Shown here: one piece after another, positions 1 through 64,000 of the stretch
Layout of the letters: each line of letters begins with the position of its first letter
Numbering within the stretch: the first letter of the stretch is position 1
Assembly: GCA_903896545.1 (NCBI GenBank)
Contig: CAITYF010000197.1
Coordinates: forward strand, 11,665 to 75,664
Reading direction: 5' to 3'
Length of the DNA: 64,000 nt
DNA from: an uncultured Myxococcales bacterium
GTDB taxonomy: Bacteria > Myxococcota_A > UBA9042
The notes under the pieces: model-generated
Seen by the model: the letters and a program-made list of their open reading frames with translations, nothing else
Told to the model about the DNA's origin: nothing
The model's database searches: none
Position numbers and translations under genes: made by a program

Positions 1-1017
1 GTCGCGCGGACGGTTTCCTTGTCGTCAACCTCGCGGGTGTACAAGTGAACGTCGCGCTGCGCGTACGGAATGTCGATGCCCGCGCGGCGGAATGCGTACC
101 AAATCCGCTCGCGCACGATGCTGTCTTTGCTGTGAATATGCTCGTCGATGTCGGCAAAATAGCGCAGGCGATACGCTGCGCCGTCTGGGTCAAACTCTTC
201 GATGATGACCGACGGTGCCATGTCGGTGCGCACGCCAGGCGCTTCTACGATCGCCTTCAGCAGCGTTTCGCGCACGTGCGCGGGCGAGAATTCGTACGGC
301 GCGTGCACCCGAATGCTCCGGCGCACCCACGGCTGCGGCTTGGACAGATTGCGAATCGACGTCTTGGCGAGCACGCCGTTGGGCACAATGATTTCAATGC
401 CGTCGTTGGTCAGCAGTTTGGTCGCCCGCCAGTTGATTTCAATCACCTTGCCCAGCGGTTCGCTCGAATCGACCAACTGCACAAAATCGCCGACCTCAAA
501 CGGCCGCTGTGCTTGGATCGACAAGCCCGCAAAGACGTTGCCGAGGGTGTCCTGCAGCGAAAGACCGATGACGGCGGTGATGAGCGCGGACCCGGCGAGC
601 AGCGAACTCAGCTCCACCCCGGCCGTGCGCGCGGTGACCAGCAACACGAGGAAGTAGAGCGCGACCTGCAGGATATCCCGAAAGATCCGCGGAATGGGCA
701 AGTTCAGCTTGCGGGCGAGCAAGCCGTCCAGAAAGGCCATCGCGCTTGCGTGCGCAGCGGCCGCCCAGAGAAAGAAAATCGACGCCGTCCGCAGCGGACC
801 CACTGGGACGTACGCAGCGGCCGTCGCGCTGACGGTTGCGAACAAAAAGTACGCGGCAAGCAGAAGCGCTGGCGCGCGCAGACGCGATCGTTCCGCGGGC
901 GGCAGCAGTACCAACGCCGCGGCGAGTGACACCAAGGCGATCACAACACCCGCGATCGCCGCCTCATGGGTAAATAACAACTTGTCCAGGAGAGCCTCGC
1001 TCGTTTCTGGCCACATC
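1..1017 (-). CDS. Small-conductance mechanosensitive channel (MscS family); the 3' end lies beyond the window edge
   Basis: No minus-strand ORF is in the supplied track because it has no in-window stop. Translating the reverse complement from ATG ~1017 gives MWPETSEALLDKLLF..., N-terminal TM helices, then LQDTLGNVFAGLSIQAQRPFEVGDFVQL...VIEINWRATKLLTNDGIEIIVPNGVLAKTSIRNLS. This is the conserved MscS pore-helix/beta-domain signature, read from sequence. Confidence 0.75.
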
Positions 1018-1232
1018 GCGCTGTGGCGGCTGCGCGGGCAAAGCTAGCCTCGCCGACACGTGCTGTAAACACCCTGCAAAACGCTCCGGGAATTGTTCGT
1101 GATTCAAACGGGTTGTAAGTAACGCTCAGCGGTTTGAGCCAAGGCACTTGCGCGCGGCGCGATTTGTGCTTACTTCTCGCGTCGCGAACGCGGGATTGCG
1201 CCGTGCACCATTGACGTTTCAGGAGGCTCTAC

Positions 1233-2633
1233 ATGAAGAAGGAACAAGTCATCATCACGCTGATGGCGGCCTTCATTGCCGGGTACATTTGGGGTCGCCA
1301 AGCGATCAAGTCGAGTCCGGCTGGCGCGGCCCTTGTGGCCGGTGAAGCGCCCGCTGCTGGTTCTGCTGCCCCGCCTGTTGCGGTTGAGCCCACGCCGGCG
1401 CCATCCGCAGCGCCGACTTCTGCGCCGCCGTCGGCTCCCGTAGCGGCTCCGCCCGCCCAACCGGCGCAGAACAACGCGCCTGCGGACCCGAATCAGATCT
1501 GGCGCGTGACGATCGACCCGGCTGACGGCCGCAAGGGCCCGGACACGGCGCTCGTCAAGGTCGTGGTGTTCGGCGCGTTTGGCAACCAGGAAACCGTGGA
1601 CTTTGCGCCCGCGCTGAATGACGTGATCAAGACGTTTGGCGACAAGGTGCAGATTCGCTTCAAGCACAAGGTGATCCCGGCACCGCATCCGGACGCGCAG
1701 ATGGCCGCGGAGGCGTCGCTCGCCGCGCAAGCGCAGGGCAAGTTCTGGCCGTTTTTCCAAGCGGCCATGAAGTCGACGGCGATCAGTCGTTCCGCCGTGG
1801 AAGAGGCGGCGCAGGCCGCGGGCTGCGACATGGGCAAGTTGAAGGCCGATCTGGATAGCGGTAAGTGGCGCGGTCAGGCGCTGAAGGACAGCCTGCTGGC
1901 CAATGAAGTCGCGGCGCACAGCTACCCGAACATCATGGTCAACGGCGTTCGTTTGTCGCCGCCCAAGACGTGGGACCACCTGAAGCCGCTCATCGAAGAG
2001 CAACTGAAGAAAGCCGAAGAGAAGGTGAAGGCCGGTACGCCGGTGGCCAAGCTGTACGAGGAAGCGATCAAGGGCGGCAAGTTCTTTGAACAGACTGCCG
2101 GTCCGGCGGCGAAGATCGTGACGGACGGTAGCCCCATCTTGGGCAACGCTTCGGCGAAGATCGAAGTCGAAGTGTATGAGGACTTCCAGTGCCCGTTCTG
2201 CTCCAAGATCGCCCCGTCGATCAAGGAGTTCCAGAAGCGATTCCCGAACGACGTGAAGATTGTCTACAAGCACATGCCGCTCACGGACATCCACGATCAC
2301 GCGCAACAGGCGGCTGAAGCGTCGATGGCGGCGGCGGCGCAGGGCAAGTTCTGGGAATATCACGACATTCTGTTTGCGAACCAGAGCGCGCTGGATTCGA
2401 GCAACCTGGAGACCTACGCGCAGCAAGCTGGGCTGGATGTTGCCAAGTTCAAGGCGGATCTGGCCAAGGGCGTGGGGCGCGACATCATCTCGCGCGACGC
2501 CAATGAAGGTCGGCAGGCGGGCGTATCGGGTACGCCGAGTGTGTTTATCAACGGCTTGAAGTACCAAGGTCCCAAGGGCTATCCGCCGGAAGGTCTGGAA
2601 GCGGTGGCGCGCGCCTATCTGGGCCTGAAGTAG
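1233..2633 (+). CDS. Membrane-anchored DsbA-family thiol:disulfide oxidoreductase with two tandem thioredoxin-like domains; the first lacks the CxxC
   Basis: N-terminal TM helix (VIITLMAAFIAGYIWG), an Ala/Pro-rich linker, then two DsbA-like modules each ending in QGKFW(P/E). Only the second carries the catalytic CPFC (EDFQCPFCSKI); the aligned position in the first reads FGNQETVDF. Confidence 0.8.
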   Translation: MKKEQVIITLMAAFIAGYIWGRQAIKSSPAGAALVAGEAPAAGSAAPPVAVEPTPAPSAAPTSAPPSAPVAAPPAQPAQNNAPADPNQIWRVTIDPADGRKGPDTALVKVVVFGAFGNQETVDFAPALNDVIKTFGDKVQIRFKHKVIPAPHPDAQMAAEASLAAQAQGKFWPFFQAAMKSTAISRSAVEEAAQAAGCDMGKLKADLDSGKWRGQALKDSLLANEVAAHSYPNIMVNGVRLSPPKTWDHLKPLIEEQLKKAEEKVKAGTPVAKLYEEAIKGGKFFEQTAGPAAKIVTDGSPILGNASAKIEVEVYEDFQCPFCSKIAPSIKEFQKRFPNDVKIVYKHMPLTDIHDHAQQAAEASMAAAAQGKFWEYHDILFANQSALDSSNLETYAQQAGLDVAKFKADLAKGVGRDIISRDANEGRQAGVSGTPSVFINGLKYQGPKGYPPEGLEAVARAYLGLK

Positions 2634-2740
2634 CGGTCACATACGCGGACCGAATTCCGACGTCAGAGCCACCGACACCGGAGGAGGGAGCTCGCGTCCG
2701 AGATGCAGCACGCCTGCCCCTGCACGGCAGTCATGATCGG

Positions 2741-3409
2741 TCAGCACGCGTCGCCGGGCTTGTACAGCCCGTCAGCGTCCGCGCCCAGAAGCCCCGCGTC
2801 AAACAGCTTCTTGTCGACCGGGGAGAGCCGCGCGATCATCGCGGGCGTCAGGATCTGCGCATGCTTGACCGCGTCCAGATGCAGCGCGATGCGCTCAAGC
2901 CCCGCGTCTTCGGACATCCAGCCGAGCTGATCAAACTTCCGGAGGTCGACTGCGCCGGAGAATTCGCGCAGCGCTTTCTCGCCGTTCAGATTGTAGTAGA
3001 AGTCGAAGTAGCTCATGACCAACTCGCGCAGCGTCCGGTAGACCGGCTCGCGGTAGCGCAGGACCGTGGTGTTGGACTTGGCAATCGCGCCCCAGTGCCC
3101 GTCGATGCGGAAGATCGCGATGACGTGGTCGTCGTCGTTATGCGCGCGCATGTCCAGAATCAGCGGCGGCTGTTCCAAACGACGCAGTGCGGCGGCGGCA
3201 AACAACGCGCCATCAAAACAGTGGGCACGGCGATCGCGCAGAACGGAGAGGGGCGAACGGTAGATCGGCTCGGTCGAATACGGCGTTTCATCCAGGAAGA
3301 TCTGAATTTTCCATGGCGTATCCAGACGCGACAACGTCTCCAGCGCCACGTCTGGCCACTCCGCGGTGAGCATCGAGAAATCCAGTTCCAGGGCATTTTT
3401 GCGCGACAT
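2741..3409 (-). CDS. Hypothetical protein (possible transglutaminase-like Cys/His/Asp fold)
   Basis: 222-aa ORF with coding-like composition. HCFDGALFAAAAL, DDDHVIAIF and DGHWGAI segments are reminiscent of papain/transglutaminase-like catalytic arrangements. The family assignment is tentative. Confidence 0.4.
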   Translation of the reverse strand: MSRKNALELDFSMLTAEWPDVALETLSRLDTPWKIQIFLDETPYSTEPIYRSPLSVLRDRRAHCFDGALFAAAALRRLEQPPLILDMRAHNDDDHVIAIFRIDGHWGAIAKSNTTVLRYREPVYRTLRELVMSYFDFYYNLNGEKALREFSGAVDLRKFDQLGWMSEDAGLERIALHLDAVKHAQILTPAMIARLSPVDKKLFDAGLLGADADGLYKPGDAC

Positions 3410-3535
3410 GACGGTCTCCGTGGGAAGCGAGGGCGGAGATAGCGGGCGCGGCGCGGGCTGTCAATCTGCGCGCCACGGCTGGACGGGGACCGCGCGACAG
3501 GGCAAGGTTGGCGCGGGCGATTCTTGGAGATCTCG

Positions 3536-4207
3536 ATGAGTGCAAGCGCGACGTCTACGCTTCTGGTGGCGGATCGGGTCAAACCGCTCCTGCGCGGCGT
3601 CTCCCACCAAATCGCGTTCTACCTCAGCCTCGTCGCTGGCGCCGCGCTCACCGCGCTTGCGTCGTCGGGCGTGCCGACGTGGTGCGCGTTGGTCTACAGC
3701 ATCTGCTTGGCGGCACTTTTTGGCATCAGCAGCGCCTATCACCGGCCCAACTGGAGTCCGAACGCGCGGCAGTGGATGCGCCGTCTTGATCACGCGGGCA
3801 TCTTCCTCATGATCGCTGGCACCTACACGCCGGTCTGTTTGCTCGCCGTCAAAGGTGAAACTGGCGAACACCTGCTCATTGCGGTCTGGATCGGCGCGGC
3901 TCTGGGTTGCATCAAGTCGGTCGTCTGGGTCAACGCGCCCAAGGCGCTCTTTGCTCTCTTGTGCGTCATCTACGCGTGGGCGGTGCTTGGACAATGGTCG
4001 GCGGTGCACGCTGGAATCGGCGATCGCGGCGCGTGGCTCCTCCTCGGCGGCGGCGCGTCTTACACCGTGGGCGCCGTCATCTACGCGCTCAAGCGCCCCG
4101 ACCCGTTTCCCGCGACGTTTGGCTACCACGAGATCTTCCACGCGCTGGTCATCGCGGGCGCCGTTTGTCACTTTTTCATCGTCACAGCGCTCGTCCTTCC
4201 GGCCTGA
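3536..4207 (+). CDS. Hemolysin III / PAQR (YqfA) family 7-TM membrane protein
   Basis: Seven hydrophobic segments and the family motif FGYHEIFHALVIAGAVCHF near the C-terminus. The ATG at 3536 is preferred over the upstream TTG at 3524. Confidence 0.8.
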   Translation: MSASATSTLLVADRVKPLLRGVSHQIAFYLSLVAGAALTALASSGVPTWCALVYSICLAALFGISSAYHRPNWSPNARQWMRRLDHAGIFLMIAGTYTPVCLLAVKGETGEHLLIAVWIGAALGCIKSVVWVNAPKALFALLCVIYAWAVLGQWSAVHAGIGDRGAWLLLGGGASYTVGAVIYALKRPDPFPATFGYHEIFHALVIAGAVCHFFIVTALVLPA

Positions 4208-4233
4208 GCGCGCACGCACGCGGGGGAACGCGG

Positions 4234-5301
4234 ATGACCGATTTCACCGACCAAGGCGGCCCGGTTCGCGAGGGCGAGGCGCTTGACGCGCAAGCCGTCA
4301 CGACGTGGCTGAAGCCGCACGTTCCGGAGCTGCAAGGTCTGCCAGAAGTGACGCAGTACGCTGGCGGCGCGAGCAATTGGACGTATCGGCTGCGCTATGC
4401 GAGTCACGATCTGATTCTGCGGCGTCCGCCGGCGGGGACGCGGGCCAAGTCGGCGCATGACATGGCGCGGGAATTTCGCGTGCAAGCGGCGCTGCAGCCT
4501 GTGTTCCCGTGGGTGCCCAACATGGTCGCGCTGTGTCAGGACGAGTCCGTGCTGGGCGTGGATTTCTACGTCATGGAGCGGATTCCAGGGGTGATTGCGC
4601 GCGCGCGCCTACCGGAAGGTCTGCGGTTGGATCGCGATCAAGCGCGGCAGCTGTGTCTGAACTGGGTCGACAAGTTGGCGGAACTCCACGCGGTCGACAC
4701 GCAAACGCCAGGGCTGGCGACGTTGGGCAAGGGCACTGGGTACTGCAAACGGCAAATTGACGGGTGGTCGGACAGGTACGAGAAAGCGCGGACGTGGAAC
4801 GTGCCTTCCTACAAGGGCGTACGCGCGTGGCTGCACCAGCAGATTCCGGCGGACGTCGCGACGTGCGTGATCCACGGGGACTGGCGGCTGGACAACGTGG
4901 TCCTGGATCCGACCGACCCGACGCGTATCATCGGCGTGCTGGATTGGGAGATGGCCACGCTGGGGGATCCGCTGATGGACTTGGGCAACGCGCTGGCGTA
5001 CTGGGTGCAGGCCGACGACGGTCTTCTCATGCGGACCACGCGCCGGCAGCCGTCGCATCTGCCGGGAATGCTCACGCGGCGCGAAGTCGTGGCGCGCTAT
5101 TTGGAAAGGACTGGGCGCAGCGTCGACAACTGGGCGTTCTACGAGGTCTACGGTCTCTTTCGTCTGGCCGTGATCGCCCAGCAGATCTACTACCGGTACC
5201 ACCATAAGCAGACACGCAACCCGGCGTTTCGCAACTTCTGGGTCTTGATTCACTACTTGCACTGGCGCTGCAAAAGTGTCATCGCCAAGGGGCACAGCTG
5301 A
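4234..5301 (+). CDS. Phosphotransferase enzyme family protein (APH / choline-kinase-like fold)
   Basis: HGDWRLDNVV (Brenner HGDxxxxN catalytic loop) and IGVLDWEMATLGDPLMD (DWE metal-binding motif). Start placed at MTDFTDQ; the longer upstream ORF extension is Arg/Pro-rich junk. Confidence 0.75.
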   Translation: MTDFTDQGGPVREGEALDAQAVTTWLKPHVPELQGLPEVTQYAGGASNWTYRLRYASHDLILRRPPAGTRAKSAHDMAREFRVQAALQPVFPWVPNMVALCQDESVLGVDFYVMERIPGVIARARLPEGLRLDRDQARQLCLNWVDKLAELHAVDTQTPGLATLGKGTGYCKRQIDGWSDRYEKARTWNVPSYKGVRAWLHQQIPADVATCVIHGDWRLDNVVLDPTDPTRIIGVLDWEMATLGDPLMDLGNALAYWVQADDGLLMRTTRRQPSHLPGMLTRREVVARYLERTGRSVDNWAFYEVYGLFRLAVIAQQIYYRYHHKQTRNPAFRNFWVLIHYLHWRCKSVIAKGHS

Positions 5302-5993
5302 TGGGCGTGGTGTACCTGATTCGCCACGGTCAGGCGTCGTTTGGCGCGGCCAATTACGACCAGCTTTCACAAGTTGGCGAGCGACAGGCGCGCGTGCTTG
5401 GACAGACGCTGCGGGCGCGCTCGCCGCAACTGGACGCGGCTTACGCCGGCGCGATGCAGCGGCACCGGCAGACCGCGGAGCCTGCGCTGACGGCATGGAC
5501 GTCCGCGCCGCCATTGCAGGTACACGCGGGCTTCAATGAATTTGACCATCAGGAAGTGCTGGTGCGCTTCAAACCCGCGTACGCGAACAGACTGCTTTTG
5601 GCGGCGGACATGGCGCGCACGCTGCAGCCGCGCAAGGCATTTCAAGCGGCGTTTGACGCGGCGGCGGCGCGTTGGCTGAGTGGCGCGCACGATGACGAGT
5701 ACGCGGAGCCTTGGCCAGTCTTTCGCGAGCGGTGCGTGACCGCGTTGCACGACGTCATCGCCGCGCTGGGGCCGTCACGCACGGCAGCGGTGTTCACATC
5801 GGGTGGAACAATCAGCGCGATTTTGCAGCATCTGCTCGGCCTGCCGGACGATCGCGTCTTTGCGCTCAATCGCACATTGGTCAACTGCGGCGTGACCAAA
5901 CTTGTCTACGGCGCGAACGGCACGTACGTTTCCACCTGGAACGAGCACAGCCATCTGGAAGGCGACGCCGGCGCGCTCCTCACCTACCGCTAA
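5301..5993 (+). CDS. Histidine phosphatase (phosphoglycerate-mutase-like) family protein
   Basis: N-terminal LIRHGQASFG (RHG catalytic motif). ATGA stop/start overlap with the upstream phosphotransferase gene indicates translational coupling. Confidence 0.8.
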   Translation: MGVVYLIRHGQASFGAANYDQLSQVGERQARVLGQTLRARSPQLDAAYAGAMQRHRQTAEPALTAWTSAPPLQVHAGFNEFDHQEVLVRFKPAYANRLLLAADMARTLQPRKAFQAAFDAAAARWLSGAHDDEYAEPWPVFRERCVTALHDVIAALGPSRTAAVFTSGGTISAILQHLLGLPDDRVFALNRTLVNCGVTKLVYGANGTYVSTWNEHSHLEGDAGALLTYR

Positions 5994-6005
5994 CGGAGAC
6001 ACACG

Positions 6006-6752
6006 ATGCGCAAGACGATCCTCATTACGGGTGCCAGTTCCGGCTTGGGCGAAGGCTTGGCCCGCGAATTCGCCGCGCATGGGCGTGACTTGGCGCTCTG
6101 CGCGCGGCGGACGGAACGGCTCGAAGCATTGCGCGCGGAGCTGCTGGCCAAGCATCCCGGCATCCAGGTGTCGGTTCGGGCGCTCGACGTGAACGATCAC
6201 GCGCAAGTATTTGAAGTGTTCGCCGCTTTTGCAGCGGAATTTGGCACGCTCGATCGGATCATCATCAACGCGGGCATCGGGGAAGGGCGGCGCATCGGCA
6301 CGGGGCACTTTGCGACGAACTTGAAGACGGCGGAGACGAACTTCATCGCCGCGTTGGCGCAATGTGAGGCCGCGGTCGAGATCTTCCGGCGGCAGAAGGA
6401 CGGGCATCTGGTGGCGATTTCTTCGATGAGCGCGTTGCGCGGCATGCCCAAGCACCTCACGGCGTACGCGGCGACCAAGGCGGGGCTGGCGAATCTGGCC
6501 GAGGGCATTCGCGCGGAACTCCTCAACACGCCGATCCGCGTCAGTACGATCTTTCCCGGCTACATCTCGACGGAAATCAACGCCGGGGCGAAGGGACTGC
6601 CGTACCTCGTCGACGCCGCGACTGGATGTCGGCAACTCTTTGCGGCGATTGAGCGTGAACCCGTGAAGGCGTACGTGCCTGCCTATCCTTGGGCGATCCT
6701 CGGTCTGTGGATGCGGTTTATGCCGCTGAAGTGGCTGGCAAAAATGACCTAG
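6006..6752 (+). CDS. Short-chain dehydrogenase/reductase (SDR) family oxidoreductase
   Basis: TGASSGLGEGLA Rossmann motif, NAG motif (IINAGIG) and YxxxK (YAATKAG). Third gene of the phosphotransferase / phosphatase / SDR trio. Confidence 0.85.
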   Translation: MRKTILITGASSGLGEGLAREFAAHGRDLALCARRTERLEALRAELLAKHPGIQVSVRALDVNDHAQVFEVFAAFAAEFGTLDRIIINAGIGEGRRIGTGHFATNLKTAETNFIAALAQCEAAVEIFRRQKDGHLVAISSMSALRGMPKHLTAYAATKAGLANLAEGIRAELLNTPIRVSTIFPGYISTEINAGAKGLPYLVDAATGCRQLFAAIEREPVKAYVPAYPWAILGLWMRFMPLKWLAKMT

Positions 6753-6760
6753 GCGACTCC

Positions 6761-8989
6761 TCAGAGCGGCGAGTAGAAGAAGCGCAACTGCAAACCCTGC
6801 TCGTAGGCGAACGGGTCGAGCGGATTGACGTTCGGCTGGCGCACGACGTTGAGGGTGTAGGTGACCGATGCGAAGCTGCTCAAGCGCAGGCTCAGCGTGT
6901 TGCGCCACGTCATCTGCGTTGCGGTCAGACCTTCAAACGGCAGGAGCATGTCAAATTCGGTGGAGGCCTGCAGGTAGCGCGACAGACGCGCTTGGCCGAG
7001 GGCGGAGACTTCGACGCCGGTCAGCACAGTGCCGCGGACTTGGCGCATCTCAAACGCGGCGGTGGACGCAGAGTCTGCGGGGACGAGTTGGCCGTTGGTG
7101 ACGTATTGGCGCGAGCCAAGACCGCTGCGGAGGTCGAGGTCCAAGAAAACGTTGTGGAGGACGCGGAAGTTCGCGCCGGCGCCTTGTTTGAGCTGGATGG
7201 GGGCGAACGAGGTGGCGAGCTCGAATTGGGAGACGCCGAGGCCGTCGGAGCCCGAGTGGGTGGAGAGGGTGTTGCCGTCAGCGTCTTGGACAACAACAGC
7301 CGTAGGCTTTGTCATGTATACGTAATGGTTAAACAAACTCGTCTCTCCGCCGATGCGGACGTACGGCCCGATCCACGGCAGGTACTGGTAGATGTAAACT
7401 GAGTTCAGGTACACCCGGTCCTTCGTCGACTGCAGGCGGCCGTCGAGGAGGTTTCCCGGCTTGTTGTCCGCGCCCATGATCGGCGTGAGCGTCTGGCCTT
7501 CTTCGATCTCCAGACGGGTGGTCCACACGTGCTGGTCGGTCTTGTACTGCAAGCGATTGTCGGTGAAGAGGTCGATGCCGAGGCTGCTGCCGGCCGGTGC
7601 GCTGGAGAAGCCTTCGGTGCGGCTGGTGAGCAACACGCTGCCGCCGAGCGATGAGCGGATGCTCCAGTGGCTGTCGATGCTGTGGCCACTTTCCGGTTCA
7701 GCGACGCCCGCGCCGAGGAAGTCGCGGGAGACTTCGTCCTGCACCAGCGTAAACGGAACGGCCATGCCAGCGAGAAGTCGTACCGTAGAGAAATTCGTCC
7801 GGGCCCGGTACGTAGACCCCGACTGAATCAACTTGTGCAGGCCTGGTTGCAGAATCCAGACTTGCGTTTCCTGACCCAACTCTTCGTTCACACCGTAGCC
7901 CACGCCGAGGTACTCGCGGTCGTCCATGCGAATGAGCTCGTAGGTGCCCAAGAATGGAATGAAATTGATGTTGACGACCGACACGTCCAGTGCTGCCCAA
8001 TCTGGCGTCACAATGCTGGTTTCTCCTTCAACCACCGTGACCTCGCGCACGACGTGCTGCGACGCTGGCCCCGAACCAAACTCCACCTGATAGTTGCCCG
8101 GTGAGACCGGGATGCGACGTCCCATCGTCCCTGTGGCGACGCGCTTGCCATCGGCCAGCACGGTCACAGGCGGTTCGCGGTCTGGCTTCTGACTAAGAGC
8201 CGGCAGGAAAATCGCGCCTTGTCCCGCCATCACCGGCGTCGGGTCGGATTGGTACTGCTCCGAGTGCCGCCAGTTCACATGGACACCGTTCGTTCCGTCA
8301 AAAACCTCGTTCGCAAAACTCGTCGGTGGCGGCGCGCTCGCATCGGCCGTCGGCGTGATGTCGTGGGCCATCGGCGTGTGCACCGGCACCGGTTTGCCCG
8401 CGACAACGGCATCCACTTCCGGCAAGGCGATCTGCATCTGCTCGTGCAAGATTTCCGACATCGCACGCACGACGAGTCCGACGTTTTGCTCAGCGAGTGG
8501 CCGTCGCTCGTCAAACGAGAATTGCCAGACAGTGCGGTTGTCCTCAAAACGCGTGAGCCGCAGCGTCATCGCCAGGTGTGCGAACCACTGAGTGCCGCCT
8601 TCCAGTTCCTCAATCGCCTGCACGGATGCGTCCAGCACGTAGTTCGGCGGCTTTTCACCCAAACGCTCCACGACGCTACGGAACGTGCCCGACGCCGTGA
8701 ATGCCTGCGCGAGCAATTGGCCAAGCATGCGCGACGGGCGATCGGCCCAGTTGTTCTGGCGGAAAAACTGCAATTCCTGCGGCGAAATCCGGTAGACGAT
8801 CTGCGGGCGGTTGTACACCGGCGACACATCGACTTCATGCAGCAGCAACTCCGGCCCCTTGCGGGCGGGCGGCGGCGCTGTCACCGGCGGTAGGTTCATC
8901 GTGTAGTAACGTTGCTCGGCGGTGGTCGCACCGAAACAACTGGCCAGCAGCAGCGGCACGCATAGCCACAGGCGTTGGGCGGTTTGCAT
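6761..8989 (-). CDS. Lipoprotein: PqiC/ABC-transport-auxiliary-like N-terminal domain fused to a ~550-aa C-terminal domain of unknown function
   Basis: Lipobox LLLASC. The N-terminal ~200 aa (YYTMNLPP...VYNRPQIVYRISPQELQFFRQNNWADRPSRMLGQLL) resembles the ABC-transport auxiliary lipoprotein (PqiC/YmbA) family. The rest is beta-rich and ends ...QLRFFYSPL. It is the last gene of the mla-like operon. Confidence 0.6.
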   Translation of the reverse strand: MQTAQRLWLCVPLLLASCFGATTAEQRYYTMNLPPVTAPPPARKGPELLLHEVDVSPVYNRPQIVYRISPQELQFFRQNNWADRPSRMLGQLLAQAFTASGTFRSVVERLGEKPPNYVLDASVQAIEELEGGTQWFAHLAMTLRLTRFEDNRTVWQFSFDERRPLAEQNVGLVVRAMSEILHEQMQIALPEVDAVVAGKPVPVHTPMAHDITPTADASAPPPTSFANEVFDGTNGVHVNWRHSEQYQSDPTPVMAGQGAIFLPALSQKPDREPPVTVLADGKRVATGTMGRRIPVSPGNYQVEFGSGPASQHVVREVTVVEGETSIVTPDWAALDVSVVNINFIPFLGTYELIRMDDREYLGVGYGVNEELGQETQVWILQPGLHKLIQSGSTYRARTNFSTVRLLAGMAVPFTLVQDEVSRDFLGAGVAEPESGHSIDSHWSIRSSLGGSVLLTSRTEGFSSAPAGSSLGIDLFTDNRLQYKTDQHVWTTRLEIEEGQTLTPIMGADNKPGNLLDGRLQSTKDRVYLNSVYIYQYLPWIGPYVRIGGETSLFNHYVYMTKPTAVVVQDADGNTLSTHSGSDGLGVSQFELATSFAPIQLKQGAGANFRVLHNVFLDLDLRSGLGSRQYVTNGQLVPADSASTAAFEMRQVRGTVLTGVEVSALGQARLSRYLQASTEFDMLLPFEGLTATQMTWRNTLSLRLSSFASVTYTLNVVRQPNVNPLDPFAYEQGLQLRFFYSPL

Positions 8990-9003
8990 GGTCGCGCTCC
9001 TCC

Positions 9004-9942
9004 TCATTTGCCGATCCGCCGATCGCTTTGTTTGTCCGCGCTAAACATCAGAAGCGTCGGATTTTCCTTCACCGCCTGGCTGAAGTCGCTCAAGTCCGCC
9101 GACGCGTCGCGTAAGTGCCGCAGCGTCACGTCAATGTCCGCTTGGCTGCGCGTGATGACCAGATTCAGACTGTCCACCAGCCGCTCGACCTTGTTGACGG
9201 CGGCGTACACTTCACTGTGTGGACCGACAGACTTGCGCAGGTCTTCGGCAGCGCCCTTCAAGTCCAACACGAGCTCGTCCGCGTGCGTCACAACCAGCGC
9301 GGCGTTGTGCGAAACAATGGCGAGTTCCTCGGACGTCTTGCGTGCGTTCGCGATGATCGCCGCAACGTTCTCGCGGTTGTCCGTCAGGATACCCGCACTT
9401 TGGTCGAGGATCTGTTGCACGCTCGCCTGCGCCTTGGTCCCCGTCATCGCTTGCATGTGCACGAGCAAGTCGTCCAGCTTCTCGCCGATGGACGCCGCGC
9501 GTTCCGAAAGTGAATCGAGGAACGAATCGCCGGGTGGGATGAACTCGCCCGGCTTGCGAAGCCGCATCTTGGGCGACCCGCGCGAGATGTCGACGAACTT
9601 CATGCCCGTGATGCCCTGCGAACCGAGGCTCGCTTTGGAGTCCACGGCGATCGGCGTGTCGTGCGCAACGCTGATGGTGACCGCGATGACGGAGACGTTG
9701 TCGGGAGCGACTCCCAATTCTTCGACTCGGCCGATCTTGATGCCGCTGTACGTGACGTCAGAGCCAACCGAGAGACCTGAAAACGACGCGGCTTTGCTTG
9801 AAAAGCGGATGTGGTACGTGTCGCGTTTTTCCGTCAACGCGCGGCCCGCGAGCGCCAACGTCGCGGCGACGAGCACGGTCAAACCGGCGCCGACGAACAG
9901 TCCTAAGCGGACCTTTTGGCCCTTGGTCAAGTTGGCCATCAC
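9004..9942 (-). CDS. MCE-domain (MlaD-like) substrate-binding protein
   Basis: N-terminal TM helix followed by an MCE fold (YHIRFSSKAASFSGLSVGSDVTYSGIKIGRVEEL). Coiled-coil-like C-terminus. 4-nt overlap with the upstream ATPase gene. Confidence 0.8.
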   Translation of the reverse strand: MMANLTKGQKVRLGLFVGAGLTVLVAATLALAGRALTEKRDTYHIRFSSKAASFSGLSVGSDVTYSGIKIGRVEELGVAPDNVSVIAVTISVAHDTPIAVDSKASLGSQGITGMKFVDISRGSPKMRLRKPGEFIPPGDSFLDSLSERAASIGEKLDDLLVHMQAMTGTKAQASVQQILDQSAGILTDNRENVAAIIANARKTSEELAIVSHNAALVVTHADELVLDLKGAAEDLRKSVGPHSEVYAAVNKVERLVDSLNLVITRSQADIDVTLRHLRDASADLSDFSQAVKENPTLLMFSADKQSDRRIGK

Positions 9943-10745
9943 ACACCTTCCTTGGCGGTTTCCAGCCCAAATAGCGTGGCGACGCTCGTGTCTTGCCGCG
10001 CCATCGACTTCGTCTTCCGGGCGAAGAACTCGTCCACGGCGACGATGCCACGACTGCGGACGTCCTGCATCGGCCCCTCGGCGATCACTTTGCCGCCGCC
10101 GACCATGATGAGCGAATCCGCGACGGCTTCAATGCTGGCGAGCTCATGCGTCACAATCACCACGGTCATCTTCAAGCGGTCGCGCAACGACAACAATAGC
10201 GCGTCGAGTTCCGCGGACGTCAGCGGGTCGAGACCGGCGGACGGCTCGTCGCAAAACAGCACTTCCGGATCGAGGGCCAACGCCCGGGCAAGACCGGCGC
10301 GTTTCTTCATACCGCCTGACAACTCGGACGGATACAGGTTCTCCGCGTGGCTCAAATCGACCTGCGCGAGCTTCAGGCGCACCAACTCGGCGATCGCGCC
10401 TTCTGGAAGCCGACGGTGTTCCCGCAGGGGCAGCGCGACGTTTTCGCCGACCGTCAGCGAGCCAAACAGCGCGCCATTTTGGAAAAGCACGCCGATTCTC
10501 TGCATCAGGGCGCCGCGCTCCTTCTCGCCCAGCTTGGTCAGTTCCTGTCCCAGCAGCGACACCTGGCCGCCCGCGATGTCCGTCAGTCCGAGAATGCCTT
10601 TGAGCAGCGTCGACTTGCCAGAGCCGCTGCCACCGAGAATGACGCGGATCTCGCCTTGCCGAACGGTCATATCGACGCCGTCCAGAATCGTCCGCGCGCC
10701 GTAGCGCACGATCATGCCGCGGACTTGGAGGATCACTTCGTTCAT
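9939..10745 (-). CDS. ABC transporter ATP-binding protein (MlaF-like)
   Basis: Walker A GGSGSGKST, ABC signature LSGGMKKR, Walker B LFCDEPSAGLD. Confidence 0.9.
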   Translation of the reverse strand: MNEVILQVRGMIVRYGARTILDGVDMTVRQGEIRVILGGSGSGKSTLLKGILGLTDIAGGQVSLLGQELTKLGEKERGALMQRIGVLFQNGALFGSLTVGENVALPLREHRRLPEGAIAELVRLKLAQVDLSHAENLYPSELSGGMKKRAGLARALALDPEVLFCDEPSAGLDPLTSAELDALLLSLRDRLKMTVVIVTHELASIEAVADSLIMVGGGKVIAEGPMQDVRSRGIVAVDEFFARKTKSMARQDTSVATLFGLETAKEGV

Positions 10746-11923
10746 CCCATGACCACGTAGAAAATGATGCTGAAGATGCTATCGGCGACGATGATGAAGA
10801 AGATCGCGCTGACGACGGACGCCGTGGTGGCCTTGCCGACTTCTTGCGCGCCGCCGCGGACGCCCATGCCGTGGTAGAGGCCGATGAGCGCGATGCCCCA
10901 GGCGAAGACGACGGACTTGAAGAGGCCGGTGACGAGGTCCTTGGTGACGAGCGCGTCGATCGTCTTTTGCAAGTAAGGCTTGGGCGCGATATCGAGGTAG
11001 ACCATGCCGACGATCCAGCCGCCGAGGATACCGAGCAAGTCCGCGAGCATCGTGAGCAGAGGGACCATCGTGACCATCGCGAGGACTTTGGGAACGGCGA
11101 CGAAATCGACAAACGGGATACCCATGACCTGCATGGCGTCGATTTCTTCGCCGACCTTCATGGTGGCGACTTCGGACGTTATCGACGAGCCAGAGCGACC
11201 TGCAACAAGGATGGCTGTGATGAGGGGGCCCATTTCACGGACCATCGAGATCGCGGTAAGTGACGCAACGTAGATGGCCGCGCCAAACTGGCGGAGTTGG
11301 TAGGCCGATTGAAAGGCCAACGTGAGACCGATGAGGAATGTGATGAGGCCGACGATGCCGAACGCCTGCGAGCCCATGAGGCTGGCTTCGCGAAAATAGG
11401 CCGACCAGCGCATGCGGCCGGGTGTGAAGAAGGACTGGATGCCGCCGATTGTGGTGTCGGCGGCGAGGACGATGAAGTCGCCGAGCGCGTGGATCGCGGA
11501 CCAGATCGTGTCGCCGAAGGATTCAAAGAAGCTGGGAAGAGCAACGGGCGGCGGCAGGTCGACCGTGACGCGGAATTCCTGAAGCCATTGGAGGACGCCG
11601 GGCTGGACTCCTTGGAGTTCGGTCGAGAAGCCGCGGGTCTTGCCCGTGCGCCAGAGGTCGACGAGCGTTGCAGTGCCGGCGCTGTCGATCGCGGTGAGGG
11701 CGGTCAAATCGAGGAGCAGCTTGCCGTCCTTGACGGGCAGACGCTTGCGGACCTGCGTGGCAAACGGGCCCGCGCCTTTGGCATCCAGAACGCCGGCAAG
11801 CACAAGCGCACGGGCGCGCGCGGTTGAATGCGGCGCCTCGGTCACGGTCAATGTCGCGTGCGGGTCGCGGGACGTCTGAACCTCCGTGCGGAGATGCCCG
11901 CCCCACAGGATAGGCGGAAGCAC
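10742..11923 (-). CDS. MlaE-like ABC permease with an N-terminal STAS (anti-sigma-antagonist-like) domain
   Basis: The N-terminal ~100 aa (LLLDLTALTAIDSAGTATLVDLWR) is STAS-like. The C-terminal part is a polytopic MlaE-type permease (IFFIIVADSIFSIIFYVVMG tail). The exact start codon is uncertain. Confidence 0.7.
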   Translation of the reverse strand: MLPPILWGGHLRTEVQTSRDPHATLTVTEAPHSTARARALVLAGVLDAKGAGPFATQVRKRLPVKDGKLLLDLTALTAIDSAGTATLVDLWRTGKTRGFSTELQGVQPGVLQWLQEFRVTVDLPPPVALPSFFESFGDTIWSAIHALGDFIVLAADTTIGGIQSFFTPGRMRWSAYFREASLMGSQAFGIVGLITFLIGLTLAFQSAYQLRQFGAAIYVASLTAISMVREMGPLITAILVAGRSGSSITSEVATMKVGEEIDAMQVMGIPFVDFVAVPKVLAMVTMVPLLTMLADLLGILGGWIVGMVYLDIAPKPYLQKTIDALVTKDLVTGLFKSVVFAWGIALIGLYHGMGVRGGAQEVGKATTASVVSAIFFIIVADSIFSIIFYVVMG

Positions 11924-11948
11924 GGGGATGACAAGAAGCTGCGCGCGG

Positions 11949-12515
11949 CTAAGGCTTCGCGCCGCCCGCGATCCAGTCGTGGACCGCTGTGAGTTGCTCG
12001 GCGGTCAGCGGGACAGCTGGCATCATCTCGAATTTGGCTGGCATGCGGTTGCCAGAACAGGGTGTGTCGGATGTGAGCTTGATCCACAGGTAGCTCTCGT
12101 CGGGCTTGCCGGGGACGACGAGCGTGCCGCCGCAGTACTCGGTGGAGGGCTTGCCGACCAGCGTCTTGAACGAGACGTCGCTGGTGAGCGGCAACGCGGC
12201 GTAGCCTGGGAGGCCAAGCGCTGTGACGGAATGGCAGTTGGTGCAGCGCGCATCAAAGACGGTCTGAACCGCAGCGAAAGGGGCCGCGGCAGACGTGTCC
12301 GCCGGAACCATGTCAGCGACGGCGGCGTCGGTCGTTGCGTCAGTGGAAAACACATCCACGGTGCCGGTGTCGGCGGGCGTGTCTGCCGAGGTAGCGTCCG
12401 TTGCGGCGGAATCATCGGTGGCGTCCCCGGTTCCGTCGCTTCCGGACGATGGTGTGCCACAGGAGAGCATCCCGAAGGTGAGAAGAGCAGTAAGCCACAC
12501 GCGGGTTGGTGTCAT
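11949..12515 (-). CDS. Lipoprotein with a single c-type heme-binding motif (CTNCHS) and an acidic low-complexity N-terminal region
   Basis: Lipobox MLSCGT, a D/T/A-rich linker, then FAAVQTVFDARCTNCHS (CxxCH). Confidence 0.55.
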   Translation of the reverse strand: MTPTRVWLTALLTFGMLSCGTPSSGSDGTGDATDDSAATDATSADTPADTGTVDVFSTDATTDAAVADMVPADTSAAAPFAAVQTVFDARCTNCHSVTALGLPGYAALPLTSDVSFKTLVGKPSTEYCGGTLVVPGKPDESYLWIKLTSDTPCSGNRMPAKFEMMPAVPLTAEQLTAVHDWIAGGAKP

Positions 12516-12572
12516 GTTGACCTCGGTTGGTGCACATCGCGGGGTTCATCGTGCGGGGCACGCAGCGGTCCG

Positions 12573-13022
12573 TCAAGGAGCCCAGCGACCGAGGACGACT
12601 CGCCTGCGTCCGGTGATGTTCAGGTCGATCTCTGTGACGGCGAATCCCGCATCGCGGGCGATGTCACCGACGTGCCGGAGCCAAGGCTTGTACGGCATCG
12701 AGTTGTCGCTGCAGCACGGAATGACGGCGAACGGCAGGCGGTGGCGCGCGGCGTAGTCGATGATGATGCGAGTGGCGCCGTCGGGGTGAAGGCCGACGAT
12801 GAGGTCCGTGGCGCAAGGTTCGTCGAGTGTGAGCAGGCGCTCGGCGAAGGGCACCGGCAAGTGTTTGGCGCGAGCGTCAAACGTAAGCACGGTTCGCCCA
12901 CGGGCGGTAAGCGCAGCGTTGAGTTTGCCCATTCCGCCCGCGATGTCCCAGACGCATGCGGCGGTGGGGAATTCGCGAACGAGGAGGTCGGCGAAGCGGT
13001 CGAAGCGTTGGAGGTCGCCCAT
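12573..13022 (-). CDS. Small SAM-dependent methyltransferase-like protein (hypothetical)
   Basis: 149 aa. VWDIAGGMGKLNAAL followed by TFDAR resembles methyltransferase motifs I and II. Confidence 0.4.
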   Translation of the reverse strand: MGDLQRFDRFADLLVREFPTAACVWDIAGGMGKLNAALTARGRTVLTFDARAKHLPVPFAERLLTLDEPCATDLIVGLHPDGATRIIIDYAARHRLPFAVIPCCSDNSMPYKPWLRHVGDIARDAGFAVTEIDLNITGRRRVVLGRWAP

Positions 13023-13090
13023 GTTGCGTCCGGGCGCGTGAATGCGCGGGGGCGAGTTTGCATGGATCGGCGGGCGAGGGGAAGGGCGAT

Positions 13091-13109
13091 CAAAGCCTTA
13101 GGCATTGTC
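13091..13109. repeat. REP-like ~20-bp palindromic motif copy (CAAAGCCTTAGGCATTGTC)
   Basis: Same GCCTNAGGC-centred motif as at 13907-13929, 19931-19952, 22121-22139 and 25891-25910. Confidence 0.5.
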
Positions 13110-13243
13110 TACCGTCTGATTTTATGCGGTTTTGTGGTGCAAGTGCTCAGGATCTTCCGCCGCGCGGTCTCCATTCCCGCGGCAAAAGGCTTCAACCCAC
13201 GAATACCTCCTTAGGGCGCCACTTGTCCGCCCCCGGAGCTACC

Positions 13244-14311
13244 ATGACCGCAATTCGGCATTTCGACCCCGACCTACTTCACGAGGTTTCGCAGCGCGTC
13301 ATCGGTGGCGCGTTCTGTCTTGACCCGAACAACCTCGCACTTCGCGAGGCGTTTCTTGGCGCCCTGACGAAGTCGCTCCATCGATATGGCGTTCAGGTCC
13401 TCGCATTCCACTTCATGAGTAATCATTATCACGCGTTGTACAAGATTCCGTCCGCCGAAAAATTCTCCCGGTTTCTGGCGCATTTTCATTCTGGCCTTAC
13501 GGCGGCCTACCACCGAATCTGTCGGACTGATGGGAAGCTTTGGGGATATGCGAAATGGAATCCGGTCGCGAATGACGAAGCGTCGGTGTGTTTACGCCTG
13601 AAGTACATCATGGGGCAGGCTGTGGCAGCGGGGATTGTTGACCACCCAGCGCAATTTCCGGGCGCGTCGTCGGTCGATGCCATGCTTGGACTGTCCGCCT
13701 CGGTCGGTCGGGTATTCGATGCGACGCGCAAGTGTCGCGACAGGCGGAAGAAAAATGGTGCCGCGCCCGATTCGGAGTACGAGTCGGAGCATCTGCTCGT
13801 CGTGACGCCTCCCGACGCGTGGAGGCAGTGCAGTGTCGCCGAACGACTTCACCGGTATTGGAAGTTAGCCGACGAGGTGGCGCGAACGCCCTTGCATGGC
13901 GTGTGGAAAAGCCAAAGGCTTTGTCAACGCAATGAAAATACTAATGTACCTGTCCGCTCGCCTCTCGCCAAACGCGCCGTGCGAATGCGCCCGACATCCG
14001 ACGGCTCGCCCTTCCGCGCCGGTCCGGTAAAGCCAAAGCTCTTGGACATTCGACCGACTCGGCGCCCACGCGCGCCGCTCCTTCTCGCAGCGGACCGGGC
14101 AGTTGTTGCAGCGTACGCGCGCCGCTACGCCGATTTGGTTGTCGCCTACCGCGTCGCGAAGCGCGCTTGGCTCGCCCCGCCGCGGCCTGGCGGGCGTCCC
14201 CTCCTCCCGACGGCGCGTCCGTTACCCCTGCACACACTTGCCGGGACGCTCTCGTGCTCCCGTTCGGCGACAGTCTGCCGTCGGCGTGCAAGTCCGAACC
14301 ACTCGCAATGA
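13244..14311 (+). CDS. HUH / Y1 transposase-like protein (IS200-like / REP-associated tyrosine transposase family); the C-terminal third is of doubtful reality
   Basis: HUH motif VLAFHFMSNHYHALY, and a catalytic-Tyr region GKLWGYAKWNPVANDE resembling the RAYT GxxWQxRFYDH block. No in-frame stop until 14311, but the last ~130 codons are Arg/Pro-rich and include an AT-rich patch, so the true end, or a frameshift, is unresolved. Confidence 0.5.
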   Translation: MTAIRHFDPDLLHEVSQRVIGGAFCLDPNNLALREAFLGALTKSLHRYGVQVLAFHFMSNHYHALYKIPSAEKFSRFLAHFHSGLTAAYHRICRTDGKLWGYAKWNPVANDEASVCLRLKYIMGQAVAAGIVDHPAQFPGASSVDAMLGLSASVGRVFDATRKCRDRRKKNGAAPDSEYESEHLLVVTPPDAWRQCSVAERLHRYWKLADEVARTPLHGVWKSQRLCQRNENTNVPVRSPLAKRAVRMRPTSDGSPFRAGPVKPKLLDIRPTRRPRAPLLLAADRAVVAAYARRYADLVVAYRVAKRAWLAPPRPGGRPLLPTARPLPLHTLAGTLSCSRSATVCRRRASPNHSQ

Positions 14312-14417
14312 GAGGAAATTTTGCCGTTCTCGTAGACAACACAACCAGCGTGTGGCCCAATGCGTCGCGTTCCCCGTCCGGCACTTCCGGTCGCGTTTCT
14401 TCCGCCGCCGGAGCTTT

Positions 14418-15434
14418 ATGCGCTTTGAGAACGTTTCCATCTTGTCGCTCGCGCACGTCGATGCACCCCACCGTGTGACGTCGGCCGAGTTGTGCGAGCA
14501 GCTGTCGCCGGTGATGAACCGCCTCGGCTTGCGCCCAGATCTCCTCGCGGGCGCCAGCGGCATCATCGCCCGGCGCTACTGGGACACCGGGGTGCAGCCG
14601 AGCCAGGCCGCGACGTGGGCCGCTCAGGCCGCCATCGCCCAGGCGGGGATTGACCCTGCGAAGCTGGGCATCCTGATCTCGACCTCGGTGTGTCGCGATT
14701 TTATCGAGCCGTCCGTCGCCTGTCTGGTCCATGGCAATCTGGGGTTGCCGCCCGGTTGCATGAACTTCGACGTCGGCAACGCTTGCCTCGCGTTTCTCAA
14801 CGGTATGCAAATCGTTGCGAACATGATTGAGCGCGGCCAAATTGACTATGGACTGGTCGTTGACGGCGAAAGTGCTAGATTTGTTCAAGAAGCGACGATC
14901 GCGCGGCTCAACCGCCCTGAAACGACCGACGCCGAGTTCCGCGCGCAATTTGCGACGCTGACGCTTGGGTCGGGCGCCGCGGCCATGATTTTGGCGCGTC
15001 GCGACTTGGCCCCTGACGGCCACAAGTTCGTCGGCGCCGTAAGCCTTGCCGCGACCCAGCACAATCAGCTGTGCCGTGGGCAGGTCGACAAGATGGAAAC
15101 CGACGCCAAAACGCTGCTCTTCGCGGGGCTCGAACTTGCAGGGCGCGCCTGGGAATTGGCAAAGACAGAACTGGGCTGGGATGCCAAGATGATAGACGAG
15201 TTTGTCTTGCATCAGGTCAGCGGTACACACACCGCGTCGCTGACGCAGGCGCTGGGCCTGCCGATGGCGAAGGTCTTGGCGATCTACCCGGAATTCGGCA
15301 ACATCGGGCCGGCGGCGACGCCGATCGTGCTTTCAAAGGCGGTGGAGGCGGGCCGGGTGCGCAAGGGTTCACGCGTCGCGATGCTGGGTATCGGCAGCGG
15401 CCTCAACTGCAGCATGGCTGAGGTCGTGTGGTAG
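14418..15434 (+). CDS. oleA: OleA, FabH-like thiolase catalysing head-to-head Claisen condensation of acyl-CoAs (olefin biosynthesis)
   Basis: 338 aa. NVSILSLAHVDAPHRVTS, FDVGNACLAFLNGM and C-terminal GIGSGLNCSMAEVVW match OleA rather than canonical FabH. It is followed directly by oleBCD. Confidence 0.9.
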   Translation: MRFENVSILSLAHVDAPHRVTSAELCEQLSPVMNRLGLRPDLLAGASGIIARRYWDTGVQPSQAATWAAQAAIAQAGIDPAKLGILISTSVCRDFIEPSVACLVHGNLGLPPGCMNFDVGNACLAFLNGMQIVANMIERGQIDYGLVVDGESARFVQEATIARLNRPETTDAEFRAQFATLTLGSGAAAMILARRDLAPDGHKFVGAVSLAATQHNQLCRGQVDKMETDAKTLLFAGLELAGRAWELAKTELGWDAKMIDEFVLHQVSGTHTASLTQALGLPMAKVLAIYPEFGNIGPAATPIVLSKAVEAGRVRKGSRVAMLGIGSGLNCSMAEVVW

Positions 15435-16315
15435 CTTCGTTCGATCAACGTCTCTTCCCGTTTGAACGCAATTACTTCGACCGTGGCGACGGCGTGCGAA
15501 TGCACTACGTCGACGAGGGCCAAGGGCCGCCCGTCGTGTGCGTGCATGGCAACCCGACATGGAGCTTCTACTATCGGAACGTCGTGACTGCGTTGATGGC
15601 TGATCACCGAGTCATCGCGCCTGACCATGTCGGTATGGGGCTCTCCGACAAGCCGGGCGGCGATCGATACGGGTACGCGCTGAAAGATCGGGTCGATGAT
15701 TTTGAAAAGTTCATCAATTTCATGGATCTGACAAAGCCTTTGGCTTTGGTTGTCCACGATTGGGGCGGCATGATCGCCCTCGCCTGGGCCGTCCGTCACC
15801 CCTCCCGCGTTGCCAAACTCGTGATCCTCAACACTGCTGCGTTCCCGCTCCCCGAGGACAAGAAGTTCCCTTGGGCCCTCGCTTTGACGCGCACGCCGGT
15901 CGGTTCGCTTCTGGTTCGTGGCCTCAATGCGTTCTCGTGGACCGCGACCCGCGTTGCCATGACCCACAACGCCATGCCCGCCGAAGTCCGCCGCGCGTAC
16001 ACGGCCCCGTACGATTCCTGGGCCAACCGCATCGCGACCCTCCGTTTCGTGCAGGATATTCCGTTGCGCCTCGGCGCCCCCGGCTTCGATATCATCCAAG
16101 AGACCGCCGCGAATTTGCACAAGCTCGCAGCGGTGCCCATGCTCATCGGCTGGGGTGGTCGCGACTTCGTCTTCGACGATGCGTTCTTGCGGGTTTGGCA
16201 ACGCAATTTCCCCACCGCGGAAGTGCTCTATTTCGCTGACGCAGGGCACTACGTTCTGGAAGACGCCGCGCTGGAGCTCATCCCGCGCATCGCCGCGTTC
16301 ATTCGCAACGACTGA
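15428..16315 (+). CDS. oleB: OleB, alpha/beta-hydrolase (haloalkane-dehalogenase-like) beta-lactone decarboxylase
   Basis: VCVHGNPTWSFYYR, nucleophile elbow HDWGG, C-terminal His. Overlaps the oleA stop. Confidence 0.85.
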   Translation: MVASFDQRLFPFERNYFDRGDGVRMHYVDEGQGPPVVCVHGNPTWSFYYRNVVTALMADHRVIAPDHVGMGLSDKPGGDRYGYALKDRVDDFEKFINFMDLTKPLALVVHDWGGMIALAWAVRHPSRVAKLVILNTAAFPLPEDKKFPWALALTRTPVGSLLVRGLNAFSWTATRVAMTHNAMPAEVRRAYTAPYDSWANRIATLRFVQDIPLRLGAPGFDIIQETAANLHKLAAVPMLIGWGGRDFVFDDAFLRVWQRNFPTAEVLYFADAGHYVLEDAALELIPRIAAFIRND

Positions 16316-16321
16316 GGTCGC

Positions 16322-17968
16322 GTGGCTCCACTGGCCAACATCGCATCGTGTCTGCCCCAGATGGCGCGCGAACGTCCGCAGCAGGCGGCGATCGTGGAGA
16401 CCATCGGTCGCGACGCGGTCGGACGCCGTCAGTTCGCCTCGCTCACGTTCGCAGAACTCGACGCGCGCACCGACCAACTCGCCCGCGGATTCATCGGCAT
16501 CGGGATGCCGTCAGGCGCGCGCATCGTGGTCATGGTCAAGCCGAGCAGGGACTTTTTTGCCGTCATGTTCGCACTCTGGAAGGCGGGGCTCGTGCCGGTC
16601 CTGATCGACCCCGGTCTCGGTCGCCGCCAACTCAAGCACTGTCTGGCAGAAGTCGCCCCGGACGGATTTATTGGCATCTCCGCCGCCCACGCCGCGCGCG
16701 TCGTACTTGGCTGGGGGCGCCCCAGTGTCCGATTTTGCGTGACGCTCGGTCGTCGCTGGTTCTGGGGCGGTGTCACGCTCGACGACGTTCTTGTTCGCGG
16801 CCAAGGCTCGTCGCCCATGCTGGCACCGACGACTGCGACCGATCTCGCCGCGATTCTCTTCACCAGCGGCAGCACTGGTATTGCCAAAGGCGTCGAGTAC
16901 CAACACGGCCATTTCCTCGCGCAGGTCGATCTCATTCGCGACACTTATGGCATCCGTCCCGGCGAGATCGATTTACCCACGTTTCCGCCGTTCGCCCTAT
17001 TCGACGCAGCGCTGGGCATGACAACGATTCTCCCGGTTATGGATTTCACGCGGCCCGCCTCGGTCGATCCGCGGGAACTCGCTGAGCTCATCGCACACTT
17101 TCAAGTCACCAACGTCTTTGGCTCTCCTGCCTTGCTGGCGACCGTCAGCCGCAGCGCGCGCGGAAGTGGTGTGCATTGGTCGTCGGTCAGGCGCGTCATC
17201 AGCGCCGGCGCACCGGCATCGGTGCTGACTCTGGATCGGATGCGCGACTTGCTACCGCCCGAAGCGCAAGTATTCACGCCATACGGCGCGACCGAGTGCA
17301 TGCCGGTCAGCAACATTGGCAGTCAGGAAGTGTTGGCGGATACACAGGAAGCCACAGCACGCGGCGCGGGCGTTTGTGTCGGTCACGTCGTCGCCCCCAA
17401 CGACGTTCGGATCATCGCAATCACAGACAAGGCGATCGCGACGTGGTCAGAAGTGCTGCAAGTGTCGGTTGGTGAAATTGGCGAGATTTGCGTTCTGGGG
17501 CCGACGACGACGCGGGCGTATTTCGGTCGGCCAGAAGCGACAGCGCTGGCGAAAATCCGCGACGGCGAGCAGTTGTGGCATCGCATGGGAGACGTCGGCT
17601 ACTTCGACGCGCAAGGGCGTCTGTGGTACTGCGGGCGCAAGGCACACCGCGTGCAGCTGGCCGAGCGGGTGCTTCACACTGCGCCAGTTGAGGAAACGCT
17701 GAATACCCACCCGGCAGTTCGCCGCACGGCGCTTGTGCCGGTGACGATCGGCGGTTTCACGGAGCCGCTGATCTGCGTTGAAAGGGAGTCCGACGCGACG
17801 ATGCCGGACGCGCAGCTCCTCGGCGAGCTGTCGGCGTTGGCGCAGCAATTCCCCGCGACGCGCGGCATCACTCGGTTTCTGGTTCACCCGAAGTTTCCAG
17901 TGGATATTCGTCACAATGCCAAGATCGGTCGTGAAGTGTTGGCGACTTGGGCGCAGGAGCGCGTGTGA
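16322..17968 (+). CDS. oleC: OleC, AMP-dependent synthetase/ligase family (beta-lactone synthetase)
   Basis: AMP-binding motif FTSGSTGIAKGV, YGATE and the other adenylate-forming enzyme blocks. 548 aa. Confidence 0.85.
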   Translation: MAPLANIASCLPQMARERPQQAAIVETIGRDAVGRRQFASLTFAELDARTDQLARGFIGIGMPSGARIVVMVKPSRDFFAVMFALWKAGLVPVLIDPGLGRRQLKHCLAEVAPDGFIGISAAHAARVVLGWGRPSVRFCVTLGRRWFWGGVTLDDVLVRGQGSSPMLAPTTATDLAAILFTSGSTGIAKGVEYQHGHFLAQVDLIRDTYGIRPGEIDLPTFPPFALFDAALGMTTILPVMDFTRPASVDPRELAELIAHFQVTNVFGSPALLATVSRSARGSGVHWSSVRRVISAGAPASVLTLDRMRDLLPPEAQVFTPYGATECMPVSNIGSQEVLADTQEATARGAGVCVGHVVAPNDVRIIAITDKAIATWSEVLQVSVGEIGEICVLGPTTTRAYFGRPEATALAKIRDGEQLWHRMGDVGYFDAQGRLWYCGRKAHRVQLAERVLHTAPVEETLNTHPAVRRTALVPVTIGGFTEPLICVERESDATMPDAQLLGELSALAQQFPATRGITRFLVHPKFPVDIRHNAKIGREVLATWAQERV

Positions 17969-18945
17969 TTGTCGTGACCGGCGGCGGTGGTTTCTTGGGT
18001 GGCGCGGTTGTGCGCCAACTTGTCGAACGTGGCGATCGCGTGCGCAGCGTTCAACGCAGCGACGCGCCGGCGTTGCGCGCGTTGGGCGTTGAGGTCGTGC
18101 GCGCGGACTTGAGCGACGCGGATGCCTGTCTGGAGGCGCTTCGCGGTGCTGACGCGGTGATTCACGTCGCCGCAAAGGCCGGCGTTTGGGGCACGGAGGC
18201 CTCATTTTACGCGGCCAACGTGCAGGCGACGGACAACGTAGTCGCCGCGTGTCGCGCGCTGGGTGTGCGCAAGTTGGTCTACACTTCGACGCCTTCGGTC
18301 GTCCACACAGGCGGCGATGTCAATGGTGTGGACGAGTCCATGCCGGTCGCCACGCACTTCTCAGCCGCCTACCCGCGTACCAAAGCGATGGCTGAATCCC
18401 ACGTGCTCGCAGCGAACGACGCGCGACTGGCCACCGTCGCGCTGCGTCCGCACCTCATTTGGGGGCCGGGCGATACCCAGCTAACCGCACGGGTGTGGGC
18501 GCGCGCCCGTGCCGGTCGTTTGCGTCTGGTGGGCGGCGGTACGAAGTGGATCGACACCACCTTCGTGGAGAACGCCGCAGAGGCACACTTGAGCGCTCTC
18601 GACCGTCTCGCGCCCGATGCTGCCTGTGCAGGCAAAGCGTACTTCATCACGCAAGGCGAGCCGGTGCCGCAAAAGGCGTTCATCGACGGCATGCTTGCGG
18701 CCGGTGGCTTGCCACCCTGTGAAAAGTCGATCCCTCCGGCGCTCGCATGGCTCGTGGGGGCGATGCTGGAAGTCCTGTGGACCGTGCTGCGTCGTCAGGA
18801 TGAGCCGTTGATGACGCGCTTCTTGGCGGAACAACTCGCCACGGCGCACTGGTACAACATCGACGCCGCGCGTCGAGACTTGGGCTATGTGCCGCGCATT
18901 ACCGTGGCTGAGGGACTCCGCCGCTTGGCGGCCTCCCGGTCCTGA
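17947..18945 (+). CDS. oleD: OleD, NAD(P)H-dependent reductase of the 3-beta-HSD / extended SDR family
   Basis: VTGGGGFLGGAVVRQL Rossmann motif, YxxxK (YPRTKAMAE). The start overlaps the oleC 3' end. Confidence 0.8.
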   Translation: MGAGARVIVVTGGGGFLGGAVVRQLVERGDRVRSVQRSDAPALRALGVEVVRADLSDADACLEALRGADAVIHVAAKAGVWGTEASFYAANVQATDNVVAACRALGVRKLVYTSTPSVVHTGGDVNGVDESMPVATHFSAAYPRTKAMAESHVLAANDARLATVALRPHLIWGPGDTQLTARVWARARAGRLRLVGGGTKWIDTTFVENAAEAHLSALDRLAPDAACAGKAYFITQGEPVPQKAFIDGMLAAGGLPPCEKSIPPALAWLVGAMLEVLWTVLRRQDEPLMTRFLAEQLATAHWYNIDAARRDLGYVPRITVAEGLRRLAASRS

Positions 18946-18993
18946 CGGTTCGTCGTGCCGTCGCGGACGCAGATTCGGTGTCTGTTATCGCTG

Positions 18994-19815
18994 CTACGGA
19001 TCGACAAACAGGTCGATGATCGGCTCCCGTCCGGGCGTCACGTCGTACGGCGTGAAATCTGTCACCCCTTCGGCGCGAAGTACGTCTTCGTCGATGAAGA
19101 ACTGCCCAGTCGTCTCGCGGGAGTTGCGCGTCAAGATCGCGTACGCAGCGTCAGCCATGATGCTCGGTGTTCGGCCCCACTCGCCCAGCCCGGCGTTCGC
19201 AACCTGCAGCGCCGCCGTCGCAATGAGCGTTCGCGGCCAGAGCGCGTTCACGCCGACGCCGGCTTTTCGAAATTCCTCGGCCATCCCCATCGCCAACATG
19301 CTCATGCTGTACTTGGAAACTGTGTACGCCGGATGCTCGCCAAACCACTTTGGCGCCATGTTCAGCGGCGGCGACAGCACCAGAATGTGTGGATTTGCAG
19401 CACGTTGCAGGTGGGGAAGGCAAGTCTGTGAGCACAAGAACGTCCCGCGAACGTTGATGTCCATCATGAGGTCGTAGCGCTTCATCGGCGTTTCGAGCGT
19501 GCCCGTGATCGCGATCGCGCTGGCGTTGTTGACCAAAATGTCGATGCCGCCAAAGCGCGCGACGGCCGCTTCAACCGCGGACTGCACCGCAGCATCGTCC
19601 CGAATATCGACAAACAGCGGCAACGCGTGGCCGCCGACAGCCTCAATCTCGGCCGCCGCAGTGAAAATGGTGCCCGGCAGGCGCGGGTTGGTTTCTGTCG
19701 TCTTGGCTGCAATGACGATGTTGGCACCGTCGCGCGCGGCGCGCAGCGCGATTTCTTTGCCGATTCCGCGACTTGCGCCGGAGATGAAGAGGGTCTTGCC
19801 CGCCAGATTGCCCAT
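18994..19815 (-). CDS. SDR family oxidoreductase (HSDL2 / citronellol-dehydrogenase-like)
   Basis: TLFISGASRGIGKEIA, NNAS, YTVSKYSMS (YxxxK). Start taken at MGNLAGK. Confidence 0.8.
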   Translation of the reverse strand: MGNLAGKTLFISGASRGIGKEIALRAARDGANIVIAAKTTETNPRLPGTIFTAAAEIEAVGGHALPLFVDIRDDAAVQSAVEAAVARFGGIDILVNNASAIAITGTLETPMKRYDLMMDINVRGTFLCSQTCLPHLQRAANPHILVLSPPLNMAPKWFGEHPAYTVSKYSMSMLAMGMAEEFRKAGVGVNALWPRTLIATAALQVANAGLGEWGRTPSIMADAAYAILTRNSRETTGQFFIDEDVLRAEGVTDFTPYDVTPGREPIIDLFVDP

Positions 19816-19930
19816 GTCTCGCCTCGCCAGTTGCCGCGCGTTTGGCGCCGACCGTGACTCTGCGCTGGCCCGTGGCCTTTGGTCAAGGGCTAGCGATGTC
19901 TCGCTCGGATTCATGTGTAATATCATGAAG

Positions 19931-19952
19931 TAGACAGAGCCTTAGGCTATTG
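19931..19952. repeat. REP-like palindromic motif copy (GACAGAGCCTTAGGCTATTG)
   Basis: Near-palindrome centred on GCCTTAGGC, lying ~30 nt upstream of conserved leader 1. Confidence 0.5.
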
Positions 19953-19980
19953 CGCACCAACGCGTATAGTACAAACACAC

Positions 19981-20082
19981 CACCCCAAATTGGTGCCACC
20001 GACCCTGCATTTTGGCCAATCGTGCCAATATCGCCCACCGCCATTGGCGCGTACCTTGTGTATCAGGAAGTCCGCTGGACGC
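19981..20082 (+). promoter_or_regulatory. Conserved ~100-nt 5' leader/promoter module of small gene 1 (candidate sigma-54-like element TGGCGCGTACCTTGTG)
   Basis: Near-identical blocks shared with 22234-22335: CACCCCAAATTGGTG (15/15) and TTGGCGCGTA(C/T)CTTGTGTATCAGGAAGTCCGCTGGACGC (39/40). GGAGG lies 6 nt before the ATG. Confidence 0.5.
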
Positions 20083-20134
20083 AGCCACCAACGGGCAGCA
20101 GAACCCACGCGGCAGAAACACTCGGAGGCACATC

Positions 20135-20404
20135 ATGGACACGCACTTCACCAGCCAACTCTTCCTCAGCATCCTCTTCTTCGCGCCGGGCATGGTCCTC
20201 TTCGCGGGCGTCGCGTTTGTCGGTGGTTTGATGCTGCTCGAAAAGGCCTTCGACCACACCGATACGGAACTCGGGTTGGTCGTGCCTCAAGGCGCTGTCG
20301 ACTTCGCCGCGACGGGCAATCCCGGTCCAGGTCGAATCGTCAACGCGCTGAAGACCAGCATGAACCAGACGGACAAAAAGCCGCAGCGCAAGGTCCATAA
20401 CTAG
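20135..20404 (+). CDS. Small protein P1 (89 aa), paralogue of P2; N-terminal hydrophobic segment and a basic C-terminal tail
   Basis: MDTHFTSQLFLSILFFAPGMVLFAGVAFVGGLMLLEK...NPGPGRIVNALK...KKPQRKVHN. It has its own RBS and a U-tract terminator. Confidence 0.7.
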   Translation: MDTHFTSQLFLSILFFAPGMVLFAGVAFVGGLMLLEKAFDHTDTELGLVVPQGAVDFAATGNPGPGRIVNALKTSMNQTDKKPQRKVHN

Positions 20405-20422
20405 CCCGCGCGGTATCTGCTT

Positions 20423-20467
20423 GCAGGCAGCCGCGCACTTCTCCGCGGGTGCCTGCGGCTTTTTTTG
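20423..20467 (+). terminator. Rho-independent terminator after P1
   Basis: GCAGGCAGCCGCG / CGCGGGTGCCTGC stem (12 of 13 bp paired), 8-nt loop, then GGC and a T7 tract. Confidence 0.7.
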
Positions 20468-20857
20468 GCGACAGTTGCTCAGCCCACTGACCAGCCCGCC
20501 GGTTGTCGTCGGCAGGTACGGCGAAAGGTTCGACTGCGGCGCCTACCAGTTCAGTCCCACGTGGAGGTCGGCGCGCGAAGGGTCGGGTTTTCCAACTGCG
20601 CGAGCCATCTGCCCACGCTCCACTGTCGCGAAGCCTTGGCATCGGCCTCCCCCCGTCCGGGTTCGTCGATGAGCGCGACGATGCTCAAGATTCACGTTTC
20701 GCATCACTCCCCTCGATGCGAGGCATATGCGTAGAGCGCTTTTGCTGGCTCTAACCTCTTATGTTTACATGCTATTGTGTGATTTGACGCGTCCAGCCCT
20801 CCGGTTCACACTGGGCGCCAAGTCCCGTGCGATGCCCGTGACGATGCTGGAGAGTCA

Positions 20858-22087
20858 ATGAGCGGCAAGATCGCAGCAGTTGCGCGCCCTGATGGTTTCG
20901 CGCGGACAAAAACGCTGCATGTGCGTACGGGCTACGTGTGCCAAAACGACTGCCTCTTCTGCTGCGATGGCGGCGGTGGTGTACACGGAACAGCGCAGGA
21001 GTCGCCGTTCGTCCGCCAGATGCTGGAAAAGAACGTGGGCTTGGGGTGTGTCGAGTTTACTGCTCACGAACCCACGCTGAATCCCAACTTGCCGCAGTGG
21101 GCGACCTGGGCGCGCGAATTGGGCTACCCGATCGTGTCTGTCGTGACCAATGGCCGGCTGTTGCGCCGCGGCGACCTTTTGCAGCGCCTTCTGGACGCCG
21201 GCATCAACCGCATTCAAATCTCGTTGCACGGGCATTACGCTGGGTTGCACGACCAGATGACGCAGCGCCTCGGCAGTTTTGACGACACTGTGGCGGGAAT
21301 CCGCGCAGTCGTGGCCGCGCGCCTCGATCGCCCCGGATTGACGTTGCACGTGCACACAACAGTGACACAGCACAATGTGCACGAGCTGAGCAACATCATT
21401 CCCTATGTGCTCGCGTCCAAACCGGACACGTACGGGCTCAACTGCGTGTTTTTGACCGCGTCGGCGGAGCACAACATCGGTGAAACGGCGGTCAGCTATG
21501 CGGAGATCGTGGCAGAACTGCTGCGGTGCCTGCCGTCGACGCGTCGTGACCCGATCTTCGTCAGTGAGATCCCAATTTGTCAGGTTGTGGGCAAACTGGC
21601 GCCGGACTATTTTGGCCTGCGGGAAGGCTTTCACCTGTCGCAGGACGCCGATGCCACGGCGCAAGCCGTTGGGCGAGGCTTTGATTTTGGTCCACGCTGC
21701 GGTGAATGTGCGCTGCGCAACGCGTGTGACGGCGTACCACCGGCGTACGTGGCGCGGTTTGGATGGGACGCGTTTCAACCGGTGACGCAGGAAAGTTTGG
21801 CACGTGCGACGGACGACACGCGCCGCGACTTGCGCCATTTGCTGGCCGCACCAGCGGGCGAGTGGACCATCGTTGGATTGGAGCCGCGCGACGGGTACAC
21901 AACAGTCCGTTTGCAAAGTGCTAAGCTTATTCGGGATTTGTCGGTGCAGGTTCGCCCGCGCGACGACGCGTTCCCCGCCTTCGCGCGGACGGAGACGCTG
22001 AACATCACGCTCGCCGGTCCGTACCAAAGCAAGGACGAGATTTTGCTCGCGCGCAAGCTGCTCGACGTGGTGCGTTCGCGGGAGTAG
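20858..22087 (+). CDS. Radical SAM enzyme with a C-terminal twitch / partial-SPASM-like Cys cluster and a ~110-aa C-terminal extension
   Basis: CQNDCLFC (Cx3Cx2C) at residues ~28-35, a TIM-barrel-like core, a later CGECALRNAC (Cx2Cx5C), plus upstream Cys at RCLP and IPIC. Confidence 0.8.
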   Translation: MSGKIAAVARPDGFARTKTLHVRTGYVCQNDCLFCCDGGGGVHGTAQESPFVRQMLEKNVGLGCVEFTAHEPTLNPNLPQWATWARELGYPIVSVVTNGRLLRRGDLLQRLLDAGINRIQISLHGHYAGLHDQMTQRLGSFDDTVAGIRAVVAARLDRPGLTLHVHTTVTQHNVHELSNIIPYVLASKPDTYGLNCVFLTASAEHNIGETAVSYAEIVAELLRCLPSTRRDPIFVSEIPICQVVGKLAPDYFGLREGFHLSQDADATAQAVGRGFDFGPRCGECALRNACDGVPPAYVARFGWDAFQPVTQESLARATDDTRRDLRHLLAAPAGEWTIVGLEPRDGYTTVRLQSAKLIRDLSVQVRPRDDAFPAFARTETLNITLAGPYQSKDEILLARKLLDVVRSRE

Positions 22088-22120
22088 GGCCGTCAATTCG
22101 CCTCAAACGGGTGGCGCGTA

Positions 22121-22139
22121 CATTGCCTAAGGCTTTGTC
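22121..22139. repeat. REP-like palindromic motif copy (CATTGCCTAAGGCTTTGTC)
   Basis: Same motif family, located between the rSAM stop and leader 2. Confidence 0.5.
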
Positions 22140-22233
22140 AGTGCGTTGATCGTAAACACATTTGCACCCATCCGCCGCCTCGCCACGTCCCGCCATGGTG
22201 CATTCGCACCATACGCGTTTGATGCCATCCCCC

Positions 22234-22335
22234 CACCCCAAATTGGTGTCGAAATCCCTACAGATTGGCCATGACGACCACTATTGCCCTGCGGTCTTGG
22301 CGCGTATCTTGTGTATCAGGAAGTCCGCTGGACGC
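22234..22335 (+). promoter_or_regulatory. Conserved 5' leader/promoter module of small gene 2 (paralogue of 19981-20082)
   Basis: Same conserved blocks and the same ~53-nt spacing to the ATG, with a GGAGG RBS. Confidence 0.5.
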
Positions 22336-22388
22336 CGCCGGGAAGCGGCGGCAAGCCCAAGCGGCAAGAAACCCTCTGGAGGCTCATC

Positions 22389-22658
22389 ATGGAAACCAAC
22401 TACACCACTCAACTCGCTCTCAGCATCCTCTTCTTCGCCCCTGGCATCATCCTCTTCGCTGGCTTGGCCTTCGTCGGTGTGCTGATGATTCTGGAAAAGA
22501 CCGTCTTCCAGGCGCAGGCGACGAACGTGCTGACGAACGGTGGCTTGCACATCGAACTGCCCGCGAACGCGAACCCGGCGCCGGGTGCCATCGTCACGGC
22601 GCTCAAGGATGCGCAACAGCCGGTCGAGCAGAAGAAACAGCGCAAAGCGCATCAATAA
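22389..22658 (+). CDS. Small protein P2 (89 aa), paralogue of P1
   Basis: METNYTTQLALSILFFAPGIILFAGLAFVGVLMILEK...NPAPGAIVTALK...QKKQRKAHQ. Identical in length to P1, with conserved N- and C-terminal thirds and a divergent middle. Confidence 0.7.
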   Translation: METNYTTQLALSILFFAPGIILFAGLAFVGVLMILEKTVFQAQATNVLTNGGLHIELPANANPAPGAIVTALKDAQQPVEQKKQRKAHQ

Positions 22659-22679
22659 CAAGTGATTTGTCGCCATACA

Positions 22680-22724
22680 CAGGCCGTCGCGTCTCCTCCG
22701 CGGCGGCCTGTCGCGTTTTTTTTT
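22680..22724 (+). terminator. Rho-independent terminator after P2
   Basis: CAGGCCGTCGCG / CGCGGCGGCCTG stem (11 of 12 bp paired), 7-nt loop, T9 tract. Confidence 0.7.
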
Positions 22725-22728
22725 GCCG

Positions 22729-23712
22729 TCAATTCGGCTCGATTCCGCGCGCTGCGTTGACCTGCGTGCGGGCCACCAGCGCGTTGTCCAGATTGTAGGT
22801 CATGATGACGTCAAAGCCCGCGTCCCAGAGCGCCACGTGGTCGGCGGGCGTCGGCAGGTGAATGGAGGACACGAAGCCGCGCAGCCCCGCGGGATGAATC
22901 TTCTTGCTGAGCAGATCCGCCATCTTCGCGTTCGCTGCTTCCTGATAGTCTACGCCGATCTCCAAGAACGCCACAACTGGCTTCGCGCTGGATTGCAGCA
23001 CGGCGTCCAACTCGGCCTCCGACGACACCGACGCGTTGTACCAAGTCTTTTGCCAGTCCGCCGACTTCGGCACCGCGGTCTGCAGGTCGCCCAAGCCTGT
23101 CTCCAGAAAGACGTAGTCCAGCGCGTTGTGCTCGATCACCGTCTGAATTGCGCGCGGAAAGTCCACCGGTTCCTTGACGGTCAGCATGATGACGACCTTG
23201 CCGCGCGCCCACTCCAGCACTGTATCCAGCCGCTGGAACGTCTGCGTGTCTGACGGGAAAATGTGGCATTTGGTCACTTGGTCGGCAGTCGAATCTTCCA
23301 CGACAAGTCCCGCGCAATCGGTCGTCTCGTAGCCCAAGAGCGGGCTCGAATGCGTCACGACGGCGACGTTGTCTTTGGTCACGTGGACGTCCGTCTTGAT
23401 GCCGTCGGCGCCTTTGTCGGCCGCTCGATGGAATGCGCCCTCCGAGTCGTACGGAAAGTCTTCGATACTCCAGTCGCCGCCGTGGCTGATGACGAACGCG
23501 CGCTTGCAGTTCAAGTCGTTCCAGCAGACTTTGAGCGAGTCGCGCCATGTGGGTCCGGTCGTCGTCGTTGTGTCGCTTGCAGTGTCCACGCTCGTCGTTG
23601 TGTCCGCCGTCGCATCGGCGTTCGCCATTGTGTCGGTTGACGTCGCGGTTGGCCCCGTGCCGCACGCAGCGAGCGCAAACGAGGTTGCAAAGGCAAGGTT
23701 TTGGAAGTTCAT
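22729..23712 (-). CDS. Glycerophosphodiester phosphodiesterase (GDPD) family lipoprotein
   Basis: Lipobox FALAACGT, a Thr/Asp-rich linker, then VISHGGDWSIEDFPYDSEGAFHRAADKGADGIKTDVHVTKDN (GDPD-type His/Glu/Asp motifs). Confidence 0.65.
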   Translation of the reverse strand: MNFQNLAFATSFALAACGTGPTATSTDTMANADATADTTTSVDTASDTTTTTGPTWRDSLKVCWNDLNCKRAFVISHGGDWSIEDFPYDSEGAFHRAADKGADGIKTDVHVTKDNVAVVTHSSPLLGYETTDCAGLVVEDSTADQVTKCHIFPSDTQTFQRLDTVLEWARGKVVIMLTVKEPVDFPRAIQTVIEHNALDYVFLETGLGDLQTAVPKSADWQKTWYNASVSSEAELDAVLQSSAKPVVAFLEIGVDYQEAANAKMADLLSKKIHPAGLRGFVSSIHLPTPADHVALWDAGFDVIMTYNLDNALVARTQVNAARGIEPN

Positions 23713-24053
23713 GCGAATCTCTCGGCGCAGACATCGGTCTGTCACCGAAGCGTAGAATTCCCGTCATCAAAAGGCTACTGCAGGGTCGACCGCGTCATCT
23801 TCATCAGGGCGTGGAACGCGATGGCGTGCCCTCACTTGACGCCGTGATCGTGTGCCGGGAACCGAGTGCCGTGGTGGGGCTGCTGCCCTCGACGCCAAGA
23901 ATTCCAAGCGGTGGTCGCGCTCGTCGCGCGCGAACTCGCTCGTGGCCGGGCAAGCCCCGCGATGCCGACATCTGGCGTGTGACGGGAATTTGACCGTGTC
24001 ATGACAAAACAACGACGATTGTGCTGCGGCGGAGGGCTGCGGAGGCACCAGGC

Positions 24054-24938
24054 ATGGCGCGAAAGACCGTTTGGTTGGGACTTGCAGTGGCGCTGCTGGG
24101 ATGTACGACGACAGCGTCAAAGGCGGCTGTACCACCGGAACCATGCAACGGCGCGGTGGAACTGTGCGAACGGCGCTTGAACGAGGTCGCACTGGCAGGC
24201 GCGCACAACGCGATGTCCAACTTGGATGAAGGCTGGAACTTCGCCAATCAACAGCATGGACTCTTGACGCAGCTGGACGACGGTATCCGCGCATTCCTCA
24301 TTGACGCACACCCGGCTGACGAGAACACGCCGGATCAGCCGGCGGGCAAGGCGATGCTCTGCCACGGTCTCTGCCAACTTGGCTACGAGCCGCTGGACGC
24401 TGCGCTTACCAAGATGAAGAAGTGGCTCGACGCGCATCCGCGCGAAGTGATTGTGTTTGTCATTGAGGACTACGTCTCGGAACAGGCGATCACAGACGCG
24501 CTCACGTCGTCCGGTCTGCTGGCGCTGTGTCTGCACCAGCCGCGCGACCAGCCGTTCCCGACGCTGCAGGCGCTGATCGACGCCAACACGCGCGTGTTCA
24601 TCATGCTGGAGTCGGGCGGCGGGCCTGCCCCGTGGCATCACGGGTACCAGGACTACGCCCAGGACAATCCGTATTCGGCTGAAAAAGTCGCGGATTTTTC
24701 GTGCGATCGGCTGCGCGGCAAGGCGGGCAATCCGCTGTTGCTGATCAACCATTTTCTGACCGCGGGGCTGACCGGGCACGAAGAACTCGCCACGCAGGCG
24801 AACGCTGAGCCCGGACTAAGCGCGCACGTGCAGCAATGTCAGAAACAGTTTGGTCAACTCCCCAACATCGTTGCGCTGGACTGGTACCACGTGGGCGGGC
24901 TGATGCCACTGGTGCGTAAGCTGAACGGCTTGCCGTAG
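24054..24938 (+). CDS. PI-PLC X-domain-like phosphodiesterase lipoprotein
   Basis: Lipobox LLGCTT. LAGAHNAMSN and FLIDAH match the PLC-like phosphodiesterase X-box catalytic histidines. Confidence 0.6.
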   Translation: MARKTVWLGLAVALLGCTTTASKAAVPPEPCNGAVELCERRLNEVALAGAHNAMSNLDEGWNFANQQHGLLTQLDDGIRAFLIDAHPADENTPDQPAGKAMLCHGLCQLGYEPLDAALTKMKKWLDAHPREVIVFVIEDYVSEQAITDALTSSGLLALCLHQPRDQPFPTLQALIDANTRVFIMLESGGGPAPWHHGYQDYAQDNPYSAEKVADFSCDRLRGKAGNPLLLINHFLTAGLTGHEELATQANAEPGLSAHVQQCQKQFGQLPNIVALDWYHVGGLMPLVRKLNGLP

Positions 24939-24953
24939 CGTCCGACGGCGATC

Positions 24954-26480
24954 TTGACCAGAGCGTTGCCGCAACGCACTCTGGGCCTGCAATCGGGACG
25001 CTTCCGCCCCGCGCACGGGATCATGGCCGCTAGCACGCCCTTGCCGTTGCACGATTCACGCGACCGTTGGCCGTTGTGGCTGTTCTGCTTGTTGGCGGCA
25101 CCGCTTCTTGTCAACCGGTTGGGACCAGAATTTCTGGACGCGGACACGCTGCTTTCGTCGCTCATGTCGACGCAAAAGGTCACGCTTTTCTACTGGGGGC
25201 AGGAACGCTTGGCCAACGTGCTGCCGTTTATGCTCGCGCCCGTCACCGATCTGGCGCGGAATCAATGGCTGCAGATGACGGCGAACGCCGCGGCGTACCT
25301 GCTGCTTTTGGAAGCGCTGACGCACGTGGCGTGCCAACTGGACGACGCGCCGCCGCCCCGGCTGTACCGACACGTCCTGTTCGCGCTACTCGTGGCGCTG
25401 CCATTCCTCTTCCTTCGGCCTTTTGCGTTGTACCAATTCACGGTCGCGGCTCAGCCCTATTCGCTGTCCTTTCTGTGTCTGACGTGGGCTGCGCTGGCGT
25501 GGCGTCGCCGCGTCGAACAGCCGCTGTTCTGGGTCGCCTGCGGGCCCGCACTTGTCGTGGCCGTCGGGCTCAATCCCGCCGTCTTGCTTCTTGTCGTCGC
25601 GCTTGTCGCGTGGCAGCACCGGGCGGGAAAAGGCCGCGGTTGGATCGGGTTCTTCGTGCTCACGCTGAGCATTTTTGTTGTCTGGACGTTCTTGTCGGTG
25701 ACCTACCCGCTGCGCTCGCCGGCGTCATTCATGACGTTCGCGCCTCAAGGCGTTCCCGCCGCGCTGCGGGCGTCGGCGGGCGAGATCGCCCACGAAGCGC
25801 TGCGTCTGCGGGTCGTGGCGCTTGGCGGTATCGCGGTGACCGTCGCGTGGCCGCAATTGGGGCTGCAGCAGCGCCGGGCAACCCTTTCTGCAATAGCCTT
25901 AGGCTTTGTCTGGTCGTTGTTTTTCTTGACGAATCTCTGGGTTCAACGCAACTCAGCCGCCTTCCGCTACTTCATGCCGCTCATCTTCGCCCCCGTGGTT
26001 TGCACGGCTCTCGCGCTCGCCCACCTGTGCTTTCAGCGGCGCACCGTGTGGCGCGCGCGAGTCGTCCTTCTCGCCTCCACCCTCGTTTTCGCGGGCTTCT
26101 GCGTACGACCCTGGACGCCGCTCGCCTCGTACCACCTCTTCCGGCCCGCCCGCACACCGTTGGCGACGGCGCAACGCCATCAGATCCGCTACTTCGCGGG
26201 TGACTACTGGACCGTCTGGCCCGTAATTTTCCAACTTCGTCTGCAAGGCCATGACGCTCTCGGCGCGTTTTCGCGCGGGATCGCGATGCAAGCGGAGATC
26301 ATGGCTGCGCTTCACAAGGACCAAATCGTGCAGCCACGGACGCTGGCGCAGTGCATCAGTAAGCCGCTGCCGACCTGTCAGGAGCAGCTCGAGAAGGTGA
26401 CGCGGACGTCCTGGCGTCTGGCCGATGTGCCGCCGGAAGGTGAAAGCATCTTTCTGACCCCGGCCACGCCTCCGCTCTAA
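24954..26480 (+). CDS. Polytopic integral membrane protein (more than 10 predicted TM segments; possibly GT-C-like glycosyltransferase fold)
   Basis: Long hydrophobic stretches throughout. The exact start is uncertain (alternative M at ~25023). The stop codon TAA coincides with the end of the 144-bp repeat. Confidence 0.6.
   Translation: MTRALPQRTLGLQSGRFRPAHGIMAASTPLPLHDSRDRWPLWLFCLLAAPLLVNRLGPEFLDADTLLSSLMSTQKVTLFYWGQERLANVLPFMLAPVTDLARNQWLQMTANAAAYLLLLEALTHVACQLDDAPPPRLYRHVLFALLVALPFLFLRPFALYQFTVAAQPYSLSFLCLTWAALAWRRRVEQPLFWVACGPALVVAVGLNPAVLLLVVALVAWQHRAGKGRGWIGFFVLTLSIFVVWTFLSVTYPLRSPASFMTFAPQGVPAALRASAGEIAHEALRLRVVALGGIAVTVAWPQLGLQQRRATLSAIALGFVWSLFFLTNLWVQRNSAAFRYFMPLIFAPVVCTALALAHLCFQRRTVWRARVVLLASTLVFAGFCVRPWTPLASYHLFRPARTPLATAQRHQIRYFAGDYWTVWPVIFQLRLQGHDALGAFSRGIAMQAEIMAALHKDQIVQPRTLAQCISKPLPTCQEQLEKVTRTSWRLADVPPEGESIFLTPATPPL
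25891..25910. repeat. REP-like palindromic motif copy (CAATAGCCTTAGGCTTTGTC) inside the coding sequence
   Basis: 20-nt match to the motif family, lying within the membrane-protein ORF (it encodes SAIALGFV). Confidence 0.4.
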
Positions 26481-26620
26481 ACATGCCTGCCAACACTGGA
26501 GATCAAATGCTGAACACTTGGTGGGCATGTTTAGGCTGCTAGCAGGGGCGCCAAGCTCGCGTCCGTGCAGGTCGACTCGCGGCGACACAAGATATTGGGC
26601 TCCGAGTCAATGCAGGGATG
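26477..26620 (-). repeat. 144-bp MITE-like repeat, copy 1 (inverted relative to copies 2 and 3)
   Basis: 92-96% identical to 47826-47969 and 60959-61102. It contains a 9-bp stem AAACATGCC/GGCATGTTT, and its terminal CTAAACATGCC supplies the stop codon of the upstream gene. Confidence 0.8.
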
Positions 26621-26735
26621 GAGAGCGTCTGGGGCCCGTACACCCCAATTTGTGCGCGCTTGGCGCGGATTCGTTGACGCTCCGGTTACAAATGCACACC
26701 ATATCGCGGGGCGCGAGGCTGCGCCGCACAGGGCC

Positions 26736-27674
26736 ATGGCTCCAGCGCACGCCACTCATCGACCAGAAACACGCCGGCCCCCGGCCGCTCCGGCGGCTGC
26801 GCCGGTTCGCGCCGAGCGTTCGCCAACCCCGGCAGGCTACGGTGCACAGCGCGAAGCTGTGCGTCCACCGGCTGGGCGAACCGCCGGCGTTGCGCCGGTC
26901 GCGTCTTCCGCGGCTGTTGGCTACGATGCACAGCGCGCAGCGGTTCGTCCTGCTGCCCGCCCCGGTGATCTCGCAGCTGCGACGGCGACGCCACAAGTCG
27001 ACATGCACGACGGATTGCGGCCGGCATTGCACGAAGCCGGTGGCGTTGTGCCGTTCATGAAGGCGATGGCGGGCGGTGGAACGGTAGGCGGCATCGGTCA
27101 CGAGAAGTTCAATACGCTGTGGAACCGCCAGGAAAACGAAGACTGGTTGAAGGACCAGTTCCGCGCCGTCAGCCCGAACATGCACGAGTGGATTCCGTCC
27201 AACCAGATTCAGGCGATCGTGGACAAGGCCAAGACGAGCCACGAAGGCCCGAACTGGATCGACCTGCACAACGAGCTCCGGAGCCCAACGTCCCACGTCA
27301 TCTTCCACCCGGCGGCGTCGAGTCATGAAGCGCCGGACGGGACGCTGGTGCTGCACGGCCACGTGGGCGCGATCTATTTGGGCAGTACGCCCCAGATCAA
27401 GGCGCAAGGCACCTTCCACGACGAGTTGCGTGAGACGTTCCTGAGCGCGCCGGACGTGGCGACCGCGGTGGAAGGGCTGAAGACGGTGATGAAGAAGTGG
27501 GTCTGGGATGGCTCGCCGCTGCCCAAGCCGCTGTCGGGCGCGCTGAAGGACAGCATGGGGCGGCCGATCGACGCACAGGCGCTGATGGCCGATCGCTCCG
27601 CGCACTTCACCGATATGCACACGATGTTCGACGCTTTGAAGGCCAAGTACGGCCAGAAGCGCCCCGGCAAGTAG
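26736..27674 (+). CDS. Hypothetical protein with an Arg/Pro/Ala-rich repetitive N-terminal region and a globular C-terminal domain
   Basis: Coding-like C-terminal 230 aa (GHEKFNTLWNRQENEDWLKDQF...). The N-terminus contains the imperfect repeat PAGYGAQREAVRPPAGR / AVGYDAQRAAVRPAARP. The start is uncertain. Confidence 0.45.
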   Translation: MAPAHATHRPETRRPPAAPAAAPVRAERSPTPAGYGAQREAVRPPAGRTAGVAPVASSAAVGYDAQRAAVRPAARPGDLAAATATPQVDMHDGLRPALHEAGGVVPFMKAMAGGGTVGGIGHEKFNTLWNRQENEDWLKDQFRAVSPNMHEWIPSNQIQAIVDKAKTSHEGPNWIDLHNELRSPTSHVIFHPAASSHEAPDGTLVLHGHVGAIYLGSTPQIKAQGTFHDELRETFLSAPDVATAVEGLKTVMKKWVWDGSPLPKPLSGALKDSMGRPIDAQALMADRSAHFTDMHTMFDALKAKYGQKRPGK

Positions 27675-27692
27675 CCGCACCGGAGTTTCTGG

Positions 27693-28343
27693 ATGGCAAC
27701 CGCTGCGGATTCGTCAAAGACTCACGCCGAGACCACGCTTGAACTGCACGACGTCTCCGAGGCGAGCCTGCCGGACGTTCGTGCGCGACTGCTGGCCAAC
27801 GCCGCGACCCTGCGCCGTGTGTCGCTGGTGCAGCCCGGCTTCGCTCGGCCCCTCGACTTGACCGATCTGCCGTGGCACATGCTGGCGCGCTTGCGCAACC
27901 TGTCGCTCCAGCGGTTTCAGGTGCCAGCGTCGCTTCTCGCGCACCCGACTCTCGAGTCGCTGCGGTTGGTGACGTGCCCGATCGTCGGCGCGGAGTCCGT
28001 GCACGTCGGCCCGTCGCTGACCGCGCTTGAACTGGTCGACTGCAATCCGGAAGTCGCAACGCTGCACGTCGATGGTCCAGCGTTGACGTCGTTTGTGTTG
28101 TCGCAGGACGAGGACGCCGCGGAGAGCAACTTCGCCACGGTGCGTTTTGCGTGTCCGGGACTGCAAGCGCTGCGGTTTCGTGCGGCGCTGGCGGTGGACT
28201 TGGTGTTTGTTGGTCCGTTTCCAGCGTTGGCGGCGGCGAACATCCAGCTTCAGGCCGGCGCGTATGGTGGTCCGGTGGTGGATGTTTCTGCCGCCGAATC
28301 CGCCGCGCTCCTCGCTGCGGTCGCGCCGTTTGCAGCGCCTTGA
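27693..28343 (+). CDS. Hypothetical leucine-rich-repeat-like protein
   Basis: Repeated LxxLxLxxC-type segments (LESLRLVTCPI, LTALELVDCNPEV, LQALRFRAAL). Lies 18 nt downstream of the previous gene. Confidence 0.45.
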   Translation: MATAADSSKTHAETTLELHDVSEASLPDVRARLLANAATLRRVSLVQPGFARPLDLTDLPWHMLARLRNLSLQRFQVPASLLAHPTLESLRLVTCPIVGAESVHVGPSLTALELVDCNPEVATLHVDGPALTSFVLSQDEDAAESNFATVRFACPGLQALRFRAALAVDLVFVGPFPALAAANIQLQAGAYGGPVVDVSAAESAALLAAVAPFAAP

Positions 28344-28344
28344 C

Positions 28345-29400
28345 CTACGCTTGTTGCGTAGCCAGACGCCGCATCGCCGCCAGCACGTCGTCCGCCTGCG
28401 GCACGCTATGCTGCTCGTAGCCCCAAGCCAGACCGACGCCCGGCACATCCAACCCCGCGAGCAACTCCGGCTTCACTTCCAGGCTGTAAAACGCCTCGTC
28501 CATCACCTTGCGGATCACGTGTTCGCCAAAATTGGTCACTTCAGTATCTTCATTGATAACGAGCAGACGCCCGGTCTTCTCCACCGAAGCCTTCACGGTC
28601 GGCAAGTCAAACGGGTAGATCGTCCGCAGATCAATCACTTCCACGTCGATGCCTTCCTTGGCCAGCGTCTCCGCCGCGTTCACGCTCAACGGCAACATGC
28701 GCCCGTAGGTCACCACCGTGAGCGCCGAGCCTTCACGCGCGATCTTCGCCTGACCGATTGGCACGCGATAATCCTCCACGGGCGGCCAGTTCGGCTGCCA
28801 GTCGGAGCGATCCCCCAAGGGCGCGTCGATCATCGTGTGCAAAGTGCGCTCATCGGCGGGCTCGCCTGGAATCAGCTCCGCACCCTTTTGCCGCATCAGC
28901 GCCTTCGGGGCTAAGAAGAGCACCGGATTTGGGTCCTCGATCGCCGAAAGCAAGAGACCGTACGCGTCCTTGGGATTGGACGGCATGACAATCTTCCAGC
29001 CCTGAATGTGGCTCGCCATGCTCTCAAACGAGTGCGAGTGGTACATGGAGCCGTGAATGCCGCTGCCAACCGGCGTCATCAGCACCAGCGGCACGTGGTA
29101 TTCGCCCGCGGACGACCACGTCACGTTGCCGCACAGCTTCAGCAAGTCGATGACGTTGTAGATGTAATCGCAGAACTGGATCTCCGCCACTGGCTTGCCG
29201 CCCGCGTACGCGATGCCCAACGCCGTGCCGATGATGCCACGCTCGTCCAGAGGCGTGTTCCACGCGGTCTTCAGACCCTGCGTCGCCGTGAAGACACCGC
29301 CCAAAGGTGCGCCGACGTCTTCACCAAAAACGTCTGTCACGCCCAGATGGGTCTCGCCGTAGTGCAGCGCCAGTCGAATCGCCTGTGCAAGATTTGCCAT
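28345..29400 (-). CDS. 2-oxo acid dehydrogenase E1 component beta subunit (BCKDH / pyruvate-dehydrogenase type)
   Basis: Transketolase-like pyrimidine-binding and C-terminal domains (EIQFCDYIYN, GSMYHSHSFES). Confidence 0.85.
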   Translation of the reverse strand: MANLAQAIRLALHYGETHLGVTDVFGEDVGAPLGGVFTATQGLKTAWNTPLDERGIIGTALGIAYAGGKPVAEIQFCDYIYNVIDLLKLCGNVTWSSAGEYHVPLVLMTPVGSGIHGSMYHSHSFESMASHIQGWKIVMPSNPKDAYGLLLSAIEDPNPVLFLAPKALMRQKGAELIPGEPADERTLHTMIDAPLGDRSDWQPNWPPVEDYRVPIGQAKIAREGSALTVVTYGRMLPLSVNAAETLAKEGIDVEVIDLRTIYPFDLPTVKASVEKTGRLLVINEDTEVTNFGEHVIRKVMDEAFYSLEVKPELLAGLDVPGVGLAWGYEQHSVPQADDVLAAMRRLATQQA

Positions 29401-29409
29401 GACTCTTCC

Positions 29410-30408
29410 TTAATTGCCCGCTGGGCCTTCATGCCAAACGTGTTGCAGCACGTGCTCTTTGCCCGGCATCGGCTCGGCCGCCACCTTTTGCAGGTCCGCC
29501 GACAGTTGCGCGTTGTGCTTGTCCCACACGGCCTGAATCTCCGCTTGGGTCATCAGGTTTTCGCGGATCAGACGTTGCTCGTACAGGCCGATGCAATCGG
29601 GCTCGTCGTAGCGGTTGGCGCCGGAACTCGACGAGTGACCGTAGAGACGCGATACATTCGCCTGTAAGCAGAAGGGTTTACGTTCGTGGCGCACGTAGTC
29701 CATCGCCTCGGCGATCGCGTGCCAGCTGGCGATCGGATCGTTGCCGTCGACACAAGCGTTGCGAATGCCGAACCCGTTGGCGCGCTCGTTCAGCCGGAGG
29801 TTGTTCTGCGTCTGCGTGGCCGGCGTAGAAATGCCGAACTCGTTCTGCGCGACCAGGATCAGCACCGGCAGTTCGCGTCCCGGACGCGTCGACCAGTTCA
29901 TGCAGGTCCAAAAGTCGCCTTCAGCCGAGCCAGCGTCGCCGCCCGTCACGTACGACAACCCGTCGCCGCCGTGGCGCTGCTGCACAAGGGCCGTGCCGAT
30001 CACCGTCGTGTACTGGGTTTCAATCGTCGGCGTCACCGGCACGATATTCCACGCCTTGATGGCGAAGTGGTTCACAAAATTGCGGCCTTTGGAGTACGGA
30101 TCCGTCGCCGTCGACCGCATTTGCCGCAGGAGGTTGATCGGCTCCGCACCCATCGCCAGCACGGTCGCGCTCGACCGGTAGTGCAGGTGCAAATAGTCAA
30201 AGTCCGGCCCGTGGCCTTTCTTCGTGAGCAGACCGAGGGGCACATTGAAGCCCTCCTCGCCCGGTCCGCCAATCCAGAAGTAGCCGTGACCCGTGCGCAT
30301 CATGCGGATCATCAACTCTTCAGTCGCCCGGCCAAGAACCATCTTGTCGTGGATGGCAATCTTGAGCGTGTCGGTGAGCTTCGGGGCTTTCCAGGTAGTC
30401 GCGGTCAT
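29410..30408 (-). CDS. 2-oxo acid dehydrogenase E1 component alpha subunit (TPP-dependent)
   Basis: TPP-binding region GDGLSYVTGGDAGSAEGDFW...N. Immediately upstream of the beta subunit gene. Confidence 0.85.
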   Translation of the reverse strand: MTATTWKAPKLTDTLKIAIHDKMVLGRATEELMIRMMRTGHGYFWIGGPGEEGFNVPLGLLTKKGHGPDFDYLHLHYRSSATVLAMGAEPINLLRQMRSTATDPYSKGRNFVNHFAIKAWNIVPVTPTIETQYTTVIGTALVQQRHGGDGLSYVTGGDAGSAEGDFWTCMNWSTRPGRELPVLILVAQNEFGISTPATQTQNNLRLNERANGFGIRNACVDGNDPIASWHAIAEAMDYVRHERKPFCLQANVSRLYGHSSSSGANRYDEPDCIGLYEQRLIRENLMTQAEIQAVWDKHNAQLSADLQKVAAEPMPGKEHVLQHVWHEGPAGN

Positions 30409-30702
30409 CGGCGGACTCGACGCGCGTTGCGGGCGCGATGGGCGCGTCAGTCTAGCGCAGGTTTTGGGCGGCGTCAGTACCGACCGCGTGACTTCCTGCG
30501 GTGAAACATCGGGTCCCGCGTCGTGCTACATCGCGTCGCCCACCGCCAGCCCAGTACCGGGACGTCGCGTTGAGCCGTTGGACGGTCTCGAATTGTGAAT
30601 CGGTATCGCCCAGAGGTCGTGTTCGCGGCAGGGCGTCGCTAAGCACGACGTCCCGCCAACGCGTGGCTCTGCAGTCCTGTCCGATGGGAACAAACCCTGC
30701 GT

Positions 30703-31881
<1,179 letters not shown>

Positions 31882-32210
31882 GAGAGTCTCCGGCTACACG
31901 AGCACTGTGGCTCGGCCAAGAAGTCCTTGAATTTGCGAGGACGGTCCGGCATTTCACGGGCCTTCCGGGCGCGGCAGCCTACCACGCACACGGGCGAGCG
32001 GCAATTGCCGGACGCGGTTGGAAGGCGGTCCTGGACGGTCGTGTGACAATTCCATCATGGGCGCGGCAAAAGTCGGCGGGAGGCGAAAACAGAGAGCCCA
32101 CCCTGCTGAGGGCGGGTTCCATCGCGCGGTCGCCGCCGCAAAATCCTCGACCCCCGCGCGTTGCCGCCTTATCCTGCCGACAGCTGCGGCCACTGCCGTG
32201 CGAGGAAACG

Positions 32211-33338
32211 ATGCTGCCGATTATTCAGCCGGTTTTTGGTCCCGAAGAAGAGGCCGCGGTGCTCGCTGTGCTGCGTTCCGGCTGGGTTGCGCAAGGTCCG
32301 CACGTCGCTGAGTTTGAGCGCAAAGTCGCGCTCCGTGCAGGCGCCAAGTACGCGGTTGCCGTGACGTCTGCGACGACGGGGCTCCATCTCGCGCTTGTCG
32401 CAGCGGGGATTGGGCCAGGGGACGAGGTCATTGTCCCGTCGCTTTCGTTCATTGCGTCGACCAATGCGGTGTGGATGGTCGGTGCGAATCCGGTTTTTGC
32501 AGACGTCGACGAGGAGTTGCCGATCCTGACTCCAGAAACGGTCGCAGCGGTGTGGACTCAAAAAACGCGGGCCGTGCTGGCCGTGCACCAACTCGGCATT
32601 CCGTGCGAGCGCGACGTGCTCCGCGCGATGTGCGAAGAACGCGGGGCGCGGCTGATCGAAGACGCCGCGTGCGCGTTGGGCTCACTGGCTGACGGTCGCC
32701 CGGTGACTGAAGGCGCCGATCTTGCGGTTTTTTCCTTTCACCCGCGCAAAGTGCTGACGATGGGCGAGGGCGGCGCGGTCACGACCGACAACGCGGATTT
32801 TGCCGAACGCCTGAAGCGCCTACGCAACCACGGCATGACGGTCGCAGCCGACGCGCGGCACGGCAATGCGGTCCGCGAAGGCTTTGCGGAACCGGCGTGG
32901 AACTATCGGCTGACGGACATTCAGGGCGCCATCGGCAGCGTGCAAATGGATCGCCTCGACGCGATCTTGGCTGAACGGCAGCGGATTTGGCAGGGCTATC
33001 GCGCGCGCCTGCACGCGGCCCTGCCGGAGATCCGCTTGCTGACGCCGCAGCCGCACGTGCAGTGGAACGTGCAGACCGGCTGCGTGCGTATCCCCGACGG
33101 GAAGCGCGATTCGGTGTTGAAGGCCTTGAACGACGGTGGGATTGGCGCACGACGCGGCATTCTCGCGGCGCATCTGGAGCCCGCATGGGCACACTGGCCG
33201 CGGACGCAATTGCCCAACTCAGAAGCCTGGGCGCACGACTCGCTCGCGCTGCCCGTGTTTCACGGAATGACGGGCGCGCAGCAAGATGAAGTCGTCCACG
33301 CGCTAGCCTTGGCGCTTGGTTATTTGGAAACGGTATAG
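32211..33338 (+). CDS. DegT/DnrJ/EryC1/StrS family PLP-dependent sugar aminotransferase
   Basis: LSFIASTNAV, the FSFHPRKVLTMGEGGAV Lys region, and general ArnB/DegT-like architecture. Confidence 0.8.
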   Translation: MLPIIQPVFGPEEEAAVLAVLRSGWVAQGPHVAEFERKVALRAGAKYAVAVTSATTGLHLALVAAGIGPGDEVIVPSLSFIASTNAVWMVGANPVFADVDEELPILTPETVAAVWTQKTRAVLAVHQLGIPCERDVLRAMCEERGARLIEDAACALGSLADGRPVTEGADLAVFSFHPRKVLTMGEGGAVTTDNADFAERLKRLRNHGMTVAADARHGNAVREGFAEPAWNYRLTDIQGAIGSVQMDRLDAILAERQRIWQGYRARLHAALPEIRLLTPQPHVQWNVQTGCVRIPDGKRDSVLKALNDGGIGARRGILAAHLEPAWAHWPRTQLPNSEAWAHDSLALPVFHGMTGAQQDEVVHALALALGYLETV

Positions 33339-33610
33339 ACCGCGCCGCCAATTGTCCCAAAGTACAAGCACTTGTCGTCGACCGCGAGCACGCGTTGGAA
33401 CGGCCAGCCGTCCAACTGGCCCATCTCGTTGTAGAGTTCGGTCTCCGTGGACGTCGTCAGGTTCCAACGCGCCAGCGGTCCATTCAGGATCTTGTAGTAC
33501 GCGTTGTCGCCGTCCATCAGCAGGTTGCGGGGGCTGCCCGACGTCGTCTTCACGTGCGTCAGGTTTTGGCCGCTCGTGTCGACGCGCCACAAGCCCGCGT
33601 CCGTATTGGT
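33290..33610. repeat. Left copy of the ~320-bp segmental duplication (partner at 36139-36466)
   Basis: ~97% identical by eye to 36139-36466. It spans the aminotransferase 3' end and the 3' end of the Cys-repeat protein gene. Confidence 0.85.
33320..33610 (-). pseudogene. 3'-terminal fragment of the Cys-repeat / beta-propeller protein gene; the intact copy is at 36175-38583
   Basis: Encodes ...TSGQNLTHVKTTSGSPRNLLMDGDNAYYKILNGPLARWNL...GGAVYTVSK, identical to the C-terminus of the 802-aa protein, and lacks an N-terminal part. Confidence 0.7.
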
Positions 33611-33834
33611 GAACGGTTGGCCGGCGTGAACGGCTGGGGCACGCAGGCAAGTGGTCGCGGCGCGAGGTGGTGCTGCGGCCGCAACCTCCAAGGCGCAAGA
33701 AGGAACGCGCGAACGATGAAACCGCCTGCGCGCACGCACGGCGAGAGGCGAAGCCGGCCGAGAGCTTCAACCGCTTCGACCGTGGCTTGACCCGCCGGTC
33801 GTACTGGCCCATTGTCGACGTCGGAGATTCCGCG

Positions 33835-35070
33835 ATGCTCGGGCGATTATGGATGTTGAGCCTCGTCTTGTGCGCCTCCTGCGGCACCGCGATTCCGATT
33901 GGTGCGACGGATGCGTCCGCCGCGAACGCGACTGACGACGTCGACCTCGGCCTCGCCGACGCAGGGCCAGACGTCGCATTCACCCCTGACATCCCCGCTC
34001 CCGACGCGGTCAGCCCCGACGCGTGCACGAGCAACTGCGCCTGCGGCAACGGCGTCTGCGATGCAGAAGAAACCGTCACTTTGTGCCCCGCCGACTGCGC
34101 GTTTCTCGCCGCGCATACGGCCGGGTCTTGTAGCCAACCCGGCAGTTGGAACGGCTGTCCGTGGGGCTACATCTGCGCGGGGCGGAGCAAGGCTGGCGGC
34201 GGCAACGTCTGTGTGGCGGATTTCGATACGTGGGGCGTCTTGCCTGACGCGCGGGCTGCCAGCGAGTACGTCGACTTTGGCTGGTCTGTGACGGACAGCC
34301 TGACAGGTCTCGAATGGGCCAAAGAGGCGCTGCCGCCGATGCCGTGGGCGGTGGCGCTGAGCGCGTGCACGACACAGACGATCGGCGGTCACACCGACTG
34401 GCGATTGCCAAGCAACGCAGAGTTGCGGACGTTGCTGGACTACGCCAAGGAGTTTCCAGCGGCTACTGCACCGGGGTTGAGCTGGCCCCCGAACTGCATC
34501 ACCGGCGTGACCGACTACTCCACATGGTGCGGCGACCCGTACTGGAGCGACGTCCCCGGTCCGACCTGGAAAAGCGCTTGGGAGCTCGATTTTGCCGACG
34601 CGAGCAACTTGCCCAGCGATCCGACGGCGACGTGGCACGTGCGCTGCGTGCGCGGGGCCGCCTCCGGAGCCAAGTCCCAAGGCGTCGGGGCGCGTTTTGC
34701 CGCAACCGATCAAGGCCAGGTCGTTCTGGATAGGGTCACCGGGTTGCGCTGGCAGATCGGGGAATCGGTCGGCTGGATAGCCCACGCGGCGGCAGAGACT
34801 TGGTGTGCCACGAACGCCGCCGCAGCGCCGGGGGAGGGCTGGCGACTCCCGTCGATACGCGAGCTGACCTCCATCGTCGACCGCCGCCTCACGCAGCCGG
34901 CGATCGACCCGATCTTTGGCACGACGCAGTATTTTCCGCACTGGAGTACAAGTCTGGTTGCCAGGTCTTACGGCGACGGCACGCCACTGCCTTGTTGGTT
35001 GATGGTCGAATTCGCAGTCGGCTTTTCAGATCTTGCCTGCGGAAGCAGCGTCGCCCGCTGCGTCCGCTAA
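33835..35070 (+). CDS. DUF1566 (Lcl C-terminal domain) lipoprotein with a Cys-rich N-terminal region
   Basis: Signal/lipobox LVLCASCGT. Two DUF1566-like modules with TDWRLPSNAELRTLL and GWRLPSIRELTSIV motifs. Confidence 0.7.
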   Translation: MLGRLWMLSLVLCASCGTAIPIGATDASAANATDDVDLGLADAGPDVAFTPDIPAPDAVSPDACTSNCACGNGVCDAEETVTLCPADCAFLAAHTAGSCSQPGSWNGCPWGYICAGRSKAGGGNVCVADFDTWGVLPDARAASEYVDFGWSVTDSLTGLEWAKEALPPMPWAVALSACTTQTIGGHTDWRLPSNAELRTLLDYAKEFPAATAPGLSWPPNCITGVTDYSTWCGDPYWSDVPGPTWKSAWELDFADASNLPSDPTATWHVRCVRGAASGAKSQGVGARFAATDQGQVVLDRVTGLRWQIGESVGWIAHAAAETWCATNAAAAPGEGWRLPSIRELTSIVDRRLTQPAIDPIFGTTQYFPHWSTSLVARSYGDGTPLPCWLMVEFAVGFSDLACGSSVARCVR

Positions 35071-35405
35071 CCCTCGACCGAGTCGCGGGGCTCGCTGAAT
35101 TCCGGGCGACGGGCGAGCGCTGACGTCGCAGCGGATCTCACTTCAGGCCGCGCTTGAACGCGGGATCAAGCGAGAAGCTCAGGCGTGTAGCAGAAGCAAA
35201 CCACATCTCCGCCCCGCTCGGCCGCTCAGTCATCGCCCCCGCCCGGACCTTCCACGCGCAAACCGACCACTTTGGCCAGTCTGACGCCGCCAGATCCGCG
35301 CATTAAGCGCTCGTTTGTCCCTGATCTTGCGTGAATTTACGCACTTTGGACGCACCGGTCCGCCCGCAGCGCCTTTGCGCCACGTGTATGCGCCCGGTCG
35401 TATGC

Positions 35406-35790
35406 CTATGCCGCGGCCAGTTCCCAATCCGCAAACGACAGGTCAATGTCATCGCCCAGATCCGGATCAAAGTCATCCAAATATTCAGGCGGATCAATCA
35501 GTTCGGGTGGTCCCATGGGCTGTACGATGTCGTTCGGCTCTTGCTGCAGCTTGAGGTGCCGTAGGAACCGCGCCGCCTCCGGGCCCGCCGGGATCACCGC
35601 CAGCAGCTTGAGCCGGTGGTCGCACGCGCGGGTCAGAATATCTATGCAAAACGACAGCTTGAGAGTCTTGCTCCACGTCGGTTTCGTTGCCTTCTCGATC
35701 AGCCCCAGCCGGTCAGTCAGGTCCAGCGGCTGCGGCCTTTCCTCGTTCCGCCTCCCGGGCGCGTGCTCGCCTGCCAGCACCACGCGCGCG
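35406..35790 (-). CDS. Hypothetical small protein with an acidic C-terminus (boundaries uncertain)
   Basis: The C-terminal ~120 aa look coding (…IDILTRACDHRLKLLAVIPAG…ELIDPPEYLDDFDPDLGDDIDLSFADWELAAA). The upstream part of the long ORF is Arg/Pro-rich and derived from the duplicated segment, so the start is unclear. Confidence 0.3.
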
Positions 35791-36138
35791 CAGTGTCTGG
35801 CTACCGCGCCGCCCTCGATCCGCCTCCAGGTATTCGGCGGCGGGCGGCTTGCTGGTTCGGGGCGAACGCGCCGTGGTAGGTGATACCGGGCTTGGCTGGC
35901 TTGGTGGAGGTGCGCATCCTCCACGGTGTTCGTGAGTTTCAGATTTTTTGCCGCGGCGTGCCGCGCACCTTTCTGGCCAGTTGCCGCCCGCTCCGCCTCC
36001 GCCCGGACTCGCCTACCGGATGTCGGCCCAGAAGCTGGACGCGGACGGCCAAGCTGGCGAACTGCCTTCTGCGCAGGACGATTGGCGCACTTCATGTTGC
36101 TTTCGGACAAATCGCTCTCGACTCCATCGTGGTCGTTG

Positions 36139-36466
36139 GGTGGAAGTCGTCCACGCGCTAGCCTTGGCGCTTGGTTACTTGGAAACGGTATAGACCGCGC
36201 CGCCAATTGTCCCAAAGTACAGGCACTTGTCGTCGACCGCGAGCACGCGTTGGAACGGCCAGCCGTCCAACTGGCCCATCTCGTTGTAGAGCTCGGTCTC
36301 CGTGGACGTCGTCAGGTTCCAACGCGCCAGCGGTCCATTCAGGATCTTGTAGTACGCGTTGTCGCCGTCCATCAGCAGGTTGCGGGGGCTGCCCGACGTC
36401 GTCTTCACGTGCGTCAGGTTCTGGCCACTCGTGTCGATCCGCCACAAGCCCGCGTCCGTGTTGGTG
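36139..36466. repeat. Right copy of the ~320-bp segmental duplication
   Basis: Carries a remnant of the aminotransferase 3' end (encoding VVHALALALGYLETV) plus the genuine 3' end of the Cys-repeat protein gene. Confidence 0.85.
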
Positions 36467-38583
36467 AACGACGCGACCCAATAGACGTAGTTGTTGACGT
36501 AAGAAACGCCGTATCGGTGTGAACCGCCGCCTTTGGTCGTGTCGCCCAGCAGCGTGCTCACGACGCCGCCTGCCGAGACCTTCTCCAGCGCTTGTGGCGT
36601 GTATTGGCTTGACGTGTAGATCGCGGTGCCGTCCGTTGCCAGACCGAGATTCGCCTCGGTCAGCGGCAGCGACGTCAGCACATTATTCTGCGCCAGGTCG
36701 TAAAAGCCGATGCCCGCTTTGTTCACGCCAGCGGCGTTGGATGCGTACCACGCGACGAGATCGCCGTACACAATCGCCTCCGTCAGCGACTTGAGGCCGA
36801 AGGCCAGCTGAACGACGTCGACCGCGCAGCCTTGCCCGTCGCAGTCGATCACGTACCCGTCCAGCGCGCCGCTGCCAAACGCGCCCGCGTCGCCGATGAG
36901 GATGCGCGTACCGTGCGGCACCAAGGAAATCGGCGCGATCAGTTGATCGACGATCGTCTTCATGTTCGCGTTGGCCGTGCCGCAGCCCGCCAGCTTCGGG
37001 CAGGAGACGACCTTGCCCCACTTGTTGCCGCCTGGGTCGCGCACGCCAAAGATGACGCGGTCGTCCATGACGGTGACGGCCGAGACCGAGCCGATCGCGT
37101 CGGGGTAATCCAACAGCAGTCGCGGCGTCGCGTTGCACACCGGCTTGGGGCAGCCGTCCACGCCGACGCACTGACCCTGCGCGTTGCACGCGTCCGCGGT
37201 GGTGCAGGCGACGCCGTCATCACACGATGTGCCGAACGTCACGATTTCATTCTTGCACAGACCCGACTTCGGGTTGCACGAATCCGTCGTGCACGGGTTC
37301 TTGTCGTCGCAGTCTTTCAACACGCCAGAGGCGCAGAGACCTGCCACGCACGTGTCCACCGCGGTGCATGCGTCGTTGTCCGTACACGTCGTGCCGTTGC
37401 TGACGTCGGTGTTGATGCAGCCATCGGCCATCGAGCACGTGTCCGTCGTGCACGCGTTGCCGTCGCCGCACGCCGCGTCGCTGCCGACGTGGCTGCACTG
37501 GCCGGTCGCGTCGCAGGTATCGGCGGTGCAATCGAGCTTGTCGTCGCACGTCGCCTTGGCTGGCGTGCAGGAGCCCAAGTCGCAGAATTCGTTTTGGGTG
37601 CAAGGGTCGCCGTCGTCGCACAGTCCAATCTTGTTTACGTTGCCGCAGCCGCTGTCCAGGCTGCACGCGTCGGTGGTGCACTGGTTGCCGTCCTCGCACG
37701 CCGCGTCACTGGCAACGTGGCTGCATTGCCCGGCGGCGTCGCAACTGTCGGTCGTGCACGCCAACTTGTCGTCGCACTTCTGCTTGGCGGGTACGCACGT
37801 CGTGCCGTCGCAGTAGTCACCTTGCGTGCAGCTATCGCCGTCGTCGCACAGGCCGACCATCGGGGCGTTGCTGCAGCCACCGTTGAGCGTGCAGGTGTCG
37901 GTCGTGCACTGGTTGCCGTCGTCGCACGCCGCGTTCACCGCGGTGTGGTCGCACTTGCCGGCGACATTGCATTCGTCCGTGGTGCACGGCAGCCCGTCGT
38001 CGCACTTCGCCGTGGGTCCCACGCACGTGGCGTTGTCGCATGCGTCGTTGATCGTGCACGCGTTGCCGTCATCACAGGGTGTACCGCCCGCCGCCGTTGC
38101 CTTGCCGCACGCGCCGTTTTCGCAGGTATTCCACTGGCACGCCGTGTCGGTCCCGCCGCAATCCGCGGGCGTGATGCACTCGGGCGCGGCCACGTCCGGG
38201 CCCGTGTCTTCTTGCGCGACATCCGGCGGCACGTCCGCTTCCGTATCGGGTCCCGCATCCGGCGCAACGTCGGCCGCAACGTCCGGCTCGACATCTGGCG
38301 CCACGTCAGGTGCGACGTCCGTCGCTGCATCGGGTGCGACGTCCGCATCTTCCTTGGCCGCAACGTCCGCGTCCTGACTGACGACGTCCGAAGGGGGGAA
38401 CTCCGCGCTGGCCACGTCGGTCGTTCCGCTCGCGTCGGTGCCTTCTTGGGCGTCGGCGTCTTCCGTTGCATCGTCCAGCGTCGTGTACTGCGCGAGCGCC
38501 GCGATGTCATTGCCACACGATGAAAGTCCCGTTGCGAGCACAGCGCTCAAGCTCAAGACACACAAAGATTGCGTTTTCCACAT
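36175..38583 (-). CDS. Secreted lipoprotein with D(V)APD acidic repeats, tandem myxobacteria-type Cys-rich repeats (CDDGNxCTxDxC) and a C-terminal beta-propeller-like domain
   Basis: Lipobox LSSCGND. Repeats DVAPDAATDVAPDVAPDVEPDVAADVAPD. At least 8 tandem ~38-aa Cys modules (CDDGNQCTTDTCTLNGGCSN...). The plus-strand ORFs covering it are antisense artefacts. Confidence 0.8.
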   Translation of the reverse strand: MWKTQSLCVLSLSAVLATGLSSCGNDIAALAQYTTLDDATEDADAQEGTDASGTTDVASAEFPPSDVVSQDADVAAKEDADVAPDAATDVAPDVAPDVEPDVAADVAPDAGPDTEADVPPDVAQEDTGPDVAAPECITPADCGGTDTACQWNTCENGACGKATAAGGTPCDDGNACTINDACDNATCVGPTAKCDDGLPCTTDECNVAGKCDHTAVNAACDDGNQCTTDTCTLNGGCSNAPMVGLCDDGDSCTQGDYCDGTTCVPAKQKCDDKLACTTDSCDAAGQCSHVASDAACEDGNQCTTDACSLDSGCGNVNKIGLCDDGDPCTQNEFCDLGSCTPAKATCDDKLDCTADTCDATGQCSHVGSDAACGDGNACTTDTCSMADGCINTDVSNGTTCTDNDACTAVDTCVAGLCASGVLKDCDDKNPCTTDSCNPKSGLCKNEIVTFGTSCDDGVACTTADACNAQGQCVGVDGCPKPVCNATPRLLLDYPDAIGSVSAVTVMDDRVIFGVRDPGGNKWGKVVSCPKLAGCGTANANMKTIVDQLIAPISLVPHGTRILIGDAGAFGSGALDGYVIDCDGQGCAVDVVQLAFGLKSLTEAIVYGDLVAWYASNAAGVNKAGIGFYDLAQNNVLTSLPLTEANLGLATDGTAIYTSSQYTPQALEKVSAGGVVSTLLGDTTKGGGSHRYGVSYVNNYVYWVASFTNTDAGLWRIDTSGQNLTHVKTTSGSPRNLLMDGDNAYYKILNGPLARWNLTTSTETELYNEMGQLDGWPFQRVLAVDDKCLYFGTIGGAVYTVSK

Positions 38584-38738
38584 GGCGCCTCCCCCAACGC
38601 TTTGATGCGGCCAGTTCCCTCACTCGCGAACAGGAACGAGTGTGAGCCGGAGGAAAAGCGCCGTCAAGCGGCAGGAATGCGCGCGGCGCGTCCGATCAGC
38701 GGACAGAATGGGCACGCGTGTTGCGCTGGGTTTCTGCG

Positions 38739-40037
38739 TCAAAATCCGCAGGAACAAGAGCCGACGGTCGCTGTCGGTGAATCAGGCAAGCAAAGGCAGC
38801 CCGACGGTGCGTTGCAGAACGCCGCGACGTTGTCGCACTTCAAACTCTTGTCGTAACAGAGACCGGTCGCGGTCGCGTCGCACGTGAGGTCAAAGGCGGT
38901 GCCGCCGAAGTTCTTGCAGTCGCTGTCCTTGGTGCAAGGTACGCCAGGATCGACTGTGGGCGTTCCGCTGCTGCAGGAAAACGTCTTGGGATTGCACGTG
39001 CCTTTCTTCTGCGCCGCGCAGGTCGCGTCACTTGTGCACTCGACGCACGACCAATTGCCGTTGACTTGGAAGCAATCGGGGTAGGGCGCCACGCACACTT
39101 GGCAGTCGTAGGGAATGGGGATGCACTTGTGCACGCTCACGTCGCACATTTTGCCGGCCTTGCAGTCGGTGTTGACCACGCATTCGCCGCAGGTGCCGTC
39201 GCTCAGTTTCAACGGTGCCTCGGGCGGACAGCCGATGGTGTTCACGCACGTGTGCGTCGTCGTGTCGCAGTGACCGCCGGGGCAGTTGCTGTCCAGGAGG
39301 CATGCGACGCAGCTGCCCAAAATGCACTTGTCGGGGCACTTGGCGCAGCCCGCGTCGGGTTTGCAGTTGCCGTAGCAGCACGCCAAGCCGGTGAACCCGC
39401 AGACGTTGCCGCCGTCGGTCTTTTGGCAGATCGCGCCGCCGGGACACGAGCCGTCCGGGCCGCATTCGGGCATGCAAATCGTTTGCGTGGAGAAGTCGGG
39501 ACTGGCGAGCGCGGCGCACTTCAAACCGGGGCCGCATTCCGTGGCGGTTTTGCACGGGGTGCAGGGCGCTTTGCCGGTGACGCACTTGCCGGTTACGGGC
39601 TGACACACCTGGTCGCTGGGGCAGCCGGTCGCGAGGCAACCCTCGCAGGAGTAGTTGGGCGGAAGGCAATGCGGCGCGGCGTCCTTCACGTCGGCCTTGT
39701 CACACGTGAACTTTGCGGAACAATCCGCCGCCGTCGTGCACTTTGGCGCGCAGAAGCTGCCGTTCAAAAGTGCGATGCAGTCCAGGTTCTCCGCGCAATC
39801 CGCCGTGTTCTCACACGATTGGCATGCGTTGCTGAGCGCCTTGGGCACATCGGCTACCGCGGCGTCCGTGGTGGCATCGCTGGGCGTGTCCAGCTCAAGC
39901 GCTGTGTCGACGGCGATCGCGGAATCGCTGGGAACGTCATCCGAGCCGAGGCCGGTGATTTGTGCATCGTCACCGCAGCTGGCGAGCAACAGCCCGCCGA
40001 TGCAAAAAAGCCAACAAGAAACAGCGCGCGTGGACAT
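38739..40037 (-). CDS. Cysteine-rich secreted lipoprotein (EGF/knottin-like tandem modules)
   Basis: Lipobox LLLASCGDD. ~60 Cys arranged in repeated CxxxxC...C patterns (CAPKCTTAADCSAKFTC, CTPCKTATECGPGLKC). Confidence 0.65.
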   Translation of the reverse strand: MSTRAVSCWLFCIGGLLLASCGDDAQITGLGSDDVPSDSAIAVDTALELDTPSDATTDAAVADVPKALSNACQSCENTADCAENLDCIALLNGSFCAPKCTTAADCSAKFTCDKADVKDAAPHCLPPNYSCEGCLATGCPSDQVCQPVTGKCVTGKAPCTPCKTATECGPGLKCAALASPDFSTQTICMPECGPDGSCPGGAICQKTDGGNVCGFTGLACCYGNCKPDAGCAKCPDKCILGSCVACLLDSNCPGGHCDTTTHTCVNTIGCPPEAPLKLSDGTCGECVVNTDCKAGKMCDVSVHKCIPIPYDCQVCVAPYPDCFQVNGNWSCVECTSDATCAAQKKGTCNPKTFSCSSGTPTVDPGVPCTKDSDCKNFGGTAFDLTCDATATGLCYDKSLKCDNVAAFCNAPSGCLCLPDSPTATVGSCSCGF

Positions 40038-40153
40038 GCGACTCCTGACGACCTCTCCCCGGCTGTGAGTGTAGCGTTTTGCGTGCGCGATAGGGAGCGT
40101 CGCCCCTCGTCGTCGGCTGACGATTGACCTACACTGAACGCCGGAGGTTCGTG

Positions 40154-40498
40154 ATGCGCCGATTCATCGTACCGTGTGTTCTTGCCGCTTCTGGACTGTC
40201 AGGCTGCCAACAGGAAGCCGACGTCCTCGCCACGCAATTCGACCAATCCTGCACGACCGCAAACGACTGCGTACGCGTCGAGGAACTCACGCATTCCGGC
40301 AGCATGTGCGTTTACCACTGCCCCGACGCGGCCATCAACGTCAAAGCCAAGGCCGCGTTTGACGCTGCCAAGACCGCAGCGACGTCGCACTGCACGAGTT
40401 CCGCCATGCCCGGTTGCGTCGCCGGCGGTCCCTTGGCGTGCATAAGCGGGCGTTGCAGCACGGCGCCGGCCGATCAGGACACGTCCAACGCCGACTGA
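40154..40498 (+). CDS. Small Cys-containing lipoprotein (hypothetical)
   Basis: Lipobox LAASGLSGCQQ. 114 aa with 8 Cys. Confidence 0.5.
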   Translation: MRRFIVPCVLAASGLSGCQQEADVLATQFDQSCTTANDCVRVEELTHSGSMCVYHCPDAAINVKAKAAFDAAKTAATSHCTSSAMPGCVAGGPLACISGRCSTAPADQDTSNAD

Positions 40499-40639
40499 AA
40501 GTGCGTGGGCAGGGTGAAGCGTGCGCCCACTGGGGGCGGCGTCTCCACCCTCAGGAGGCGGAGTGGCCGCCCATCAGGGGACGATCGCCTACCCCGGTGG
40601 GGCGGATCGGGTGCCTATTGGGGGTAGTCGGTCCGCCTG

Positions 40640-43339
<2,700 letters not shown>

Positions 43340-43347
43340 TCAACGCC

Positions 43348-44352
43348 ATGCCACGCCGCACCCTCCAAGACCGTTACGCTCGCTTCCAGAAAATCGGTCT
43401 GCAAGCGGCGACGCAACTTCAGGCGTTCGTCGGCGCTGAGCAAGAACGTCCGCTGTGGAAGCAGCTTTCCGAGGAAGCCGGCGAGGCGGCGCAAGACATG
43501 GCGGCGCTGCTGTTGTCCGGCACCTGGCGCACGCCGGATGATGAAGTGGATCGACGCATCGAGCAGCTTTTGCAAGGCCAGCACTTGGGCGAATTCGGCG
43601 TGGATCCGTTTGGCTACGCGCCAGAGTCGCTGCGCGTCATGGTCCCGGTCATGGACTTCATGTTGCGGCTCTGGTTCCGCGCGGAGTGCTTTGACCTCCA
43701 GCGTGTGCCCGCGGGGCGCGTGCTGCTGATTGCCAACCATTCTGGGCAGTTGCCGTTTGATGGCGCGGTCATCGCCTCCGCGATGTTGCTGGAGCACGAA
43801 CCGCCGCGCATGCCGCGCACGATGGTCGAGAAGTTTGCGACCGCGCTGCCCGCATTTGGCAATCTCGTCTACCGTTCAGGCTCCGTGACGGGCTTGCCGG
43901 ACAACTGCCGCCGCCTCTTGGAAAACGACGAGTGCGTGCTGGTGTTCCCTGAAGGCGCGCGCGGCATTTCCAAGCCATTCCGCGAACGTTACCGCATGAC
44001 GGCGTTTGGCCACGGCTTCATGCGTCTCGCTTTGGAAACCAACACGCCGATCGTGCCGATCGCAGTGGTGGGAGCAGAAGAGCAGACGATCAACATGTTT
44101 GATTTCAAGAGTCTGGCGCGCATCCTGCACACGCCGTCGCTCGCGATCACGCCTCTGATGCCGCTCATCGGTCCGCTGGCGATGCTGCCGTCGCCGGTGA
44201 AGTACCGCATCTATTTTGGTGAACCGCTGAAATTTGAAGGCGATCCCAACGACGACGAGGCGATTATTGCGCCCAAGGTCGCTGAAGTGAAAAACGCGAT
44301 TCAGGCCATGATGGATCGCGGTCTGCGTGAACGCCGCGGCTACTTCGTCTGA
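43348..44352 (+). CDS. Lysophospholipid (1-acyl-glycerol-3-phosphate-type) acyltransferase family protein
   Basis: IANHSGQLPFDG (HX4-6D-like acyltransferase motif) and VFPEGARG (FPEG motif). Divergent from gyrB. Confidence 0.65.
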   Translation: MPRRTLQDRYARFQKIGLQAATQLQAFVGAEQERPLWKQLSEEAGEAAQDMAALLLSGTWRTPDDEVDRRIEQLLQGQHLGEFGVDPFGYAPESLRVMVPVMDFMLRLWFRAECFDLQRVPAGRVLLIANHSGQLPFDGAVIASAMLLEHEPPRMPRTMVEKFATALPAFGNLVYRSGSVTGLPDNCRRLLENDECVLVFPEGARGISKPFRERYRMTAFGHGFMRLALETNTPIVPIAVVGAEEQTINMFDFKSLARILHTPSLAITPLMPLIGPLAMLPSPVKYRIYFGEPLKFEGDPNDDEAIIAPKVAEVKNAIQAMMDRGLRERRGYFV

Positions 44353-44357
44353 TGGCA

Positions 44358-45449
44358 TTACGCATTTCCGTCGATCCGCGGCTTACGTCCTCGACGGCCT
44401 CGGTCACGTACGTCAAGTACGCTCCCGTCGGCCGCCTGCGGGCGCGCTCGCGCCTCGCCGGGAACTGCGTGCGCCAGGGATACGTCGCCCCACGTGGAGA
44501 TTTGACTGCGGAACCACGTCACCTGCGCGGCGAGACCCGCGTCCAGCGGCGTGTGCGGCGCGTACCCGAGCGCGGCGGTTGCGCGAGTCAGATCTGCCCA
44601 AGTTCGGTCGACGTCGCCCGCCTGCATCGGTAGCCACTTCACTTTCGCGGGCTTGCCCACGGCGCCTTCGATCGCCGCGACCAGATCACGCAGGGAAATC
44701 GGCCCCGAATTGCCAATGTTGTAGATCGCGTACGTTGGCGCCACGGTCCTGTCGAGCGCGCGCACGATGCCGTCTACGGTGTCCAGCACGAACGTGTAGT
44801 CGCGACTCGACGAGCCGTCGCCGTAGAGGGAAATCGTTTCGCCTTCGTCGATCATGCGAATAAACTTGGCAATCGCCAGATCTGGACGTTGCCGCGGACC
44901 GTACACAGTGAAAAAACGCAGACAAATGACGGACAAACCGTGCAAGTGATGCCACGTGTGGCAGAGCAGTTCGCCCGCTTTCTTGGTCGCTGCGTAAGGA
45001 GAAATCGGCTTGTCCACCGGTTCGTCCTCAGCAAACGGCACGCGCTGGGCGTTGCCATAGACCGACGAACTCGAAGCAAAGACCAAGCGCGAAATCTGCG
45101 CCTCACGCATCGCTTCCAGGAGGTTGAGCGTGCCGCGCACGTTGATGTCCTCGTACACGAGCGGCTCGCGGATGGACGGCTGCACGCCGGCCATTGCCGC
45201 CAAGTGCACCACAGCGTCGATGTCGACAAGCGTTGCCCGCAGCGCCGCAAGGTCGCGCAGATCGGCCCGCACGAGCGTAAAGCGATCGCCGCCGAGGCGC
45301 TGCACTTCTGCGATGTTACGCTCTTTTTGCGCTGGATCGTAAAACGCGTTGAAGTGATCCAGGCCCGTGACTGTGTGACCGTCATTCAGCAGGCGCTCGC
45401 ACAGGTGCGAACCGATAAACCCCGCTGCTCCTGTCACCAGCACACGCAT
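44358..45449 (-). CDS. NAD-dependent epimerase/dehydratase (UDP-sugar 4-epimerase-like extended SDR)
   Basis: VLVTGAAGFIGSHLCERLL, the YAATKKAGE (YxxxK) block. Start at MRVLVTG. Confidence 0.8.
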   Translation of the reverse strand: MRVLVTGAAGFIGSHLCERLLNDGHTVTGLDHFNAFYDPAQKERNIAEVQRLGGDRFTLVRADLRDLAALRATLVDIDAVVHLAAMAGVQPSIREPLVYEDINVRGTLNLLEAMREAQISRLVFASSSSVYGNAQRVPFAEDEPVDKPISPYAATKKAGELLCHTWHHLHGLSVICLRFFTVYGPRQRPDLAIAKFIRMIDEGETISLYGDGSSSRDYTFVLDTVDGIVRALDRTVAPTYAIYNIGNSGPISLRDLVAAIEGAVGKPAKVKWLPMQAGDVDRTWADLTRATAALGYAPHTPLDAGLAAQVTWFRSQISTWGDVSLAHAVPGEARARPQAADGSVLDVRDRGRRGRKPRIDGNA

Positions 45450-45569
45450 GGAACCCCGCGCCGACAAGTGATTCGGCGACGGTAGCATAGGGGTTCACGT
45501 CGTCCGCGCCAAGTTCTGATACTTGCCAGCGCGTGCGGGCTGTGCGATCCATCGGGCGAGGAGGCGCAG

Positions 45570-46574
45570 ATGGCACGCAGGAAGTCGCTCGTGGTCGTAA
45601 CTGGCGTCGGTGGGCGTTTGGGGCAGCTGTTGGCGCGGCGCCTGCATCGTCAGGAAGACATGGAAGTCGCGGGCATCGATCGCCGCGCGTTTCCGCGCAA
45701 ACCGGCGGACGTGGAGCATTTTCGCATCGATATCCGGCGCAAGGCGGCCGAAGACCTGTTCCGGACCCGCCAAGTCGACGTGATTTTCCATCTGGGTCTG
45801 ATGCACGATCCGCGTCAAGGTTCGGGCGAACACCACACGTGGAACATTCGCGGGACGCAGCAGATCCTCGAATTCGCTCACCGCTATGGCGTGCCCAAGG
45901 TCGTGATTCTTTCAACCGGCGACGTTTACGGCCCGGCGGGCGACAACCCGGCGTTCATCACCGAAGACGCGCCGCTTCTGGGGGCCCAGCGGTTTGCGGC
46001 GTTGCGCGATCTCATCGCCGTGGACATGACCGCGCAGTCGTGGTTCTGGAAGCACCCGGAGATTGAGACCGTCGTCCTGCGTCCCGCGCACATCCTGGGC
46101 GCCACGCACAACGCGGTCTCCAATTATCTGCGCCTGCCGCGCCCGCCAGTGCTGATGGGCTTTGATCCGATGATGCAGGTCATCCACGAAGAAGACGTCG
46201 TCGCGGCGCTCTTGGCGGCGGCGACGCCAGGCATTCGCGGTGTGTTCAACGTCGTCGGTCCCGACGCGCTGCCGTTGCGCACGCTCATCGAGGTCACGGG
46301 CAAGCAGCCTCTGGAACTGCCGCATGTTGTGTTGCCCGCAGTCGTCAATCGCCTGTTTCAGATGCGCTTCTCGGAGTTTCCGGCCGCAGAATTGGACTAC
46401 CTTCGGTACGCTGCCACCTTGGACGGTGCGCGTGCGCGCGAAATCCTGCGGTTCAAACACCACTACGGCGTGCGTGAAGCCGTCGCGGCGGCGTTGCGGC
46501 GGGACATTTTTGATGGCGCCGTTGAAGGTCCTCGCAAGAAGGCCCGGCCGCGGGCGAGCGTGCGCGTGGGGTGA
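45570..46574 (+). CDS. NAD-dependent epimerase/dehydratase family protein (atypical)
   Basis: VVVTGVGGRLGQLLARRL Rossmann-like N-terminus and an extended SDR layout. Divergent from the previous gene. Confidence 0.6.
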   Translation: MARRKSLVVVTGVGGRLGQLLARRLHRQEDMEVAGIDRRAFPRKPADVEHFRIDIRRKAAEDLFRTRQVDVIFHLGLMHDPRQGSGEHHTWNIRGTQQILEFAHRYGVPKVVILSTGDVYGPAGDNPAFITEDAPLLGAQRFAALRDLIAVDMTAQSWFWKHPEIETVVLRPAHILGATHNAVSNYLRLPRPPVLMGFDPMMQVIHEEDVVAALLAAATPGIRGVFNVVGPDALPLRTLIEVTGKQPLELPHVVLPAVVNRLFQMRFSEFPAAELDYLRYAATLDGARAREILRFKHHYGVREAVAAALRRDIFDGAVEGPRKKARPRASVRVG

Positions 46575-46577
46575 GCT

Positions 46578-47813
46578 TCAGTCCTGCGGCACCAGCTTGA
46601 ACGACGCGAGCGGTCCCGGCTGGAGGGCAAACACGCGTTTCTCCGCACTTGCTTCGCTTGTGGGCCCCAAGCGGCGAAACGCGCAAGTCAGCTTTTGCAC
46701 CGGCGGGTCGCCTTCACAATCCCAGACGCCCTCCTGTTCCAGCGGCTGGAGCGGGAATTCTACGGCGGTCACCGCGTCTCGCGTCACTTGCCAGAGCGTG
46801 TACCCGGCGTGCGTCCACGCGCGACCTAGCCGCGACTGTTCAGGAGTCGCTGGCAGCGCGACGCGTTGCAGCAGCAGCGTCCGCAGTGGCTCGTCGGTTT
46901 TGGTCTGCGGCAGCGCCAGGTCCCACGCGCCTTCGCGCCAGAGCGGGATCCGTCCCGTCGCGTCAGCCGCTCCATGGAGCAGCGCTGCCCGCGGCGCGCC
47001 ATCCTCACCCAACAGCAGCGTGTAGCGTTGCGCATCGCGGTGGTCCGTCGCCGTGGAAGCCGCGTCTTCCGCCGCGTTCAGGTCTTCAAACCGTGGCAAC
47101 GCGTTCTCCGACTGCCAGGATGCGGTCGACACAGCCTGCAGTTGCGCGAGCCAGCCGCCCGCCGGCAGCGCCACGAGCCAGGTGAAGCGCTTGTCCAGCA
47201 GCGTCGGATGCAGCACAAAATCGGGCGTCGCCTGCGGCTCGGGTTGGGACGTCAGCTGCGTCGGCAACGACCACTGCACGCCAAAAGCCCGCTGGACTTG
47301 GCCCTGTGCCGTCGCTTGGACCAGCAATCGCAGCTGGCGTCGCAGCGTCGGCTTGGCGTCGACGCATGCCAGATCGACGCCGAGCCACGGCGGCGTCGCA
47401 TCGTCGCCGGGGTGCAGCACTTCCACGTGGAGCCGCGGCGGCGCGTCCCGCGGACATGTGAGCGCATCCGTCGGCAAGGGCGCGGCCGCAATGGGCTGGA
47501 ACTGCGGCTTGGTATCTGCGTGCAGGCGCACCACGTTCAGCGACGCGAGGACCAGCGGGTGGTGACTGAGCTTCAAGTCTGGCTTCTGCAGGTCGCGCAG
47601 CAGCATCGCCTGCCACGTCACGAGCCAAGTCGGCGGTGGCTCGTGCTGGGTCAGGCCGGGAATCGTCTCCGCAGCCGCGCCAGGTGCCTCCGCGCCCGTC
47701 AGGAAGGCCAACAGCTTGGCCTGGAGCACGGTTGTCTTGGAAAATGCCGGCGTCTCTTCCGCCGCCGCGTGGCGCGCACAGAGCAGCACCGCCAGCGCGA
47801 CGAAACGCTTCAT
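46578..47813 (-). CDS. Hypothetical secreted protein
   Basis: Signal peptide MKRFVALAVLLCARHAAAEE. No recognisable family. The upstream ORF extension lies within the 144-bp repeat and was excluded. Confidence 0.5.
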   Translation of the reverse strand: MKRFVALAVLLCARHAAAEETPAFSKTTVLQAKLLAFLTGAEAPGAAAETIPGLTQHEPPPTWLVTWQAMLLRDLQKPDLKLSHHPLVLASLNVVRLHADTKPQFQPIAAAPLPTDALTCPRDAPPRLHVEVLHPGDDATPPWLGVDLACVDAKPTLRRQLRLLVQATAQGQVQRAFGVQWSLPTQLTSQPEPQATPDFVLHPTLLDKRFTWLVALPAGGWLAQLQAVSTASWQSENALPRFEDLNAAEDAASTATDHRDAQRYTLLLGEDGAPRAALLHGAADATGRIPLWREGAWDLALPQTKTDEPLRTLLLQRVALPATPEQSRLGRAWTHAGYTLWQVTRDAVTAVEFPLQPLEQEGVWDCEGDPPVQKLTCAFRRLGPTSEASAEKRVFALQPGPLASFKLVPQD

Positions 47814-47825
47814 GGGCAAGCTACA

Positions 47826-47969
47826 CATCCCTGCATTGACTCGGAGCCAAATATCTTGTGTCGCCGCGAGTCGGCCCGCAGGGACGCGAGCTTGGCGACC
47901 CACCTAGCAGCCCAAACATGCCCACCCAGCGTTCAGCATTTGATCTCCAGTCCTGGCAGGCATGTTTAG
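47826..47969 (+). repeat. 144-bp MITE-like repeat, copy 2
   Basis: CATCCCTGCATTGACTCGGAGCC...GGCAGGCATGTTTAG. Its terminal TTTAG supplies the TAA stop (minus strand) of the gene at 47966-48970. Confidence 0.8.
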
Positions 47970-48970
47970 CGGGTCGCGTGCGCGCGGGCCACACGTCCCA
48001 GCAAATCATCGATGTCGTGCTGCAACGTCGCATCCGCGGACGTTCGCACAGCAGCCAGGCGTGCCGGCAGGTCGGGCAGATCCGCCAGCTGCAGCGACTG
48101 CACCACGCGCTCGCGCGACTCGCCCTGCGTTTTGGCCAGAAGCGGCAGCAGGGCGTCCGTCACGCGCTGACGGACGCGCAGGCCGTCCTCCGCGCGCACG
48201 CGACCCAGCGCCTGCCACGACCAACTCGACGCAATCGCGCCCATGGCCTGAACGATCGTCCGCTGTGTCGCGTCATCTTTGGCTGTCGCCAGCGCAGACA
48301 CCAACAACTGCGCGGCATCCGTGCGCTTGCACACCCCCAGACCGGCGATCGCCGCCGTGTACAGCGGGTCGTCCGCGCGGAGGTGCTGCTGCAGCGCCTG
48401 CAGTTCCAGCGCGCCCCCCAGACGCCCCAAAGCTTCCGCCGTCGCACGCGCCACGGTCATTTGCCGACCCAGCGGCGTGAGCAGCTCCTGACGACCGCGC
48501 GCCTGTTGCCACAGCGTGTGCAGAACGCCGCGCGCCCGGGTGTCGCGCAACGTGCCCACAGCCTCGAGGAGACCGACCAACAGCGCGCGCTCTTCCTTCG
48601 CGCGGTTCACCGCGTCCGTCGACAAACCTTGCGGCGACCAATCCAACGCCAGCGCGCTCAACATCGGCAGCAGGCCGGCAGTACCGAGGGCGCGCAATTC
48701 GCGGCTGCAGTTCGGCTCTGGCGTACGCGCCGCCATCCAGCCGTCGGGACGACATCCCTTGGCCACCGCCACGATGTCGTACGCCGCCGGACGCGCCAGA
48801 CGATCCGCCATCACCGCATTTTGCAGCGCCGTGCGGTCCGCAGGTCCCATCTGCGCCGCCTGAATCGCCAACCCTGCGGGCTCGGCTGCCAGCGCCGGTG
48901 CTGCCGCGCTCAGCGAGCCAACCGTCAGCGCCAGGAAAATCATCTTCTGCTTCATCATCTTGTGCCTCAT
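47966..48970 (-). CDS. Hypothetical secreted alpha-helical (HEAT/ARM-like) repeat protein
   Basis: Signal peptide MIFLALTVGSLSAAAPALA, followed by Leu/Ala-rich helical repeats. Confidence 0.5.
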   Translation of the reverse strand: MRHKMMKQKMIFLALTVGSLSAAAPALAAEPAGLAIQAAQMGPADRTALQNAVMADRLARPAAYDIVAVAKGCRPDGWMAARTPEPNCSRELRALGTAGLLPMLSALALDWSPQGLSTDAVNRAKEERALLVGLLEAVGTLRDTRARGVLHTLWQQARGRQELLTPLGRQMTVARATAEALGRLGGALELQALQQHLRADDPLYTAAIAGLGVCKRTDAAQLLVSALATAKDDATQRTIVQAMGAIASSWSWQALGRVRAEDGLRVRQRVTDALLPLLAKTQGESRERVVQSLQLADLPDLPARLAAVRTSADATLQHDIDDLLGRVARAHATR

Positions 48971-49134
48971 TTCCAGAAGTTGCGTCTGCGGTCCGGCTCA
49001 TTCACTCCGACCGAAGTTCGAGATCAAACCTTCTTCATCCGCGGCGTGCCACCGGAGGTGCACGCTCGTGGATCCAGTCCGAAATGCGACAGGTTTGACC
49101 AGATGAATGTGGTGTTGAACATCGTTCACCCTGT

Positions 49135-51345
49135 TTAGTGTTTCACGAGCCACCACTGCCAGGTCGGCTGCGGCGGGCCTTCCGGGTTCGTCCCGCAGTG
49201 CACTTCGCCCTCGTTGATGTGGTAACTCTCGAAGTCGTCGATGAAAAACACCTTCATGCCCTGGCCGTCCGCGCCCAGCGCGTTCACCGGCGTACCCAAG
49301 CGATCCTTCAGGTCCTGGGCAAAGACGTCGACGCCGTTCACCTTTGGACCAAACGGGTTCGGAATTTCCATCGTGTTGCCCACGAGCAGCATGTTCGCCG
49401 TGCCGGGCTGCCACGCGATCTTGCCACCGCCGACTTCCTCGGTCAGGAACGGCATCTCAATGATCTCGGCGTCCGTCAGACCGGTCGCGTCGACAACCGT
49501 CTTGCGGATGCCATCCGCCGCCGCTTGCGCCTCTTGCGACCACTGCAGCAGATCGGAATTGTTCAGCGTCTCCGTCACCGATTTTGCCGCAGGCACCATG
49601 GTGGAATCGGTTTCGTTCTTGTACGTGTTCTTGCCGTCAAAGAGCAGCGCGGCACCGTGGCCGTCGTCCGCCAGCTTCTGCAGCATCTGCTTGGCGAGGT
49701 TGTTCGACGCGACCAGCAGCTTCCAGCCGCGGTCCGTCTTCGCCGGCGAATAGCTGAGCACTTCATCGACGTGACCGACAAGCAGCCAACTCGTATCCAC
49801 TTCCAGCGCCGGCGACTGCGGTCCCTGCGCGTTGTAGAACTGCGACGTCTCGTCCAGGATCCCCGAACCGTGGATGATCCGTCCGACCGGGAACTTGTCC
49901 TGGTTGTTGGAGTAGGCCGGCAGCAAGTCGTGATTGCCGTGGCTGTCGTAGCTCGAACCCGAGTTGGGCGACAGGTAGATGGCGATCGCGGCTTTGTCCT
50001 TGCCCAGATAGCTGGAACGCAGCCACGCGATGGGCAGCAACTTCGGCGAGCACGCGTTGTAACGGCCCCACGGGCGGGCGTTGGCGACGCGCATGCCGTG
50101 GATCTTGGTCTTGCCGTCGGCGTCCTTGCCCTGCGGAATGGAAGTCCACGCGGTCTGGTAGTAATCCTGCGTCCACGCGTCGTTCCATTTGCCGCCCGAC
50201 GAACCGTTGGCATACGTCGTGAACTTCACGTTCGCGCCGTTCGCGCCCAGTGCCGCCTTCAGGTCGGGCACAAACGGCGTGAAGTAGTTCGCCGCGCGCA
50301 CTTCATCAAACGGCGTCAGGTTGCCGTTGAGAATCCACGGCGCGACGTGCAGGAGCACAGACTTCTTGCCATCGACGAGTTCTTTGGTCGGAATCGGCTT
50401 GGCCTTGGCGTCGGTGCCCTGACCGATCCAGTAGGTGATGCGCACGTTGCCGTTCCACGAGTCGTCGCGGCGGAAGTCGCGCCCTTCGATCGCCAGCTTC
50501 ACGCCCTTGCGAAGGTCGTCGGCCGTCAGAATGCCCGCCTTGGCGTTGGTGTCCGCGCAGTCATCCGGCGCGCTGTCGGGGCAAAATGCGAACGTCGGCA
50601 CGCAGTCGTTGTTCACGCCGGCGACGATTTCCCAGCCGTTTGCGCCATTCTTCCACAGGCGCACCTTCTCCGGGTTGTCGATCGAGAGCACGCCCACGTA
50701 GCCGTCAGGCGCGTCCGGCCAAGCGGCGATTGTGATCGGCGCCAGATCGAGTTCGTCGTCTGCGCCGTTGATGCTCGTGTCCAGGACGTCTTCGATCTTG
50801 TCGCCGTCGTCGTCGTCCAAATTCGCGAGGTAGGAAGCGCCAAATTCGCTCGTCCATTCATTGCTGTGCGCCTGATCGTCGGCGTTCTTCAGGTCGGCTA
50901 CGCCGTCGCGGTTCGCGTCCACGACAAGGTCAACGATCGGCGTGGCCAAGGTGCCGTCAGTGCCGTCCGCGCCACCGTCGCCCGACGACGCGTCAGACCC
51001 CGATAGGCACTTGAGGTGCGCGTTGTACACGCAGGATGTCACCGCGCCAACTTGCATCGTGGTTGCCTGATCCGTCAGGCCCTGCACGCATTTGCTGAGG
51101 CACGTCGAGTCAGTCTGGTCGCAGGAGCCCACGCAATTGAGCCAAGTCTGGCAGCCGCCGACGCACTTCCCAATCTCGCTGGAACACGCGGTCTGCTCGC
51201 ACGCGCCGGCAAACTTGCTGTCGGCCGAGATTGTGCCGCCTGGCGTCGACGTGGTTGTGGTTCCGCAGCCCGCAAGCAAGCAAAGCGTTGCCAGTGGCAC
51301 GCCCGAGGCTGACAGGACACGCTTGAAGAACAAGTTATTTTGCAT
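49135..51345 (-). CDS. Protein-arginine deiminase (eukaryote-type PAD) homologue lipoprotein with a Cys-rich N-terminal module
   Basis: C-terminal FFIDDFESYHINEGEVHCGTNPEG matches the PAD active-site Cys block (GEVHCGTN). Acidic Ca-site-like stretches (DLVVDANRDGVADL, LDDDDGDKIEDV). Lipobox LLAGCGTT. Confidence 0.65.
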   Translation of the reverse strand: MQNNLFFKRVLSASGVPLATLCLLAGCGTTTTSTPGGTISADSKFAGACEQTACSSEIGKCVGGCQTWLNCVGSCDQTDSTCLSKCVQGLTDQATTMQVGAVTSCVYNAHLKCLSGSDASSGDGGADGTDGTLATPIVDLVVDANRDGVADLKNADDQAHSNEWTSEFGASYLANLDDDDGDKIEDVLDTSINGADDELDLAPITIAAWPDAPDGYVGVLSIDNPEKVRLWKNGANGWEIVAGVNNDCVPTFAFCPDSAPDDCADTNAKAGILTADDLRKGVKLAIEGRDFRRDDSWNGNVRITYWIGQGTDAKAKPIPTKELVDGKKSVLLHVAPWILNGNLTPFDEVRAANYFTPFVPDLKAALGANGANVKFTTYANGSSGGKWNDAWTQDYYQTAWTSIPQGKDADGKTKIHGMRVANARPWGRYNACSPKLLPIAWLRSSYLGKDKAAIAIYLSPNSGSSYDSHGNHDLLPAYSNNQDKFPVGRIIHGSGILDETSQFYNAQGPQSPALEVDTSWLLVGHVDEVLSYSPAKTDRGWKLLVASNNLAKQMLQKLADDGHGAALLFDGKNTYKNETDSTMVPAAKSVTETLNNSDLLQWSQEAQAAADGIRKTVVDATGLTDAEIIEMPFLTEEVGGGKIAWQPGTANMLLVGNTMEIPNPFGPKVNGVDVFAQDLKDRLGTPVNALGADGQGMKVFFIDDFESYHINEGEVHCGTNPEGPPQPTWQWWLVKH

Positions 51346-51496
51346 GGCAATCTCGCGGGCAAATGCGTAAACGAAGGCACAGCGCACCGCAGCAATCGCG
51401 GTGCGGCATGCACCCTAGCTGTTTTGTGACGACCGTGCAACGACGCAACGCGTCACCCGCAGAAGTTCGTGAGGGTGACGCGCGGCATCAGTGTGA

Positions 51497-54400
51497 CTAC
51501 TTGATCGTGCCGCGGATGTACGTGTAACCGGCGACGTTGGCGATTTCCTGAATGTCCAGACCCAGCGTCGTGCCCGCGGGAATGGCGGGCGACAGCGTCG
51601 ACAAGTCGATCGACGGCAGTGGAATCGCGCCCAGACCGCTGGAGATGCCGCCGACCAGATTCGGCACAAGGCCGGTGATGAGCGACACGAAGATGTCCTT
51701 GAACGGCAGCGCTTCCGAGTTGATCTTCGTCACTTCCAGCTTCAAGGCGATGCTCTTCGGGTCGAGGTTCAAAGAAATCGCCTTGGAGCCCGGATTCTTG
51801 GGATCCGCGACCGCTTCAATCTTCACCTTGGCCGTCACCAGCGCGTATGCGTACATGTCGATCGGCGTGCCGCTGAAGCTCAGCATCGCGTGGATGCCCA
51901 AGTCGCCGATCTGCAGCGTCAGCCATTCGCCGTCCGCGCACGTGTTCAGGATCGGCGGCAGCATGAAATCGGTCTCAACCGACAGATCTTTCACGCCATA
52001 CGTCGACATGTCGATATTGCCCAGCACCGACGAGTCCAGCGCCAGCTGCAACAGGCCGCCGTTCCAGATCGCGTGCAGCAGCTGGTTGACAAAGTCATCC
52101 GCCAAGCCCACTTCCAGACCGTACTTCTCCGTCGGGTTGAACACGACCGGCTTGGCGTTCTCCGCGAGGCAGCCCGCGCGACCGATCGAACCCAACACGT
52201 CGTGCGGCACCTTCTTCTCGGCCGTCATGGACGCCATCAAACCGAACACGATGCCCTGCTTCTTCTGGAACGCGAGCGTGCCCACGTCCGACGTCAGCTT
52301 GAGGTTCGCCGGCGCGCCCTTGCCGATGAACGGCCCGAGCGGGATCGTCGTGTTGATCGCCAGCATGTTGAAGATCGTGCCGAGCTGACCGCCGATCAGC
52401 TGGTCCAATTGCGGCGCGAGCACGGTTGTCAGGAGGTTGGTCAGCGGCGCGAGGATCAGCTTCTCCAACTGGGCGAGGAAGCCCGTCACGTTGATGCCCA
52501 CGTTGTTCAGCTGTTGCACCAGCGGGCCGCTCGGCAGAATCGTCAGGTTCTGCAGCTGAATCGTGGTGTTCTTCGCCGAGCTGACCAGCTTGCCGGTCGC
52601 TGGGTCTTTGGACAGGTAGATGTCCAGGCCAATGTCGATCTCATCCGCGGCGATGGTCGTGACGGTCTTGAACGGCACGAAGCCGAGCAGGTTGATGTCC
52701 AGGTTCAAGTCCGCCGACAGGCCGTAGATTTTCGCCGAGACGTAGATGCCGCCGTCCAACACTTCCATGTCGATAAGCGGGTAGCCGCCGTTCTTCAGCG
52801 GATCGCCGAGCTTCACGTTGCCAATCGACGGCGTGACGGTCGTGCCCAGCACATTGATGACGCCCAAGCTCACGCCGCCGCCGAGTAGGCTGTTCAGGTC
52901 GAGTTTGCCCAACACAATCTCGAGCACCGACACGATGTCCTTCGGGGTCGTGTGGTTGTGCGTGCCGTTGTCCAGGATGTTCTGCGAGAGCCAAATGCCG
53001 ATCGCGTCGTTGATTTCACTGTCCTTGGGCGTGTTGAAGTCCGAGAGGAACCACTGGGTCGAGTAGTAGTACGTCTGCACGCCCTGCGAGATGTTGTCCC
53101 ACTGGTCGTGCGCTTCCCACTCGATCGGGTTCATGCCCCACACGCTCGGAATATCGAAGGTGAACGAGCCGTCGGCCGCGATCGTGACTTCCTGACCGCC
53201 GATGGTGAACGACTTGACCGCGCTGGTGACGTCGATGACGGTGCCCTTCACGTGCACGATCGGGTCGCCGTTGAGCGTTGCGCCGCGCGCGGGCTCGGTG
53301 ATGAGGACGAGCGGACCGACGGAATCGCACGTCAGCGTCGTTTCAGCCGACAAACTCGGGTAGTCAACGCTCGTGCCCACGAAGTGGTAGTGGCCGTCGG
53401 TGTTGAACGAGTAGCTCTTGCCGCCCGCGTTGACCGTCACGCCTTCGGGCGGATCGACCGCGCAGGGCTGCTGCAACGGCATTTCCGGCACGTCGTTGCC
53501 GAACTTGTCCTTACCGAGGCCGAACATCTTGATCGTGTCGTCGATCTTGTAGAACGGCATATTCGGCTTGGGCCACAGCGTCATCGAGACGGGCTTGCCG
53601 GGCGTTACCGTCACCGTGCCGGGCGTGGCGTTTTCCTTCGTGACGTTCGCCATCATGCACTGGATGTCGTACTTGCCCGAAACCGTCGAGGTCAGGCCGC
53701 CGCTGGTGGACGTCAGCGCCTTCGGATACATCAAGGTCGCGCCGGAAGCGTCGACCGTGTTGCCCCACTGGTCGACTGCGGCGCAGGTCACCTGCGTGCT
53801 GCCCGCGCCGGCTTCAAACGTGGCCGGGGTCACCGTCGCCGTCGTCTTGTAGGCAGCGCCAGCCGTAATGACGAGCGGCGCGCCGTCGCTCACCGCGTCG
53901 GGCGACGATTCAAGGGCGCACTTCACGGTCACCGTGCCGGCGAGCCAGCCTGTGACGGAGAGGTCGGTGATCGTGCCTGCGTTTGGCGGGTCGAGCGCGA
54001 GCGACCAAGCGATGCCGTCCTTGCCGACGTCATTGCCGTACGCGTCCTTGCCGGAGCAAGCCGCGCTGGCGACGTCACCGGCGTGAATGGTCTGCGGGTT
54101 GATCGTCGTCGTGAGCGTTGCGGCGGGGCCCGCGCTGACGGACAGGATCGCCGACTTGTCCTTGGGGTTCGCCGCGCGTTCGGGCAGCGTGCACTGCACC
54201 TGGTACGAGCCGACCAACGTTCCCGTCAGGTTCGCCTTGTCGATCGTCACACCTTTGGTCGGCGTCACCGTGTAGGTCGGCTGCGGAATCTTCACTTCCC
54301 CCGGCTGACCGATGCACTGAACCGTCACGACCGTACCCGCGATCACGTGGCCTTCCGACAGTTGCGTGTCGACCGACTCGATGGAAGCGAGCTGACCCGG

Positions 54401-54550
54401 CTGCAGACCCACTGTGAGGCCGAGGTCCTCCGGAGTCGCGTTGGCCTGCGAATCGCCGCAGCCCGTCGTCAGCACGCCGAGCGTTGCGAGGGTCAAAGTG
54501 GCCAGAGCGAAGGGGCGAGTAGCAGCGAACAAGCGTGAGGCGAGGTACAT
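51497..54550 (-). CDS. Large (~1000 aa) surface lipoprotein with N-terminal Ig-like/BIG repeats and a large C-terminal domain of unknown function
   Basis: Lipobox LTTGCGDS. Repeated ~90-aa Thr/Val-rich beta segments (TVTVKC..., TQVTCAAVD...). No catalytic motif recognised. Confidence 0.6.
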   Translation of the reverse strand: MYLASRLFAATRPFALATLTLATLGVLTTGCGDSQANATPEDLGLTVGLQPGQLASIESVDTQLSEGHVIAGTVVTVQCIGQPGEVKIPQPTYTVTPTKGVTIDKANLTGTLVGSYQVQCTLPERAANPKDKSAILSVSAGPAATLTTTINPQTIHAGDVASAACSGKDAYGNDVGKDGIAWSLALDPPNAGTITDLSVTGWLAGTVTVKCALESSPDAVSDGAPLVITAGAAYKTTATVTPATFEAGAGSTQVTCAAVDQWGNTVDASGATLMYPKALTSTSGGLTSTVSGKYDIQCMMANVTKENATPGTVTVTPGKPVSMTLWPKPNMPFYKIDDTIKMFGLGKDKFGNDVPEMPLQQPCAVDPPEGVTVNAGGKSYSFNTDGHYHFVGTSVDYPSLSAETTLTCDSVGPLVLITEPARGATLNGDPIVHVKGTVIDVTSAVKSFTIGGQEVTIAADGSFTFDIPSVWGMNPIEWEAHDQWDNISQGVQTYYYSTQWFLSDFNTPKDSEINDAIGIWLSQNILDNGTHNHTTPKDIVSVLEIVLGKLDLNSLLGGGVSLGVINVLGTTVTPSIGNVKLGDPLKNGGYPLIDMEVLDGGIYVSAKIYGLSADLNLDINLLGFVPFKTVTTIAADEIDIGLDIYLSKDPATGKLVSSAKNTTIQLQNLTILPSGPLVQQLNNVGINVTGFLAQLEKLILAPLTNLLTTVLAPQLDQLIGGQLGTIFNMLAINTTIPLGPFIGKGAPANLKLTSDVGTLAFQKKQGIVFGLMASMTAEKKVPHDVLGSIGRAGCLAENAKPVVFNPTEKYGLEVGLADDFVNQLLHAIWNGGLLQLALDSSVLGNIDMSTYGVKDLSVETDFMLPPILNTCADGEWLTLQIGDLGIHAMLSFSGTPIDMYAYALVTAKVKIEAVADPKNPGSKAISLNLDPKSIALKLEVTKINSEALPFKDIFVSLITGLVPNLVGGISSGLGAIPLPSIDLSTLSPAIPAGTTLGLDIQEIANVAGYTYIRGTIK

Positions 54551-54808
54551 GTTGCACTCCTTGCGCGGTGGCGCGAGCCCGGCTCGTTCAGCCTTCGGCC
54601 CATGGAAACCCACGTAGAACCGAGAAATTCCACGGTCAGCCGACCGGGCGCGCGAATCTTACCAGATTCGTCAAGCCAGTGCGAGTTTGATGTTCGTGTC
54701 ACGTTCTTGTGGCGCAAAATGCCCGTGCCGCTTGCGTTTATGGATTGGCGACCGGCACTTCTGTCGCTACACTCCGTGCTCCCGTCCCGGTGGACGCCGC
54801 GAAACGCC

Positions 54809-57613
54809 ATGCACGTCATCGAAACCCGTGTCTATCAAGGTCCTAATCTTTACGCGCACTTCCCGGTGATGCGGTGGACGGTCCGGCTTGGCCCGTTGGA
54901 GGACAAGCCGTCTGCCGAGATTCCGGGGTTCGTCGATGCCCTTTTGGAACACGTGCCGACGCTCTGGGAGCACACGTGCAGTCCCGGTGTGCGCGGCGGT
55001 TTTGTGCAGCGTTTGAATCAGGAAGGCGGCACGTGGATGGGGCACGTGCTCGAACACGTCGCGATCGAACTGCAGAACTTGGCCGGCGCGCGCGTGAGCT
55101 TTGGCAAGACGCGTGGCTCCGGGCACCACGGTGAGTACCACGTCGTTTTTGAGTATGAAGAAGCGCGTGTGGCGCAGGCAGCGGCGGAGCTCGCCATGAA
55201 GCTGCTGCACCATCTCGTGCCCGCGGAACTGGTTCCCGACGCTGAGCGCGATCCCGATTTTCACTTCCAGACAGAGTTGGACGATCTCATTCGTCAGGCA
55301 CAGCGCCGCGCTCTGGGGCCATCCACGGGCAGCCTGGTGCGCGCCGCGGAAGCGCGTGGCATCCCGTGGATTCGCTTGAACGACCACTCGCTGGTGCAGT
55401 TTGGCCACGGCAAGTTGCAAAAGCGCATCCAAGCGACGGTGACGAGCGAAACCCGGCACATCGCTGTGGAGATCGCCAGCGACAAGCAGGAAACCAACAA
55501 GATCCTCGCCGACCTGGGACTCCCGGTGCCGCGTCAGGAGATGGTCTATTCGGTAGAGGAAGCGGTCAAAGCGGCGCGTTCGATTCGCTATCCGGTGGTG
55601 GTCAAGCCGTTGAACGCGAACCACGGCCGCGGCGTGTCGATCAACCTGACTTCACCCGAACAGGTGGCGACGGCGTTTGAGAAGGCGCAAGAACACAGCC
55701 GCGCCGTGTTGGTCGAGACATTTGTCGCAGGCTTTGATCATAGAATGCTGGTGATCAACGGAGAATTGGTCGCAGTGGCCAAGCGGGTTCCCGGCCACGT
55801 GGTCGGCGACGGCTCGCACACGATCGCGGAGCTGGTCGACATCGTGAACAGCGATCCGCGGCGCGGCATCGGCCACGAAAAAGTGCTGACCCGGCTCGCG
55901 TTTGACCACCAAGCCGAGAGGCTCATGGAGCAGGCGGGCGTGACGCGCGAGTCGGTCTTGCCTGCGGGTGAAATCCTGTATTTGCGGTCGACCGGTAACC
56001 TGTCGACGGGCGGCACGGCGATCGATCTGACCGATCAAGTGCACCCGGACAACGCGGAAATGGCGGTTCGCGTGGCCGGCGCAATCGGTCTGGACGTGAT
56101 CGGTGTAGACTTTTTGACTCAGGACATGACGCGCAGCTATCGCGAAGTCGGCGGCGCGATCTGTGAGGTCAACGCTGCGCCTGGCTTCCGCATGCACGTG
56201 GCGCCGAGCGAAGGCAAACCGCGCGACGTGGCCGGCAAAGTGATCGACATGCTGTTCCCGCCTGGGACGCCGTCGCGCATTCCGATCGCCGCGATTACCG
56301 GCACGAACGGCAAGACGACGACGAGCCGCATGCTCGCGCACATCTTCAAGTTGCGCAGTGAAATCGTGGGTTTGACGACGACGGACGGCGTGTACATCGA
56401 CGGCCAGCGCACCGTGGAAGGCGACATGACGGGGCCGATGAGCGCGCAGATGGTGCTGCGTGATCCGAAGGTCACGGTCGCCGTGCTGGAAACGGCGCGC
56501 GGCGGCATGTTGCGGTCCGGCTTGGGCTACCGCTGGCCGGACGTGGCGTGCTGTCTGAACGTGAGCGCGGACCATCTGGGACTCGGCGGCGTCGACACGC
56601 TCGATCAGTTGGCCGCGGTGAAGCGGATTCCGATCGAAGTGGCGCGTGAAGCCGTTGTGCTGAACGCGGACGATGAACTCTGCCTGGCCATGGCGGATCA
56701 CAGCCAAGCGAAGCACGTCTGGTACGTCACGACGAATCCGAACCACGCGCTGGTCCGCGAGCACATTCGCGCGGGCGGCAAAGCGGTGGCGCTGGAAGCG
56801 GGCGTAAACGGCCAGATGATTGCGCTTTACGATCGCGGCCAGCACCTGCCGCTGCTGTGGACGCATTTGATTCCGGCGACGCTGGAAGGCAAGGCGATCC
56901 ACAACGTGCAGAACGCGATGTTCGCCGCCGCGATGGCCTACGCGATGCACGTGAAGTTGGATGACATTCGCCACGGCTTGCGGACGTTTGACTCGACGTT
57001 CTTCCAGTCGCCCGGACGCATGAACGTCTACGACGCGCTCGGCTTCAAGGTGCTGCTGGATTACGGTCACAATCCGGCGGCGGTCAAGGCGATGTGCACG
57101 CTGGTCGACAATCTGGTGGCGGGCGGCGTGCTCGCAACGGGCGGCAAGCGCGTGTGTGTTCTGGCGGCACCCGGTGACCGACGCGATGAAGATATTTTGG
57201 AAGTCGCTCGCATCGCGGCGCATTCGTTTGACGAGATCATCTTGCGTCGCGACGACAACCCGCGCGGGCGAGGTGACCGTGAAGTGCCCGAGCTCCTGCA
57301 AAAAGGCCTCATCGCCAGCGGTTTCCCGGCGGACAAGCTGACCATCATCACGCACGAAGTGGACGCGCTGCAGGACGCGCTGGACCGCTGCAAGCCCGGC
57401 GACTTGCTGTTGGTGTTCTGTGACAAGGTGACGCGTTCGTGGAAGCAAATCATCTACCACCATCAGCAGCAGGGTGGGCGACCGCCGGTGGAGGACGAGA
57501 CGCCTCAGGCCGTGGCCCAGCAGCCGCAGGAAGATGAAACGCCGCTGAGTACGTCCGGGCTTGTGCGCGATGCGCGTGGCGTGCGGCTGGCGCGTCCTGA
57601 AGAGGCGGATTGA
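54809..57613 (+). CDS. cphA: Cyanophycin synthetase (N domain + ATP-grasp G domain + Mur-ligase-like M domain)
   Basis: N-domain MHVIETRVYQGPNLYAHFPVMRWTVRLG...; ATP-grasp region (VVVKPLNANHGRGV, RMLVINGELVAVAKRVPGHVVGDGSHTI); Mur-ligase P-loop ITGTNGKTTTSRM. 934 aa. Confidence 0.85.
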   Translation: MHVIETRVYQGPNLYAHFPVMRWTVRLGPLEDKPSAEIPGFVDALLEHVPTLWEHTCSPGVRGGFVQRLNQEGGTWMGHVLEHVAIELQNLAGARVSFGKTRGSGHHGEYHVVFEYEEARVAQAAAELAMKLLHHLVPAELVPDAERDPDFHFQTELDDLIRQAQRRALGPSTGSLVRAAEARGIPWIRLNDHSLVQFGHGKLQKRIQATVTSETRHIAVEIASDKQETNKILADLGLPVPRQEMVYSVEEAVKAARSIRYPVVVKPLNANHGRGVSINLTSPEQVATAFEKAQEHSRAVLVETFVAGFDHRMLVINGELVAVAKRVPGHVVGDGSHTIAELVDIVNSDPRRGIGHEKVLTRLAFDHQAERLMEQAGVTRESVLPAGEILYLRSTGNLSTGGTAIDLTDQVHPDNAEMAVRVAGAIGLDVIGVDFLTQDMTRSYREVGGAICEVNAAPGFRMHVAPSEGKPRDVAGKVIDMLFPPGTPSRIPIAAITGTNGKTTTSRMLAHIFKLRSEIVGLTTTDGVYIDGQRTVEGDMTGPMSAQMVLRDPKVTVAVLETARGGMLRSGLGYRWPDVACCLNVSADHLGLGGVDTLDQLAAVKRIPIEVAREAVVLNADDELCLAMADHSQAKHVWYVTTNPNHALVREHIRAGGKAVALEAGVNGQMIALYDRGQHLPLLWTHLIPATLEGKAIHNVQNAMFAAAMAYAMHVKLDDIRHGLRTFDSTFFQSPGRMNVYDALGFKVLLDYGHNPAAVKAMCTLVDNLVAGGVLATGGKRVCVLAAPGDRRDEDILEVARIAAHSFDEIILRRDDNPRGRGDREVPELLQKGLIASGFPADKLTIITHEVDALQDALDRCKPGDLLLVFCDKVTRSWKQIIYHHQQQGGRPPVEDETPQAVAQQPQEDETPLSTSGLVRDARGVRLARPEEAD

Positions 57614-59256
57614 TGAAGGCGAGCAATGCACGGCGCTTGACTGGACCTAGCTGGTGGCTGGATGCGGCGGGCGCGGCGGTGGAAGTTGCTTTTGCCGCCG
57701 ATGACGACCCGGACTGGCTCTTCGCTGATTGGTCTCGGCAGATCTTCGATATTGCTAAGCTTTTGGTTTGGCCGTCGCCGCAATTTGGTCAAACCCGCGG
57801 ATCGGGTGTCGCAACCTGGGCGTTCACCGCACCGCTCGATCAGCTTGGTACGGCAGCGGAATTGGCGGAACAAGCATGCAGTGAGGCCGCGTGGGCTTTG
57901 GTCGCCCCTGCCGAGGCGAATCCGCGCGCGATGGCCTGGATCGCGGCGGCGGAAGCCCACAATCTGCCGTGGCTTTGGGATGAAGACGCGCTGACTTTGG
58001 GCCTCGGCGCACACAGCCAGACTTGGCCGCTCGCCGAAGTGAATGAAACGCTGCCCGATTTGCACGGCCTCGCGACGATTCCGCACGTGCTGATTACGGG
58101 AACCAACGGCAAGACGACAACAGCGCGCATGATCGCGCGAATCCTGCGCCATCACGGGCTTTTTGCGGGCAACACGTCGACCGATGGGTTGATGCTCGAC
58201 GGTCAATTGGTCACACCAGGCGATTGGACGGGACCGGGCGGTGCGCGCCAAGTGCTGCGGAATACCCGCGTGCAAGCGGCGGCGCTCGAGACGGCGCGCG
58301 GTGGGCTTCTGCGGCGCGGATTGGCGTCGCACTGGGCTGACGCTGCGGTTGTGACCAACGTCAGCGATGACCATTTGGACCCGCAGGTTCCGTCTGAAGC
58401 AGCGATGGCCGACGCGAAGCTCGCGATTCGGCGGGGAATTCGTGCCGGAGGCCTGCTGATTCTGAACGCCGATTGCGCGCCCTTGGTCGCCGCCGCGCAA
58501 CGCCTGCGGTTGCCCGATGGCGCCTACGCGCTGGCGTGGTTTGGCGCATCGCGGGCGAGCGCGACCGCGCTATCGGGGGCGCTCCACGCGTGGTCGGAAG
58601 ACTCCGCACTCGTCTTGCGCGACGCGAACGGCGACCACCGCTTCGCGGAACTGGCCGCGGTGCCTTCTACTTTTGACGGACATGCGCCGCACAACGTCGC
58701 CAATGCCTTGGCGTCTGCTCTGGCAGCTCGCGCGATGGCCGTTCCGCTGCCGACCATCGCTGGCGGGCTGCGCGCATTTGGCTCGACGATCGCCGACAAT
58801 CCCGGTCGCGCCAATGTGATGCACCTGAACGGCGCGACGATCCTGATCGATTTTGCCCATAATCCCGATGGTGTGCGCCAAGTTGCCGCGCTGGTCGATG
58901 CGTGGCCATCGGTGTCGCGAACGCTGCTCGTGGGGCAGGCGGGCGATCGCACGGACGACCTGATGCACGCGTTGGTCGTCGCGTCGTTGGCGTTTCGTCC
59001 GGACCGCGTTGTGCTGAAAGACACGGATCACTACCTGCGCGGTCGGCAAAAGCACGAGATCCCCGAAGTGCTGCTGCGGTTTTACCTGCGCGAAGGGGTT
59101 CCCGCGGACGCGATGTCCATCACGCACGATGAGGCGTCGGGCATCGACGCGGCGCTGCAGGACGCGCTGCCCGGACACTTGCTGATTCTGCTGATTCACG
59201 ACGATTTTCCCGCGGCGGTCGCGCAACTGCGCGCGGCGGGGGCGGTGGAACCGTGA
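57610..59256 (+). CDS. Cyanophycin-synthetase-like stand-alone Mur-ligase (M-domain) protein lacking the ATP-grasp domain (cphA'-type)
   Basis: ITGTNGKTTTARM P-loop, and RGGLLRRGLASHWADAAVVTNVSDDHL paralogous to the cphA ARGGMLRSGLGYRWPDVACCLNVSADHL. No ATP-grasp motifs. The start overlaps the cphA stop. Confidence 0.7.
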   Translation: MMKASNARRLTGPSWWLDAAGAAVEVAFAADDDPDWLFADWSRQIFDIAKLLVWPSPQFGQTRGSGVATWAFTAPLDQLGTAAELAEQACSEAAWALVAPAEANPRAMAWIAAAEAHNLPWLWDEDALTLGLGAHSQTWPLAEVNETLPDLHGLATIPHVLITGTNGKTTTARMIARILRHHGLFAGNTSTDGLMLDGQLVTPGDWTGPGGARQVLRNTRVQAAALETARGGLLRRGLASHWADAAVVTNVSDDHLDPQVPSEAAMADAKLAIRRGIRAGGLLILNADCAPLVAAAQRLRLPDGAYALAWFGASRASATALSGALHAWSEDSALVLRDANGDHRFAELAAVPSTFDGHAPHNVANALASALAARAMAVPLPTIAGGLRAFGSTIADNPGRANVMHLNGATILIDFAHNPDGVRQVAALVDAWPSVSRTLLVGQAGDRTDDLMHALVVASLAFRPDRVVLKDTDHYLRGRQKHEIPEVLLRFYLREGVPADAMSITHDEASGIDAALQDALPGHLLILLIHDDFPAAVAQLRAAGAVEP

Positions 59257-60101
59257 ACGTGGATGCGTTGCCGGAGCTCGAAGCGCGCTGGTCCGCCGCA
59301 TTCGCTGCGGGGCAGGAAGCGGTGGGCGAACCCGGCGTCCTGGCCTGCACGTACGTGCTGCGCGGGGCCATGCGGACGGCCGATCGCCGCTGGCGTCAGG
59401 GCGTCCGAACGCCCGTTTTGCCCGTTTCCATTGACGATTTTGCCGTCAGGACGCTCGCCGAACGCCACGTCTATCGGGTTGAATCGCAGGTCGCCGAGTG
59501 CTTGGTTGCCTGGGCGCACCGCAACCGTCGCCTATTTCTACGCTTTGACATCCCGACGCCTGCTGAGCTTTTGGTCTACCAAGCGCGCGGCGAGCGCATC
59601 GTCTCGCTGTTGCCCGAAGGCGTGCCGACGGGACTCGAAGCGAGCAACTTCGAGTTTGCGCTGCACGATCTCTGTCATGCCGAGAAGTTCTTTGCGCCCG
59701 AACACTTCCACGGTCAGGTCGGCTTCTTCGCCACGGTCGAGTCAATGCTGCGCGGTGCCGCGTGGGCCCAACTGACGCGCGATTTTGACGCTGCTTGGCC
59801 AGCCGAAGTGGACCACGTCGTGGCCGACATGAACGGCTCACCGCTCTTTCTTTTTGCCGCGTTGCGGCGCAAGGTCATGAACGCCGCGTTGCGGGTTGGT
59901 CAGGATCAGTTCGCAGCACGGGCGGGGTTGTGTGAGGTATTGAACCTCCCGCCGAACGTGGCGCGGTCCGGAGAACAGTTTTCCGTGCATCCCGACGTCG
60001 ATCCGGTTGAAATCCGCTACCACGCCGACATGCTGCAAGGGCATTTTGAGGCACTTGGGCAGCAGATCATGGCCACGCAGCTCGGCGCGGAACCGCAGTG
60101 A
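59253..60101 (+). CDS. Hypothetical protein co-transcribed with the cyanophycin synthetase genes
   Basis: The GTG start overlaps the previous stop (GTGA). Possible metal site ALHDLCHAEKFFAPEHFH. No confident family. Confidence 0.5.
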   Translation: MNVDALPELEARWSAAFAAGQEAVGEPGVLACTYVLRGAMRTADRRWRQGVRTPVLPVSIDDFAVRTLAERHVYRVESQVAECLVAWAHRNRRLFLRFDIPTPAELLVYQARGERIVSLLPEGVPTGLEASNFEFALHDLCHAEKFFAPEHFHGQVGFFATVESMLRGAAWAQLTRDFDAAWPAEVDHVVADMNGSPLFLFAALRRKVMNAALRVGQDQFAARAGLCEVLNLPPNVARSGEQFSVHPDVDPVEIRYHADMLQGHFEALGQQIMATQLGAEPQ

Positions 60102-60111
60102 AGGAGTTTTC

Positions 60112-60957
60112 ATGACTACACCCCGCAAAATCGTCGTAACCGGCGCTTCGACAGGCTTTGGGCGCTGCATCGCAGAAGCCGCGCTCGCCCAGGGGTGGTC
60201 CGTGCTGGGCACCGTTCGCAAGGACACCGACGCCGCCGACTTGCGCGCCAAGGGCATTGCCGTCGCGCAGTTTGACCTCGCGGTGCCCGAATCGATCGGC
60301 CCTGGCTGCGCGCAAATTCTCGCGTGGTGCGAGGGCAATCTGGACGCGCTGGTCAACAACGCCGGCTCGACTTGGCCCGGTCCCATCGAGCTCGTGACGA
60401 TGGCTGATCTGCGTGTGCAGTTTGAAGTGAACACTTTTGGCCACATCGACGTGACGCAGCGCCTGCTTCCGGCGATCCGCGCAGGGCATGGCCATGTGCT
60501 CTTCATCTCGTCGGACTCGACCACGTTGACGCCGCCGATCGTCGGCACCTACGCGGCGTCCAAGCGCGCCATCGAGGCGCTCGCCGAGTCGCTGGCTCAG
60601 GAAACGGCGGGGCAGGGCATTCACGTGTCGATCGTCGCGCCCGGACCGTATCAGACCGCGATTTGGGGGACCTCGATTCCCCGCGGCGAGGCGTACCTGG
60701 AAACCGCCGATCCGCGGCTGCAGCTTTACCGCACGCTGGCCGAACAGTTGGGCAGAGCGTCCACCAACCGCCCGCTGGGCGATCCGATGGACCTCGCGCA
60801 GGTCGTGCTGAAGCAGTTGAACGACCCGAATCCACCGCTGCGCACGGTGGCGCCGTTTCAGTCGCGGCTGGTCAGCTGGGTGCGTGCGCTCATCGGCCCG
60901 CGGCGCTTCCACAAGCTGCTGCGTTTTGTCATCGCCAAGCAAGGTGCAGCGAGCTAG
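60112..60957 (+). CDS. SDR family oxidoreductase
   Basis: AAGGAG RBS 6 nt upstream. VVTGASTGFGRCIA, NNAG, YAASKRAIE (YxxxK). Confidence 0.8.
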   Translation: MTTPRKIVVTGASTGFGRCIAEAALAQGWSVLGTVRKDTDAADLRAKGIAVAQFDLAVPESIGPGCAQILAWCEGNLDALVNNAGSTWPGPIELVTMADLRVQFEVNTFGHIDVTQRLLPAIRAGHGHVLFISSDSTTLTPPIVGTYAASKRAIEALAESLAQETAGQGIHVSIVAPGPYQTAIWGTSIPRGEAYLETADPRLQLYRTLAEQLGRASTNRPLGDPMDLAQVVLKQLNDPNPPLRTVAPFQSRLVSWVRALIGPRRFHKLLRFVIAKQGAAS

Positions 60958-60958
60958 A

Positions 60959-61102
60959 CATCCCTGCGTTGACTCGGAGCCAAATATCTTGTGTCGCCGC
61001 GAGTCGGCCCGCAGGGACGCGAGCTTGGCGACCCAGCTAGCAGCCTAAACATGCCCACCCGGCGTCCAGCATTTGATCTCCAGTCTTGGCAGGCATGTTT
61101 AG
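60959..61102 (+). repeat. 144-bp MITE-like repeat, copy 3
   Basis: Starts 2 nt after the SDR TAG stop. Its terminal TTTAG provides the TAA stop (minus strand) of 61099-61572. Confidence 0.8.
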
Positions 61103-61572
61103 TTCGCCTCTGCACGGCAGCGGTTGCGCAAGTCGCTGTTGTTGATCGACTCGCAGGCGCTTTTGTTGTGCCCCGCGACGCCGCGGCAGTAGTTGCGCTT
61201 GTCGCTGTCGCCGATCGATTCGCACGGGCTCTTGTCGTGACGCGAAACGGCGCGGCAGTGGTTGCGCGCGTCGCTGTCCGAGATCGACTCGCAGTTGCCT
61301 GAGCTGCTGGAGCCGCCCGCGACGCCGCGGCACTGGTTGCGCAGGTTGCTGTCGCCAATCGACTCACAGTGTGACTTCTCGCCGCTCGCCTCGGCACGAC
61401 AGTAGTTGCGTTTGTCGCTGTTGCTGATCGATTCGCAAGGGCTCTTGTCGTGCTTGGCCACAGCGCGGCAATGGTTGCGCGCGTCGCTGTCAGAGATCGA
61501 CTCGCAATTGCTGGCGTTCGCCGCCGCGTTCACGGTCCACAAAGTCATCGCCACCACAGTCCACTTCCACAT
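61099..61572 (-). CDS. Secreted protein made of about eight tandem ~16-aa CESI(S/G)DSDxRNxCR repeats
   Basis: Signal peptide MWKWTVVAMTLWTVNAAANA, then NCESISDSDARNHCRAV / SPCESISNSDKRNYCRAE / SHCESIGDSNLRNQCRGV and so on, with two Cys per repeat. Confidence 0.6.
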   Translation of the reverse strand: MWKWTVVAMTLWTVNAAANASNCESISDSDARNHCRAVAKHDKSPCESISNSDKRNYCRAEASGEKSHCESIGDSNLRNQCRGVAGGSSSSGNCESISDSDARNHCRAVSRHDKSPCESIGDSDKRNYCRGVAGHNKSACESINNSDLRNRCRAEAN

Positions 61573-61609
61573 GCTGCCCTCCATTGCCCCGTTTCCGGCC
61601 CGGCGCACG

Positions 61610-62293
61610 TTACGCCACGGCGCGCACGACTTCCAGCCACGCTTGCAGCCACAGTCTGCCTGCACCGCAGCCATCATTCCAGCCCATTTCCGGATGAAAT
61701 TGGCTCGCGAGGATGGGCCGCCGACGGTGCGCGATCGCCTCCACCGGAGTCACGGCGCTGTGTCCCAAGGTGACAAACGCGCTTGGCGTCGCTGCGACTT
61801 GTTCGACGTGGCTCTCAAAGCACCGCCCCCCGGATTCTGGCCAACGCAGCAGCGCGCGCCGGGCGGCGTCGGGCAGCCACGAGGGCAACGCGCTTACGTC
61901 CAGCGCCACGGGCAGCGGACCGCGCACCTTACGCAGTCCGTCGTAACTCGCGCCGAGATCTTCGCCAAACGTCGTTTCCAGCTTGCCGCCCCAAGCAAGC
62001 GCCAGCGCCTGCATGCCACCGCAAACGCCCAGCACCGGACCTGGAAACACTTCAACGAGCGCCCGCAACCATGGGAGAAACGCGCGGTCGTAGGCGGCAA
62101 ACGGTGTGCCTTGGGGACCGAGCACCAGCGCGGTCGTCCGGGCGAGCAAGGCGGGATCGCGGCGAATTTCCGCGAAATGCACAAGCGTCACTTCAGCTTT
62201 GGGCAACAGAATCTCAAGCGCTTCGGCAATGCGCTCGCAACCACCCCGTTCGCCGGCTTGCAAGTTCAGATTGCAGATCAAGATCTTGACCAT
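61610..62293 (-). CDS. Class I glutamine amidotransferase-like protein
   Basis: GVCGGMQAL (nucleophile Cys elbow) and SQFHPE (His-Glu of the triad). Confidence 0.7.
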   Translation of the reverse strand: MVKILICNLNLQAGERGGCERIAEALEILLPKAEVTLVHFAEIRRDPALLARTTALVLGPQGTPFAAYDRAFLPWLRALVEVFPGPVLGVCGGMQALALAWGGKLETTFGEDLGASYDGLRKVRGPLPVALDVSALPSWLPDAARRALLRWPESGGRCFESHVEQVAATPSAFVTLGHSAVTPVEAIAHRRRPILASQFHPEMGWNDGCGAGRLWLQAWLEVVRAVA

Positions 62294-62296
62294 CGC

Positions 62297-63232
62297 TCAG
62301 CCATCTCTGCGCTTGGGAATGGGCTCGCCCGGCAGCAGCCCGTCGGGTAGGCAGACACCGGGCGCATTCCACCAAGATTCAAGCAGATGTGCAATCGTTC
62401 CGGGCTGTTCATGGTGCAGGTTGTGTCCAGCGCCCATCAACACGCCCGCGTGGAGCCGCGGCACCACGGCGTGACGCGTTGGCAGATCCGGCGGCAGCCA
62501 TTCACTGTGTTCCGCGTAGACAGAAAGCACCGGCATCGGCAGGTTCGCCCACAAGCGCAGCGCTTCATCGAGGCGAAATGGCCGCGCCGAGGGCGTGCGG
62601 TGCAGCGGATCGTGCCGCCACGCCAGACCGCCGGGAACGCGCTCGGTGTTGGTCTGCGCCAGTCGCAGCGCCATGTCCGCCGGCAGCCGATGATTGGCTT
62701 TTTGCAGCCGCGCAGCAGCGTCCTCCAGCGTTGCCATCGCGCGCCGGTTCGCCTTCCGGTCGTTCGCATCGCCGACCAATCCGGGCTGCAGTTGTGCGTC
62801 CAGCCAGGCCTCCAGCCGCGAAGGCCACGCCTCGACCGGGTTCTCCAGCGGGCCCATGCCGTCCAGCAGGGCGAGGCTTTGGACGCGCCCCGGCCGGACT
62901 GCCAGGAGCGCAGTCGTGATCATGCCGCCCATCGAGTGGCCCACGACGTGATCGGGCGCGTAATGGCACAGGAGTCCGTCCAAATCGTGCCAAAAATCGG
63001 CGAAGTGGTAGAAGCCGCCGGAACCGACCCACGCCGATTCGCCGTGCCCGCGCGCGTCGGGCGCAATCACGTGCCAGCGGTCACACACGCGCTCGGCGAT
63101 TGCCGCAAAGCTTTTGCCGTGGTCCAAAAAACCGTGGTGAAAAAGGACCTTGGGCAGCGCAGGATCGCCCCAACGGTGGACAGCCAGCGGCAAACCGCGT
63201 ACGGAGTGAAAATCAGTCTGGATGGGCGACAC
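62297..63232 (-). CDS. Alpha/beta-hydrolase fold protein
   Basis: LFHHGFLDHGKSF, the nucleophile elbow GHSMGG, and a C-terminal His. The start is uncertain: a GTG at 63232 is preferred because the upstream ATG would overlap the divergent Dam gene. Confidence 0.65.
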   Translation of the reverse strand: MSPIQTDFHSVRGLPLAVHRWGDPALPKVLFHHGFLDHGKSFAAIAERVCDRWHVIAPDARGHGESAWVGSGGFYHFADFWHDLDGLLCHYAPDHVVGHSMGGMITTALLAVRPGRVQSLALLDGMGPLENPVEAWPSRLEAWLDAQLQPGLVGDANDRKANRRAMATLEDAAARLQKANHRLPADMALRLAQTNTERVPGGLAWRHDPLHRTPSARPFRLDEALRLWANLPMPVLSVYAEHSEWLPPDLPTRHAVVPRLHAGVLMGAGHNLHHEQPGTIAHLLESWWNAPGVCLPDGLLPGEPIPKRRDG

Positions 63233-63349
63233 AGTGCTCCTTCGCGGCTGCCGCTTGCGAGCATGGGCGGCGCGAGGCGGAAGTGTCAAATGCCCTTGCA
63301 CCGGCGCGTGGAACGGCCTACGGTGCAGCGTTCTCGACAGCAGGCAACC

Positions 63350-64000
63350 GATGACGCAACTCCCGTTCCCGGACATGATGACGCCCCACGGCTTGATGCC
63401 GAGTGATCCGGTCTTGACCGCGCCGAGTCGGCAAGTGCTGAAATGGATTGGTAATAAGCACAAAGTCGCGGCCGCTATCGCCGCGTCCTTTCCGACCGAT
63501 TTCCGCCGCTACTACGAGCCGTTCATCGGTTCGGCCGCCGTTCTGGGCACGCTGGCACCGCGCGATGCAGTGGCCTCGGACGTGCTCGCGCCGCTCGTCG
63601 CGATTTGGCAGCGTGTGCAAGCCGATCCGCAGGCTGTGTACGCCGCGTATGAAGCGCGCTTTCAAGCGTTCACGACGCAAGACCGCAAGGTCGTTTACCG
63701 CGCCATTTTGGACCGCTACAACGCGACGGGCGACCCGGACGATCTGCTTTTTGTCGCGCGGACGTGTTACGGCGGCGTGATTCGTTTTGACCGCAAAGGC
63801 ACGATGAACACGCCCTGCGGTGTGCACGCAGCGCTTCCGCTCAAGAAGTTCGCGGAGGCTCTGGCCCAATGGCAGCCGAGGCTGGCGGGAACGCGCTTTG
63901 TTGTCGGCGATTTTGAGACGCAGATCGACGACGCGGGACCGGGAGACCTGGTCTACTGCGACCCGCCGTATCAGGACTGCGGCAAGAATCTCTACGGCGC
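63350..64000 (+). CDS. Dam-type (D12 class) DNA N6-adenine methyltransferase; 3' end beyond the window
   Basis: VLKWIGNKHKV (the PxLKWAGGK-like motif I) and DPPY (motif IV). Not in the ORF track because it has no in-window stop. Confidence 0.7.

Follow-up and report, generated by a model that had tools for sequence, protein, structure and literature searches.

A gene for a HUH/Y1 tyrosine-transposase-like protein and a short palindromic repeat occur together in the 64-kb stretch of freshwater myxobacterial DNA analysed here (the window). We consider it probable, with modest confidence, that the repeat module is the cognate DNA partner of the HUH enzyme, and that gene and modules make up a REPtron-like unit from a divergent branch of TnpA_Y1 (IS200/RAYT) restricted to Myxococcota. 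A first reading made from the sequence alone (the sequence-only reading) had proposed that the repeat is functionally tied to this gene, and the comparison with other genomes sustains it: the cognate arrangement of repeat plus gene recurs in dozens of paralogues, while no modules were found at the HUH-less syntenic loci L110 and L111 or at the more distant L107 and L108.

The short palindromic repeat is real. Seven sites in the window match the 15-mer GCCTWAGGCTTTGTC with at most 1 mismatch (7299+, 13095+, 13911+, 15730-, 19933-, 22125+ and 25896+), against an estimated chance expectation of ~0.01, so the recurrence beyond chance claimed earlier is borne out. Allowing up to 3 mismatches raises the number of matches to 13, where shuffles give 1.46 +/- 1.25, and the core GCCTNAGGC is found 5 times against 1.08 expected from shuffles, the fifth match (57502) being unrelated and outside the earlier site list. 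All five occurrences of that list are present where they had been placed, but 7299 and 15730 had been missed and the opposite orientation of the 19931 copy had gone unremarked. The full module of ~45 nt is found at 6 of the 7 sites, with nhmmer E-values of 7e-8 to 4e-5 within the window for a profile that includes window seeds; with a profile built from other genomes only, the top window matches are 15743-15705 (E 0.0013) and then 13096-13133 (E 0.064). All copies lie between 7.3 and 25.9 kb, a block of 19 kb (P ~2e-4 under uniform placement), the solo ones within ~13 kb of the HUH gene, and neither the motif scan nor nhmmer found any in the remaining 45 kb of the window. Such confinement, and mutual identities of only 48-69%, give no indication that the repeat has proliferated recently or across the genome. 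Coding sequence holds 4 of the 7, so the repeat is not an extragenic element.

Copies on both strands, in coding and non-coding DNA, are also known from uptake or architecture sequences. It is nevertheless very improbable that the motif has no connection with the HUH gene and is frequent here by coincidence, as a genome-wide sequence of that type or the site of an unrelated regulator: it is missing from the other 45 kb and from the HUH-less syntenic relative, and in other genomes homologous modules hold fixed places within and near HUH paralogues and vary with the paralogue lineage.

The HUH gene (13244..14311, forward strand, 355 aa) is identified by homologues that cover most of it, catalytic residues and a fold match. 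In the protein, a catalytic domain of ~215 aa at the N-terminus is followed by a variable, disordered linker and then by a conserved helix domain at the C-terminus; this last domain is also present in 16 homologues of 329-421 aa (one is a 612-aa fusion). H61, Y62 and Y121 (YIMGQ) are invariant and H63 nearly invariant among the homologues, and the catalytic HUH and Tyr residues are conserved across paralogues of 30-50% identity. The AF2 model of the N-domain has pLDDT >90; its top Foldseek match is 4ER8, the E. coli TnpA_REP with a REP hairpin (E 3e-6), followed by the TnpA of IS200, IS608 and ISDra2. The protein is a predicted, strongly diverged member of the Y1 HUH enzymes. Each of the 16 family members gives a sub-threshold match to the NCBIfam model REP_Tyr_transpos; for the window protein the score is 38 bits against a cut-off of 80. 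The earlier label of RAYT-like transposase holds in so far as RAYTs are the closest relatives, but not for the canonical hallmarks (GT[AG]G foot, Y---NP motif, single-copy gene): the protein has Y---Q (YIMGQ), and Y---NP is absent.

The long ORF had been suspected of being a read-through or frameshift artefact. This is not the case, since the alignments with homologues span 70-99% of its length, in most cases 94-99%, and its C-terminal domain is conserved. The true start of the oleA/KASIII-like gene (~14418) lies 3' of the HUH stop. Of the two copies that had been said to bracket the gene, the upstream one (13091..13133, forward strand) does lie outside it, 149-153 nt 5' of the ATG, between the HUH gene and a divergent 149-aa gene. 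The second (13907..13949, forward strand, in the same orientation) reads GCCAAAGGC and is no downstream flank: it is inside the real gene, at codons 223-228 of the linker, where it encodes KSQRLCQRNENTN with the TGT of TGTC as a Cys codon, and both position and codon frame are kept in relatives.

The genome collection yielded 55 relatives, all from MAGs labelled Myxococcota, 'Deltaproteobacteria' or 'Proteobacteria'; one MAG alone has at least 10 HUH paralogues. Their identity is 67-85% within subgroups and 33-47% between them. Each paralogue lineage carries its own module variant at fixed positions, with 1-3 direct copies upstream (recurring at ~-150 or -179/-365) and one in the gene linker (+655 to +800). 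As in the window, a copy stands at about -150 in L052 and L053, which are orthologue-like loci, and the linker copy has the same place and frame in L001, L052, L053, L060, L061, L062, L065 and L066; the linker of P0003 reads SLRLCQ, the translation of AGCCTTAGGCTTTGTCAA, and that of P0004 reads SLRLCH. A second upstream element (13176..13207, forward strand), composed of CCGCGG, an A or T run and a GAATAC/GATCAC-like box ~40-70 nt before the ATG, precedes nearly all HUH paralogues, as read directly from their upstream sequences. An inverted module copy follows the stop at 0-100 nt in ~14 paralogues, and further away in two more; none was detected after the window HUH stop, including by the nhmmer search of the window. 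Paralogues in unrelated gene neighbourhoods have modules of this family too. Between species, HUH genes can share a position while being only 51-63% identical, next to oleA (the window and P0003) or after an ALGX gene (L052 and L053). A related genome carries a different gene at the syntenic position.

Could the HUH gene with its flanking modules be a present or recent autonomous IS200/IS605-like insertion sequence, with solo copies as end remnants? The Y---Q motif (YIMGQ) is that of IS200 class 1 and not the Y---NP of RAYTs (PMC6006769, Table 1). A single genome can hold several members of the family, inverted modules resembling terminal repeats flank many paralogues, and a related genome has another gene at the syntenic position. 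We consider this improbable, because the copies within a genome are 67-85% identical at best, against ~99% for IS200 (PMC6006769), the protein has 2-3 times the length of TnpA_IS200 and a further conserved domain, a tnpB gene is absent, and the positions next to oleA and ALGX are shared across species at only 51-63% identity. The modules at 13091 and 13907 cannot be the ends of the element since one of them is intragenic, and an inverted end after the window gene was not found.

Two further copies in the window are intergenic. One (19909..19951, reverse strand) lies between an SDR gene (reverse strand) and small gene 1 (forward strand), and the other (22121..22164, forward strand) 3' of a radical-SAM gene and ~50 nt 5' of the conserved leader of small gene 2. 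Both had been described as lying in front of the small-gene leaders; the positions are right, but the copy near small gene 1 faces the SDR gene and overlaps its first ATG. In L069, L060 and L052, solo copies are 3' of genes or antisense.

The remaining three are inside genes. The best-scoring module of the window (15705..15748, reverse strand; nhmmer 28.5 bits) is antisense in an alpha/beta-hydrolase (OleB-like) gene that shows no indel there against PDB homologues or 14 orthologues. The orthologue in the HUH-less L110 has equal gene length and 58% nucleotide identity in the module patch, with a GC content of 0.58 against 0.33 in the window. The orthologue P0018, which adjoins the HUH homologue P0003, keeps the module-encoded peptide FINFMGLTKPLAL, and ~80%-identical orthologues from loci without HUH read FIDSLRLNEPLTL. 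The palindrome-only copy GCCGTAGGCTTTGTC (7294..7314, forward strand), antisense in the ABC_trans_aux lipoprotein gene of an Mla-like cluster, differs from the 84%-identical L110 orthologue by substitutions only. The copy in a 508-aa membrane-protein gene (25892..25935, forward strand), already noticed in the sequence-only reading, is in sense orientation, encodes IALGFVWSLFFLTNLW and shows no indel against homologues; its T-rich tail coincides with a conserved WLFFLxNRW segment. The copies in these three intact genes (oleB-like hydrolase, Mla-associated lipoprotein and membrane protein) arose without indels, unlike inserted REPs or MITEs, and classical insertion does not explain them. Either selection would have acted in place on sequence that already resembled the module in part, or short-patch conversion would have introduced the copies.

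The module is an imperfect palindrome with 9-bp arms, consensus GACAAAGCC-nnn-GGCTTTGTC, followed by ~7 nt, wTGAw and an AT-rich tail, ~45 nt in total. Pairing in the palindrome is 82.5% against 72% in shuffles and 31-47% in slid controls, and its two-fold symmetry is kept via compensatory changes, seen at 3 inner pairs. Among the non-Watson-Crick cells, G.T outnumbers A.C (24 vs 9), which favours a putative one-strand hairpin, although folding predictions for ssDNA give weak hairpins for about half of the copies (z +1.1 to -0.8 for 13091, 19951, 22121, L001 and L061). Most window copies have a degenerate outer GACA arm; in the solo ones the left arm is degenerate, and the TGTC of the right arm and the tail are conserved, which would also fit an asymmetric double-strand binding site.

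It is possible, though rather unlikely, that the module is a duplex operator for a dimeric regulator (possibly a domesticated HUH protein) or an unusual promoter, controlling HUH and neighbouring lipid/olefin and small-membrane-protein genes. All seven copies fall within one 19-kb block of envelope- and lipid-related genes, 4 or 5 of them face a downstream gene start (HUH, oleA-like, SDR, small gene 2), and the HUH ATG follows its module at a fixed distance. Conservation is higher in the right half-site TGTC, the wTGAw box and the tail than in the left arm, intragenic copies made by substitution are expected of sites selected in place, and the orthologous HUH positions in different species fit a host function. 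However, a sigma-70 consensus scan gave no match at any module, and TTGTCW stands too close to the AT-rich box for the two to be a -35/-10 pair. The copies at 15748 and 7294 are antisense inside genes, the solo copies in L069, L060 and L052 are antisense or 3' of genes, and the module family also stands beside HUH paralogues in unrelated neighbourhoods. Moreover, a pure DNA-binding regulator does not require the conserved HUH and Tyr catalytic residues.

Among the closest known systems are REPtrons, in which REP sequences are paired with a RAYT/TnpA_REP protein (class 2 TnpA_Y1; 4ER8); they share the Y1 HUH fold with its catalytic His-u-His and Tyr (4ER8 being the best structural match), a cognate short palindromic repeat adjoining the gene with more copies nearby, and a repeat variant that co-varies with the protein lineage under mostly vertical inheritance at fixed loci. 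Canonical REP features are lacking: there is no GT[AG]G foot, exclusively extragenic location, Y---NP motif or single-copy RAYT. In contrast to REPtrons, we found Y---Q and an NCBIfam score far below the cut-off, proteins of about 320-430 aa with an extra conserved C-terminal domain, many diverged paralogues per related genome instead of about one RAYT, weak hairpins with a conserved AT-rich tail, and locally clustered copies, 4 of 7 intragenic, without evidence for high copy number.

Class 3 TnpA_Y1 (Quentin et al. 2018, PMC6006769), described as standing midway from IS to REPtron and as having members in Planctomycetes, Acidobacteria and Proteobacteria, shares an HuH motif of the N-H-u-H type and a Y motif ending in Q, and atypical weak hairpins surround its genes (PMC6006769). 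Its CnGA 5' foot is present in 11 of 26 modules from related genomes, but in none of the window's own. Compared by published description, class 3 proteins differ from ours in size (~178 vs ~355 aa), motifs (Y----Q and NHVH vs Y---Q and NHYH) and the C-terminal domain found here. Subclass 2.3 (Chromatiales/Alteromonadales) is similar in its NHYH motif, its length of ~325 aa, its long C-terminal tail and the presence of several moderately diverged copies in a genome, but has a YVDLNP motif, no associated repeats and another taxonomic range. In subclass 2.4 RAYTs, REPs lie in frame inside tnpA_REP genes (PMC6006769), in a surface or linker region as here, although our copy comes after the catalytic domain, at one position conserved across paralogue lineages. 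REPs inside other genes, and TIRtrons, have been described (Di Nocera et al. 2013, PMC3733652; PMC6006769); our further copies are likewise within unrelated intact genes, but they replace sequence without added length. TIRtron genes are also bounded by terminal inverted repeats that can form small repeat families. The TIRYTs (subclass 2.1) have DnaA_C/HTH-like C-terminal domains and GGGGWSAS repeats, neither of which was found here.

The IS200/IS605 elements (IS608, ISDra2) have the common fold and the Y---Q motif. Their transposases are of ~150 aa, in near-identical mobile copies often with tnpB, whereas the genes here are long, diverged, positionally stable and without tnpB. They recognise subterminal hairpins, with the cleavage site several nucleotides off. 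The ISDra2 site is TTGAT, which the wTGAw here resembles in position and loosely in sequence. By analogy with E. coli TnpA_REP, IS608 and ISDra2, we infer that the HUH protein would recognise the palindrome as a top-strand hairpin of transiently single-stranded DNA, with the AT-rich tail easing melting in a 64% GC genome. The tail would also carry the site of cleavage, for which the conserved wTGAw, 7-8 nt away on the 3' side of the hairpin, is a candidate. Binding, nicking and rejoining at the module may then account for the spread and maintenance of copies. The branch of the partnership between REPs and tyrosine transposases to which we assign this unit is previously undescribed.

The five occurrences of a REP-like motif proposed by the sequence-only reading are all present, and GCCTNAGGC is observed 5 times in the window against 1.08 expected; the match at 57502 is unrelated and arose by chance, and the 13907 copy carries GCCAAAGGC. 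Allowing at most 1 mismatch, the 15-mer GCCTWAGGCTTTGTC has 7 sites in the window (7299+, 13095+, 13911+, 15730-, 19933-, 22125+ and 25896+): the copies at 7299 and 15730 had been missed, and the one at 19931 is inverted. With up to 3 mismatches, 13 matches are found in the window versus 1.46 ± 1.25 in shuffled sequences. Once oriented alike, each copy is followed on its 3' side by an AT-rich stretch of ~30 nt, the window having 63.7% GC. A 45-nt profile of this module (imperfect palindrome, ~7 nt, a wTGAw box and the AT-rich tail) finds six complete modules in the window and, at 7298, a copy consisting of the palindrome alone, and a profile built from other genomes only has its top window matches at 15743-15705 (E 0.0013) and 13096-13133 (E 0.064). 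The copies all lie within 19 kb (7.3-25.9 kb; P ~2e-4 under uniform placement), with none in the remaining 45 kb of the window, and 4 of 7 are in coding sequence: the linker of the HUH gene (13907), a hydrolase (15748), an ABC_trans_aux gene (7299) and the gene of a 508-aa membrane protein (25892). We also considered 13907/15748 and 19951/25892 as sibling pairs produced by recent copying, an argument that is weak because their identity is so low (0.76-0.80 in the palindrome, 0.62-0.67 over 48 nt) and was abandoned.

The HUH gene (13244-14311, forward strand) encodes a 355-aa protein resembling Y1 tyrosine transposases, with 19 bits for Pfam Y1_Tnp (cut-off 23) and 38 bits for NCBIfam NF047646, REP_Tyr_transpos (curated cut-off 80). 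All 16 family members match REP_Tyr_transpos below threshold (best E 1.2e-12), and Pfam detects nothing in them beyond weak Y1_Tnp. The 16 database homologues span most of the ORF, with coverage of 94-99% for most and identity of 36-52%; 14 of them have 329-421 aa and one is a 612-aa fusion, the family being described as 320-430 aa long. Beyond a variable linker, the homologues share a conserved C-terminal segment, PVKPK...RxPxLLAAD...Y...AK..W...LP..LLGTLP, and the true start of the neighboring KASIII-like gene is near 14418, past the HUH stop. The full-length homologues, the shared C-terminus and this start therefore refute the earlier suggestion that the long ORF is a read-through or frameshift artefact. 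In practical terms, a likely mis-annotation is corrected, the long HUH ORF being real and free of frameshift.

In the NHYH motif, H61 and Y62 are invariant among the 16 homologues, as is Y121, and H63 is nearly so; the tyrosine motif Y121-I-M-G-Q125-A (YIMGQ, Y---Q) is invariant across the family. The AlphaFold model has an N-terminal domain (1-215) with pLDDT above 90, a disordered linker (218-273) and then a C-terminal helix. Its best fold match in the PDB is 4ER8, the E. coli RAYT with a REP hairpin (E 3e-6), followed by IS200, IS608 and ISDra2 transposases. The family sequence profile finds nothing among PDB sequences at E up to 1, the family being too divergent at the sequence level for any PDB chain. 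The HUH protein diverges far more rapidly than its neighbors do: its identity between two species is 51%, versus 82% for the adjacent hydrolases (the window compared with the contig of the homologues P0003 and P0018). In locus L052 of a relative (9995-11935, protein P0002), the HUH ORF continues in frame into a membrane protein of the HlyIII/PAQR family; this fusion (612-647 aa) could be real, or result from misassembly or a frameshift. L053 has HlyIII as a separate gene 3.4 kb downstream, and a HlyIII-like gene lies at about 3.5-4.2 kb in the window.

A scan of species-representative genomes, a collection that excludes the source genome itself, gave 55 loci, all in MAGs assigned to Myxococcota, 'Deltaproteobacteria' or 'Proteobacteria' and mostly from lakes and groundwater. 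Weak PSCyt1 matches had hinted at a planctomycete source, which was rejected as the related loci are all from Myxococcota. At least 10 paralogues were found in the MAG CAIXGW and at least 7 in JACRCU, with one copy in the window, and JACKDP has at least 13 more distant relatives (26-32% identity); about one copy per genome is the expectation for RAYTs (Bertels et al. 2017, PMC5581495). Within a MAG, paralogues are 67-85% identical inside a subgroup and 33-47% across subgroups, and they appear to be old rather than recent IS copies. Among 1.84 billion representatives, 98 clusters match the family profile at E ≤ 1e-30, and 889 do so at E ≤ 1e-10. An exact 15-mer scan of viral contigs gave 50 single chance matches among those listed, so such scans of collections cannot yield per-genome counts. 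The 149-aa genes beside the HUH gene in the window and in L001 were discarded as a conserved partner, since they are non-homologous.

A lineage-specific version of the module lies 5' of nearly every HUH paralogue, at about -150 in the window, L052 and L053, and at -179 and -365 in L001, L060 and L061, with a third copy in L062. Another is held inside the gene, in the linker, between +655 and +800. This copy is always in frame, with the TGT of TGTC as a Cys codon, and because the frame is kept the otherwise unalignable linker has a conserved Cys; for the same reason P0003 contains SLRLCQ, a literal translation of AGCCTTAGGCTTTGTCAA, and P0004 SLRLCH. The sequence-only reading had two copies bracketing the HUH gene. 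One is indeed upstream, while the second is inside the gene in direct orientation and none follows the stop in the window, where alignment and nhmmer detect no inverted module 3' of the HUH stop, apart from an 8-nt match to TTGTCTAC. In many paralogues outside the window, the direct copies upstream have an inverted counterpart after the stop, located 0-100 nt 3' of it in L001, L054, L055, L061, L062, L072-L074, L076, L079, L082, L084, L088 and L089, and further 3' in L059 and L078.

A second conserved element is found at 13176-13207 of the window, composed of CCGCGG, an A run/T run and then a GATCAC/GATAAC/GAATAC-like box. It lies about 40-90 nt before the ATG in most loci L001-L089, whatever the module type, often with a TTTTCGC box on its 5' side that could pair with it, and may be a promoter or 5'-UTR element of the HUH family. 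In several paralogues, iteron-like short tandem repeats of the left-arm sequence or inverted repeats occur directly 5' of the module (L061 9590-9640, with GGGCA(A/G)(C/T)CCCGT four times; L086 7180-7215; L083 9560-9640; L090 9790-9900, a long inverted repeat of CGCACGGGTGTC units), recalling the Rep-binding iterons that adjoin nick-site hairpins.

Across 26 modules, 82.5% of the palindrome cells are paired, versus 72% in shuffles and 31-47% in slid controls, and compensatory double changes occur at three inner pairs: the two-fold symmetry is maintained. Among the non-Watson-Crick cells, G.T (24) exceeds A.C (9), which fits a hairpin on one strand but is only suggestive because the module sequences are kin. 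Predicted folding as ssDNA gives z from +1.1 to -3.3 and is weak in about half of the copies; the predicted hairpin is strong in some copies, such as L053 (-11.2 kcal/mol, z -3.3), and negligible in others. Perfect palindromes around the paralogues are present only in L053 and L090, the others being imperfect. Conservation is higher in the right arm TGTC and the wTGAw box than in the left arm. The hairpin foot is not GT[AG]G, GTAG being only central in some palindromes, and 11 of 26 modules of related genomes, against 0 of 6 window modules, have a CnGA foot.

With moderate confidence, we favor a REPtron-like partnership in which a divergent Y1 HUH enzyme acts with a cognate module made of the palindrome and its AT-rich tail. 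On the model of TnpA_REP, IS608 and ISDra2, the enzyme would recognize the module as a hairpin in transiently single-stranded DNA and nick the DNA nearby. A double-strand operator or promoter, the main alternative, would also suit the local clustering of the copies, their fixed spacing to the HUH start, their asymmetric pattern of conservation and the fact that the genic ones arose in place; we nonetheless regard it as unlikely, since promoter-like geometry is absent, some copies are antisense or 3' of genes, the catalytic residues of the HUH protein are kept and the same module family accompanies paralogues in unrelated neighborhoods. A sigma-70 promoter and terminator scan of 7-26.5 kb found no promoter-like site at any module, its terminators belonging to the small genes, and Rfam had no match in 6-28 kb at E up to 1. 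Compared by eye with consensus sequences, the spacing fits none of the sigma-54, ECF, CRP/FNR or MrpC-type sites.

On the 3' side of the HUH gene, four forward-strand genes (14418-18945) resemble an oleABCD long-chain olefin or beta-lactone operon, encoding KASIII/thiolase-like, haloalkane-dehalogenase-like alpha/beta hydrolase, AMP-dependent ligase and 3-beta-HSD-family reductase proteins; a hydrolase homologue is named cis-3-alkyl-4-acyloxetan-2-one decarboxylase (OleB) by JGI, and L107, L108 and L110 conserve the operon but lack the HUH gene. Further downstream, two paralogous 89-aa single-pass membrane proteins (MDTHFTSQL.., 19960-20404; METNYTTQL.., 22213-22658; both forward) have conserved leaders of 175-250 nt (71-78% identical), which match no Rfam family, and a strong terminator-like hairpin 3' of each gene (20443 and 22679). 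Between them lies a radical-SAM gene (20858-22087) whose best match is HxsC4 (174 bits, cut-off 500); in the related genome, too, there are two 89-aa genes, but these are separated by DUF1501/PSCyt genes. On the reverse strand, a Mla-like lipid-transport cluster (6761-12545) comprises MlaE with an N-terminal STAS, an ABC ATPase, MlaD and a 742-759-aa ABC_trans_aux lipoprotein, and is followed by a cytochrome-c-like 188-aa protein.

Loci L110 and L111 of a related species share the neighborhood of the window (the Mla-like transporter genes, a gene for a 148-aa protein, and then those for the KASIII-like protein, hydrolase, AMP-ligase and reductase), with an unrelated 186-aa gene at the position of HUH and no module anywhere in the region. 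Neither HUH gene nor modules were found in the distant operons L107 and L108. Among the hydrolase orthologues compared, the module-encoded peptide FINFMGLTKPLAL is kept by P0018 only, and the contig of P0018 also carries the HUH homologue P0003, adjacent to it. Across these loci, module presence thus tracks HUH gene presence. A motif that has nothing to do with the HUH gene is disfavored by this pattern and seems very improbable.

The hydrolase of L110 has the same length (888 nt) and 75% nucleotide identity overall, falling to 58% in the 45-nt module patch, whose GC is 0.33 in the window versus 0.58 in L110; there is no insertion in the hydrolase relative to PDB homologues and 14 orthologues. 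The 7299 copy differs from an 84%-identical orthologue by substitutions only, and the copy in the 508-aa membrane protein aligns gap-free with homologues, its T-rich tail being partly the conserved WLFFLxNRW motif. Simple insertion thus did not produce the intragenic copies. The HUH enzyme or its ssDNA products might spread the module by overwriting partly similar sequence, as an indel-free short-patch conversion acting even inside conserved coding regions (oleB-like hydrolase, Mla lipoprotein, membrane protein), although we consider this quite doubtful. If true, the repeats would spread in a way unlike that of REPINs, MITEs and IS elements, and a domesticated Y1 transposase could edit host genes locally.

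The HUH gene and its modules are very unlikely to be an autonomous IS, since the paralogues have diverged, the protein has an extra domain, tnpB is absent and the gene positions are stable across species. IS200/IS605 TnpA is about 150 aa, core only, in near-identical copies and often with tnpB, whereas the HUH protein has 355 aa with a conserved extra domain, its paralogues are at most 85% identical and no tnpB-like ORF was found among the HUH gene neighbors. With RAYT/TnpA_REP (class 2 TnpA_Y1), the family shares the Y1 HUH fold, His-u-His and the catalytic Tyr; however, Quentin et al. 2018 (PMC6006769, Table 1) define class 2 RAYTs by Y---NP and the HUH family has Y---Q, besides falling under the curated cut-off of NF047646. 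REPs and REPINs are extragenic and carry a GT[AG]G tetranucleotide at the 5' foot of a stable hairpin, which the modules lack, and 4 of the 7 window copies are genic. REPtron genes are flanked by inverted pairs of their cognate repeats, and REPs are dispersed over the genome in high copy number; in the window, the upstream and intragenic copies of the HUH gene are both direct, and the copies cluster in 19 of its 64 kb. TIRYT/subclass 2.1 proteins have a C-terminal HTH (Bac_DnaA_C, HTH_23 or HTH_28), found in none of the 16 members, and GGGGWSAS terminal repeats, from which the module consensus differs. Class 3 TnpA_Y1 have NHVH, Y----Q, about 178 aa and atypical flanking hairpins with a CnGA foot, versus NHYH, Y---Q and 320-430 aa here, a comparison made with the class 3 description only.

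Most of the single features have precedents (PMC6006769; PMC3733652). REPs occur in frame within tnpA_REP genes (subclass 2.4) and also in unrelated genes, Y1 proteins of subclass 2.3 are long and multicopy and have C-terminal tails, class 3 genes are surrounded by weak, atypical hairpins whose foot is CnGA, and in TIRtrons inverted repeats bound the Y1 genes. The HUH family nevertheless departs from the defining features of each of these classes (class 3 by description only). The combination of an intragenic copy conserved from one paralogue lineage to the next, an AT-rich tail, solo copies that are strictly local and host-gene copies free of indels had no match in the RAYT/TnpA_Y1 literature compared, and a search for RAYT together with Myxococcus found nothing relevant.

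RAYT/REP systems are widespread, and their function and mechanism are unsettled. The locus described here contributes a lineage, found in uncultured freshwater Myxococcota, in which the HUH gene has many diverged paralogues, each with its own cognate module. Also unusual are the module kept in the HUH linker across lineages and the solo copies in intact host genes of unchanged length, which a syntenic relative without the HUH gene does not have. Presence/absence contrasts of this kind are, to our knowledge, rare, and this one makes it practicable to test whether such enzymes act on DNA close to the gene that encodes them and whether their repeats are selfish, regulatory or both.

Follow-up and report, generated by a model that had tools for sequence, protein, structure and literature searches.

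The two small genes A and B of the window, by which we mean the whole stretch of 64,000 nucleotides analysed, each appear to be preceded by one copy of a duplicated sigma-70-type promoter-operator, probably response-regulator-dependent, together with the start of the mRNA; we give this reading a probability of about 0.65. It is carried by the conservation of the non-coding sequence, the register of the putative sites, the invariance of a hexamer at the -10 position, the absence of sigma-54 features in the homologues, and synteny. In the proposed mechanism each small gene would be its own transcription unit, and what had been called a leader would consist of a promoter-operator plus the mRNA start. 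A regulator would bind the palindrome TGGTGC-N4-GCACCA and two to three further sites (AAAT(T)GGTG, A(A/T)TGG and CAATGTTGC), the last of which would lie over the -35 position of a promoter without a usable -35 hexamer. A sigma-70-family RNA polymerase would use TACCTT in copy A and TATCTT in copy B, and transcription would probably begin at a CA located 7 nt downstream. The resulting leader of ~70 nt would carry AGGAAGU followed by a stem-loop, probably protecting the 5' end of the mRNA while leaving GGAGG free, and an intrinsic terminator would close each monocistronic transcript. The regulator would most likely be a NarL/FixJ-type response regulator, of which the window genes would be orphan regulon members, acting in a geometry akin to that of BvgA at the fha and ptx promoters. 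The features are as follows.

19943-19983, plus strand: distal region of copy A, with two degenerate TGGTGC-N4-GCACCA palindromes (TAGGCTATTGCGCACCA, 19943-19959; GTATAGTACAAACACACCAC, 19964-19983)
19986-19995, plus strand: putative site 2 of copy A, CAAATTGGTG; consensus cAAATtGGTG, -66 to -57 from the hexamer (27 sequences, gapless)
20008-20016, plus strand: putative site 3 of copy A, CATTTTGGC; consensus gca.AaTGG, -45 to -37
20025-20034, plus strand: putative site 4 of copy A, CCAATATCGC, promoter-proximal and covering -35; consensus cCaATgTTGc, -27 to -18
20052-20057, plus strand: proposed sigma-70-family -10 hexamer of copy A, TACCTT, inside the element (20045-20060) earlier read as -24/-12
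20065-20134, plus strand: predicted 5' UTR of copy A, from the predicted start A20065; ribosome-binding site GGAGG at 20124-20128
20072-20112, plus strand: predicted stem-loop of copy A (centroid fold), CCGCTGG paired with CCACGCGG and enclosing an inner stem
20135-20404, plus strand: small gene A, an open reading frame of 89 aa with an N-terminal membrane helix and the motif NPGPGRIVNALK
20443-20466, plus strand: intrinsic terminator of gene A, stem and T-run
22089-22104 and 22725-22740, plus strand: 16-nt direct repeat GCCGTCAATTCGSCTC, bracketing the whole B unit (promoter, gene and terminator)
22112-22126, plus strand: isolated third core TGGCGCGTACATTGC, with the hexamer TACATT and CAAT 25 nt upstream, and no site array
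22195-22212, plus strand: distal palindrome of copy B, ATGGTGC-ATTC-GCACCAT
22239-22287, plus strand: putative sites 2 to 4 of copy B (CAAATTGGTG, 22239-22248; CAGATTGGC, 22261-22269; CCACTATTGC, 22278-22287), in register with copy A and the relatives
22305-22310, plus strand: proposed -10 hexamer of copy B, TATCTT, on the same basis as in copy A
22318-22388, plus strand: predicted 5' UTR of copy B, from the predicted start A22318; GGAGG at 22378-22382
22325-22364, plus strand: predicted stem-loop of copy B, CCGCTGG with CCAAGCGG; inner stem GCCGCC/GGCGGC
22389-22658, plus strand: small gene B, 89 aa, 48% identical to A
22679-22724, plus strand: intrinsic terminator of gene B, 13-bp stem and T-run

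Both genes are preceded by two shared blocks, as an earlier note on this DNA had described. The short block, CACCCCAAATTGGTG, occurs exactly twice (19981-19995 and 22234-22248, 15/15 identical). As a bare 15-mer with up to three mismatches it gives at least two matches in 43 of 100 shuffled sequences and is thus unremarkable alone; its significance derives from its context. The long block, TGGCGCGTA(C/T)CTTGTGTATCAGGAAGTCCGCTGGACGC, is identical at 37 of 38 positions between 20045-20082 and 22298-22335, with one difference, and finds no match in 100 shuffles. Its near-identity therefore holds, although the figure becomes 38/39 when the preceding T is included and not the 39/40 that had been claimed. 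The gap between the blocks measures 48 nt rather than ~60 and is partly conserved (TTGGCC and CCA(A/C)TAT are common to both copies), not wholly variable as supposed. The start codons lie where the note had placed them, at 20135 and 22389, respectively 52 and 53 nt past the long block, and each is preceded by GGAGG. Among 12 relatives the mean pairwise identity of a 35-nt block is 0.92, as against 0.68 for third codon positions in the best-conserved 38 codons of the same comparison; the non-coding block is thus better conserved than the coding sequence. In several species-level MAGs, too, the duplicated blocks are invariant whichever paralogue type they precede. These alignments bear out the proposal of selection on regulatory sequence, and the duplicated non-coding blocks are accordingly under selection, gene conversion alone not accounting for their identity. 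Two other explanations of the block were rejected: it is not in-frame coding sequence, as the copies read it in different frames and it is conserved without codon periodicity, and it is not an integron attC or mobile repeat, as the element is present solely upstream of the small-gene family.

The small proteins A and B match no Pfam or NCBIfam family. A profile search places them in a family of 46 protein clusters, and scans of genomes and metagenomes gave 29 loci, nearly all in uncultured Myxococcales MAGs, to which exact-protein look-ups added more. The family, often with 2-3 paralogues per genome, is found almost only in uncultured Myxococcales-like MAGs. Its members share a single N-terminal membrane helix with an invariant A-P-G, a conserved EK, a variable middle and the motif NPAPGxIVxALK (alignment A4). 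Between A and B the window encodes a radical-SAM protein (20858-22087) whose best match is HxsC4, at 173 bits against a cut-off of 500, with no SPASM match. This gene is not a conserved partner, because in one relative DUF1501/PSCyt genes replace it between the paralogues while the flanking dehydrogenase and GDPD genes are kept. In one related locus of 31% GC (L029, about 300-360), the array and small gene directly follow a sequence resembling a tRNA 3' end (GGTTCGAATC...CCA).

Upstream of the long block lies an array of four to five binding-site-like motifs (the TGGTGC-N4-GCACCA palindrome, AAAT(T)GGTG, A(A/T)TGG and CAATGTTGC), spaced ~19-22 bp apart. The proposed -10 hexamer follows 26 bp downstream of the last motif, which overlies the -35 position. 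When 27 homologous regions, from genomes of 31% to 67% GC, are anchored on the hexamer, the upstream motifs fall in register with zero gaps; the conserved cores stand at about -62, -41 and -22 from the hexamer, with a further conserved motif, CCAC, at -72 to -69. The CAAT of site 4 begins 26 nt before the hexamer in 22 of the 27 sequences and 24-25 nt before it in the others, and the T and G of site 3 are invariant in a MAFFT alignment (A6). The interval between sites 3 and 4 is ~19 bp, not 22. The distal palindrome occupies either of two positions ~22 bp apart, and the degenerate distal region of copy A aligns with well-formed palindromes of relatives, e.g., ATGGTGCAAATGCACCA in L011. Dyad symmetry is clear for the palindrome only; the remaining sites are without it. 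The arms of the palindrome vary without compensation; the palindrome is for this reason read as a DNA site, and an RNA hairpin was rejected. The dyad of the earlier note corresponds to site 2 plus CACC at 19981-19984. From its position among four to five phased sites in register across the 27 regions it is very probably a regulator-binding site, as suggested.

A sequence model of this upstream region (R1) was searched over 310 kb, comprising the window and 33 related loci. All 30 plus-strand matches lie directly upstream of a member of the small-protein family, and two of them revealed paralogues previously unnoticed. The window contains two (19945-20069, 74.9 bits; 22194-22322, 77.6 bits) and none elsewhere. 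The scan for the leader that the note had proposed as a means of defining the regulon thus yields, over 310 kb, no regulon member outside the small-protein family, and the copies in front of unrelated genes that it had envisaged were not encountered.

The sigma-70-type assignment centers on the hexamer. In A6, a free MAFFT alignment of 23 regions, five columns are invariant: three in the TGG cores of sites 2 and 3, and positions 2 (A) and 6 (T) of the hexamer (23/23). In the gapless set of 27 sequences, A is found at position 2 in 26 and T at position 6 in all. TACCTT itself agrees with TATAAT at only three positions. In AT-richer relatives, however, the hexamer reads CATAAT (L025), CATACT (L016), GATATT (L019), CATAGT (L017 and L020) or TATAAT (L031), and in an untrimmed MAFFT alignment all of these fall in one column. 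The anchors for distant sequences were chosen by eye and A6 was built from trimmed sequences, so that only the untrimmed alignment is fully unbiased; it and the register of the upstream sites serve as independent checks on the hexamer. In L031 a mere 25 nt separate TATAAT from the start codon, and the promoter must consequently be located there. In A-type loci (L011, L004, L005 and L035) the array starts ~10-20 nt from the -35 of a divergent dehydrogenase promoter, which leaves no room for a plus-strand promoter upstream of the array. In the window this divergent short-chain dehydrogenase gene (~18994-19815) has a sigma-70-like promoter, TTGACC-N18-CAGAGT, on the minus strand at ~19855-19890; the promoter is conserved in L004, L005, L011 and L035, ~10-60 nt from the array, and the array might regulate both directions, dehydrogenase included.

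No TTGACA-like -35 hexamer is present at 17±1 bp from the proposed -10: at 17-bp spacing the sequence would be TgTTGc, and the only TTG (TTGc) stands at 15 bp. A generic sigma-70 scan of 19700-22900, which needs a -35/-10 pair, found no promoter and is uninformative because the promoter is without a -35. The lack of a usable -35 and the position of the proximal site over it fit an activator-dependent promoter, and binding sites that continue down to -35 resemble those of sigma-70 activators, unlike remote enhancer sites. The conserved region is therefore most likely, on sequence grounds, a sigma-70-type promoter and regulator-binding region activated by a response regulator. A CA occurs 6-7 nt past the hexamer in most sequences, and transcription is predicted to start, probably, at A20065 and A22318, 7 nt after it. 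The ~30 nt from -10 to +14 are invariant, which exceeds the needs of a -10 element plus hairpin; the promoter model explains only part of this conservation. An ECF-type promoter (-35 GGAAC, -10 CGTC) was rejected, its hexamers being missing in L009, L021, L028 and L030, where TACCTT is kept; the other -10 candidates, TATCAG and TGTATC, are absent from the same four loci and were discarded likewise.

A candidate for the array-binding protein comes from relatives in which array and small gene belong to a larger cluster. In L019 the order is:

4001-5797: haem-c-type sensor-like protein
5822-5946: array
6001-6249: small gene
6350-7615: NapC/NirT multihaem cytochrome
7612-9876: HAMP-HisKA_3 kinase
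9851-10492: regulator with Response_reg and GerE domains

L026 and L030 have the same gene order, of which L025, L027 and L028 show a part (cluster spans: L019, 4001-10492; L026, 2003-8262; L030, 2155-8231). In L019 and L026 no terminator follows the small gene, unlike in window genes A and B, and the array therefore probably drives the kinase-regulator operon there. A NarL/FixJ-type response regulator is, from these gene arrangements, most likely the array-binding protein, because its gene belongs to an operon that opens with the same array and small gene; the assignment is one of synteny, or guilt by association. In the MAG co141_27 the array stands before the small gene of the cluster (L019) and again before an orphan copy of that gene (L016). 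The 64-kb window encodes none of the proteins of the cluster, the NarL-type regulator included. The ~600-aa sensor of the cluster has CXXCH motifs and only a weak Tll0287-like match; the cluster may be an uncharacterised redox-sensing module.

The same sigma-70-type promoter could instead be accompanied by repressor operators, or by sites for a regulator of another family, rather than by NarL-type activator sites. This is unlikely, though several features would accommodate it: the proximal site overlaps -35, a position at which repressors act as well, the surplus conservation between -10 and +14 might represent a second operator, and the regulator is assigned from synteny only. However, the promoter has no usable -35 (TTGc at 15-bp spacing), which is typical of activator-dependent promoters, and arrays that end at -35 and are co-encoded with a kinase and a regulator fit autoregulated activation (PMC7250471). 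We thus infer activation rather than repression.

The earlier note had read TGGCGCG-N4-TTGTG as the -24/-12 elements of a sigma-54 promoter, with an enhancer-binding protein at the upstream dyad. Sigma-54 (RpoN) promoters are defined by TGGCACG-N4-TTGC(T/A) (PMC9765219). The window copies resemble them, and the Nla28/Nla6 targets of M. xanthus, in this element and in the dyad-like sites upstream; in both copies TGGC-N7-TTG is correctly spaced, and the 10-nt gap between GG and the position of GC, which varies among relatives, is kept. Nor does the GT at -12 allow the two copies alone to be dismissed, because M. xanthus, which has many sigma-54 promoters with sites for enhancer-binding proteins, tolerates GT at -12 in the mutationally characterised nla6 promoter (PMC9765219). 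The decision comes from the relatives. When 27 distinct homologous upstream regions are compared at the two columns, GG is found at '-24' in 8, and the '-12' dinucleotide is GT in 16, GA in 5 and GC in 1. Upstream of family members the core GCGCGTACCTTGTGTATCAGGAAGTCCGCTGG recurs without change in L003, L004 (two copies), L005 (two copies), L008, L010, L011, L033 and L034, and almost unchanged in L035. Even in the 11 sequences with an identical block '-24' reads GG in only 6, with CG in 1 (L003), GA in 3 (L010, L033, L034) and TG in 1 (L035), so that 5 of them are without GG. TGGC at '-24' is restricted to the two window copies and L009; the distance from GG to TTG is not constant either, L009, L028 and L030 having their nearest GG 8-9 nt away.

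Furthermore, relatives carry canonical, TATAAT-type hexamers at the homologous position without GG or GC, and the sites reach -35. A sigma-54 activator signature (GAFTGA-type) is found neither in the 64-kb window nor in 32 of the 33 related loci, and no such activator is a conserved neighbor. The exception is L024 (about 5000-6430, minus strand), the sole locus in which an NtrC-type sigma-54 activator (GAFSGA) and a histidine kinase adjoin the small gene, in convergent orientation; L024 itself lacks the GG. A sigma-54 promoter is consequently very unlikely, because GG is unconserved among sequences that are otherwise invariant: the window sequences alone are insufficient to argue against it, but the comparative data would exclude it, and the TGGC of the two window copies would be a coincidental flank of a -10 element. 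A transcription start mapped upstream of the dyad, proposed earlier as a discriminating result, would not discriminate, because the sigma-54 and sigma-70 readings place the start within ~5 nt of each other.

Downstream of the predicted start, the ~70-nt leader begins with AGGAAGU, followed by CCGCUGG, which can pair with CCA(N)GCGG ~30 nt on. In most GC-rich members the stem-loop starts 4-8 nt after the predicted start, and the stem sequences differ by lineage. Visual inspection shows that L013 and L035 retain the stem despite sequence changes; in L009, L021, L024, L026-L028, L030, L017 and L020 the corresponding position is taken by unrelated hairpins. The short-leader relatives L031, L029 and L025 have no hairpin while keeping array and hexamer. 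The earlier note had advised a covariance and RNA-structure analysis of the leader: a stem is predicted in single sequences, but RNAalifold on MAFFT-aligned leaders did not recover the hairpin and gave 0 compensatory pairs, and Rfam has no relevant match at gathering thresholds over the 64 kb, nor at E up to 10 over 19800-22750. Compared with shuffled sequences, the leaders fold with z between +1.3 and -3.6 (mean ~-0.9), copy A being near zero and no better than shuffles.

The most economical reading of the hairpin would be a 5' stabilising stem-loop, a riboswitch being unlikely. Such elements at the 5' terminus of mRNAs include the E. coli ompA leader and the STAB-SD elements of Bacillus. In both, as here, the stem-loop lies a few nt from the 5' end and the ribosome-binding site is free, and in the present leaders a purine-rich AGGAAG precedes it; here, in contrast, the 5' end is only predicted and the thermodynamic signal is weak. 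It is highly improbable that the block is mainly a cis-regulatory RNA (a riboswitch, or a leader binding a protein or sRNA) acting on translation or stability, with the promoter located elsewhere. The post-start half of the block, AGGAAGUCCGCUGG, and its partner CCA(N)GCGGCAG are conserved, the stem persists in L013 and L035 although its sequence has altered, and other lineages form a stem from unrelated sequence, all of which would suit an RNA function. Against this stand the empty Rfam search, the modest folding signal, the lack of compensatory pairs, the free ribosome-binding site, the hairpin-less relatives that retain array and hexamer, and the uncompensated variation in the arms of the upstream palindrome.

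The 10-mer TGGCGCGTAC occurs a third time at 22112-22121, as reported, and gives at least two matches in 1 of 100 shuffles. At this position, R1 with filters off finds no meaningful match (2.3 bits). The third core (22112-22126) lies just after the first copy of the direct repeat GCCGTCAATTCGSCTC, and is probably vestigial, a relic of duplication. GCCGTCAATTCGSCTC has two exact matches and one single-mismatch match at 16425, with matches in 0 of 100 shuffles; its second copy forms the 3' end of the convergent GDPD gene, and the pair may be the scar of a duplication or insertion. That the identity of the blocks reflects only recent duplication or gene conversion without selection, as copies 2.25 kb apart in one genome and a 16-nt repeat around the B unit might suggest, is barely credible, since the proteins are only 48% identical and the reading is already contradicted by cross-species conservation: in other species the orthologues of either paralogue type carry the block unchanged, and its identity exceeds that of third codon positions (0.92 versus 0.68).

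Other repeats are present in the window. A 300-nt direct repeat, 98% identical, is found 2.9 kb apart at 33288-33587 and 36143-36442, and a 154-nt repeat, 95% identical, 13 kb apart at 47816-47969 and 60949-61102. Directly after the second 154-nt copy, 61105-61511 holds four copies of a ~125-nt unit (spacings 69, 144 and 69 nt). Within the gene at 36175-38583 (minus strand), 37204-38069 contains repeats with a ~228-nt period and many TGC/GCA (Cys-codon-like) motifs, which suggests a cysteine-rich repeat protein.

Under the preferred reading, that of a regulated sigma-70-type promoter duplicated with its operator, the near-consensus sigma-54 motif in two paralogous promoters would be a coincidence around a sigma-70-type -10, and a tempting misreading is corrected; single-genome motif matches in GC-rich Myxococcota need comparative support. 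For an uncharacterised family of small membrane proteins from uncultured Myxococcales-like MAGs, the analysis also yields a testable hypothesis of a regulon, comprising a defined operator, a candidate NarL-type regulator and a signalling link to a multihaem cytochrome; otherwise this would be an ordinary regulated promoter. A more far-reaching model is possible, and we offer it tentatively: the array would be the autoregulated operator of a two-component redox-sensing module, the invariant segment from -10 to +14 would hold a second control element, either operator or RNA signal, and the orphan small-protein copies would be regulon members. If true, the module would combine the small membrane protein with a haem-c-type sensor, a NapC/NirT multihaem cytochrome, a HisKA_3 kinase and a NarL-type regulator; genomes of 31% to 67% GC would have preserved the geometry of its promoter, and these freshwater Myxococcales would have acquired orphan small-protein copies.

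Two groups of response-regulator promoters offer the closest parallels. In OmpR/PhoB-type promoters (ompF, ompC, pho boxes), several contiguous ~20-bp sites fill the region between about -100 and -40, the proximal one standing in for an absent -35, and activation is by the phosphorylated response regulator. The array likewise has multiple ~20-bp sites with the proximal one apparently substituting for -35. However, OmpR/PhoB regulators are winged-helix proteins that bind direct repeats, whereas here the distal site is palindromic and the associated regulator carries a domain of the GerE/LuxR type. In the second group, dimers of the NarL-family regulator BvgA line one face of the DNA at 22-bp intervals, the first at an upstream inverted repeat and the last at a site abutting an imperfect -35 (PMC7250471). 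The half-site here is TGGTGC and not the BvgA heptad, the last interval is ~19 bp, and the regulator is not encoded near the window copies. Nevertheless, the Bordetella promoters Pfha and Pptx and the array as read here share an inverted repeat followed by weaker sites at a spacing of about two helical turns on one face, a last site at -35, an imperfect -35 hexamer and a sigma-70-type core (PMC7250471). BvgA belongs to the NarL/FixJ family, and it is a regulator of this same family that relatives encode in the operon behind the array.

Follow-up and report, generated by a model that had tools for sequence, protein, structure and literature searches.

A TA-flanked miniature repeat in the stop codons of genes from an uncultured freshwater Myxococcota

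Introduction

A short repeat that ends, copy after copy, within the stop codon of a gene raises the question of whether it arrived there as a mobile element, and by what machinery, or is kept there for what it does to the transcript. Such a repeat occurs in three copies in the window, the 64,000-nucleotide stretch of DNA from an uncultured Myxococcales bacterium analysed here, and an earlier note had described it as MITE-like, derived from the IS200/IS605 family or else a REP/BIME-like terminator.

Bacterial MITEs are less than 200 bp long, with terminal inverted repeats (TIRs) and a terminal TA, and include RUP of Streptococcus pneumoniae, an IS630/Tc1-mariner-derived MITE for which IS630-Spn1 is the proposed mover (PMC2229807). 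IS630-family elements insert at TA, which is duplicated, and the passage of PMC2170065 that cites Tenzen & Ohtsubo 1991 gives TA within CTAG as the preferred target of IS630. Coxiella has MITEs that share 1-50 bp with the 3′ end of functional genes (PMC5896051).

Here, we compare five full-length copies of the repeat from two genomes. They have TIRs and TA flanks, lie at dispersed, non-syntenic sites – one of which is empty at the orthologous position in a relative – and provide the stop codons of real genes. The repeat forms a new family within an ordinary and well-known class of elements.

Copies and boundaries

The three window copies are laid out as follows.

Copy 1, 26477..26626, plus strand: flank C 26477; TA 26478-26479; element proper 26480-26622
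Copy 2, 47820..47969, minus strand: flank C 47821; left TA 47822-47823; element proper 47824-47966; right TA 47967-47968; flank G 47969
Copy 3, 60953..61102, minus strand: flank C 60954; left TA 60955-60956; element proper 60957-61099; right TA 61100-61101; flank G 61102

The earlier note placed them at 26477-26620 (inverted), 47826-47969 and 60959-61102, and all three are present (BLAST E 1e-56 to 1e-64 across the 64-kb window). Its estimate of ~92-96% identity also holds, with copy 1 being 92% identical to copies 2 and 3, and these 96% identical to each other. The boundaries were 5-6 nt short on the left, where the true limits are 26626, 47820/21 and 60953/54; for copy 1 the full-length nhmmer match runs from 26477 to 26626 (E 7.7e-50). 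The element is ~143 bp long, or 147 bp with a TA at each side, and similarity is lost sharply at the same 150 nt in all five full-length copies from the two genomes. Copy 1, which in sense orientation (CTAAACATGCC... first) reads along the plus strand, is the most diverged, and the TA at its far end has decayed to GA (26623-26624).

The other two full-length copies (L002 and L011) are 86-90% identical and lie at unrelated loci in another uncultured Myxococcales MAG, with flanks unrelated to the window sequence; the label of MITE-like repeat is borne out and extends to a second genome. The peptide frame that had been attributed to the repeat is indeed open in the window copies, the longest frame is disrupted by a 1-nt indel in L002, and no element frame has a protein match among 5.8 billion clusters. 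The element is non-coding. It is also small, has TIRs, and lies at dispersed non-homologous sites with presence/absence differences between relatives, as MITEs do.

Terminal inverted repeats, TA flanks and an empty site

The absence of obvious TIRs, which had been part of the case for an IS200/IS605 derivation, was an error: with the left end corrected, imperfect TIRs of ~30 nt are apparent.

Left TIR of copy 2, 47824..47855, plus strand: CACATCCCTGCATTGACTCGGAGCCAAATATC; equivalents 60957-60988 (copy 3) and 26591-26622 (copy 1)
Right TIR of copy 2, 47935..47966, plus strand: reverse complement AACATGCCTGCCAGGACTGGAGATCAAATGCT; equivalents 61068-61099 (copy 3) and 26480-26511 (copy 1)

The first 32 nt match the reverse complement of the last 32 nt at 22 of 32 positions, a match equalled by none of 5000 shuffles and by 0-3 of 5000 random 32-mers from the window, and one that reaches beyond the palindromic stems described below.

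TA makes up just 1.2% of the dinucleotides in the window, and it is found at the stop-codon end of all five copies and at the opposite end of four. The base outside the left TA is C in 5/5 copies, and that outside the right TA is G in four and C in L002, such that copies 2, 3 and L011 have the full C-TA...TA-G arrangement and L002 has C-TA...TA-C. A 4-bp duplication is excluded by the left four nucleotides (CTAC, CTAG, CTAT, CTAT) compared with the right four (TTAG, TTAG, TTAC, TTAG), and a 3-bp duplication is compatible with copy 3 alone; the flanks are consistent solely with a 2-bp TA repeat, and the TA was probably duplicated rather than carried as part of the element. Just inside the left TA, the first element base varies (C, G, T, T, T) among copies that are 88-96% identical, which the TA-duplication model does not predict.

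A syntenic relative (L030), in which CphA is 88% identical, lacks copy 2. The HEAT-like proteins of the two genomes end at the same position (ARAHATR* in the window and ARAHAAL* in L030), and the distance from the HEAT-like stop to the next ATG is 10 nt in L030 versus 151 nt in the window. In silico excision of copy 2 with one TA gives back cgC-TAG-cttgccc-ATG. L030 is the sole empty site, its DNA is ~72% identical and it has its own stop, TGA, so that TA duplication at copy 2, with one TA ancestral as part of a TAG stop, is best taken as the most parsimonious reconstruction from this comparison. In the population from which the window comes, all public contigs seem to have the insertions fixed.

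We consider it probable that the repeat is a TA-flanked MITE that was mobilised in trans by a DDE transposase of the IS630/Tc1-mariner type, one that duplicates TA, and that it was inserted in TAG stops; the transposase family and the preference for CTAG are those to which the ends and flanks point. Another TA-targeting DDE family – the IS5 family (IS427, IS1031 and IS5 groups) or a PIF/Harbinger-like one – is a rather unlikely source, the 2-bp TA repeat being the IS630/Tc1-mariner signature and neither a 4-bp duplication nor, outside copy 3, a 3-bp one fitting the flanks. Duplication of 2 bp also occurs in a few members of the IS5 family. The (C/T)TA(G/A)-like sequence at both sides speaks for such a family, as does the insertion of the IS5-derived MITEPsy1 at CTAG or YTAA (PMC3189936), and the assignment depends on the parent element: no DDE transposase or autonomous element with matching ends (of the TA-AACATGCCTGCC type) was found in a Pfam scan of the window's ORFs or in 42 retrieved loci.

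Stop codons and target availability

The genes that meet the window copies are the following.

Membrane-protein gene, 24954/25023..26480, plus strand: stop TAA 26478-26480 in copy 1; also called in a public assembly
HEAT-like gene, 47966..48958/48970, minus strand: stop TAA 47968..47966 in copy 2
Gene downstream of copy 2, ATG at 47813, minus strand: begins 7 nt past CTAG
SDR gene, 60007/60112..60957, plus strand: stop TAG 60955-60957, made of TA and the first element base G of copy 3
Cys-rich repeat gene, 61099..61572/61677, minus strand: stop TAA 61101..61099 in copy 3

That the CTAAACATGCC terminus supplies the TAA of the gene reading into it is confirmed for all three window copies, in ORFs with coding-type GC3, and L002 and L011 each likewise have a real gene stopping at the element TAA. 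These genes have Pfam domains or orthologs (HEAT_2, GT2, NfrA_C and a conserved membrane protein), and those in the window account for three of the 11 TAA stops in the analysed gene set. The SDR gene does end in TAG, as the earlier note had it, at 60955-60957, but copy 3 does not start 2 nt after this stop, the TAG lying inside the conserved CTA-N left terminus.

The same element end faces the upstream gene in 5/5 copies, an orientation bias which, like the target consensus, rests on small numbers (five copies, two genomes). Relative to copies 2 and 3, which lie 21-35 kb away, copy 1 is inverted, and no GC-skew switch falls between them; the copies therefore track gene direction and not one replication strand.

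The proposed mechanism would account for this geometry. A DDE transposase acting in trans would insert the element at TA, with duplication of the TA, and where CTAG is rare, TAG stops that follow a C or G would form a substantial part of the sites at which insertion is tolerated. An element entering the TA of one of these stops would leave the reading frame intact: the sequence ...S-TA would be joined to the invariant A that is the first base of the right end, rebuilding the stop as TAA, while the other end would give TA-N (N being G, C or T) and keep the stop solely if N is G, as for copy 3 and the SDR gene. Because only the right end would always rebuild the stop, there is a selective reason for the same end to face the upstream gene in all five copies.

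The window genome is 64% G+C, and CTAG is 13-fold depleted (16 sites versus 214 expected), which helps to explain the bias toward gene ends. Stop codons contribute 26 of the 125 non-disruptive TA sites, and random TA targeting would put all three copies at stops with p ~0.009; either selection or a target as narrow as (C/G)TAG has to be invoked.

Hairpins and RNA-level readings

The three internal inverted motifs named previously are present, and two larger hairpins are predicted, here given for copy 2.

Stop-proximal hairpin, 47913..47968, minus strand: terminal 14 nt of the right TIR paired with an internal inverted copy, AACATGCCCACC
Distal hairpin, 47825..47887, minus strand: GCGTCCCTGCG...GACTCG...CGAGTC...GCAGGGATGT, the left TIR with an internal inverted copy

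The stop-proximal stem is predicted to have 14 bp, including two G-U pairs, with the UAA of the gene in its 5′ arm, and loops of 28-45 nt close the hairpins. On the strand that runs with the upstream gene, the predicted fold reaches -62 to -66.5 kcal/mol (z -3.6 to -4.5) and has about eight G-U pairs; on the other strand it reaches -48 to -60 kcal/mol. This predicted asymmetry hints at a constraint at the level of RNA or of single strands, and is a point against a plain MITE reading. The hairpins may act on the upstream mRNA.

These folds bear on whether the repeat is primarily a functional 3′-UTR RNA module – a REP/BIME-like stabiliser, U-less terminator or processing site – selected after stops, with mobility secondary. 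The predicted sense fold with the stop codon in its 14-bp stem would suit such a module, as would the uniform orientation toward the upstream gene, the co-directional genes on both sides of 3/5 copies, the apparent fixation of the insertions, and a stop-proximal 40 nt in which copy 3 and L011 do not differ, these genomes' copies being otherwise only ~88% alike. However, none of 45 predicted pairs has a compensatory change and several are broken, and the orthologous junction of L030 works without the element. The window has no Rfam match at gathering thresholds (permissive thresholds yield one 16-bit chance match), no terminator-like site or U-tract is found on either strand of 47700-48100, and no promoter consensus or motif and no IHF site was detected in the element. 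Preservation of the stop codon is moreover a simpler account of the orientation bias, and we regard a primary RNA function as very doubtful; the REP/BIME-like terminator proposed earlier has no U-tract, no terminator-consensus match and no covariation in its favour.

A further reading is a stop-codon-seeking module, with machinery that would recognise (C/G)TAG stops, or one strand through its hairpins, and with a sense RNA (UAA in the 14-bp stem) that would have been co-opted as an orientation-locked 3′-UTR element controlling termination, mRNA stability or decoupling of downstream genes in this uncultured myxobacterial lineage. We think this highly improbable.

The predicted hairpins also bear on transposition in single-stranded form by a transposase of the HUH/Y1 class, either of IS200/IS605 type or of REP/REPIN elements moved by a RAYT, with insertion 3′ of a short sequence, for instance (C)TAA, recognition of subterminal hairpins and no target duplication. 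Two strong predicted subterminal hairpins are in place, the strand-asymmetric fold with its many G-U (G-T) pairs fits a one-strand substrate, and the nearly identical empty site that this reading predicts would differ in having TAA instead of TAG. The HUH transposase-like gene noted in the window does exist as a weak Y1-like ORF (13244-14311) with an HxH motif (SNHYHAL), but its match to Y1_Tnp (19.3 bits, E 0.0013) is below the Pfam cut-off of 23 bits. No element motif lies near this ORF, the nearest copy being 12 kb away. TIRs of ~30 nt extending past the stems and TA at both sides are not IS200/IS605 features, the loops of 28-45 nt are unlike those of REPs, and the copies follow gene direction. 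An IS200/IS605 origin linked to the window's HUH gene is thus not supported, and movement by any such transposase seems unlikely. REP/BIME elements associated with a RAYT are imperfect palindromes of 20-40 nt that flank the RAYT gene and whose GTAG-type head is conserved; they were considered and rejected for a unit of 143 bp with such loops and with no motif around the Y1-like ORF.

Relation to known elements

The TA-duplicating MITE that we favour most closely recalls IS630-derived MITEs such as RUP, being likewise small, non-coding and dispersed, with imperfect TIRs and TA at both flanks, and its C-TA...TA-G context matches the CTAG target given for IS630 in the cited passage of PMC2170065. 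It differs in that no cognate IS or transposase was found in the window and 42 retrieved loci, in the internal inverted copy of each TIR tip – the two resulting hairpins competing with an end-to-end stem – and in that all known copies (n=5) lie in stop codons. It is also G+C-rich, whereas most described bacterial MITEs are A+T-rich.

QMITE1 and QMITE2 of Coxiella burnetii likewise overlap 3′ ends by one to a few bases with little change in protein length, and their transcripts form very stable stem-loops (PMC5896051), similar to the folds predicted here. They have another host and no sequence relation, and here the overlap is exactly the stop codon and always involves the same end. Correia/CREE of Neisseria and CIR of Caulobacter are also TA-flanked small intergenic repeats, and the 5′ and 3′ halves of CIR fold independently as two stem-loops (PMC2229807), like the predicted two-hairpin fold; neither shares sequence similarity with the element, in which we detected no IHF site or promoter motif. 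IS200/IS605 miniatures and REP/REPIN-RAYT systems resemble it in their subterminal hairpins and in lying outside genes, at the 3′ end, and a Y1-like ORF is present in the window; the element is set apart from them by its true TIRs, TA at both flanks, long loops and the sub-threshold, unassociated nature of that ORF.

The repeat adds a MITE family not described before to those of uncultured freshwater Myxococcota, and would be a clean example of a TA/CTAG-targeting transposon funnelled into the stops of a G+C-rich, CTAG-depleted genome, converting TAG to TAA with the protein unchanged. It accounts for part of the TAA stop usage of the genome and, if its predicted hairpins act on mRNA, may be another case of MITE domestication. 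In practice the repeat fragments metagenome assemblies, gives rise to spurious ORFs and leads start-codon calling astray. Public assemblies of the window's population (L032 and L034) break inside the element, as expected of a multi-copy repeat, and a public annotation starts the 416-aa gene at an ATG inside it.

Copies of the element and its boundaries

The repeat is present in the window in three copies, where an earlier note had placed them, and its left boundary (opposite the stop-codon side, here the right end) had been drawn 5-6 nt short, as an alignment of these copies with two from another genome reveals. Similarity among the five runs from GCTA-N-ACAT... on one side to ...ATGTT-TAG on the other, over 150 aligned columns, and the element comprises about 143 bp, or 147 bp with its TA flanks. 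Copies 2 and 3 are 96% identical, and copy 1 is 92% identical to both, with copy-to-copy BLAST E-values of 1e-56 to 1e-64 at the scope of the 64-kb window; no further copy or fragment was found there by BLAST (word size 7), motif search or an nhmmer profile.

Copies of the element and the genes ending at the window copies
26477-26626, inverted: copy 1, between co-directional genes, the next gene starting ~376 nt downstream
24954..26480 (+): ORF ending at the copy 1 TAA (membrane protein), coding-type codon-position G+C
47820-47969: copy 2, between co-directional genes, the spacing now 151 nt versus 7-10 nt without the element
47966..48970 (-): ORF ending at the copy 2 TAA (HEAT-like protein), coding-type codon-position G+C
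60953-61102: copy 3, between convergent genes, occupying the whole gap
61099..61677 (-): ORF ending at the copy 3 TAA (Cys-rich protein), coding-type codon-position G+C
L002, 1981-2128: extra copy in 'uncultured Myxococcales bacterium MJ-time_bin-1663', from the 18-mer scan; between convergent genes, the other stop 119 nt off
L011, 6498-6646: extra copy in the same MAG as L002, from the 18-mer scan; between co-directional genes, with SD-ATG 55 nt downstream

An 18-mer invariant in the element occurs at 13 loci in 185,579 species genomes; two are the full-length copies L002 and L011 (86-90% identical), and the remaining 11 are chance matches. Metagenome scans with a 23-mer and the 18-mer gave no true copy, scans of viral contigs no element copy, and BLAST against plasmids and phages no element match. 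Short contigs found via edge proteins, extending ~3.6 kb beyond the window, hold no copy, nor do two cphA loci of more distant relatives (L041 and L042; BLAST and nhmmer), which are not syntenic. In public contigs of the window's population there are element-sized gaps wherever these sites are reached, and several contigs end inside the element (26 nt into copy 3 in L032, 2937-2962, and 65 nt in L034, 1349-1413), as expected of a multi-copy repeat; these assembly breaks hint at many copies per genome.

Terminal inverted repeats and flanking TA

The element had been described as having no obvious terminal inverted repeats (TIRs), and these appear once the left boundary is corrected. Its first 32 nt (CACATCCCTGCATTGACTCGGAGCCAAATATC) and the reverse complement of its last 32 nt (AACATGCCTGCCAGGACTGGAGATCAAATGCT) agree at 22 positions when two 1-nt gaps are allowed, a score equalled by 0 of 5000 shuffles and by 0-3 of 5000 random 32-mers from the window. 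Because the match runs past the local palindromes, the ends form a genuine TIR, which is no side effect of two hairpins that resemble each other. The ends are inverted repeats of the AACATGCCTGCC... type and adjoin TA, which directly borders the element at the stop-codon end in each of the five copies and at the opposite end in four; the exception is copy 1, the most diverged copy, with GA as its left flank. TA makes up 1.2% of dinucleotides in the window, whose G+C content is 63.7%.

The base outside the left TA is C in every copy and that outside the right TA is G in four and C in L002, with the complete C-TA...TA-G arrangement in copies 2, 3 and L011. The four-base flanks (left/right CTAC/TTAG, CTAG/TTAG, CTAT/TTAC and CTAT/TTAG) form no direct repeats, and three flanking bases agree between the sides in copy 3 only. 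These mismatches exclude target duplications of 3 bp and 4 bp, and the data then allow a 2-bp duplication, TA, and no other.

Where the left TA is intact, as it is in four copies, the target can be reconstructed as S-TAG (CTAG in three, GTAG in L002), whereas the degenerate left end of copy 1 makes its original stop impossible to reconstruct. CTAG is also the target preference of IS630, according to the statement in PMC2170065 that cites Tenzen & Ohtsubo 1991. The window contains 16 CTAG sites, where base composition predicts 214 and a Markov estimate 42; four of these sites lie within or at element copies. The remaining sites are mostly in GCTAG/CTAGC context, and each window copy has an internal GCTAGC.

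Empty sites

The flanks of L002 and L011 share nothing with those of the window. A syntenic relative, L030, was fetched with the neighbouring cyanophycin synthetase as anchor (CphA 88% identical), and its DNA is ~72-75% identical over window 47.1-63.2 kb. Here 10 nt lie between the HEAT-like gene and the gene after it (...ctc TGA gctcacccac ATG...), against 151 nt in the window, and the last residue of the HEAT-like protein falls at the same position in both (ARAHAAL* vs ARAHATR*). Removal of the element and one TA from the window gives cgC TAG cttgccc ATG, with a stop at the ancestral position and a 7-nt spacer, whereas subtracting both TAs, or neither, leaves that position without a stop. 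Since only the removal of one TA restores the stop, we take one TA to be ancestral and the second to have arisen by duplication; we infer this from a diverged relative, whose site is no exact empty site.

The empty-site comparison, which the earlier note had put forward for the repeat, bears on copy 2, whose site is empty in L030. Copy 1 and two hypothetical genes (223 and 216 aa) make up 1.86 kb of the window (26481-28344) that is missing in L038, a more distant relative, in which the membrane-protein gene and a convergent E1-beta (transketolase-like) gene are 3 nt apart (2745-2753). The precise junction is uninformative given ortholog identities of only ~50%, the extra 1.86 kb, and membrane-protein C-termini that differ by 5 residues. 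For copy 3, L030 has neither the SDR gene nor the Cys-rich gene.

The genes on either side of copy 2 are probably co-transcribed. One public annotation starts the downstream 416-aa gene at the ATG at 47826-47828 (-), inside the element end (CAGGGATGTGTAGC); the native start is the ATG at 47813, followed by a signal-peptide-like N-terminus, and the element thereby misleads start-codon calling.

Association with stop codons

In all three window copies the TAA inside CTAAACATGCC ends a coding-type ORF, as originally proposed, and the same three stop-sharing genes are annotated in public records of the window's population. A GT2 glycosyltransferase gene (1127..1984) in L002 and an NfrA_C-domain gene (6643..7926) in L011 likewise enter the right end and stop at the element TAA. 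Outside the elements, TA occurs in the window 624 times in coding sequence, 26 times in stop codons and 99 times in other intergenic positions. With any non-disruptive TA as target, the probability of insertion at stops would be ~0.009 for three of three copies and ~4e-4 for five of five, so that a narrower target or selection is required.

The rebuilt stop is TAA because an invariant A lies next to the right-end TA on the gene's strand. The left end supplies TA-N, where N is C, G, T, T and T across the five copies; the G is that of copy 3, and the convergent SDR gene uses the resulting TAG as its stop. Before insertion these convergent genes would have overlapped by the palindrome CTAG. An element inserted in the opposite orientation would usually deprive the upstream gene of its stop, with readthrough of 5 codons in window-type copies (to CAT-TGA) and of more than 30 in those of the L002/L011 type, and this loss offers a simple selective explanation for the uniform orientation of the five copies. 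The link with stop codons is genuine, and target choice together with selection accounts for it.

Folding and mobilisation

The right and left TIR tips each have an internal inverted copy (AACATGCCCACC and GCAGGGACG, respectively), which gives the element two alternative folds of similar energy: two separate hairpins or one long end-to-end stem. The strand co-directional with the upstream gene folds at -62 to -66.5 kcal/mol (z -3.6 to -4.5) and the other strand far more weakly, at -48 to -60 kcal/mol, owing to ~8 G-U pairs common to all copies. Covariation lends no support to a conserved RNA structure: RNAalifold on five copies found 0 of 45 pairs compensatory, with some one-sided changes and some breaks. 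A coding element was rejected, its longest frame (the previously noted GMFRLLAGSPSS... peptide) being interrupted in L002 by a 1-nt indel, and the open frames of the element, queried together as a chimera, matched no protein in a large protein database. The element has no Rfam match at gathering or permissive thresholds, and no consensus match to an intrinsic terminator or a sigma-70 promoter.

The difference in fold stability between strands fits single-strand or RNA-level recognition, and would be left unexplained by a DDE transposase; it accords with the earlier suggestion that the element is moved by an IS200/IS605-type HUH transposase. The HUH-like gene invoked there is an ORF at 13244-14311 (+) that does carry an HxH motif (SNHYHAL), but its Y1_Tnp (IS200-like) match, at 19.3 bits and E 0.0013, falls below the 23-bit cut-off, and it lies 12 kb from the nearest copy, in surroundings that show neither an element motif nor an obvious partner repeat. 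Moreover, IS200/IS605 elements have neither TIRs nor two-sided TA, and copy 1 has the opposite orientation to copies 2 and 3, although nothing points to a replication-strand switch in the DNA between them (the GC skew contains no switch and is uninformative on replication-strand bias). We regard HUH-mediated movement as improbable.

In its features the element fits bacterial MITEs as they are defined, which are <200 bp, have TIRs and a terminal TA, duplicate their target and yield transcripts with stable stem-loops (PMC2229807, PMC5896051), and its 2-bp TA signature points to IS630/Tc1-mariner mobilisation (PMC2170065), as has been proposed for RUP in its pairing with IS630-Spn1. We therefore lean, with some reserve, towards a MITE moved by a TA-duplicating DDE transposase, the family of which we infer. 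MITEPsy1, derived from IS5, shares the CTAG target but has a 4-bp duplication (PMC3189936), which is excluded here. The ends of Coxiella QMITEs overlap the final bases of functional genes (PMC5896051). The repeat is real and forms a new MITE family within a known kind of element; peculiar to it are a sequence rich in G+C, an internal inverted copy of each TIR tip, and the placement of one particular end at a stop codon, rebuilt as TAA, in all five known copies.

Other features of the window

Several further repeats and gene arrangements were observed:
33288-33587 and 36143-36442: 300-nt direct repeat, 98% identical
36175..38583 (-): 802-aa Cys-rich Dicty_CTDC-repeat gene
33667..35070 (+): Lcl_C-domain gene
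19960-20256 and 22213-22510: paralogous stretches, 71-78% identical
20783..22087: radical-SAM gene
54809-59256 and 49135-51345: block syntenic in L030

The 300-nt repeat duplicates the 3' end of the 802-aa gene (the last ~90 codons and ~30 nt downstream) and brackets a 2.5-kb segment with the Lcl_C-domain gene, an arrangement suggestive of insertion or duplication at the end of the 802-aa gene. The paralogous stretches flank the radical-SAM gene and contain small ORFs (19970..20404 and 22275..22658) with no Pfam match, and may represent a precursor-peptide/rSAM arrangement. In the block syntenic in L030, a second, CphA2-like gene of the Mur-ligase type comes after that for a cyanophycin synthetase (934 aa), and the opposite strand upstream encodes a homolog of protein-arginine deiminase (PAD) and a Glucodextran_B-domain protein of 1017-1038 aa. 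Internal periodicity is seen in two genes for Cys-rich secreted proteins, as 69/144-nt tandem or periodic units at 61105-61511 in that adjoining copy 3, and as 228-nt units (Dicty_CTDC repeats) at 37269-38034 in the 802-aa gene.

Follow-up and report, generated by a model that had tools for sequence, protein, structure and literature searches.

The window analysed here is a 64-kb stretch of DNA in which two host genes flank an insert. On the left lies an intact gene for a DegT/DnrJ/EryC1-family sugar aminotransferase (DegT; positions 32211–33338, forward strand; PF01041, E=2.7e-99). Its start, MLPIIQ, is conserved among relatives, and a 375-aa gene was called at this position in other assemblies. 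On the right lies an intact gene for a Cys-repeat (Dicty_CTDC) lipoprotein of 802 aa (36175–38583, reverse strand; PF00526, E=6.9e-24); in a different assembly, a gene of this length was likewise called, on a 42-kb contig. This protein has a non-repeat C-terminal domain, and its sole homologue found was P0001 (85% identity). Each live gene faces a dead piece of the other. A 3' fragment of the Cys-repeat gene (33320–33615, reverse strand; 98 codons and the stop) overlaps the end of DegT and appears as a 90-aa ORF in gene-caller output. A dead DegT tail, EVVHALALALGYLETV followed by a stop codon (36143–36193, forward strand; 16 codons and the stop), lies severed from its gene at the end of the live Cys-repeat gene.

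These gene ends belong to a duplicated segment. The left copy (33288–33615) contains the live DegT tail, namely its last 16 codons and stop, and the dead Cys-repeat gene end; the right copy (36143–36470) contains the dead DegT tail and the live Cys-repeat gene end. A pairwise alignment, counted position by position, showed that the copies are direct repeats of 328 bp without gaps and with eight mismatches (97.6% identity). A repeat finder alone returned 33288–33587 versus 36143–36442 at 98%. The 320 matches in 328 positions are far beyond chance, and no second repeat pair in the 64-kb window equals this one in length and similarity combined. The preliminary description reported direct duplications of ~97% around a 2.5-kb cassette, with intact and dead gene ends on each side. 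We confirmed the duplications and the gene content of both sides; the repeats had been correctly located, but each of their ends was 2–5 nt off.

The insert (33616–36142) is 2,527 bp in length and has a GC content of 65.7%; its GC and codon-position GC are host-like. It carries a gene for a DUF1566/Lcl_C-domain protein of 411 aa (33835–35070, forward strand; PF07603, E=3.2e-34, in two stretches). The PF07603 score of 118.1 bits, against a gathering cut-off of 34.9, and a Cys-rich region bear out the earlier assignment of this cargo. The protein also has an N-terminal signal peptide with a lipobox-like Cys and is predicted to be secreted or surface-located. It was identical on 7 contigs (P0004), and the next homologues were at most 50% identical.

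The other feature of the insert, previously taken for a small acidic-tail ORF, proved to be the decayed and frameshifted 3' end of a transposase gene of the ISCR/IS91 family (HUH Y2, rolling-circle; 35406–35899, reverse strand; 59% identity to P0003, E=1e-37). Its in-frame part (35406–35801) includes an ORF at 35406–35783 (P0002, 125 aa in other assemblies). The upstream piece (35855–35899) and the YHGAFAPN motif lie in a different frame, and the zinc-ribbon cysteines are gone. An intact HUH-Y2 transposase gene is absent; approximately the last 150 codons are left. The frameshift-corrected remnant matched NCBIfam ISCR_clade_Ia with E=0.0038 (positions 395–481 of 509). P0003 matched IS91-family/ISCR1 transposases (E=1e-7), and a longer remnant at a second locus, L013, matched ISCR_clade_Ia with E=6e-28 and Pfam Y2_Tnp with 35.9 bits. 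By these scores, the ISCR/IS91 assignment of the window remnant appears strong only through its relatives P0003 and L013.

In the orientation of the transposase, the order is right repeat, transposase remnant, DUF1566 gene, and left repeat. Between the remnant and the right repeat lie 243 bases (35900–36142) for which no homology was detected, either with the transposase family or with other retrieved sequences. Among the decayed family members compared, neither oriIS nor terIS was recognisable, and no hairpin was convincing. The regions downstream of the window and L013 remnants were dissimilar (score 21 versus 19.9 ± 2.8 for shuffles). A GAAC lies 1 nt from the junction 33615/33616, a proximity shared by 8% of random positions. 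No integrase, tyrosine or serine recombinase, or other intact transposase gene was found in the insert and flanking ORFs scanned (~24–49 kb), and the whole window contained no tRNA gene, tmRNA gene, or Rfam family. Their absence calls for a route driven by homology.

The empty site, which the preliminary description proposed to look for in relatives, is present in a related metagenome contig, L010. In this contig, DegT and the Cys-repeat gene stand tail to tail, the 328 bp occur once, and the insert is absent. After reverse complementation, its positions 1–1230 correspond to window positions 32386–33615 and its positions 903–2400 to 36143–37640. The tail-to-tail overlap of the two live genes in the window, 19 nt, is kept in L010. 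This contig comes from a different species (~80% nucleotide identity), and no empty site of the same species was found. Gene content in the DegT–gyrB interval varies among five related genomes, which marks it as a hypervariable, recombination-prone locus for surface proteins. At L013, a remnant of the same transposase family lies between direct repeats of the 3' segment of an upstream surface-protein gene.

The differences between the two copies indicate where the incoming DNA originated. In the Cys-repeat frame, seven of the eight are synonymous and the remaining one exchanges V and I, whereas the synonymous fraction expected under neutral change is 0.24–0.39 (P=0.0003–0.007). Thus, the copies appear to have diverged inside working genes, as two alleles; they look like alleles of a working gene rather than a gene and its decayed duplicate. 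Their divergence had been read as a sign that the event was not very recent, but it is a poor guide to age: two pre-existing alleles fit it better than the decay of a dead copy does. Allele-like copies point to a related strain as the source of the incoming DNA, which would have recombined via the shared segment. When polarised with an outgroup, the left copy holds the derived state at seven sites and the right copy at one, and, of the seven derived changes in the left copy, six would be silent in the old frame (P=0.001–0.016). Position 33367, one of the eight, is polymorphic between assemblies; therefore, at least one change is younger than the event, or gene conversion has acted. The longest block free of copy-specific differences spans 128 nt.

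We consider, with moderate confidence, that a Campbell-type single crossover of a small circle best explains this locus. The direct repeats, the reciprocal arrangement of intact and dead gene ends, and the single-copy empty site in L010 match the footprint that such a crossover would leave. In the ancestor, the DegT and Cys-repeat lipoprotein genes would have stood tail to tail, as they do in the related genome today. DNA from a related strain would then have arrived, in which an allelic 328-bp junction segment was joined to the 2.5-kb cargo, comprising the DUF1566/Lcl_C surface-protein gene and an ISCR/IS91-type transposase gene now reduced to its decayed 3' end. One reciprocal homologous crossover within the shared segment would have inserted the entire molecule. 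Each chromosomal gene would have kept an intact end, with dead end-fragments facing the insert and two copies of the segment in direct orientation. The transposase remnant suggests a possible route for making the circle: read-through ("one-ended") rolling-circle transposition may have taken in flanking DNA, and homologous recombination may have rescued the product. We infer that a circular molecule came in, that an ISCR-like element had made it, and that host recombination did the joining.

The distribution of derived states bears on this model. If the crossover fell in the identical 128-bp block, the derived states would be split 4:4 between the donor and recipient lineages. When a mid-repeat crossover is not assumed, the 7:1 split looks more like change in a dead copy. 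The circle model also carries a cost, because the donor must already hold both novel junctions, which are left unexplained.

The duplicated junction and reciprocal gene ends of the earlier Campbell-type reading stand, while the circularity is our deduction. A linear-fragment route gives an identical product, which counts against the Campbell reading. Linear donor DNA from a strain whose allele of the locus differed (DegT, the repeat segment, and the insert) may have replaced part of the recipient's locus by homology-facilitated illegitimate recombination: it would have crossed over homologously within DegT or the repeat, and the far end of its insert would have been joined illegitimately at 36142/36143. 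The apparent duplication would then be the donor's copy of the segment set beside that of the recipient. This is the less likely course of events, but it deserves serious consideration. It accounts for the synonymous, allele-like differences, and it makes the whole left copy donor DNA, which explains why nearly all derived states are found there. Since the locus is hypervariable among relatives, divergent alleles exist. Moreover, assembly breaks at ~33000–33059 (inside DegT) and 37404 and a variant at 32996 hint at co-existing haplotypes bounded to the left of the repeat. However, no donor-type allele was found. The illegitimate join must also fall 48 nt inside DegT, immediately left of the recipient's segment; such a join duplicates the segment and deletes nothing, which is unusual for this type of recombination. 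Microhomology at 36142/36143 was not evident from the window sequence alone.

In-situ copying of the 328 bp, in the manner of a very long target duplication, is improbable. The insert would have entered at a break with staggered or resected ends, or template switching during replication would have brought it in, and the two copies, identical at birth, would have diverged afterwards. Seven of the eight changes are derived in the dead copy and one difference is a polymorphism within the population, both in favour of this scenario. L013 has two more long flanking duplications beside ISCR-like remnants, one of at least 111 nt (98%) and one of 213 nt (88%), which could hint at a recurrent duplicating mechanism. 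However, a dead copy should gain mostly non-synonymous changes, contrary to the excess of synonymous changes described above for the left copy. To our knowledge, bacterial transposases make target duplications of ~2–14 bp. We rejected a target-site duplication made by a transposase, given the length of 328 bp, the seven synonymous differences of eight, and the lack of element ends and of an active transposase that could have produced it. IS91-family elements, moreover, make no target duplication (PMC13181058, PMC3575428).

It is very improbable that a small genomic island integrated here site-specifically and, like prophages that enter protein-coding genes and restore them, brought a replacement 3' end for its target gene. 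The left copy does restore DegT, and the dead tail lies at the far end, which is the pattern of elements that integrate at 3' ends. However, the integrase or recombinase gene and the tRNA gene that such an island might show were absent from the regions scanned, and the duplicated segment extends 280 nt beyond DegT into the neighbouring gene. This extension indicates that the incoming DNA came from a genome with the same gene junction rather than from an element equipped with an attachment site of its own.

An assembly artefact, in which contig ends were collapsed or duplicated or a free circle was wrongly joined to an empty chromosome, is hardly credible, since the occupied gene order recurs in contigs of at least seven assembly accessions (ERZ1426838, ERZ1426856, ERZ1426582, ERZ1426679, ERZ27313264, ERZ18638034, and Logan ERR4195033). 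The contig names suggest three pipelines (megahit-style k141, BUCK21 scaffolds, and Logan). One 42-kb contig covers the entire structure, and the two alignable contigs that span both copies are 99.95–99.97% identical to the window. The longest difference-free stretch is shorter than k=141, a value implied by the megahit-style "k141" names; therefore, copy-specific variants at most 128 nt apart tie the left and right copies to their respective flanks, which excludes a chimera of circle and empty site for those contigs. Short-read metagenome contigs frequently end in or near the repeat, and the Logan contig L017 has a length of exactly one period plus 30 nt. However, this length is predicted by a graph break at k=31 within the identical 128-nt block. 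The artefact, which the preliminary description named as one possible refutation, thus fails.

We tentatively speculate that, in Myxococcales-like bacteria of fresh water, surface-protein genes may be captured and shuffled by ISCR/IS91-like rolling-circle elements along the route proposed for ISCR1 in clinical integrons. Read-through replication would produce a circle that includes the 3' end of the gene next door, homologous recombination would rescue it, and "complex-integron-like" scars would be left. The window and L013 would then be two independent examples, and the DegT–gyrB hotspot may have been partly built in this manner. The 328-bp repeats also mean that the cassette could be excised or amplified through homologous recombination.

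The locus may be compared with several known systems. The e14 element and phage 21 integrate at the 3' end of icd and supply a replacement end, using an integrase and a short core site. As in those elements, one copy here restores the target gene and a dead tail lies at the other end of the insert. In contrast to them, there is no integrase, and the duplicate reaches 280 nt into the neighbouring convergent gene. Homology-facilitated illegitimate recombination has been described for Acinetobacter and Streptococcus pneumoniae during the uptake of foreign DNA. It similarly brings foreign DNA beside a conserved gene through one homologous anchor and one illegitimate join, and it can give the observed product. 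However, recipient sequence is usually deleted in that process and is duplicated here, and no donor allele is known.

Campbell integration shares with this locus an insert between direct repeats of one contiguous chromosomal segment, reciprocal intact and truncated gene ends, a single-copy empty site, and no need for a dedicated recombinase. A few hundred bp of homology is a routine size for suicide-plasmid insertion in Myxococcus genetics. Unlike the typical case, the event here occurred naturally, in an uncultured genome; its circle is putative, replicon and plasmid genes are absent from the insert, and the copies are apparently different alleles. IS91, whose transposase belongs to the same family as the remnant, undergoes one-ended transposition with termination failure in 1–14% of events, and single- and double-stranded circular intermediates have been documented (PMC13181058). 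One-ended transposition of this type could yield a circle with flanking host DNA. However, elements of the IS91 family insert at GTTC/CTTG targets without duplicating them, whereas joining here would have proceeded via a homologous segment of 328 bp, and neither end of the element could be identified.

For complex class 1 integrons with ISCR1, aberrant rolling-circle replication has been proposed to give a circle, which is rescued by homologous recombination in a shared segment (PMC6834847, PMC3575428). The present case differs in its host, a freshwater Myxococcales-like bacterium, and in its cargo, a surface-protein gene instead of a resistance gene. The duplicated segment is the junction of two chromosomal genes and not the 3'-CS, and the transposase is a frameshifted 3' remnant with no recognised oriIS. 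Nevertheless, the order in those integrons (3'-CS, ISCR1, captured gene, 3'-CS) is matched here by duplicate, ISCR-family transposase, captured non-cassette gene, and duplicate, a likeness of layout and not of mechanism. The event is of a known kind, and its setting is an uncultured freshwater Myxococcales-like genome.

The repeat finder reported a direct pair of 300 nt with 98% identity (33288-33587 and 36143-36442). Pairwise alignment with the flanks gave gap-free identity between 33288-33615 and 36143-36470, which stopped abruptly at both ends, and a position-by-position comparison revealed 8 mismatches in 328 bp (97.6% identity). These differences lie at repeat sites 36, 80, 150, 279, 285, 296, 297, and 318, a spacing that leaves a 128-nt block free of differences. 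The duplication reported in the preliminary description was confirmed by this alignment; however, its ends were 2-5 nt off. No second repeat pair of equal length and similarity was found within the 64-kb window.

The 328-bp segment is exactly the tail-to-tail junction of a DegT-family aminotransferase gene (32211-33338, plus strand; PF01041, E=3e-99) and a Cys-repeat gene, which overlap by 19 nt. A dead 3′ fragment of the Cys-repeat gene (33320-33615, minus strand, 98 codons) is present on the left, and a dead DegT tail of 16 codons (36143-36193) on the right, where it adjoins the intact 802-aa Cys-repeat (Dicty_CTDC) lipoprotein gene (36175-38583, minus strand). An exact-protein look-up returned no record for DegT or the 802-aa protein. 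Further to the right are the genes for a 432-aa Cys-rich lipoprotein and a small lipoprotein, followed by gyrB. The insert (33616-36142) carries the gene for a 411-aa DUF1566/Lcl_C protein with a signal peptide and a Cys-rich N-terminal region (33835-35070, plus strand; PF07603, 118 bits), as well as a small minus-strand ORF with an acidic tail that ends at 35406. No further copies of the insert were detected in the window or in the loci fetched for comparison. The Cys-rich N-terminal region of the cargo gene has inverted matches of 76-79% (34011-34060 vs 37638-38063) in the Cys-repeat array of its opposite-strand neighbor. This neighbor includes a tandem array encoding Cys-repeat modules (37417-37934; 228-nt period, 2.3 copies, 74% matches), and the Dicty_CTDC and Lcl_C domains are fused in single proteins of other genomes (P0008-P0010).

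The empty site that the preliminary description had proposed to look for was found in a related species. Searching the protein collection with the C-terminal domain of the Cys-repeat protein yielded one homologue, P0001 (85% identity), whose gene is on a 2.4-kb JGI contig, L010. The reverse complement of L010 aligns at 1-1230 with 32386-33615 of the window (gap-free, 81%) and at 903-2400 with 36143-37640 (80%). The two alignments share 903-1230, which corresponds to the 328-bp segment; this segment is present once, and DegT and the Cys-repeat gene are convergent with the same 19-nt overlap. The single segment in L010 indicates that the insert and the second copy were added in the window lineage. 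The alternative for L010 is loss through recombination between repeats in its own lineage, namely, the reverse of the same reaction.

Assembly artefact, which would have undone the integration reading, was ruled out. The same gene order was present on contigs from at least 7 assembly accessions, apparently representing 3 pipelines by contig name (megahit-style k141, BUCK21 scaffolds, and Logan). One 42-kb contig covers gyrB through the thiolase gene, and two contigs alignable across both repeat copies are 99.95-99.97% identical to the window. The megahit-style contig names imply k=141, and copy-specific variants are at most 128 nt apart. Each copy can therefore be phased with its own flanks, showing that the integrated form truly exists as a molecule. 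Contig L017 (Logan) has the length of one repeat period plus 30 nt, with both ends inside the 128-nt identical block, exactly as a graph break at k=31 predicts. Several assemblies break at the same two places flanking the cassette, at approximately 33000-33059 in DegT and at 37404 in the Cys-repeat array, and a variant is present at 32996, inside DegT. The shared breaks and this variant suggest that an alternative 33000-37404 haplotype co-exists in those samples. The 328-bp repeats predict the loss or amplification of the cassette through homologous recombination, which may also be a cause of the fragmentation of metagenome assemblies in this region.

In the Cys-repeat frame, 7 of the 8 differences between the copies are synonymous and one exchanges V and I. 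Enumeration of all single-base changes, with transition and GC-to-AT biases varied over a range, gave an expected synonymous fraction of 0.24-0.39 and a probability of 0.0003-0.007 for at least 7 of 8. This pattern is unlike the neutral decay of a dead fragment, and the copies resemble a pair of alleles whose divergence took place when each belonged to a working gene. Such allele-like copies argue that one copy came with the insert from a related strain, and argue against duplication on the spot. Divergence had previously been read as a sign that the event is not very recent; the excess of synonymous changes fits two alleles better. A role for the dead fragment as a silent donor in antigenic variation was ruled out because only one residue, a conservative change, separates it from the live copy.

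The DegT-gyrB interval is a hypervariable surface-lipoprotein locus. Its content differs among lake MAGs of uncultured Myxococcales with a DegT 86-88% identical to that of the window. The interval in L002 has zero genes, while L001 and L007 have three (a homologue of the 432-aa lipoprotein, another Cys-rich protein, and a small lipoprotein). L006 has at least two, the gene for a 487-aa homologue and, after it, an acyltransferase-like gene, and the window (33339-40639) has five genes plus remnants. The Cys-repeat gene and the cassette are absent from all four relatives, in which the conserved DegT sequence stops approximately 33 nt into the repeat. Where present, the Cys-repeat gene rewrote the last codons of DegT through the 19-nt tail-to-tail overlap (…GYLETV before the stop codon vs …GQTR, …GHTR, or …LS). 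Regarding an empty site or donor allele in the same species, the genome scan yielded only the relatives with 86-88% DegT identity, all with other alleles of the locus. Metagenome scans gave no match with a 34-nt conserved repeat pattern and a best match of 62% with DegT, and the contigs retrieved through the flanking thiolase and the 432-aa lipoprotein either had the occupied arrangement or were broken.

The small ORF as it stands matched no Pfam or NCBIfam family (Pfam even at E<=10) and, by tblastn, no plasmid sequence. It has only two homologues: P0002, which is its own near-identical copy, and P0003, with 59% identity (E=1e-37). P0003 aligns with the C-terminal 110 residues of IS91-family/ISCR1 transposases on thousands of plasmids (best E 1e-7), corresponding to residues 387-480 of 500 in one annotated transposase; the IS91/ISCR identity of the small ORF is reached only through this 59% homologue. 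The contig encoding P0003, L013, holds a longer remnant (NCBIfam ISCR_clade_Ia, E=6e-28; Pfam Y2_Tnp, 35.9 bits against a cut-off of 20.9). In the window, the conserved family motif (Y/F)HG(V/A)FAPN is present at 35855-35899 in a frame differing from that of the small ORF, and the frameshift-corrected translation matched ISCR_clade_Ia directly (E=0.0038). Judging from these matches, the insert holds approximately 150 codons from the 3′ end of an ISCR/IS91-type rolling-circle transposase gene, and what had been taken for a small acidic-tail ORF belongs to this remnant. It carries a frameshift, and its zinc-ribbon cysteines are gone. To the right, bases 35900-36142 of the insert showed no homology to the transposase family or to the fetched sequences.

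L013 has the same layout, around a remnant of the same family. A Cys-rich EGF-like surface-protein gene (3-2471) is followed by an ISCR-like pseudogene in the same orientation, and a second copy of the surface-protein gene 3′ segment starts 129 nt past the pseudogene stop codon. The two copies (2111-2221 and 4542-4652) are 98% identical over at least 111 nt, the match reaching the contig end. A PIN-domain cassette (3058-3474) is located inside the pseudogene between 213-nt direct repeats of pseudogene sequence (2585-2797 and 3652-3863, 88%). We consider ISCR-type capture possible, albeit doubtful; the weight we give it comes chiefly from the recurrence of this layout at L013, which makes two loci, too few for statistics, the far end of the second lying beyond its contig.

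The geometry in the window is that of one reciprocal homologous crossover with a circle. A chromosomal segment would have recombined with a circular molecule carrying the same segment plus the cargo. This reading, offered in the preliminary description, was largely right; the identity assigned to the small ORF and the use of divergence as a measure of age were not. No integrase or other intact transposase gene is present among the ORFs annotated at approximately 24-49 kb, and the whole window lacks tRNA genes and Rfam families. The insert is not foreign in composition (GC 65.7% vs 63.7% for the window; cargo GC3 0.78, within the host range). The same product would result from a linear donor fragment that crossed over homologously in DegT and was joined illegitimately at 36142|36143. 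Polarization with L010 as the outgroup places 7 derived states in the left copy and 1 in the right, a pattern for which a linear fragment accounts directly, and the co-existing haplotypes suggested by the assembly breaks and the 32996 variant, with a left boundary inside DegT, slightly favor it. If the crossover with a circle fell in the 128-nt block, we infer that donor and recipient would each have 4 of the derived states, as allelic divergence predicts. Position 33367, one of the 8 differences, is A in the window and G, the right-copy state, in another contig (L011). Because of this polymorphism, at least one of the differences must post-date the event or have been converted since; either the dead copy mutated recently or the two copies underwent gene conversion.

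Returning to the circle, we hypothesize that the ISCR-like element may have taken part in making it. We place its role no higher because the ends of the element were not found, the regions downstream of the window and L013 remnants are dissimilar and lack a conserved oriIS, and the GAAC adjoining junction 33615|33616 is not significant as a GTTC/CTTG target motif. Terminators, promoters, and hairpins at the insert ends did not exceed expectation.

Several other features were noted in the window. An intergenic element of approximately 145 nt occurs three times with 92-95% identity (26477-26620, minus strand; 47816-47969 and 60949-61102, plus strand). Its consensus folds into two long hairpins (-50 kcal/mol) and matches no Rfam family; the element could represent either a MITE/REP-like repeat or a small RNA family, and contig L024 ends beside one copy. 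A tandem array at 61115-61506 (69/144-nt period, 5.6 copies) covers the start of the 61406-62350 ORF together with the intergenic DNA that follows the 60007-60957 gene. The direct repeat pair 19960-20256 and 22213-22510 (71-78%) represents two small paralogous genes (approximately 125-130 aa) 2.25 kb apart. In the E1-beta (transketolase-like) gene, 28657-28780 has 5 differences from L024 in 124 nt, the rest of 6.5 kb being 99.9% identical; this cluster looks like a short inter-strain recombination tract.

The locus offers a clean natural case of a cassette joining a hypervariable surface-protein locus without a dedicated integrase, combining an occupied site, the empty site of a relative, and allele-like copies that point to inter-strain exchange. 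The ISCR-type remnant and the second locus of the same layout hint that the gene-capture route invoked for antibiotic-resistance regions in clinical bacteria may also act on ordinary chromosomal genes in environmental bacteria.

The event does not qualify as an integrase-mediated island or a transposase-made target duplication, nor, having no intact transposase gene or recognizable ends, as an active ISCR/IS91 element. In the IS91 family, one-ended transposition (1-14%) and circular intermediates are documented (PMC13181058). The accepted proposal for complex class 1 integrons invokes aberrant rolling-circle replication, generating a circle with the captured gene, a truncated 3′-CS, and ISCR1; this circle is then rescued through homologous recombination in the 3′-CS (PMC6834847, PMC3575428). 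In the transposase orientation, the order in the window is duplicate, transposase remnant, cargo gene, and duplicate, the same as in these ISCR1-linked integrons. The event works in the same manner as Campbell-type integration; events of this kind are known, this being a new instance whose host and locus are unusual, and current understanding stands.
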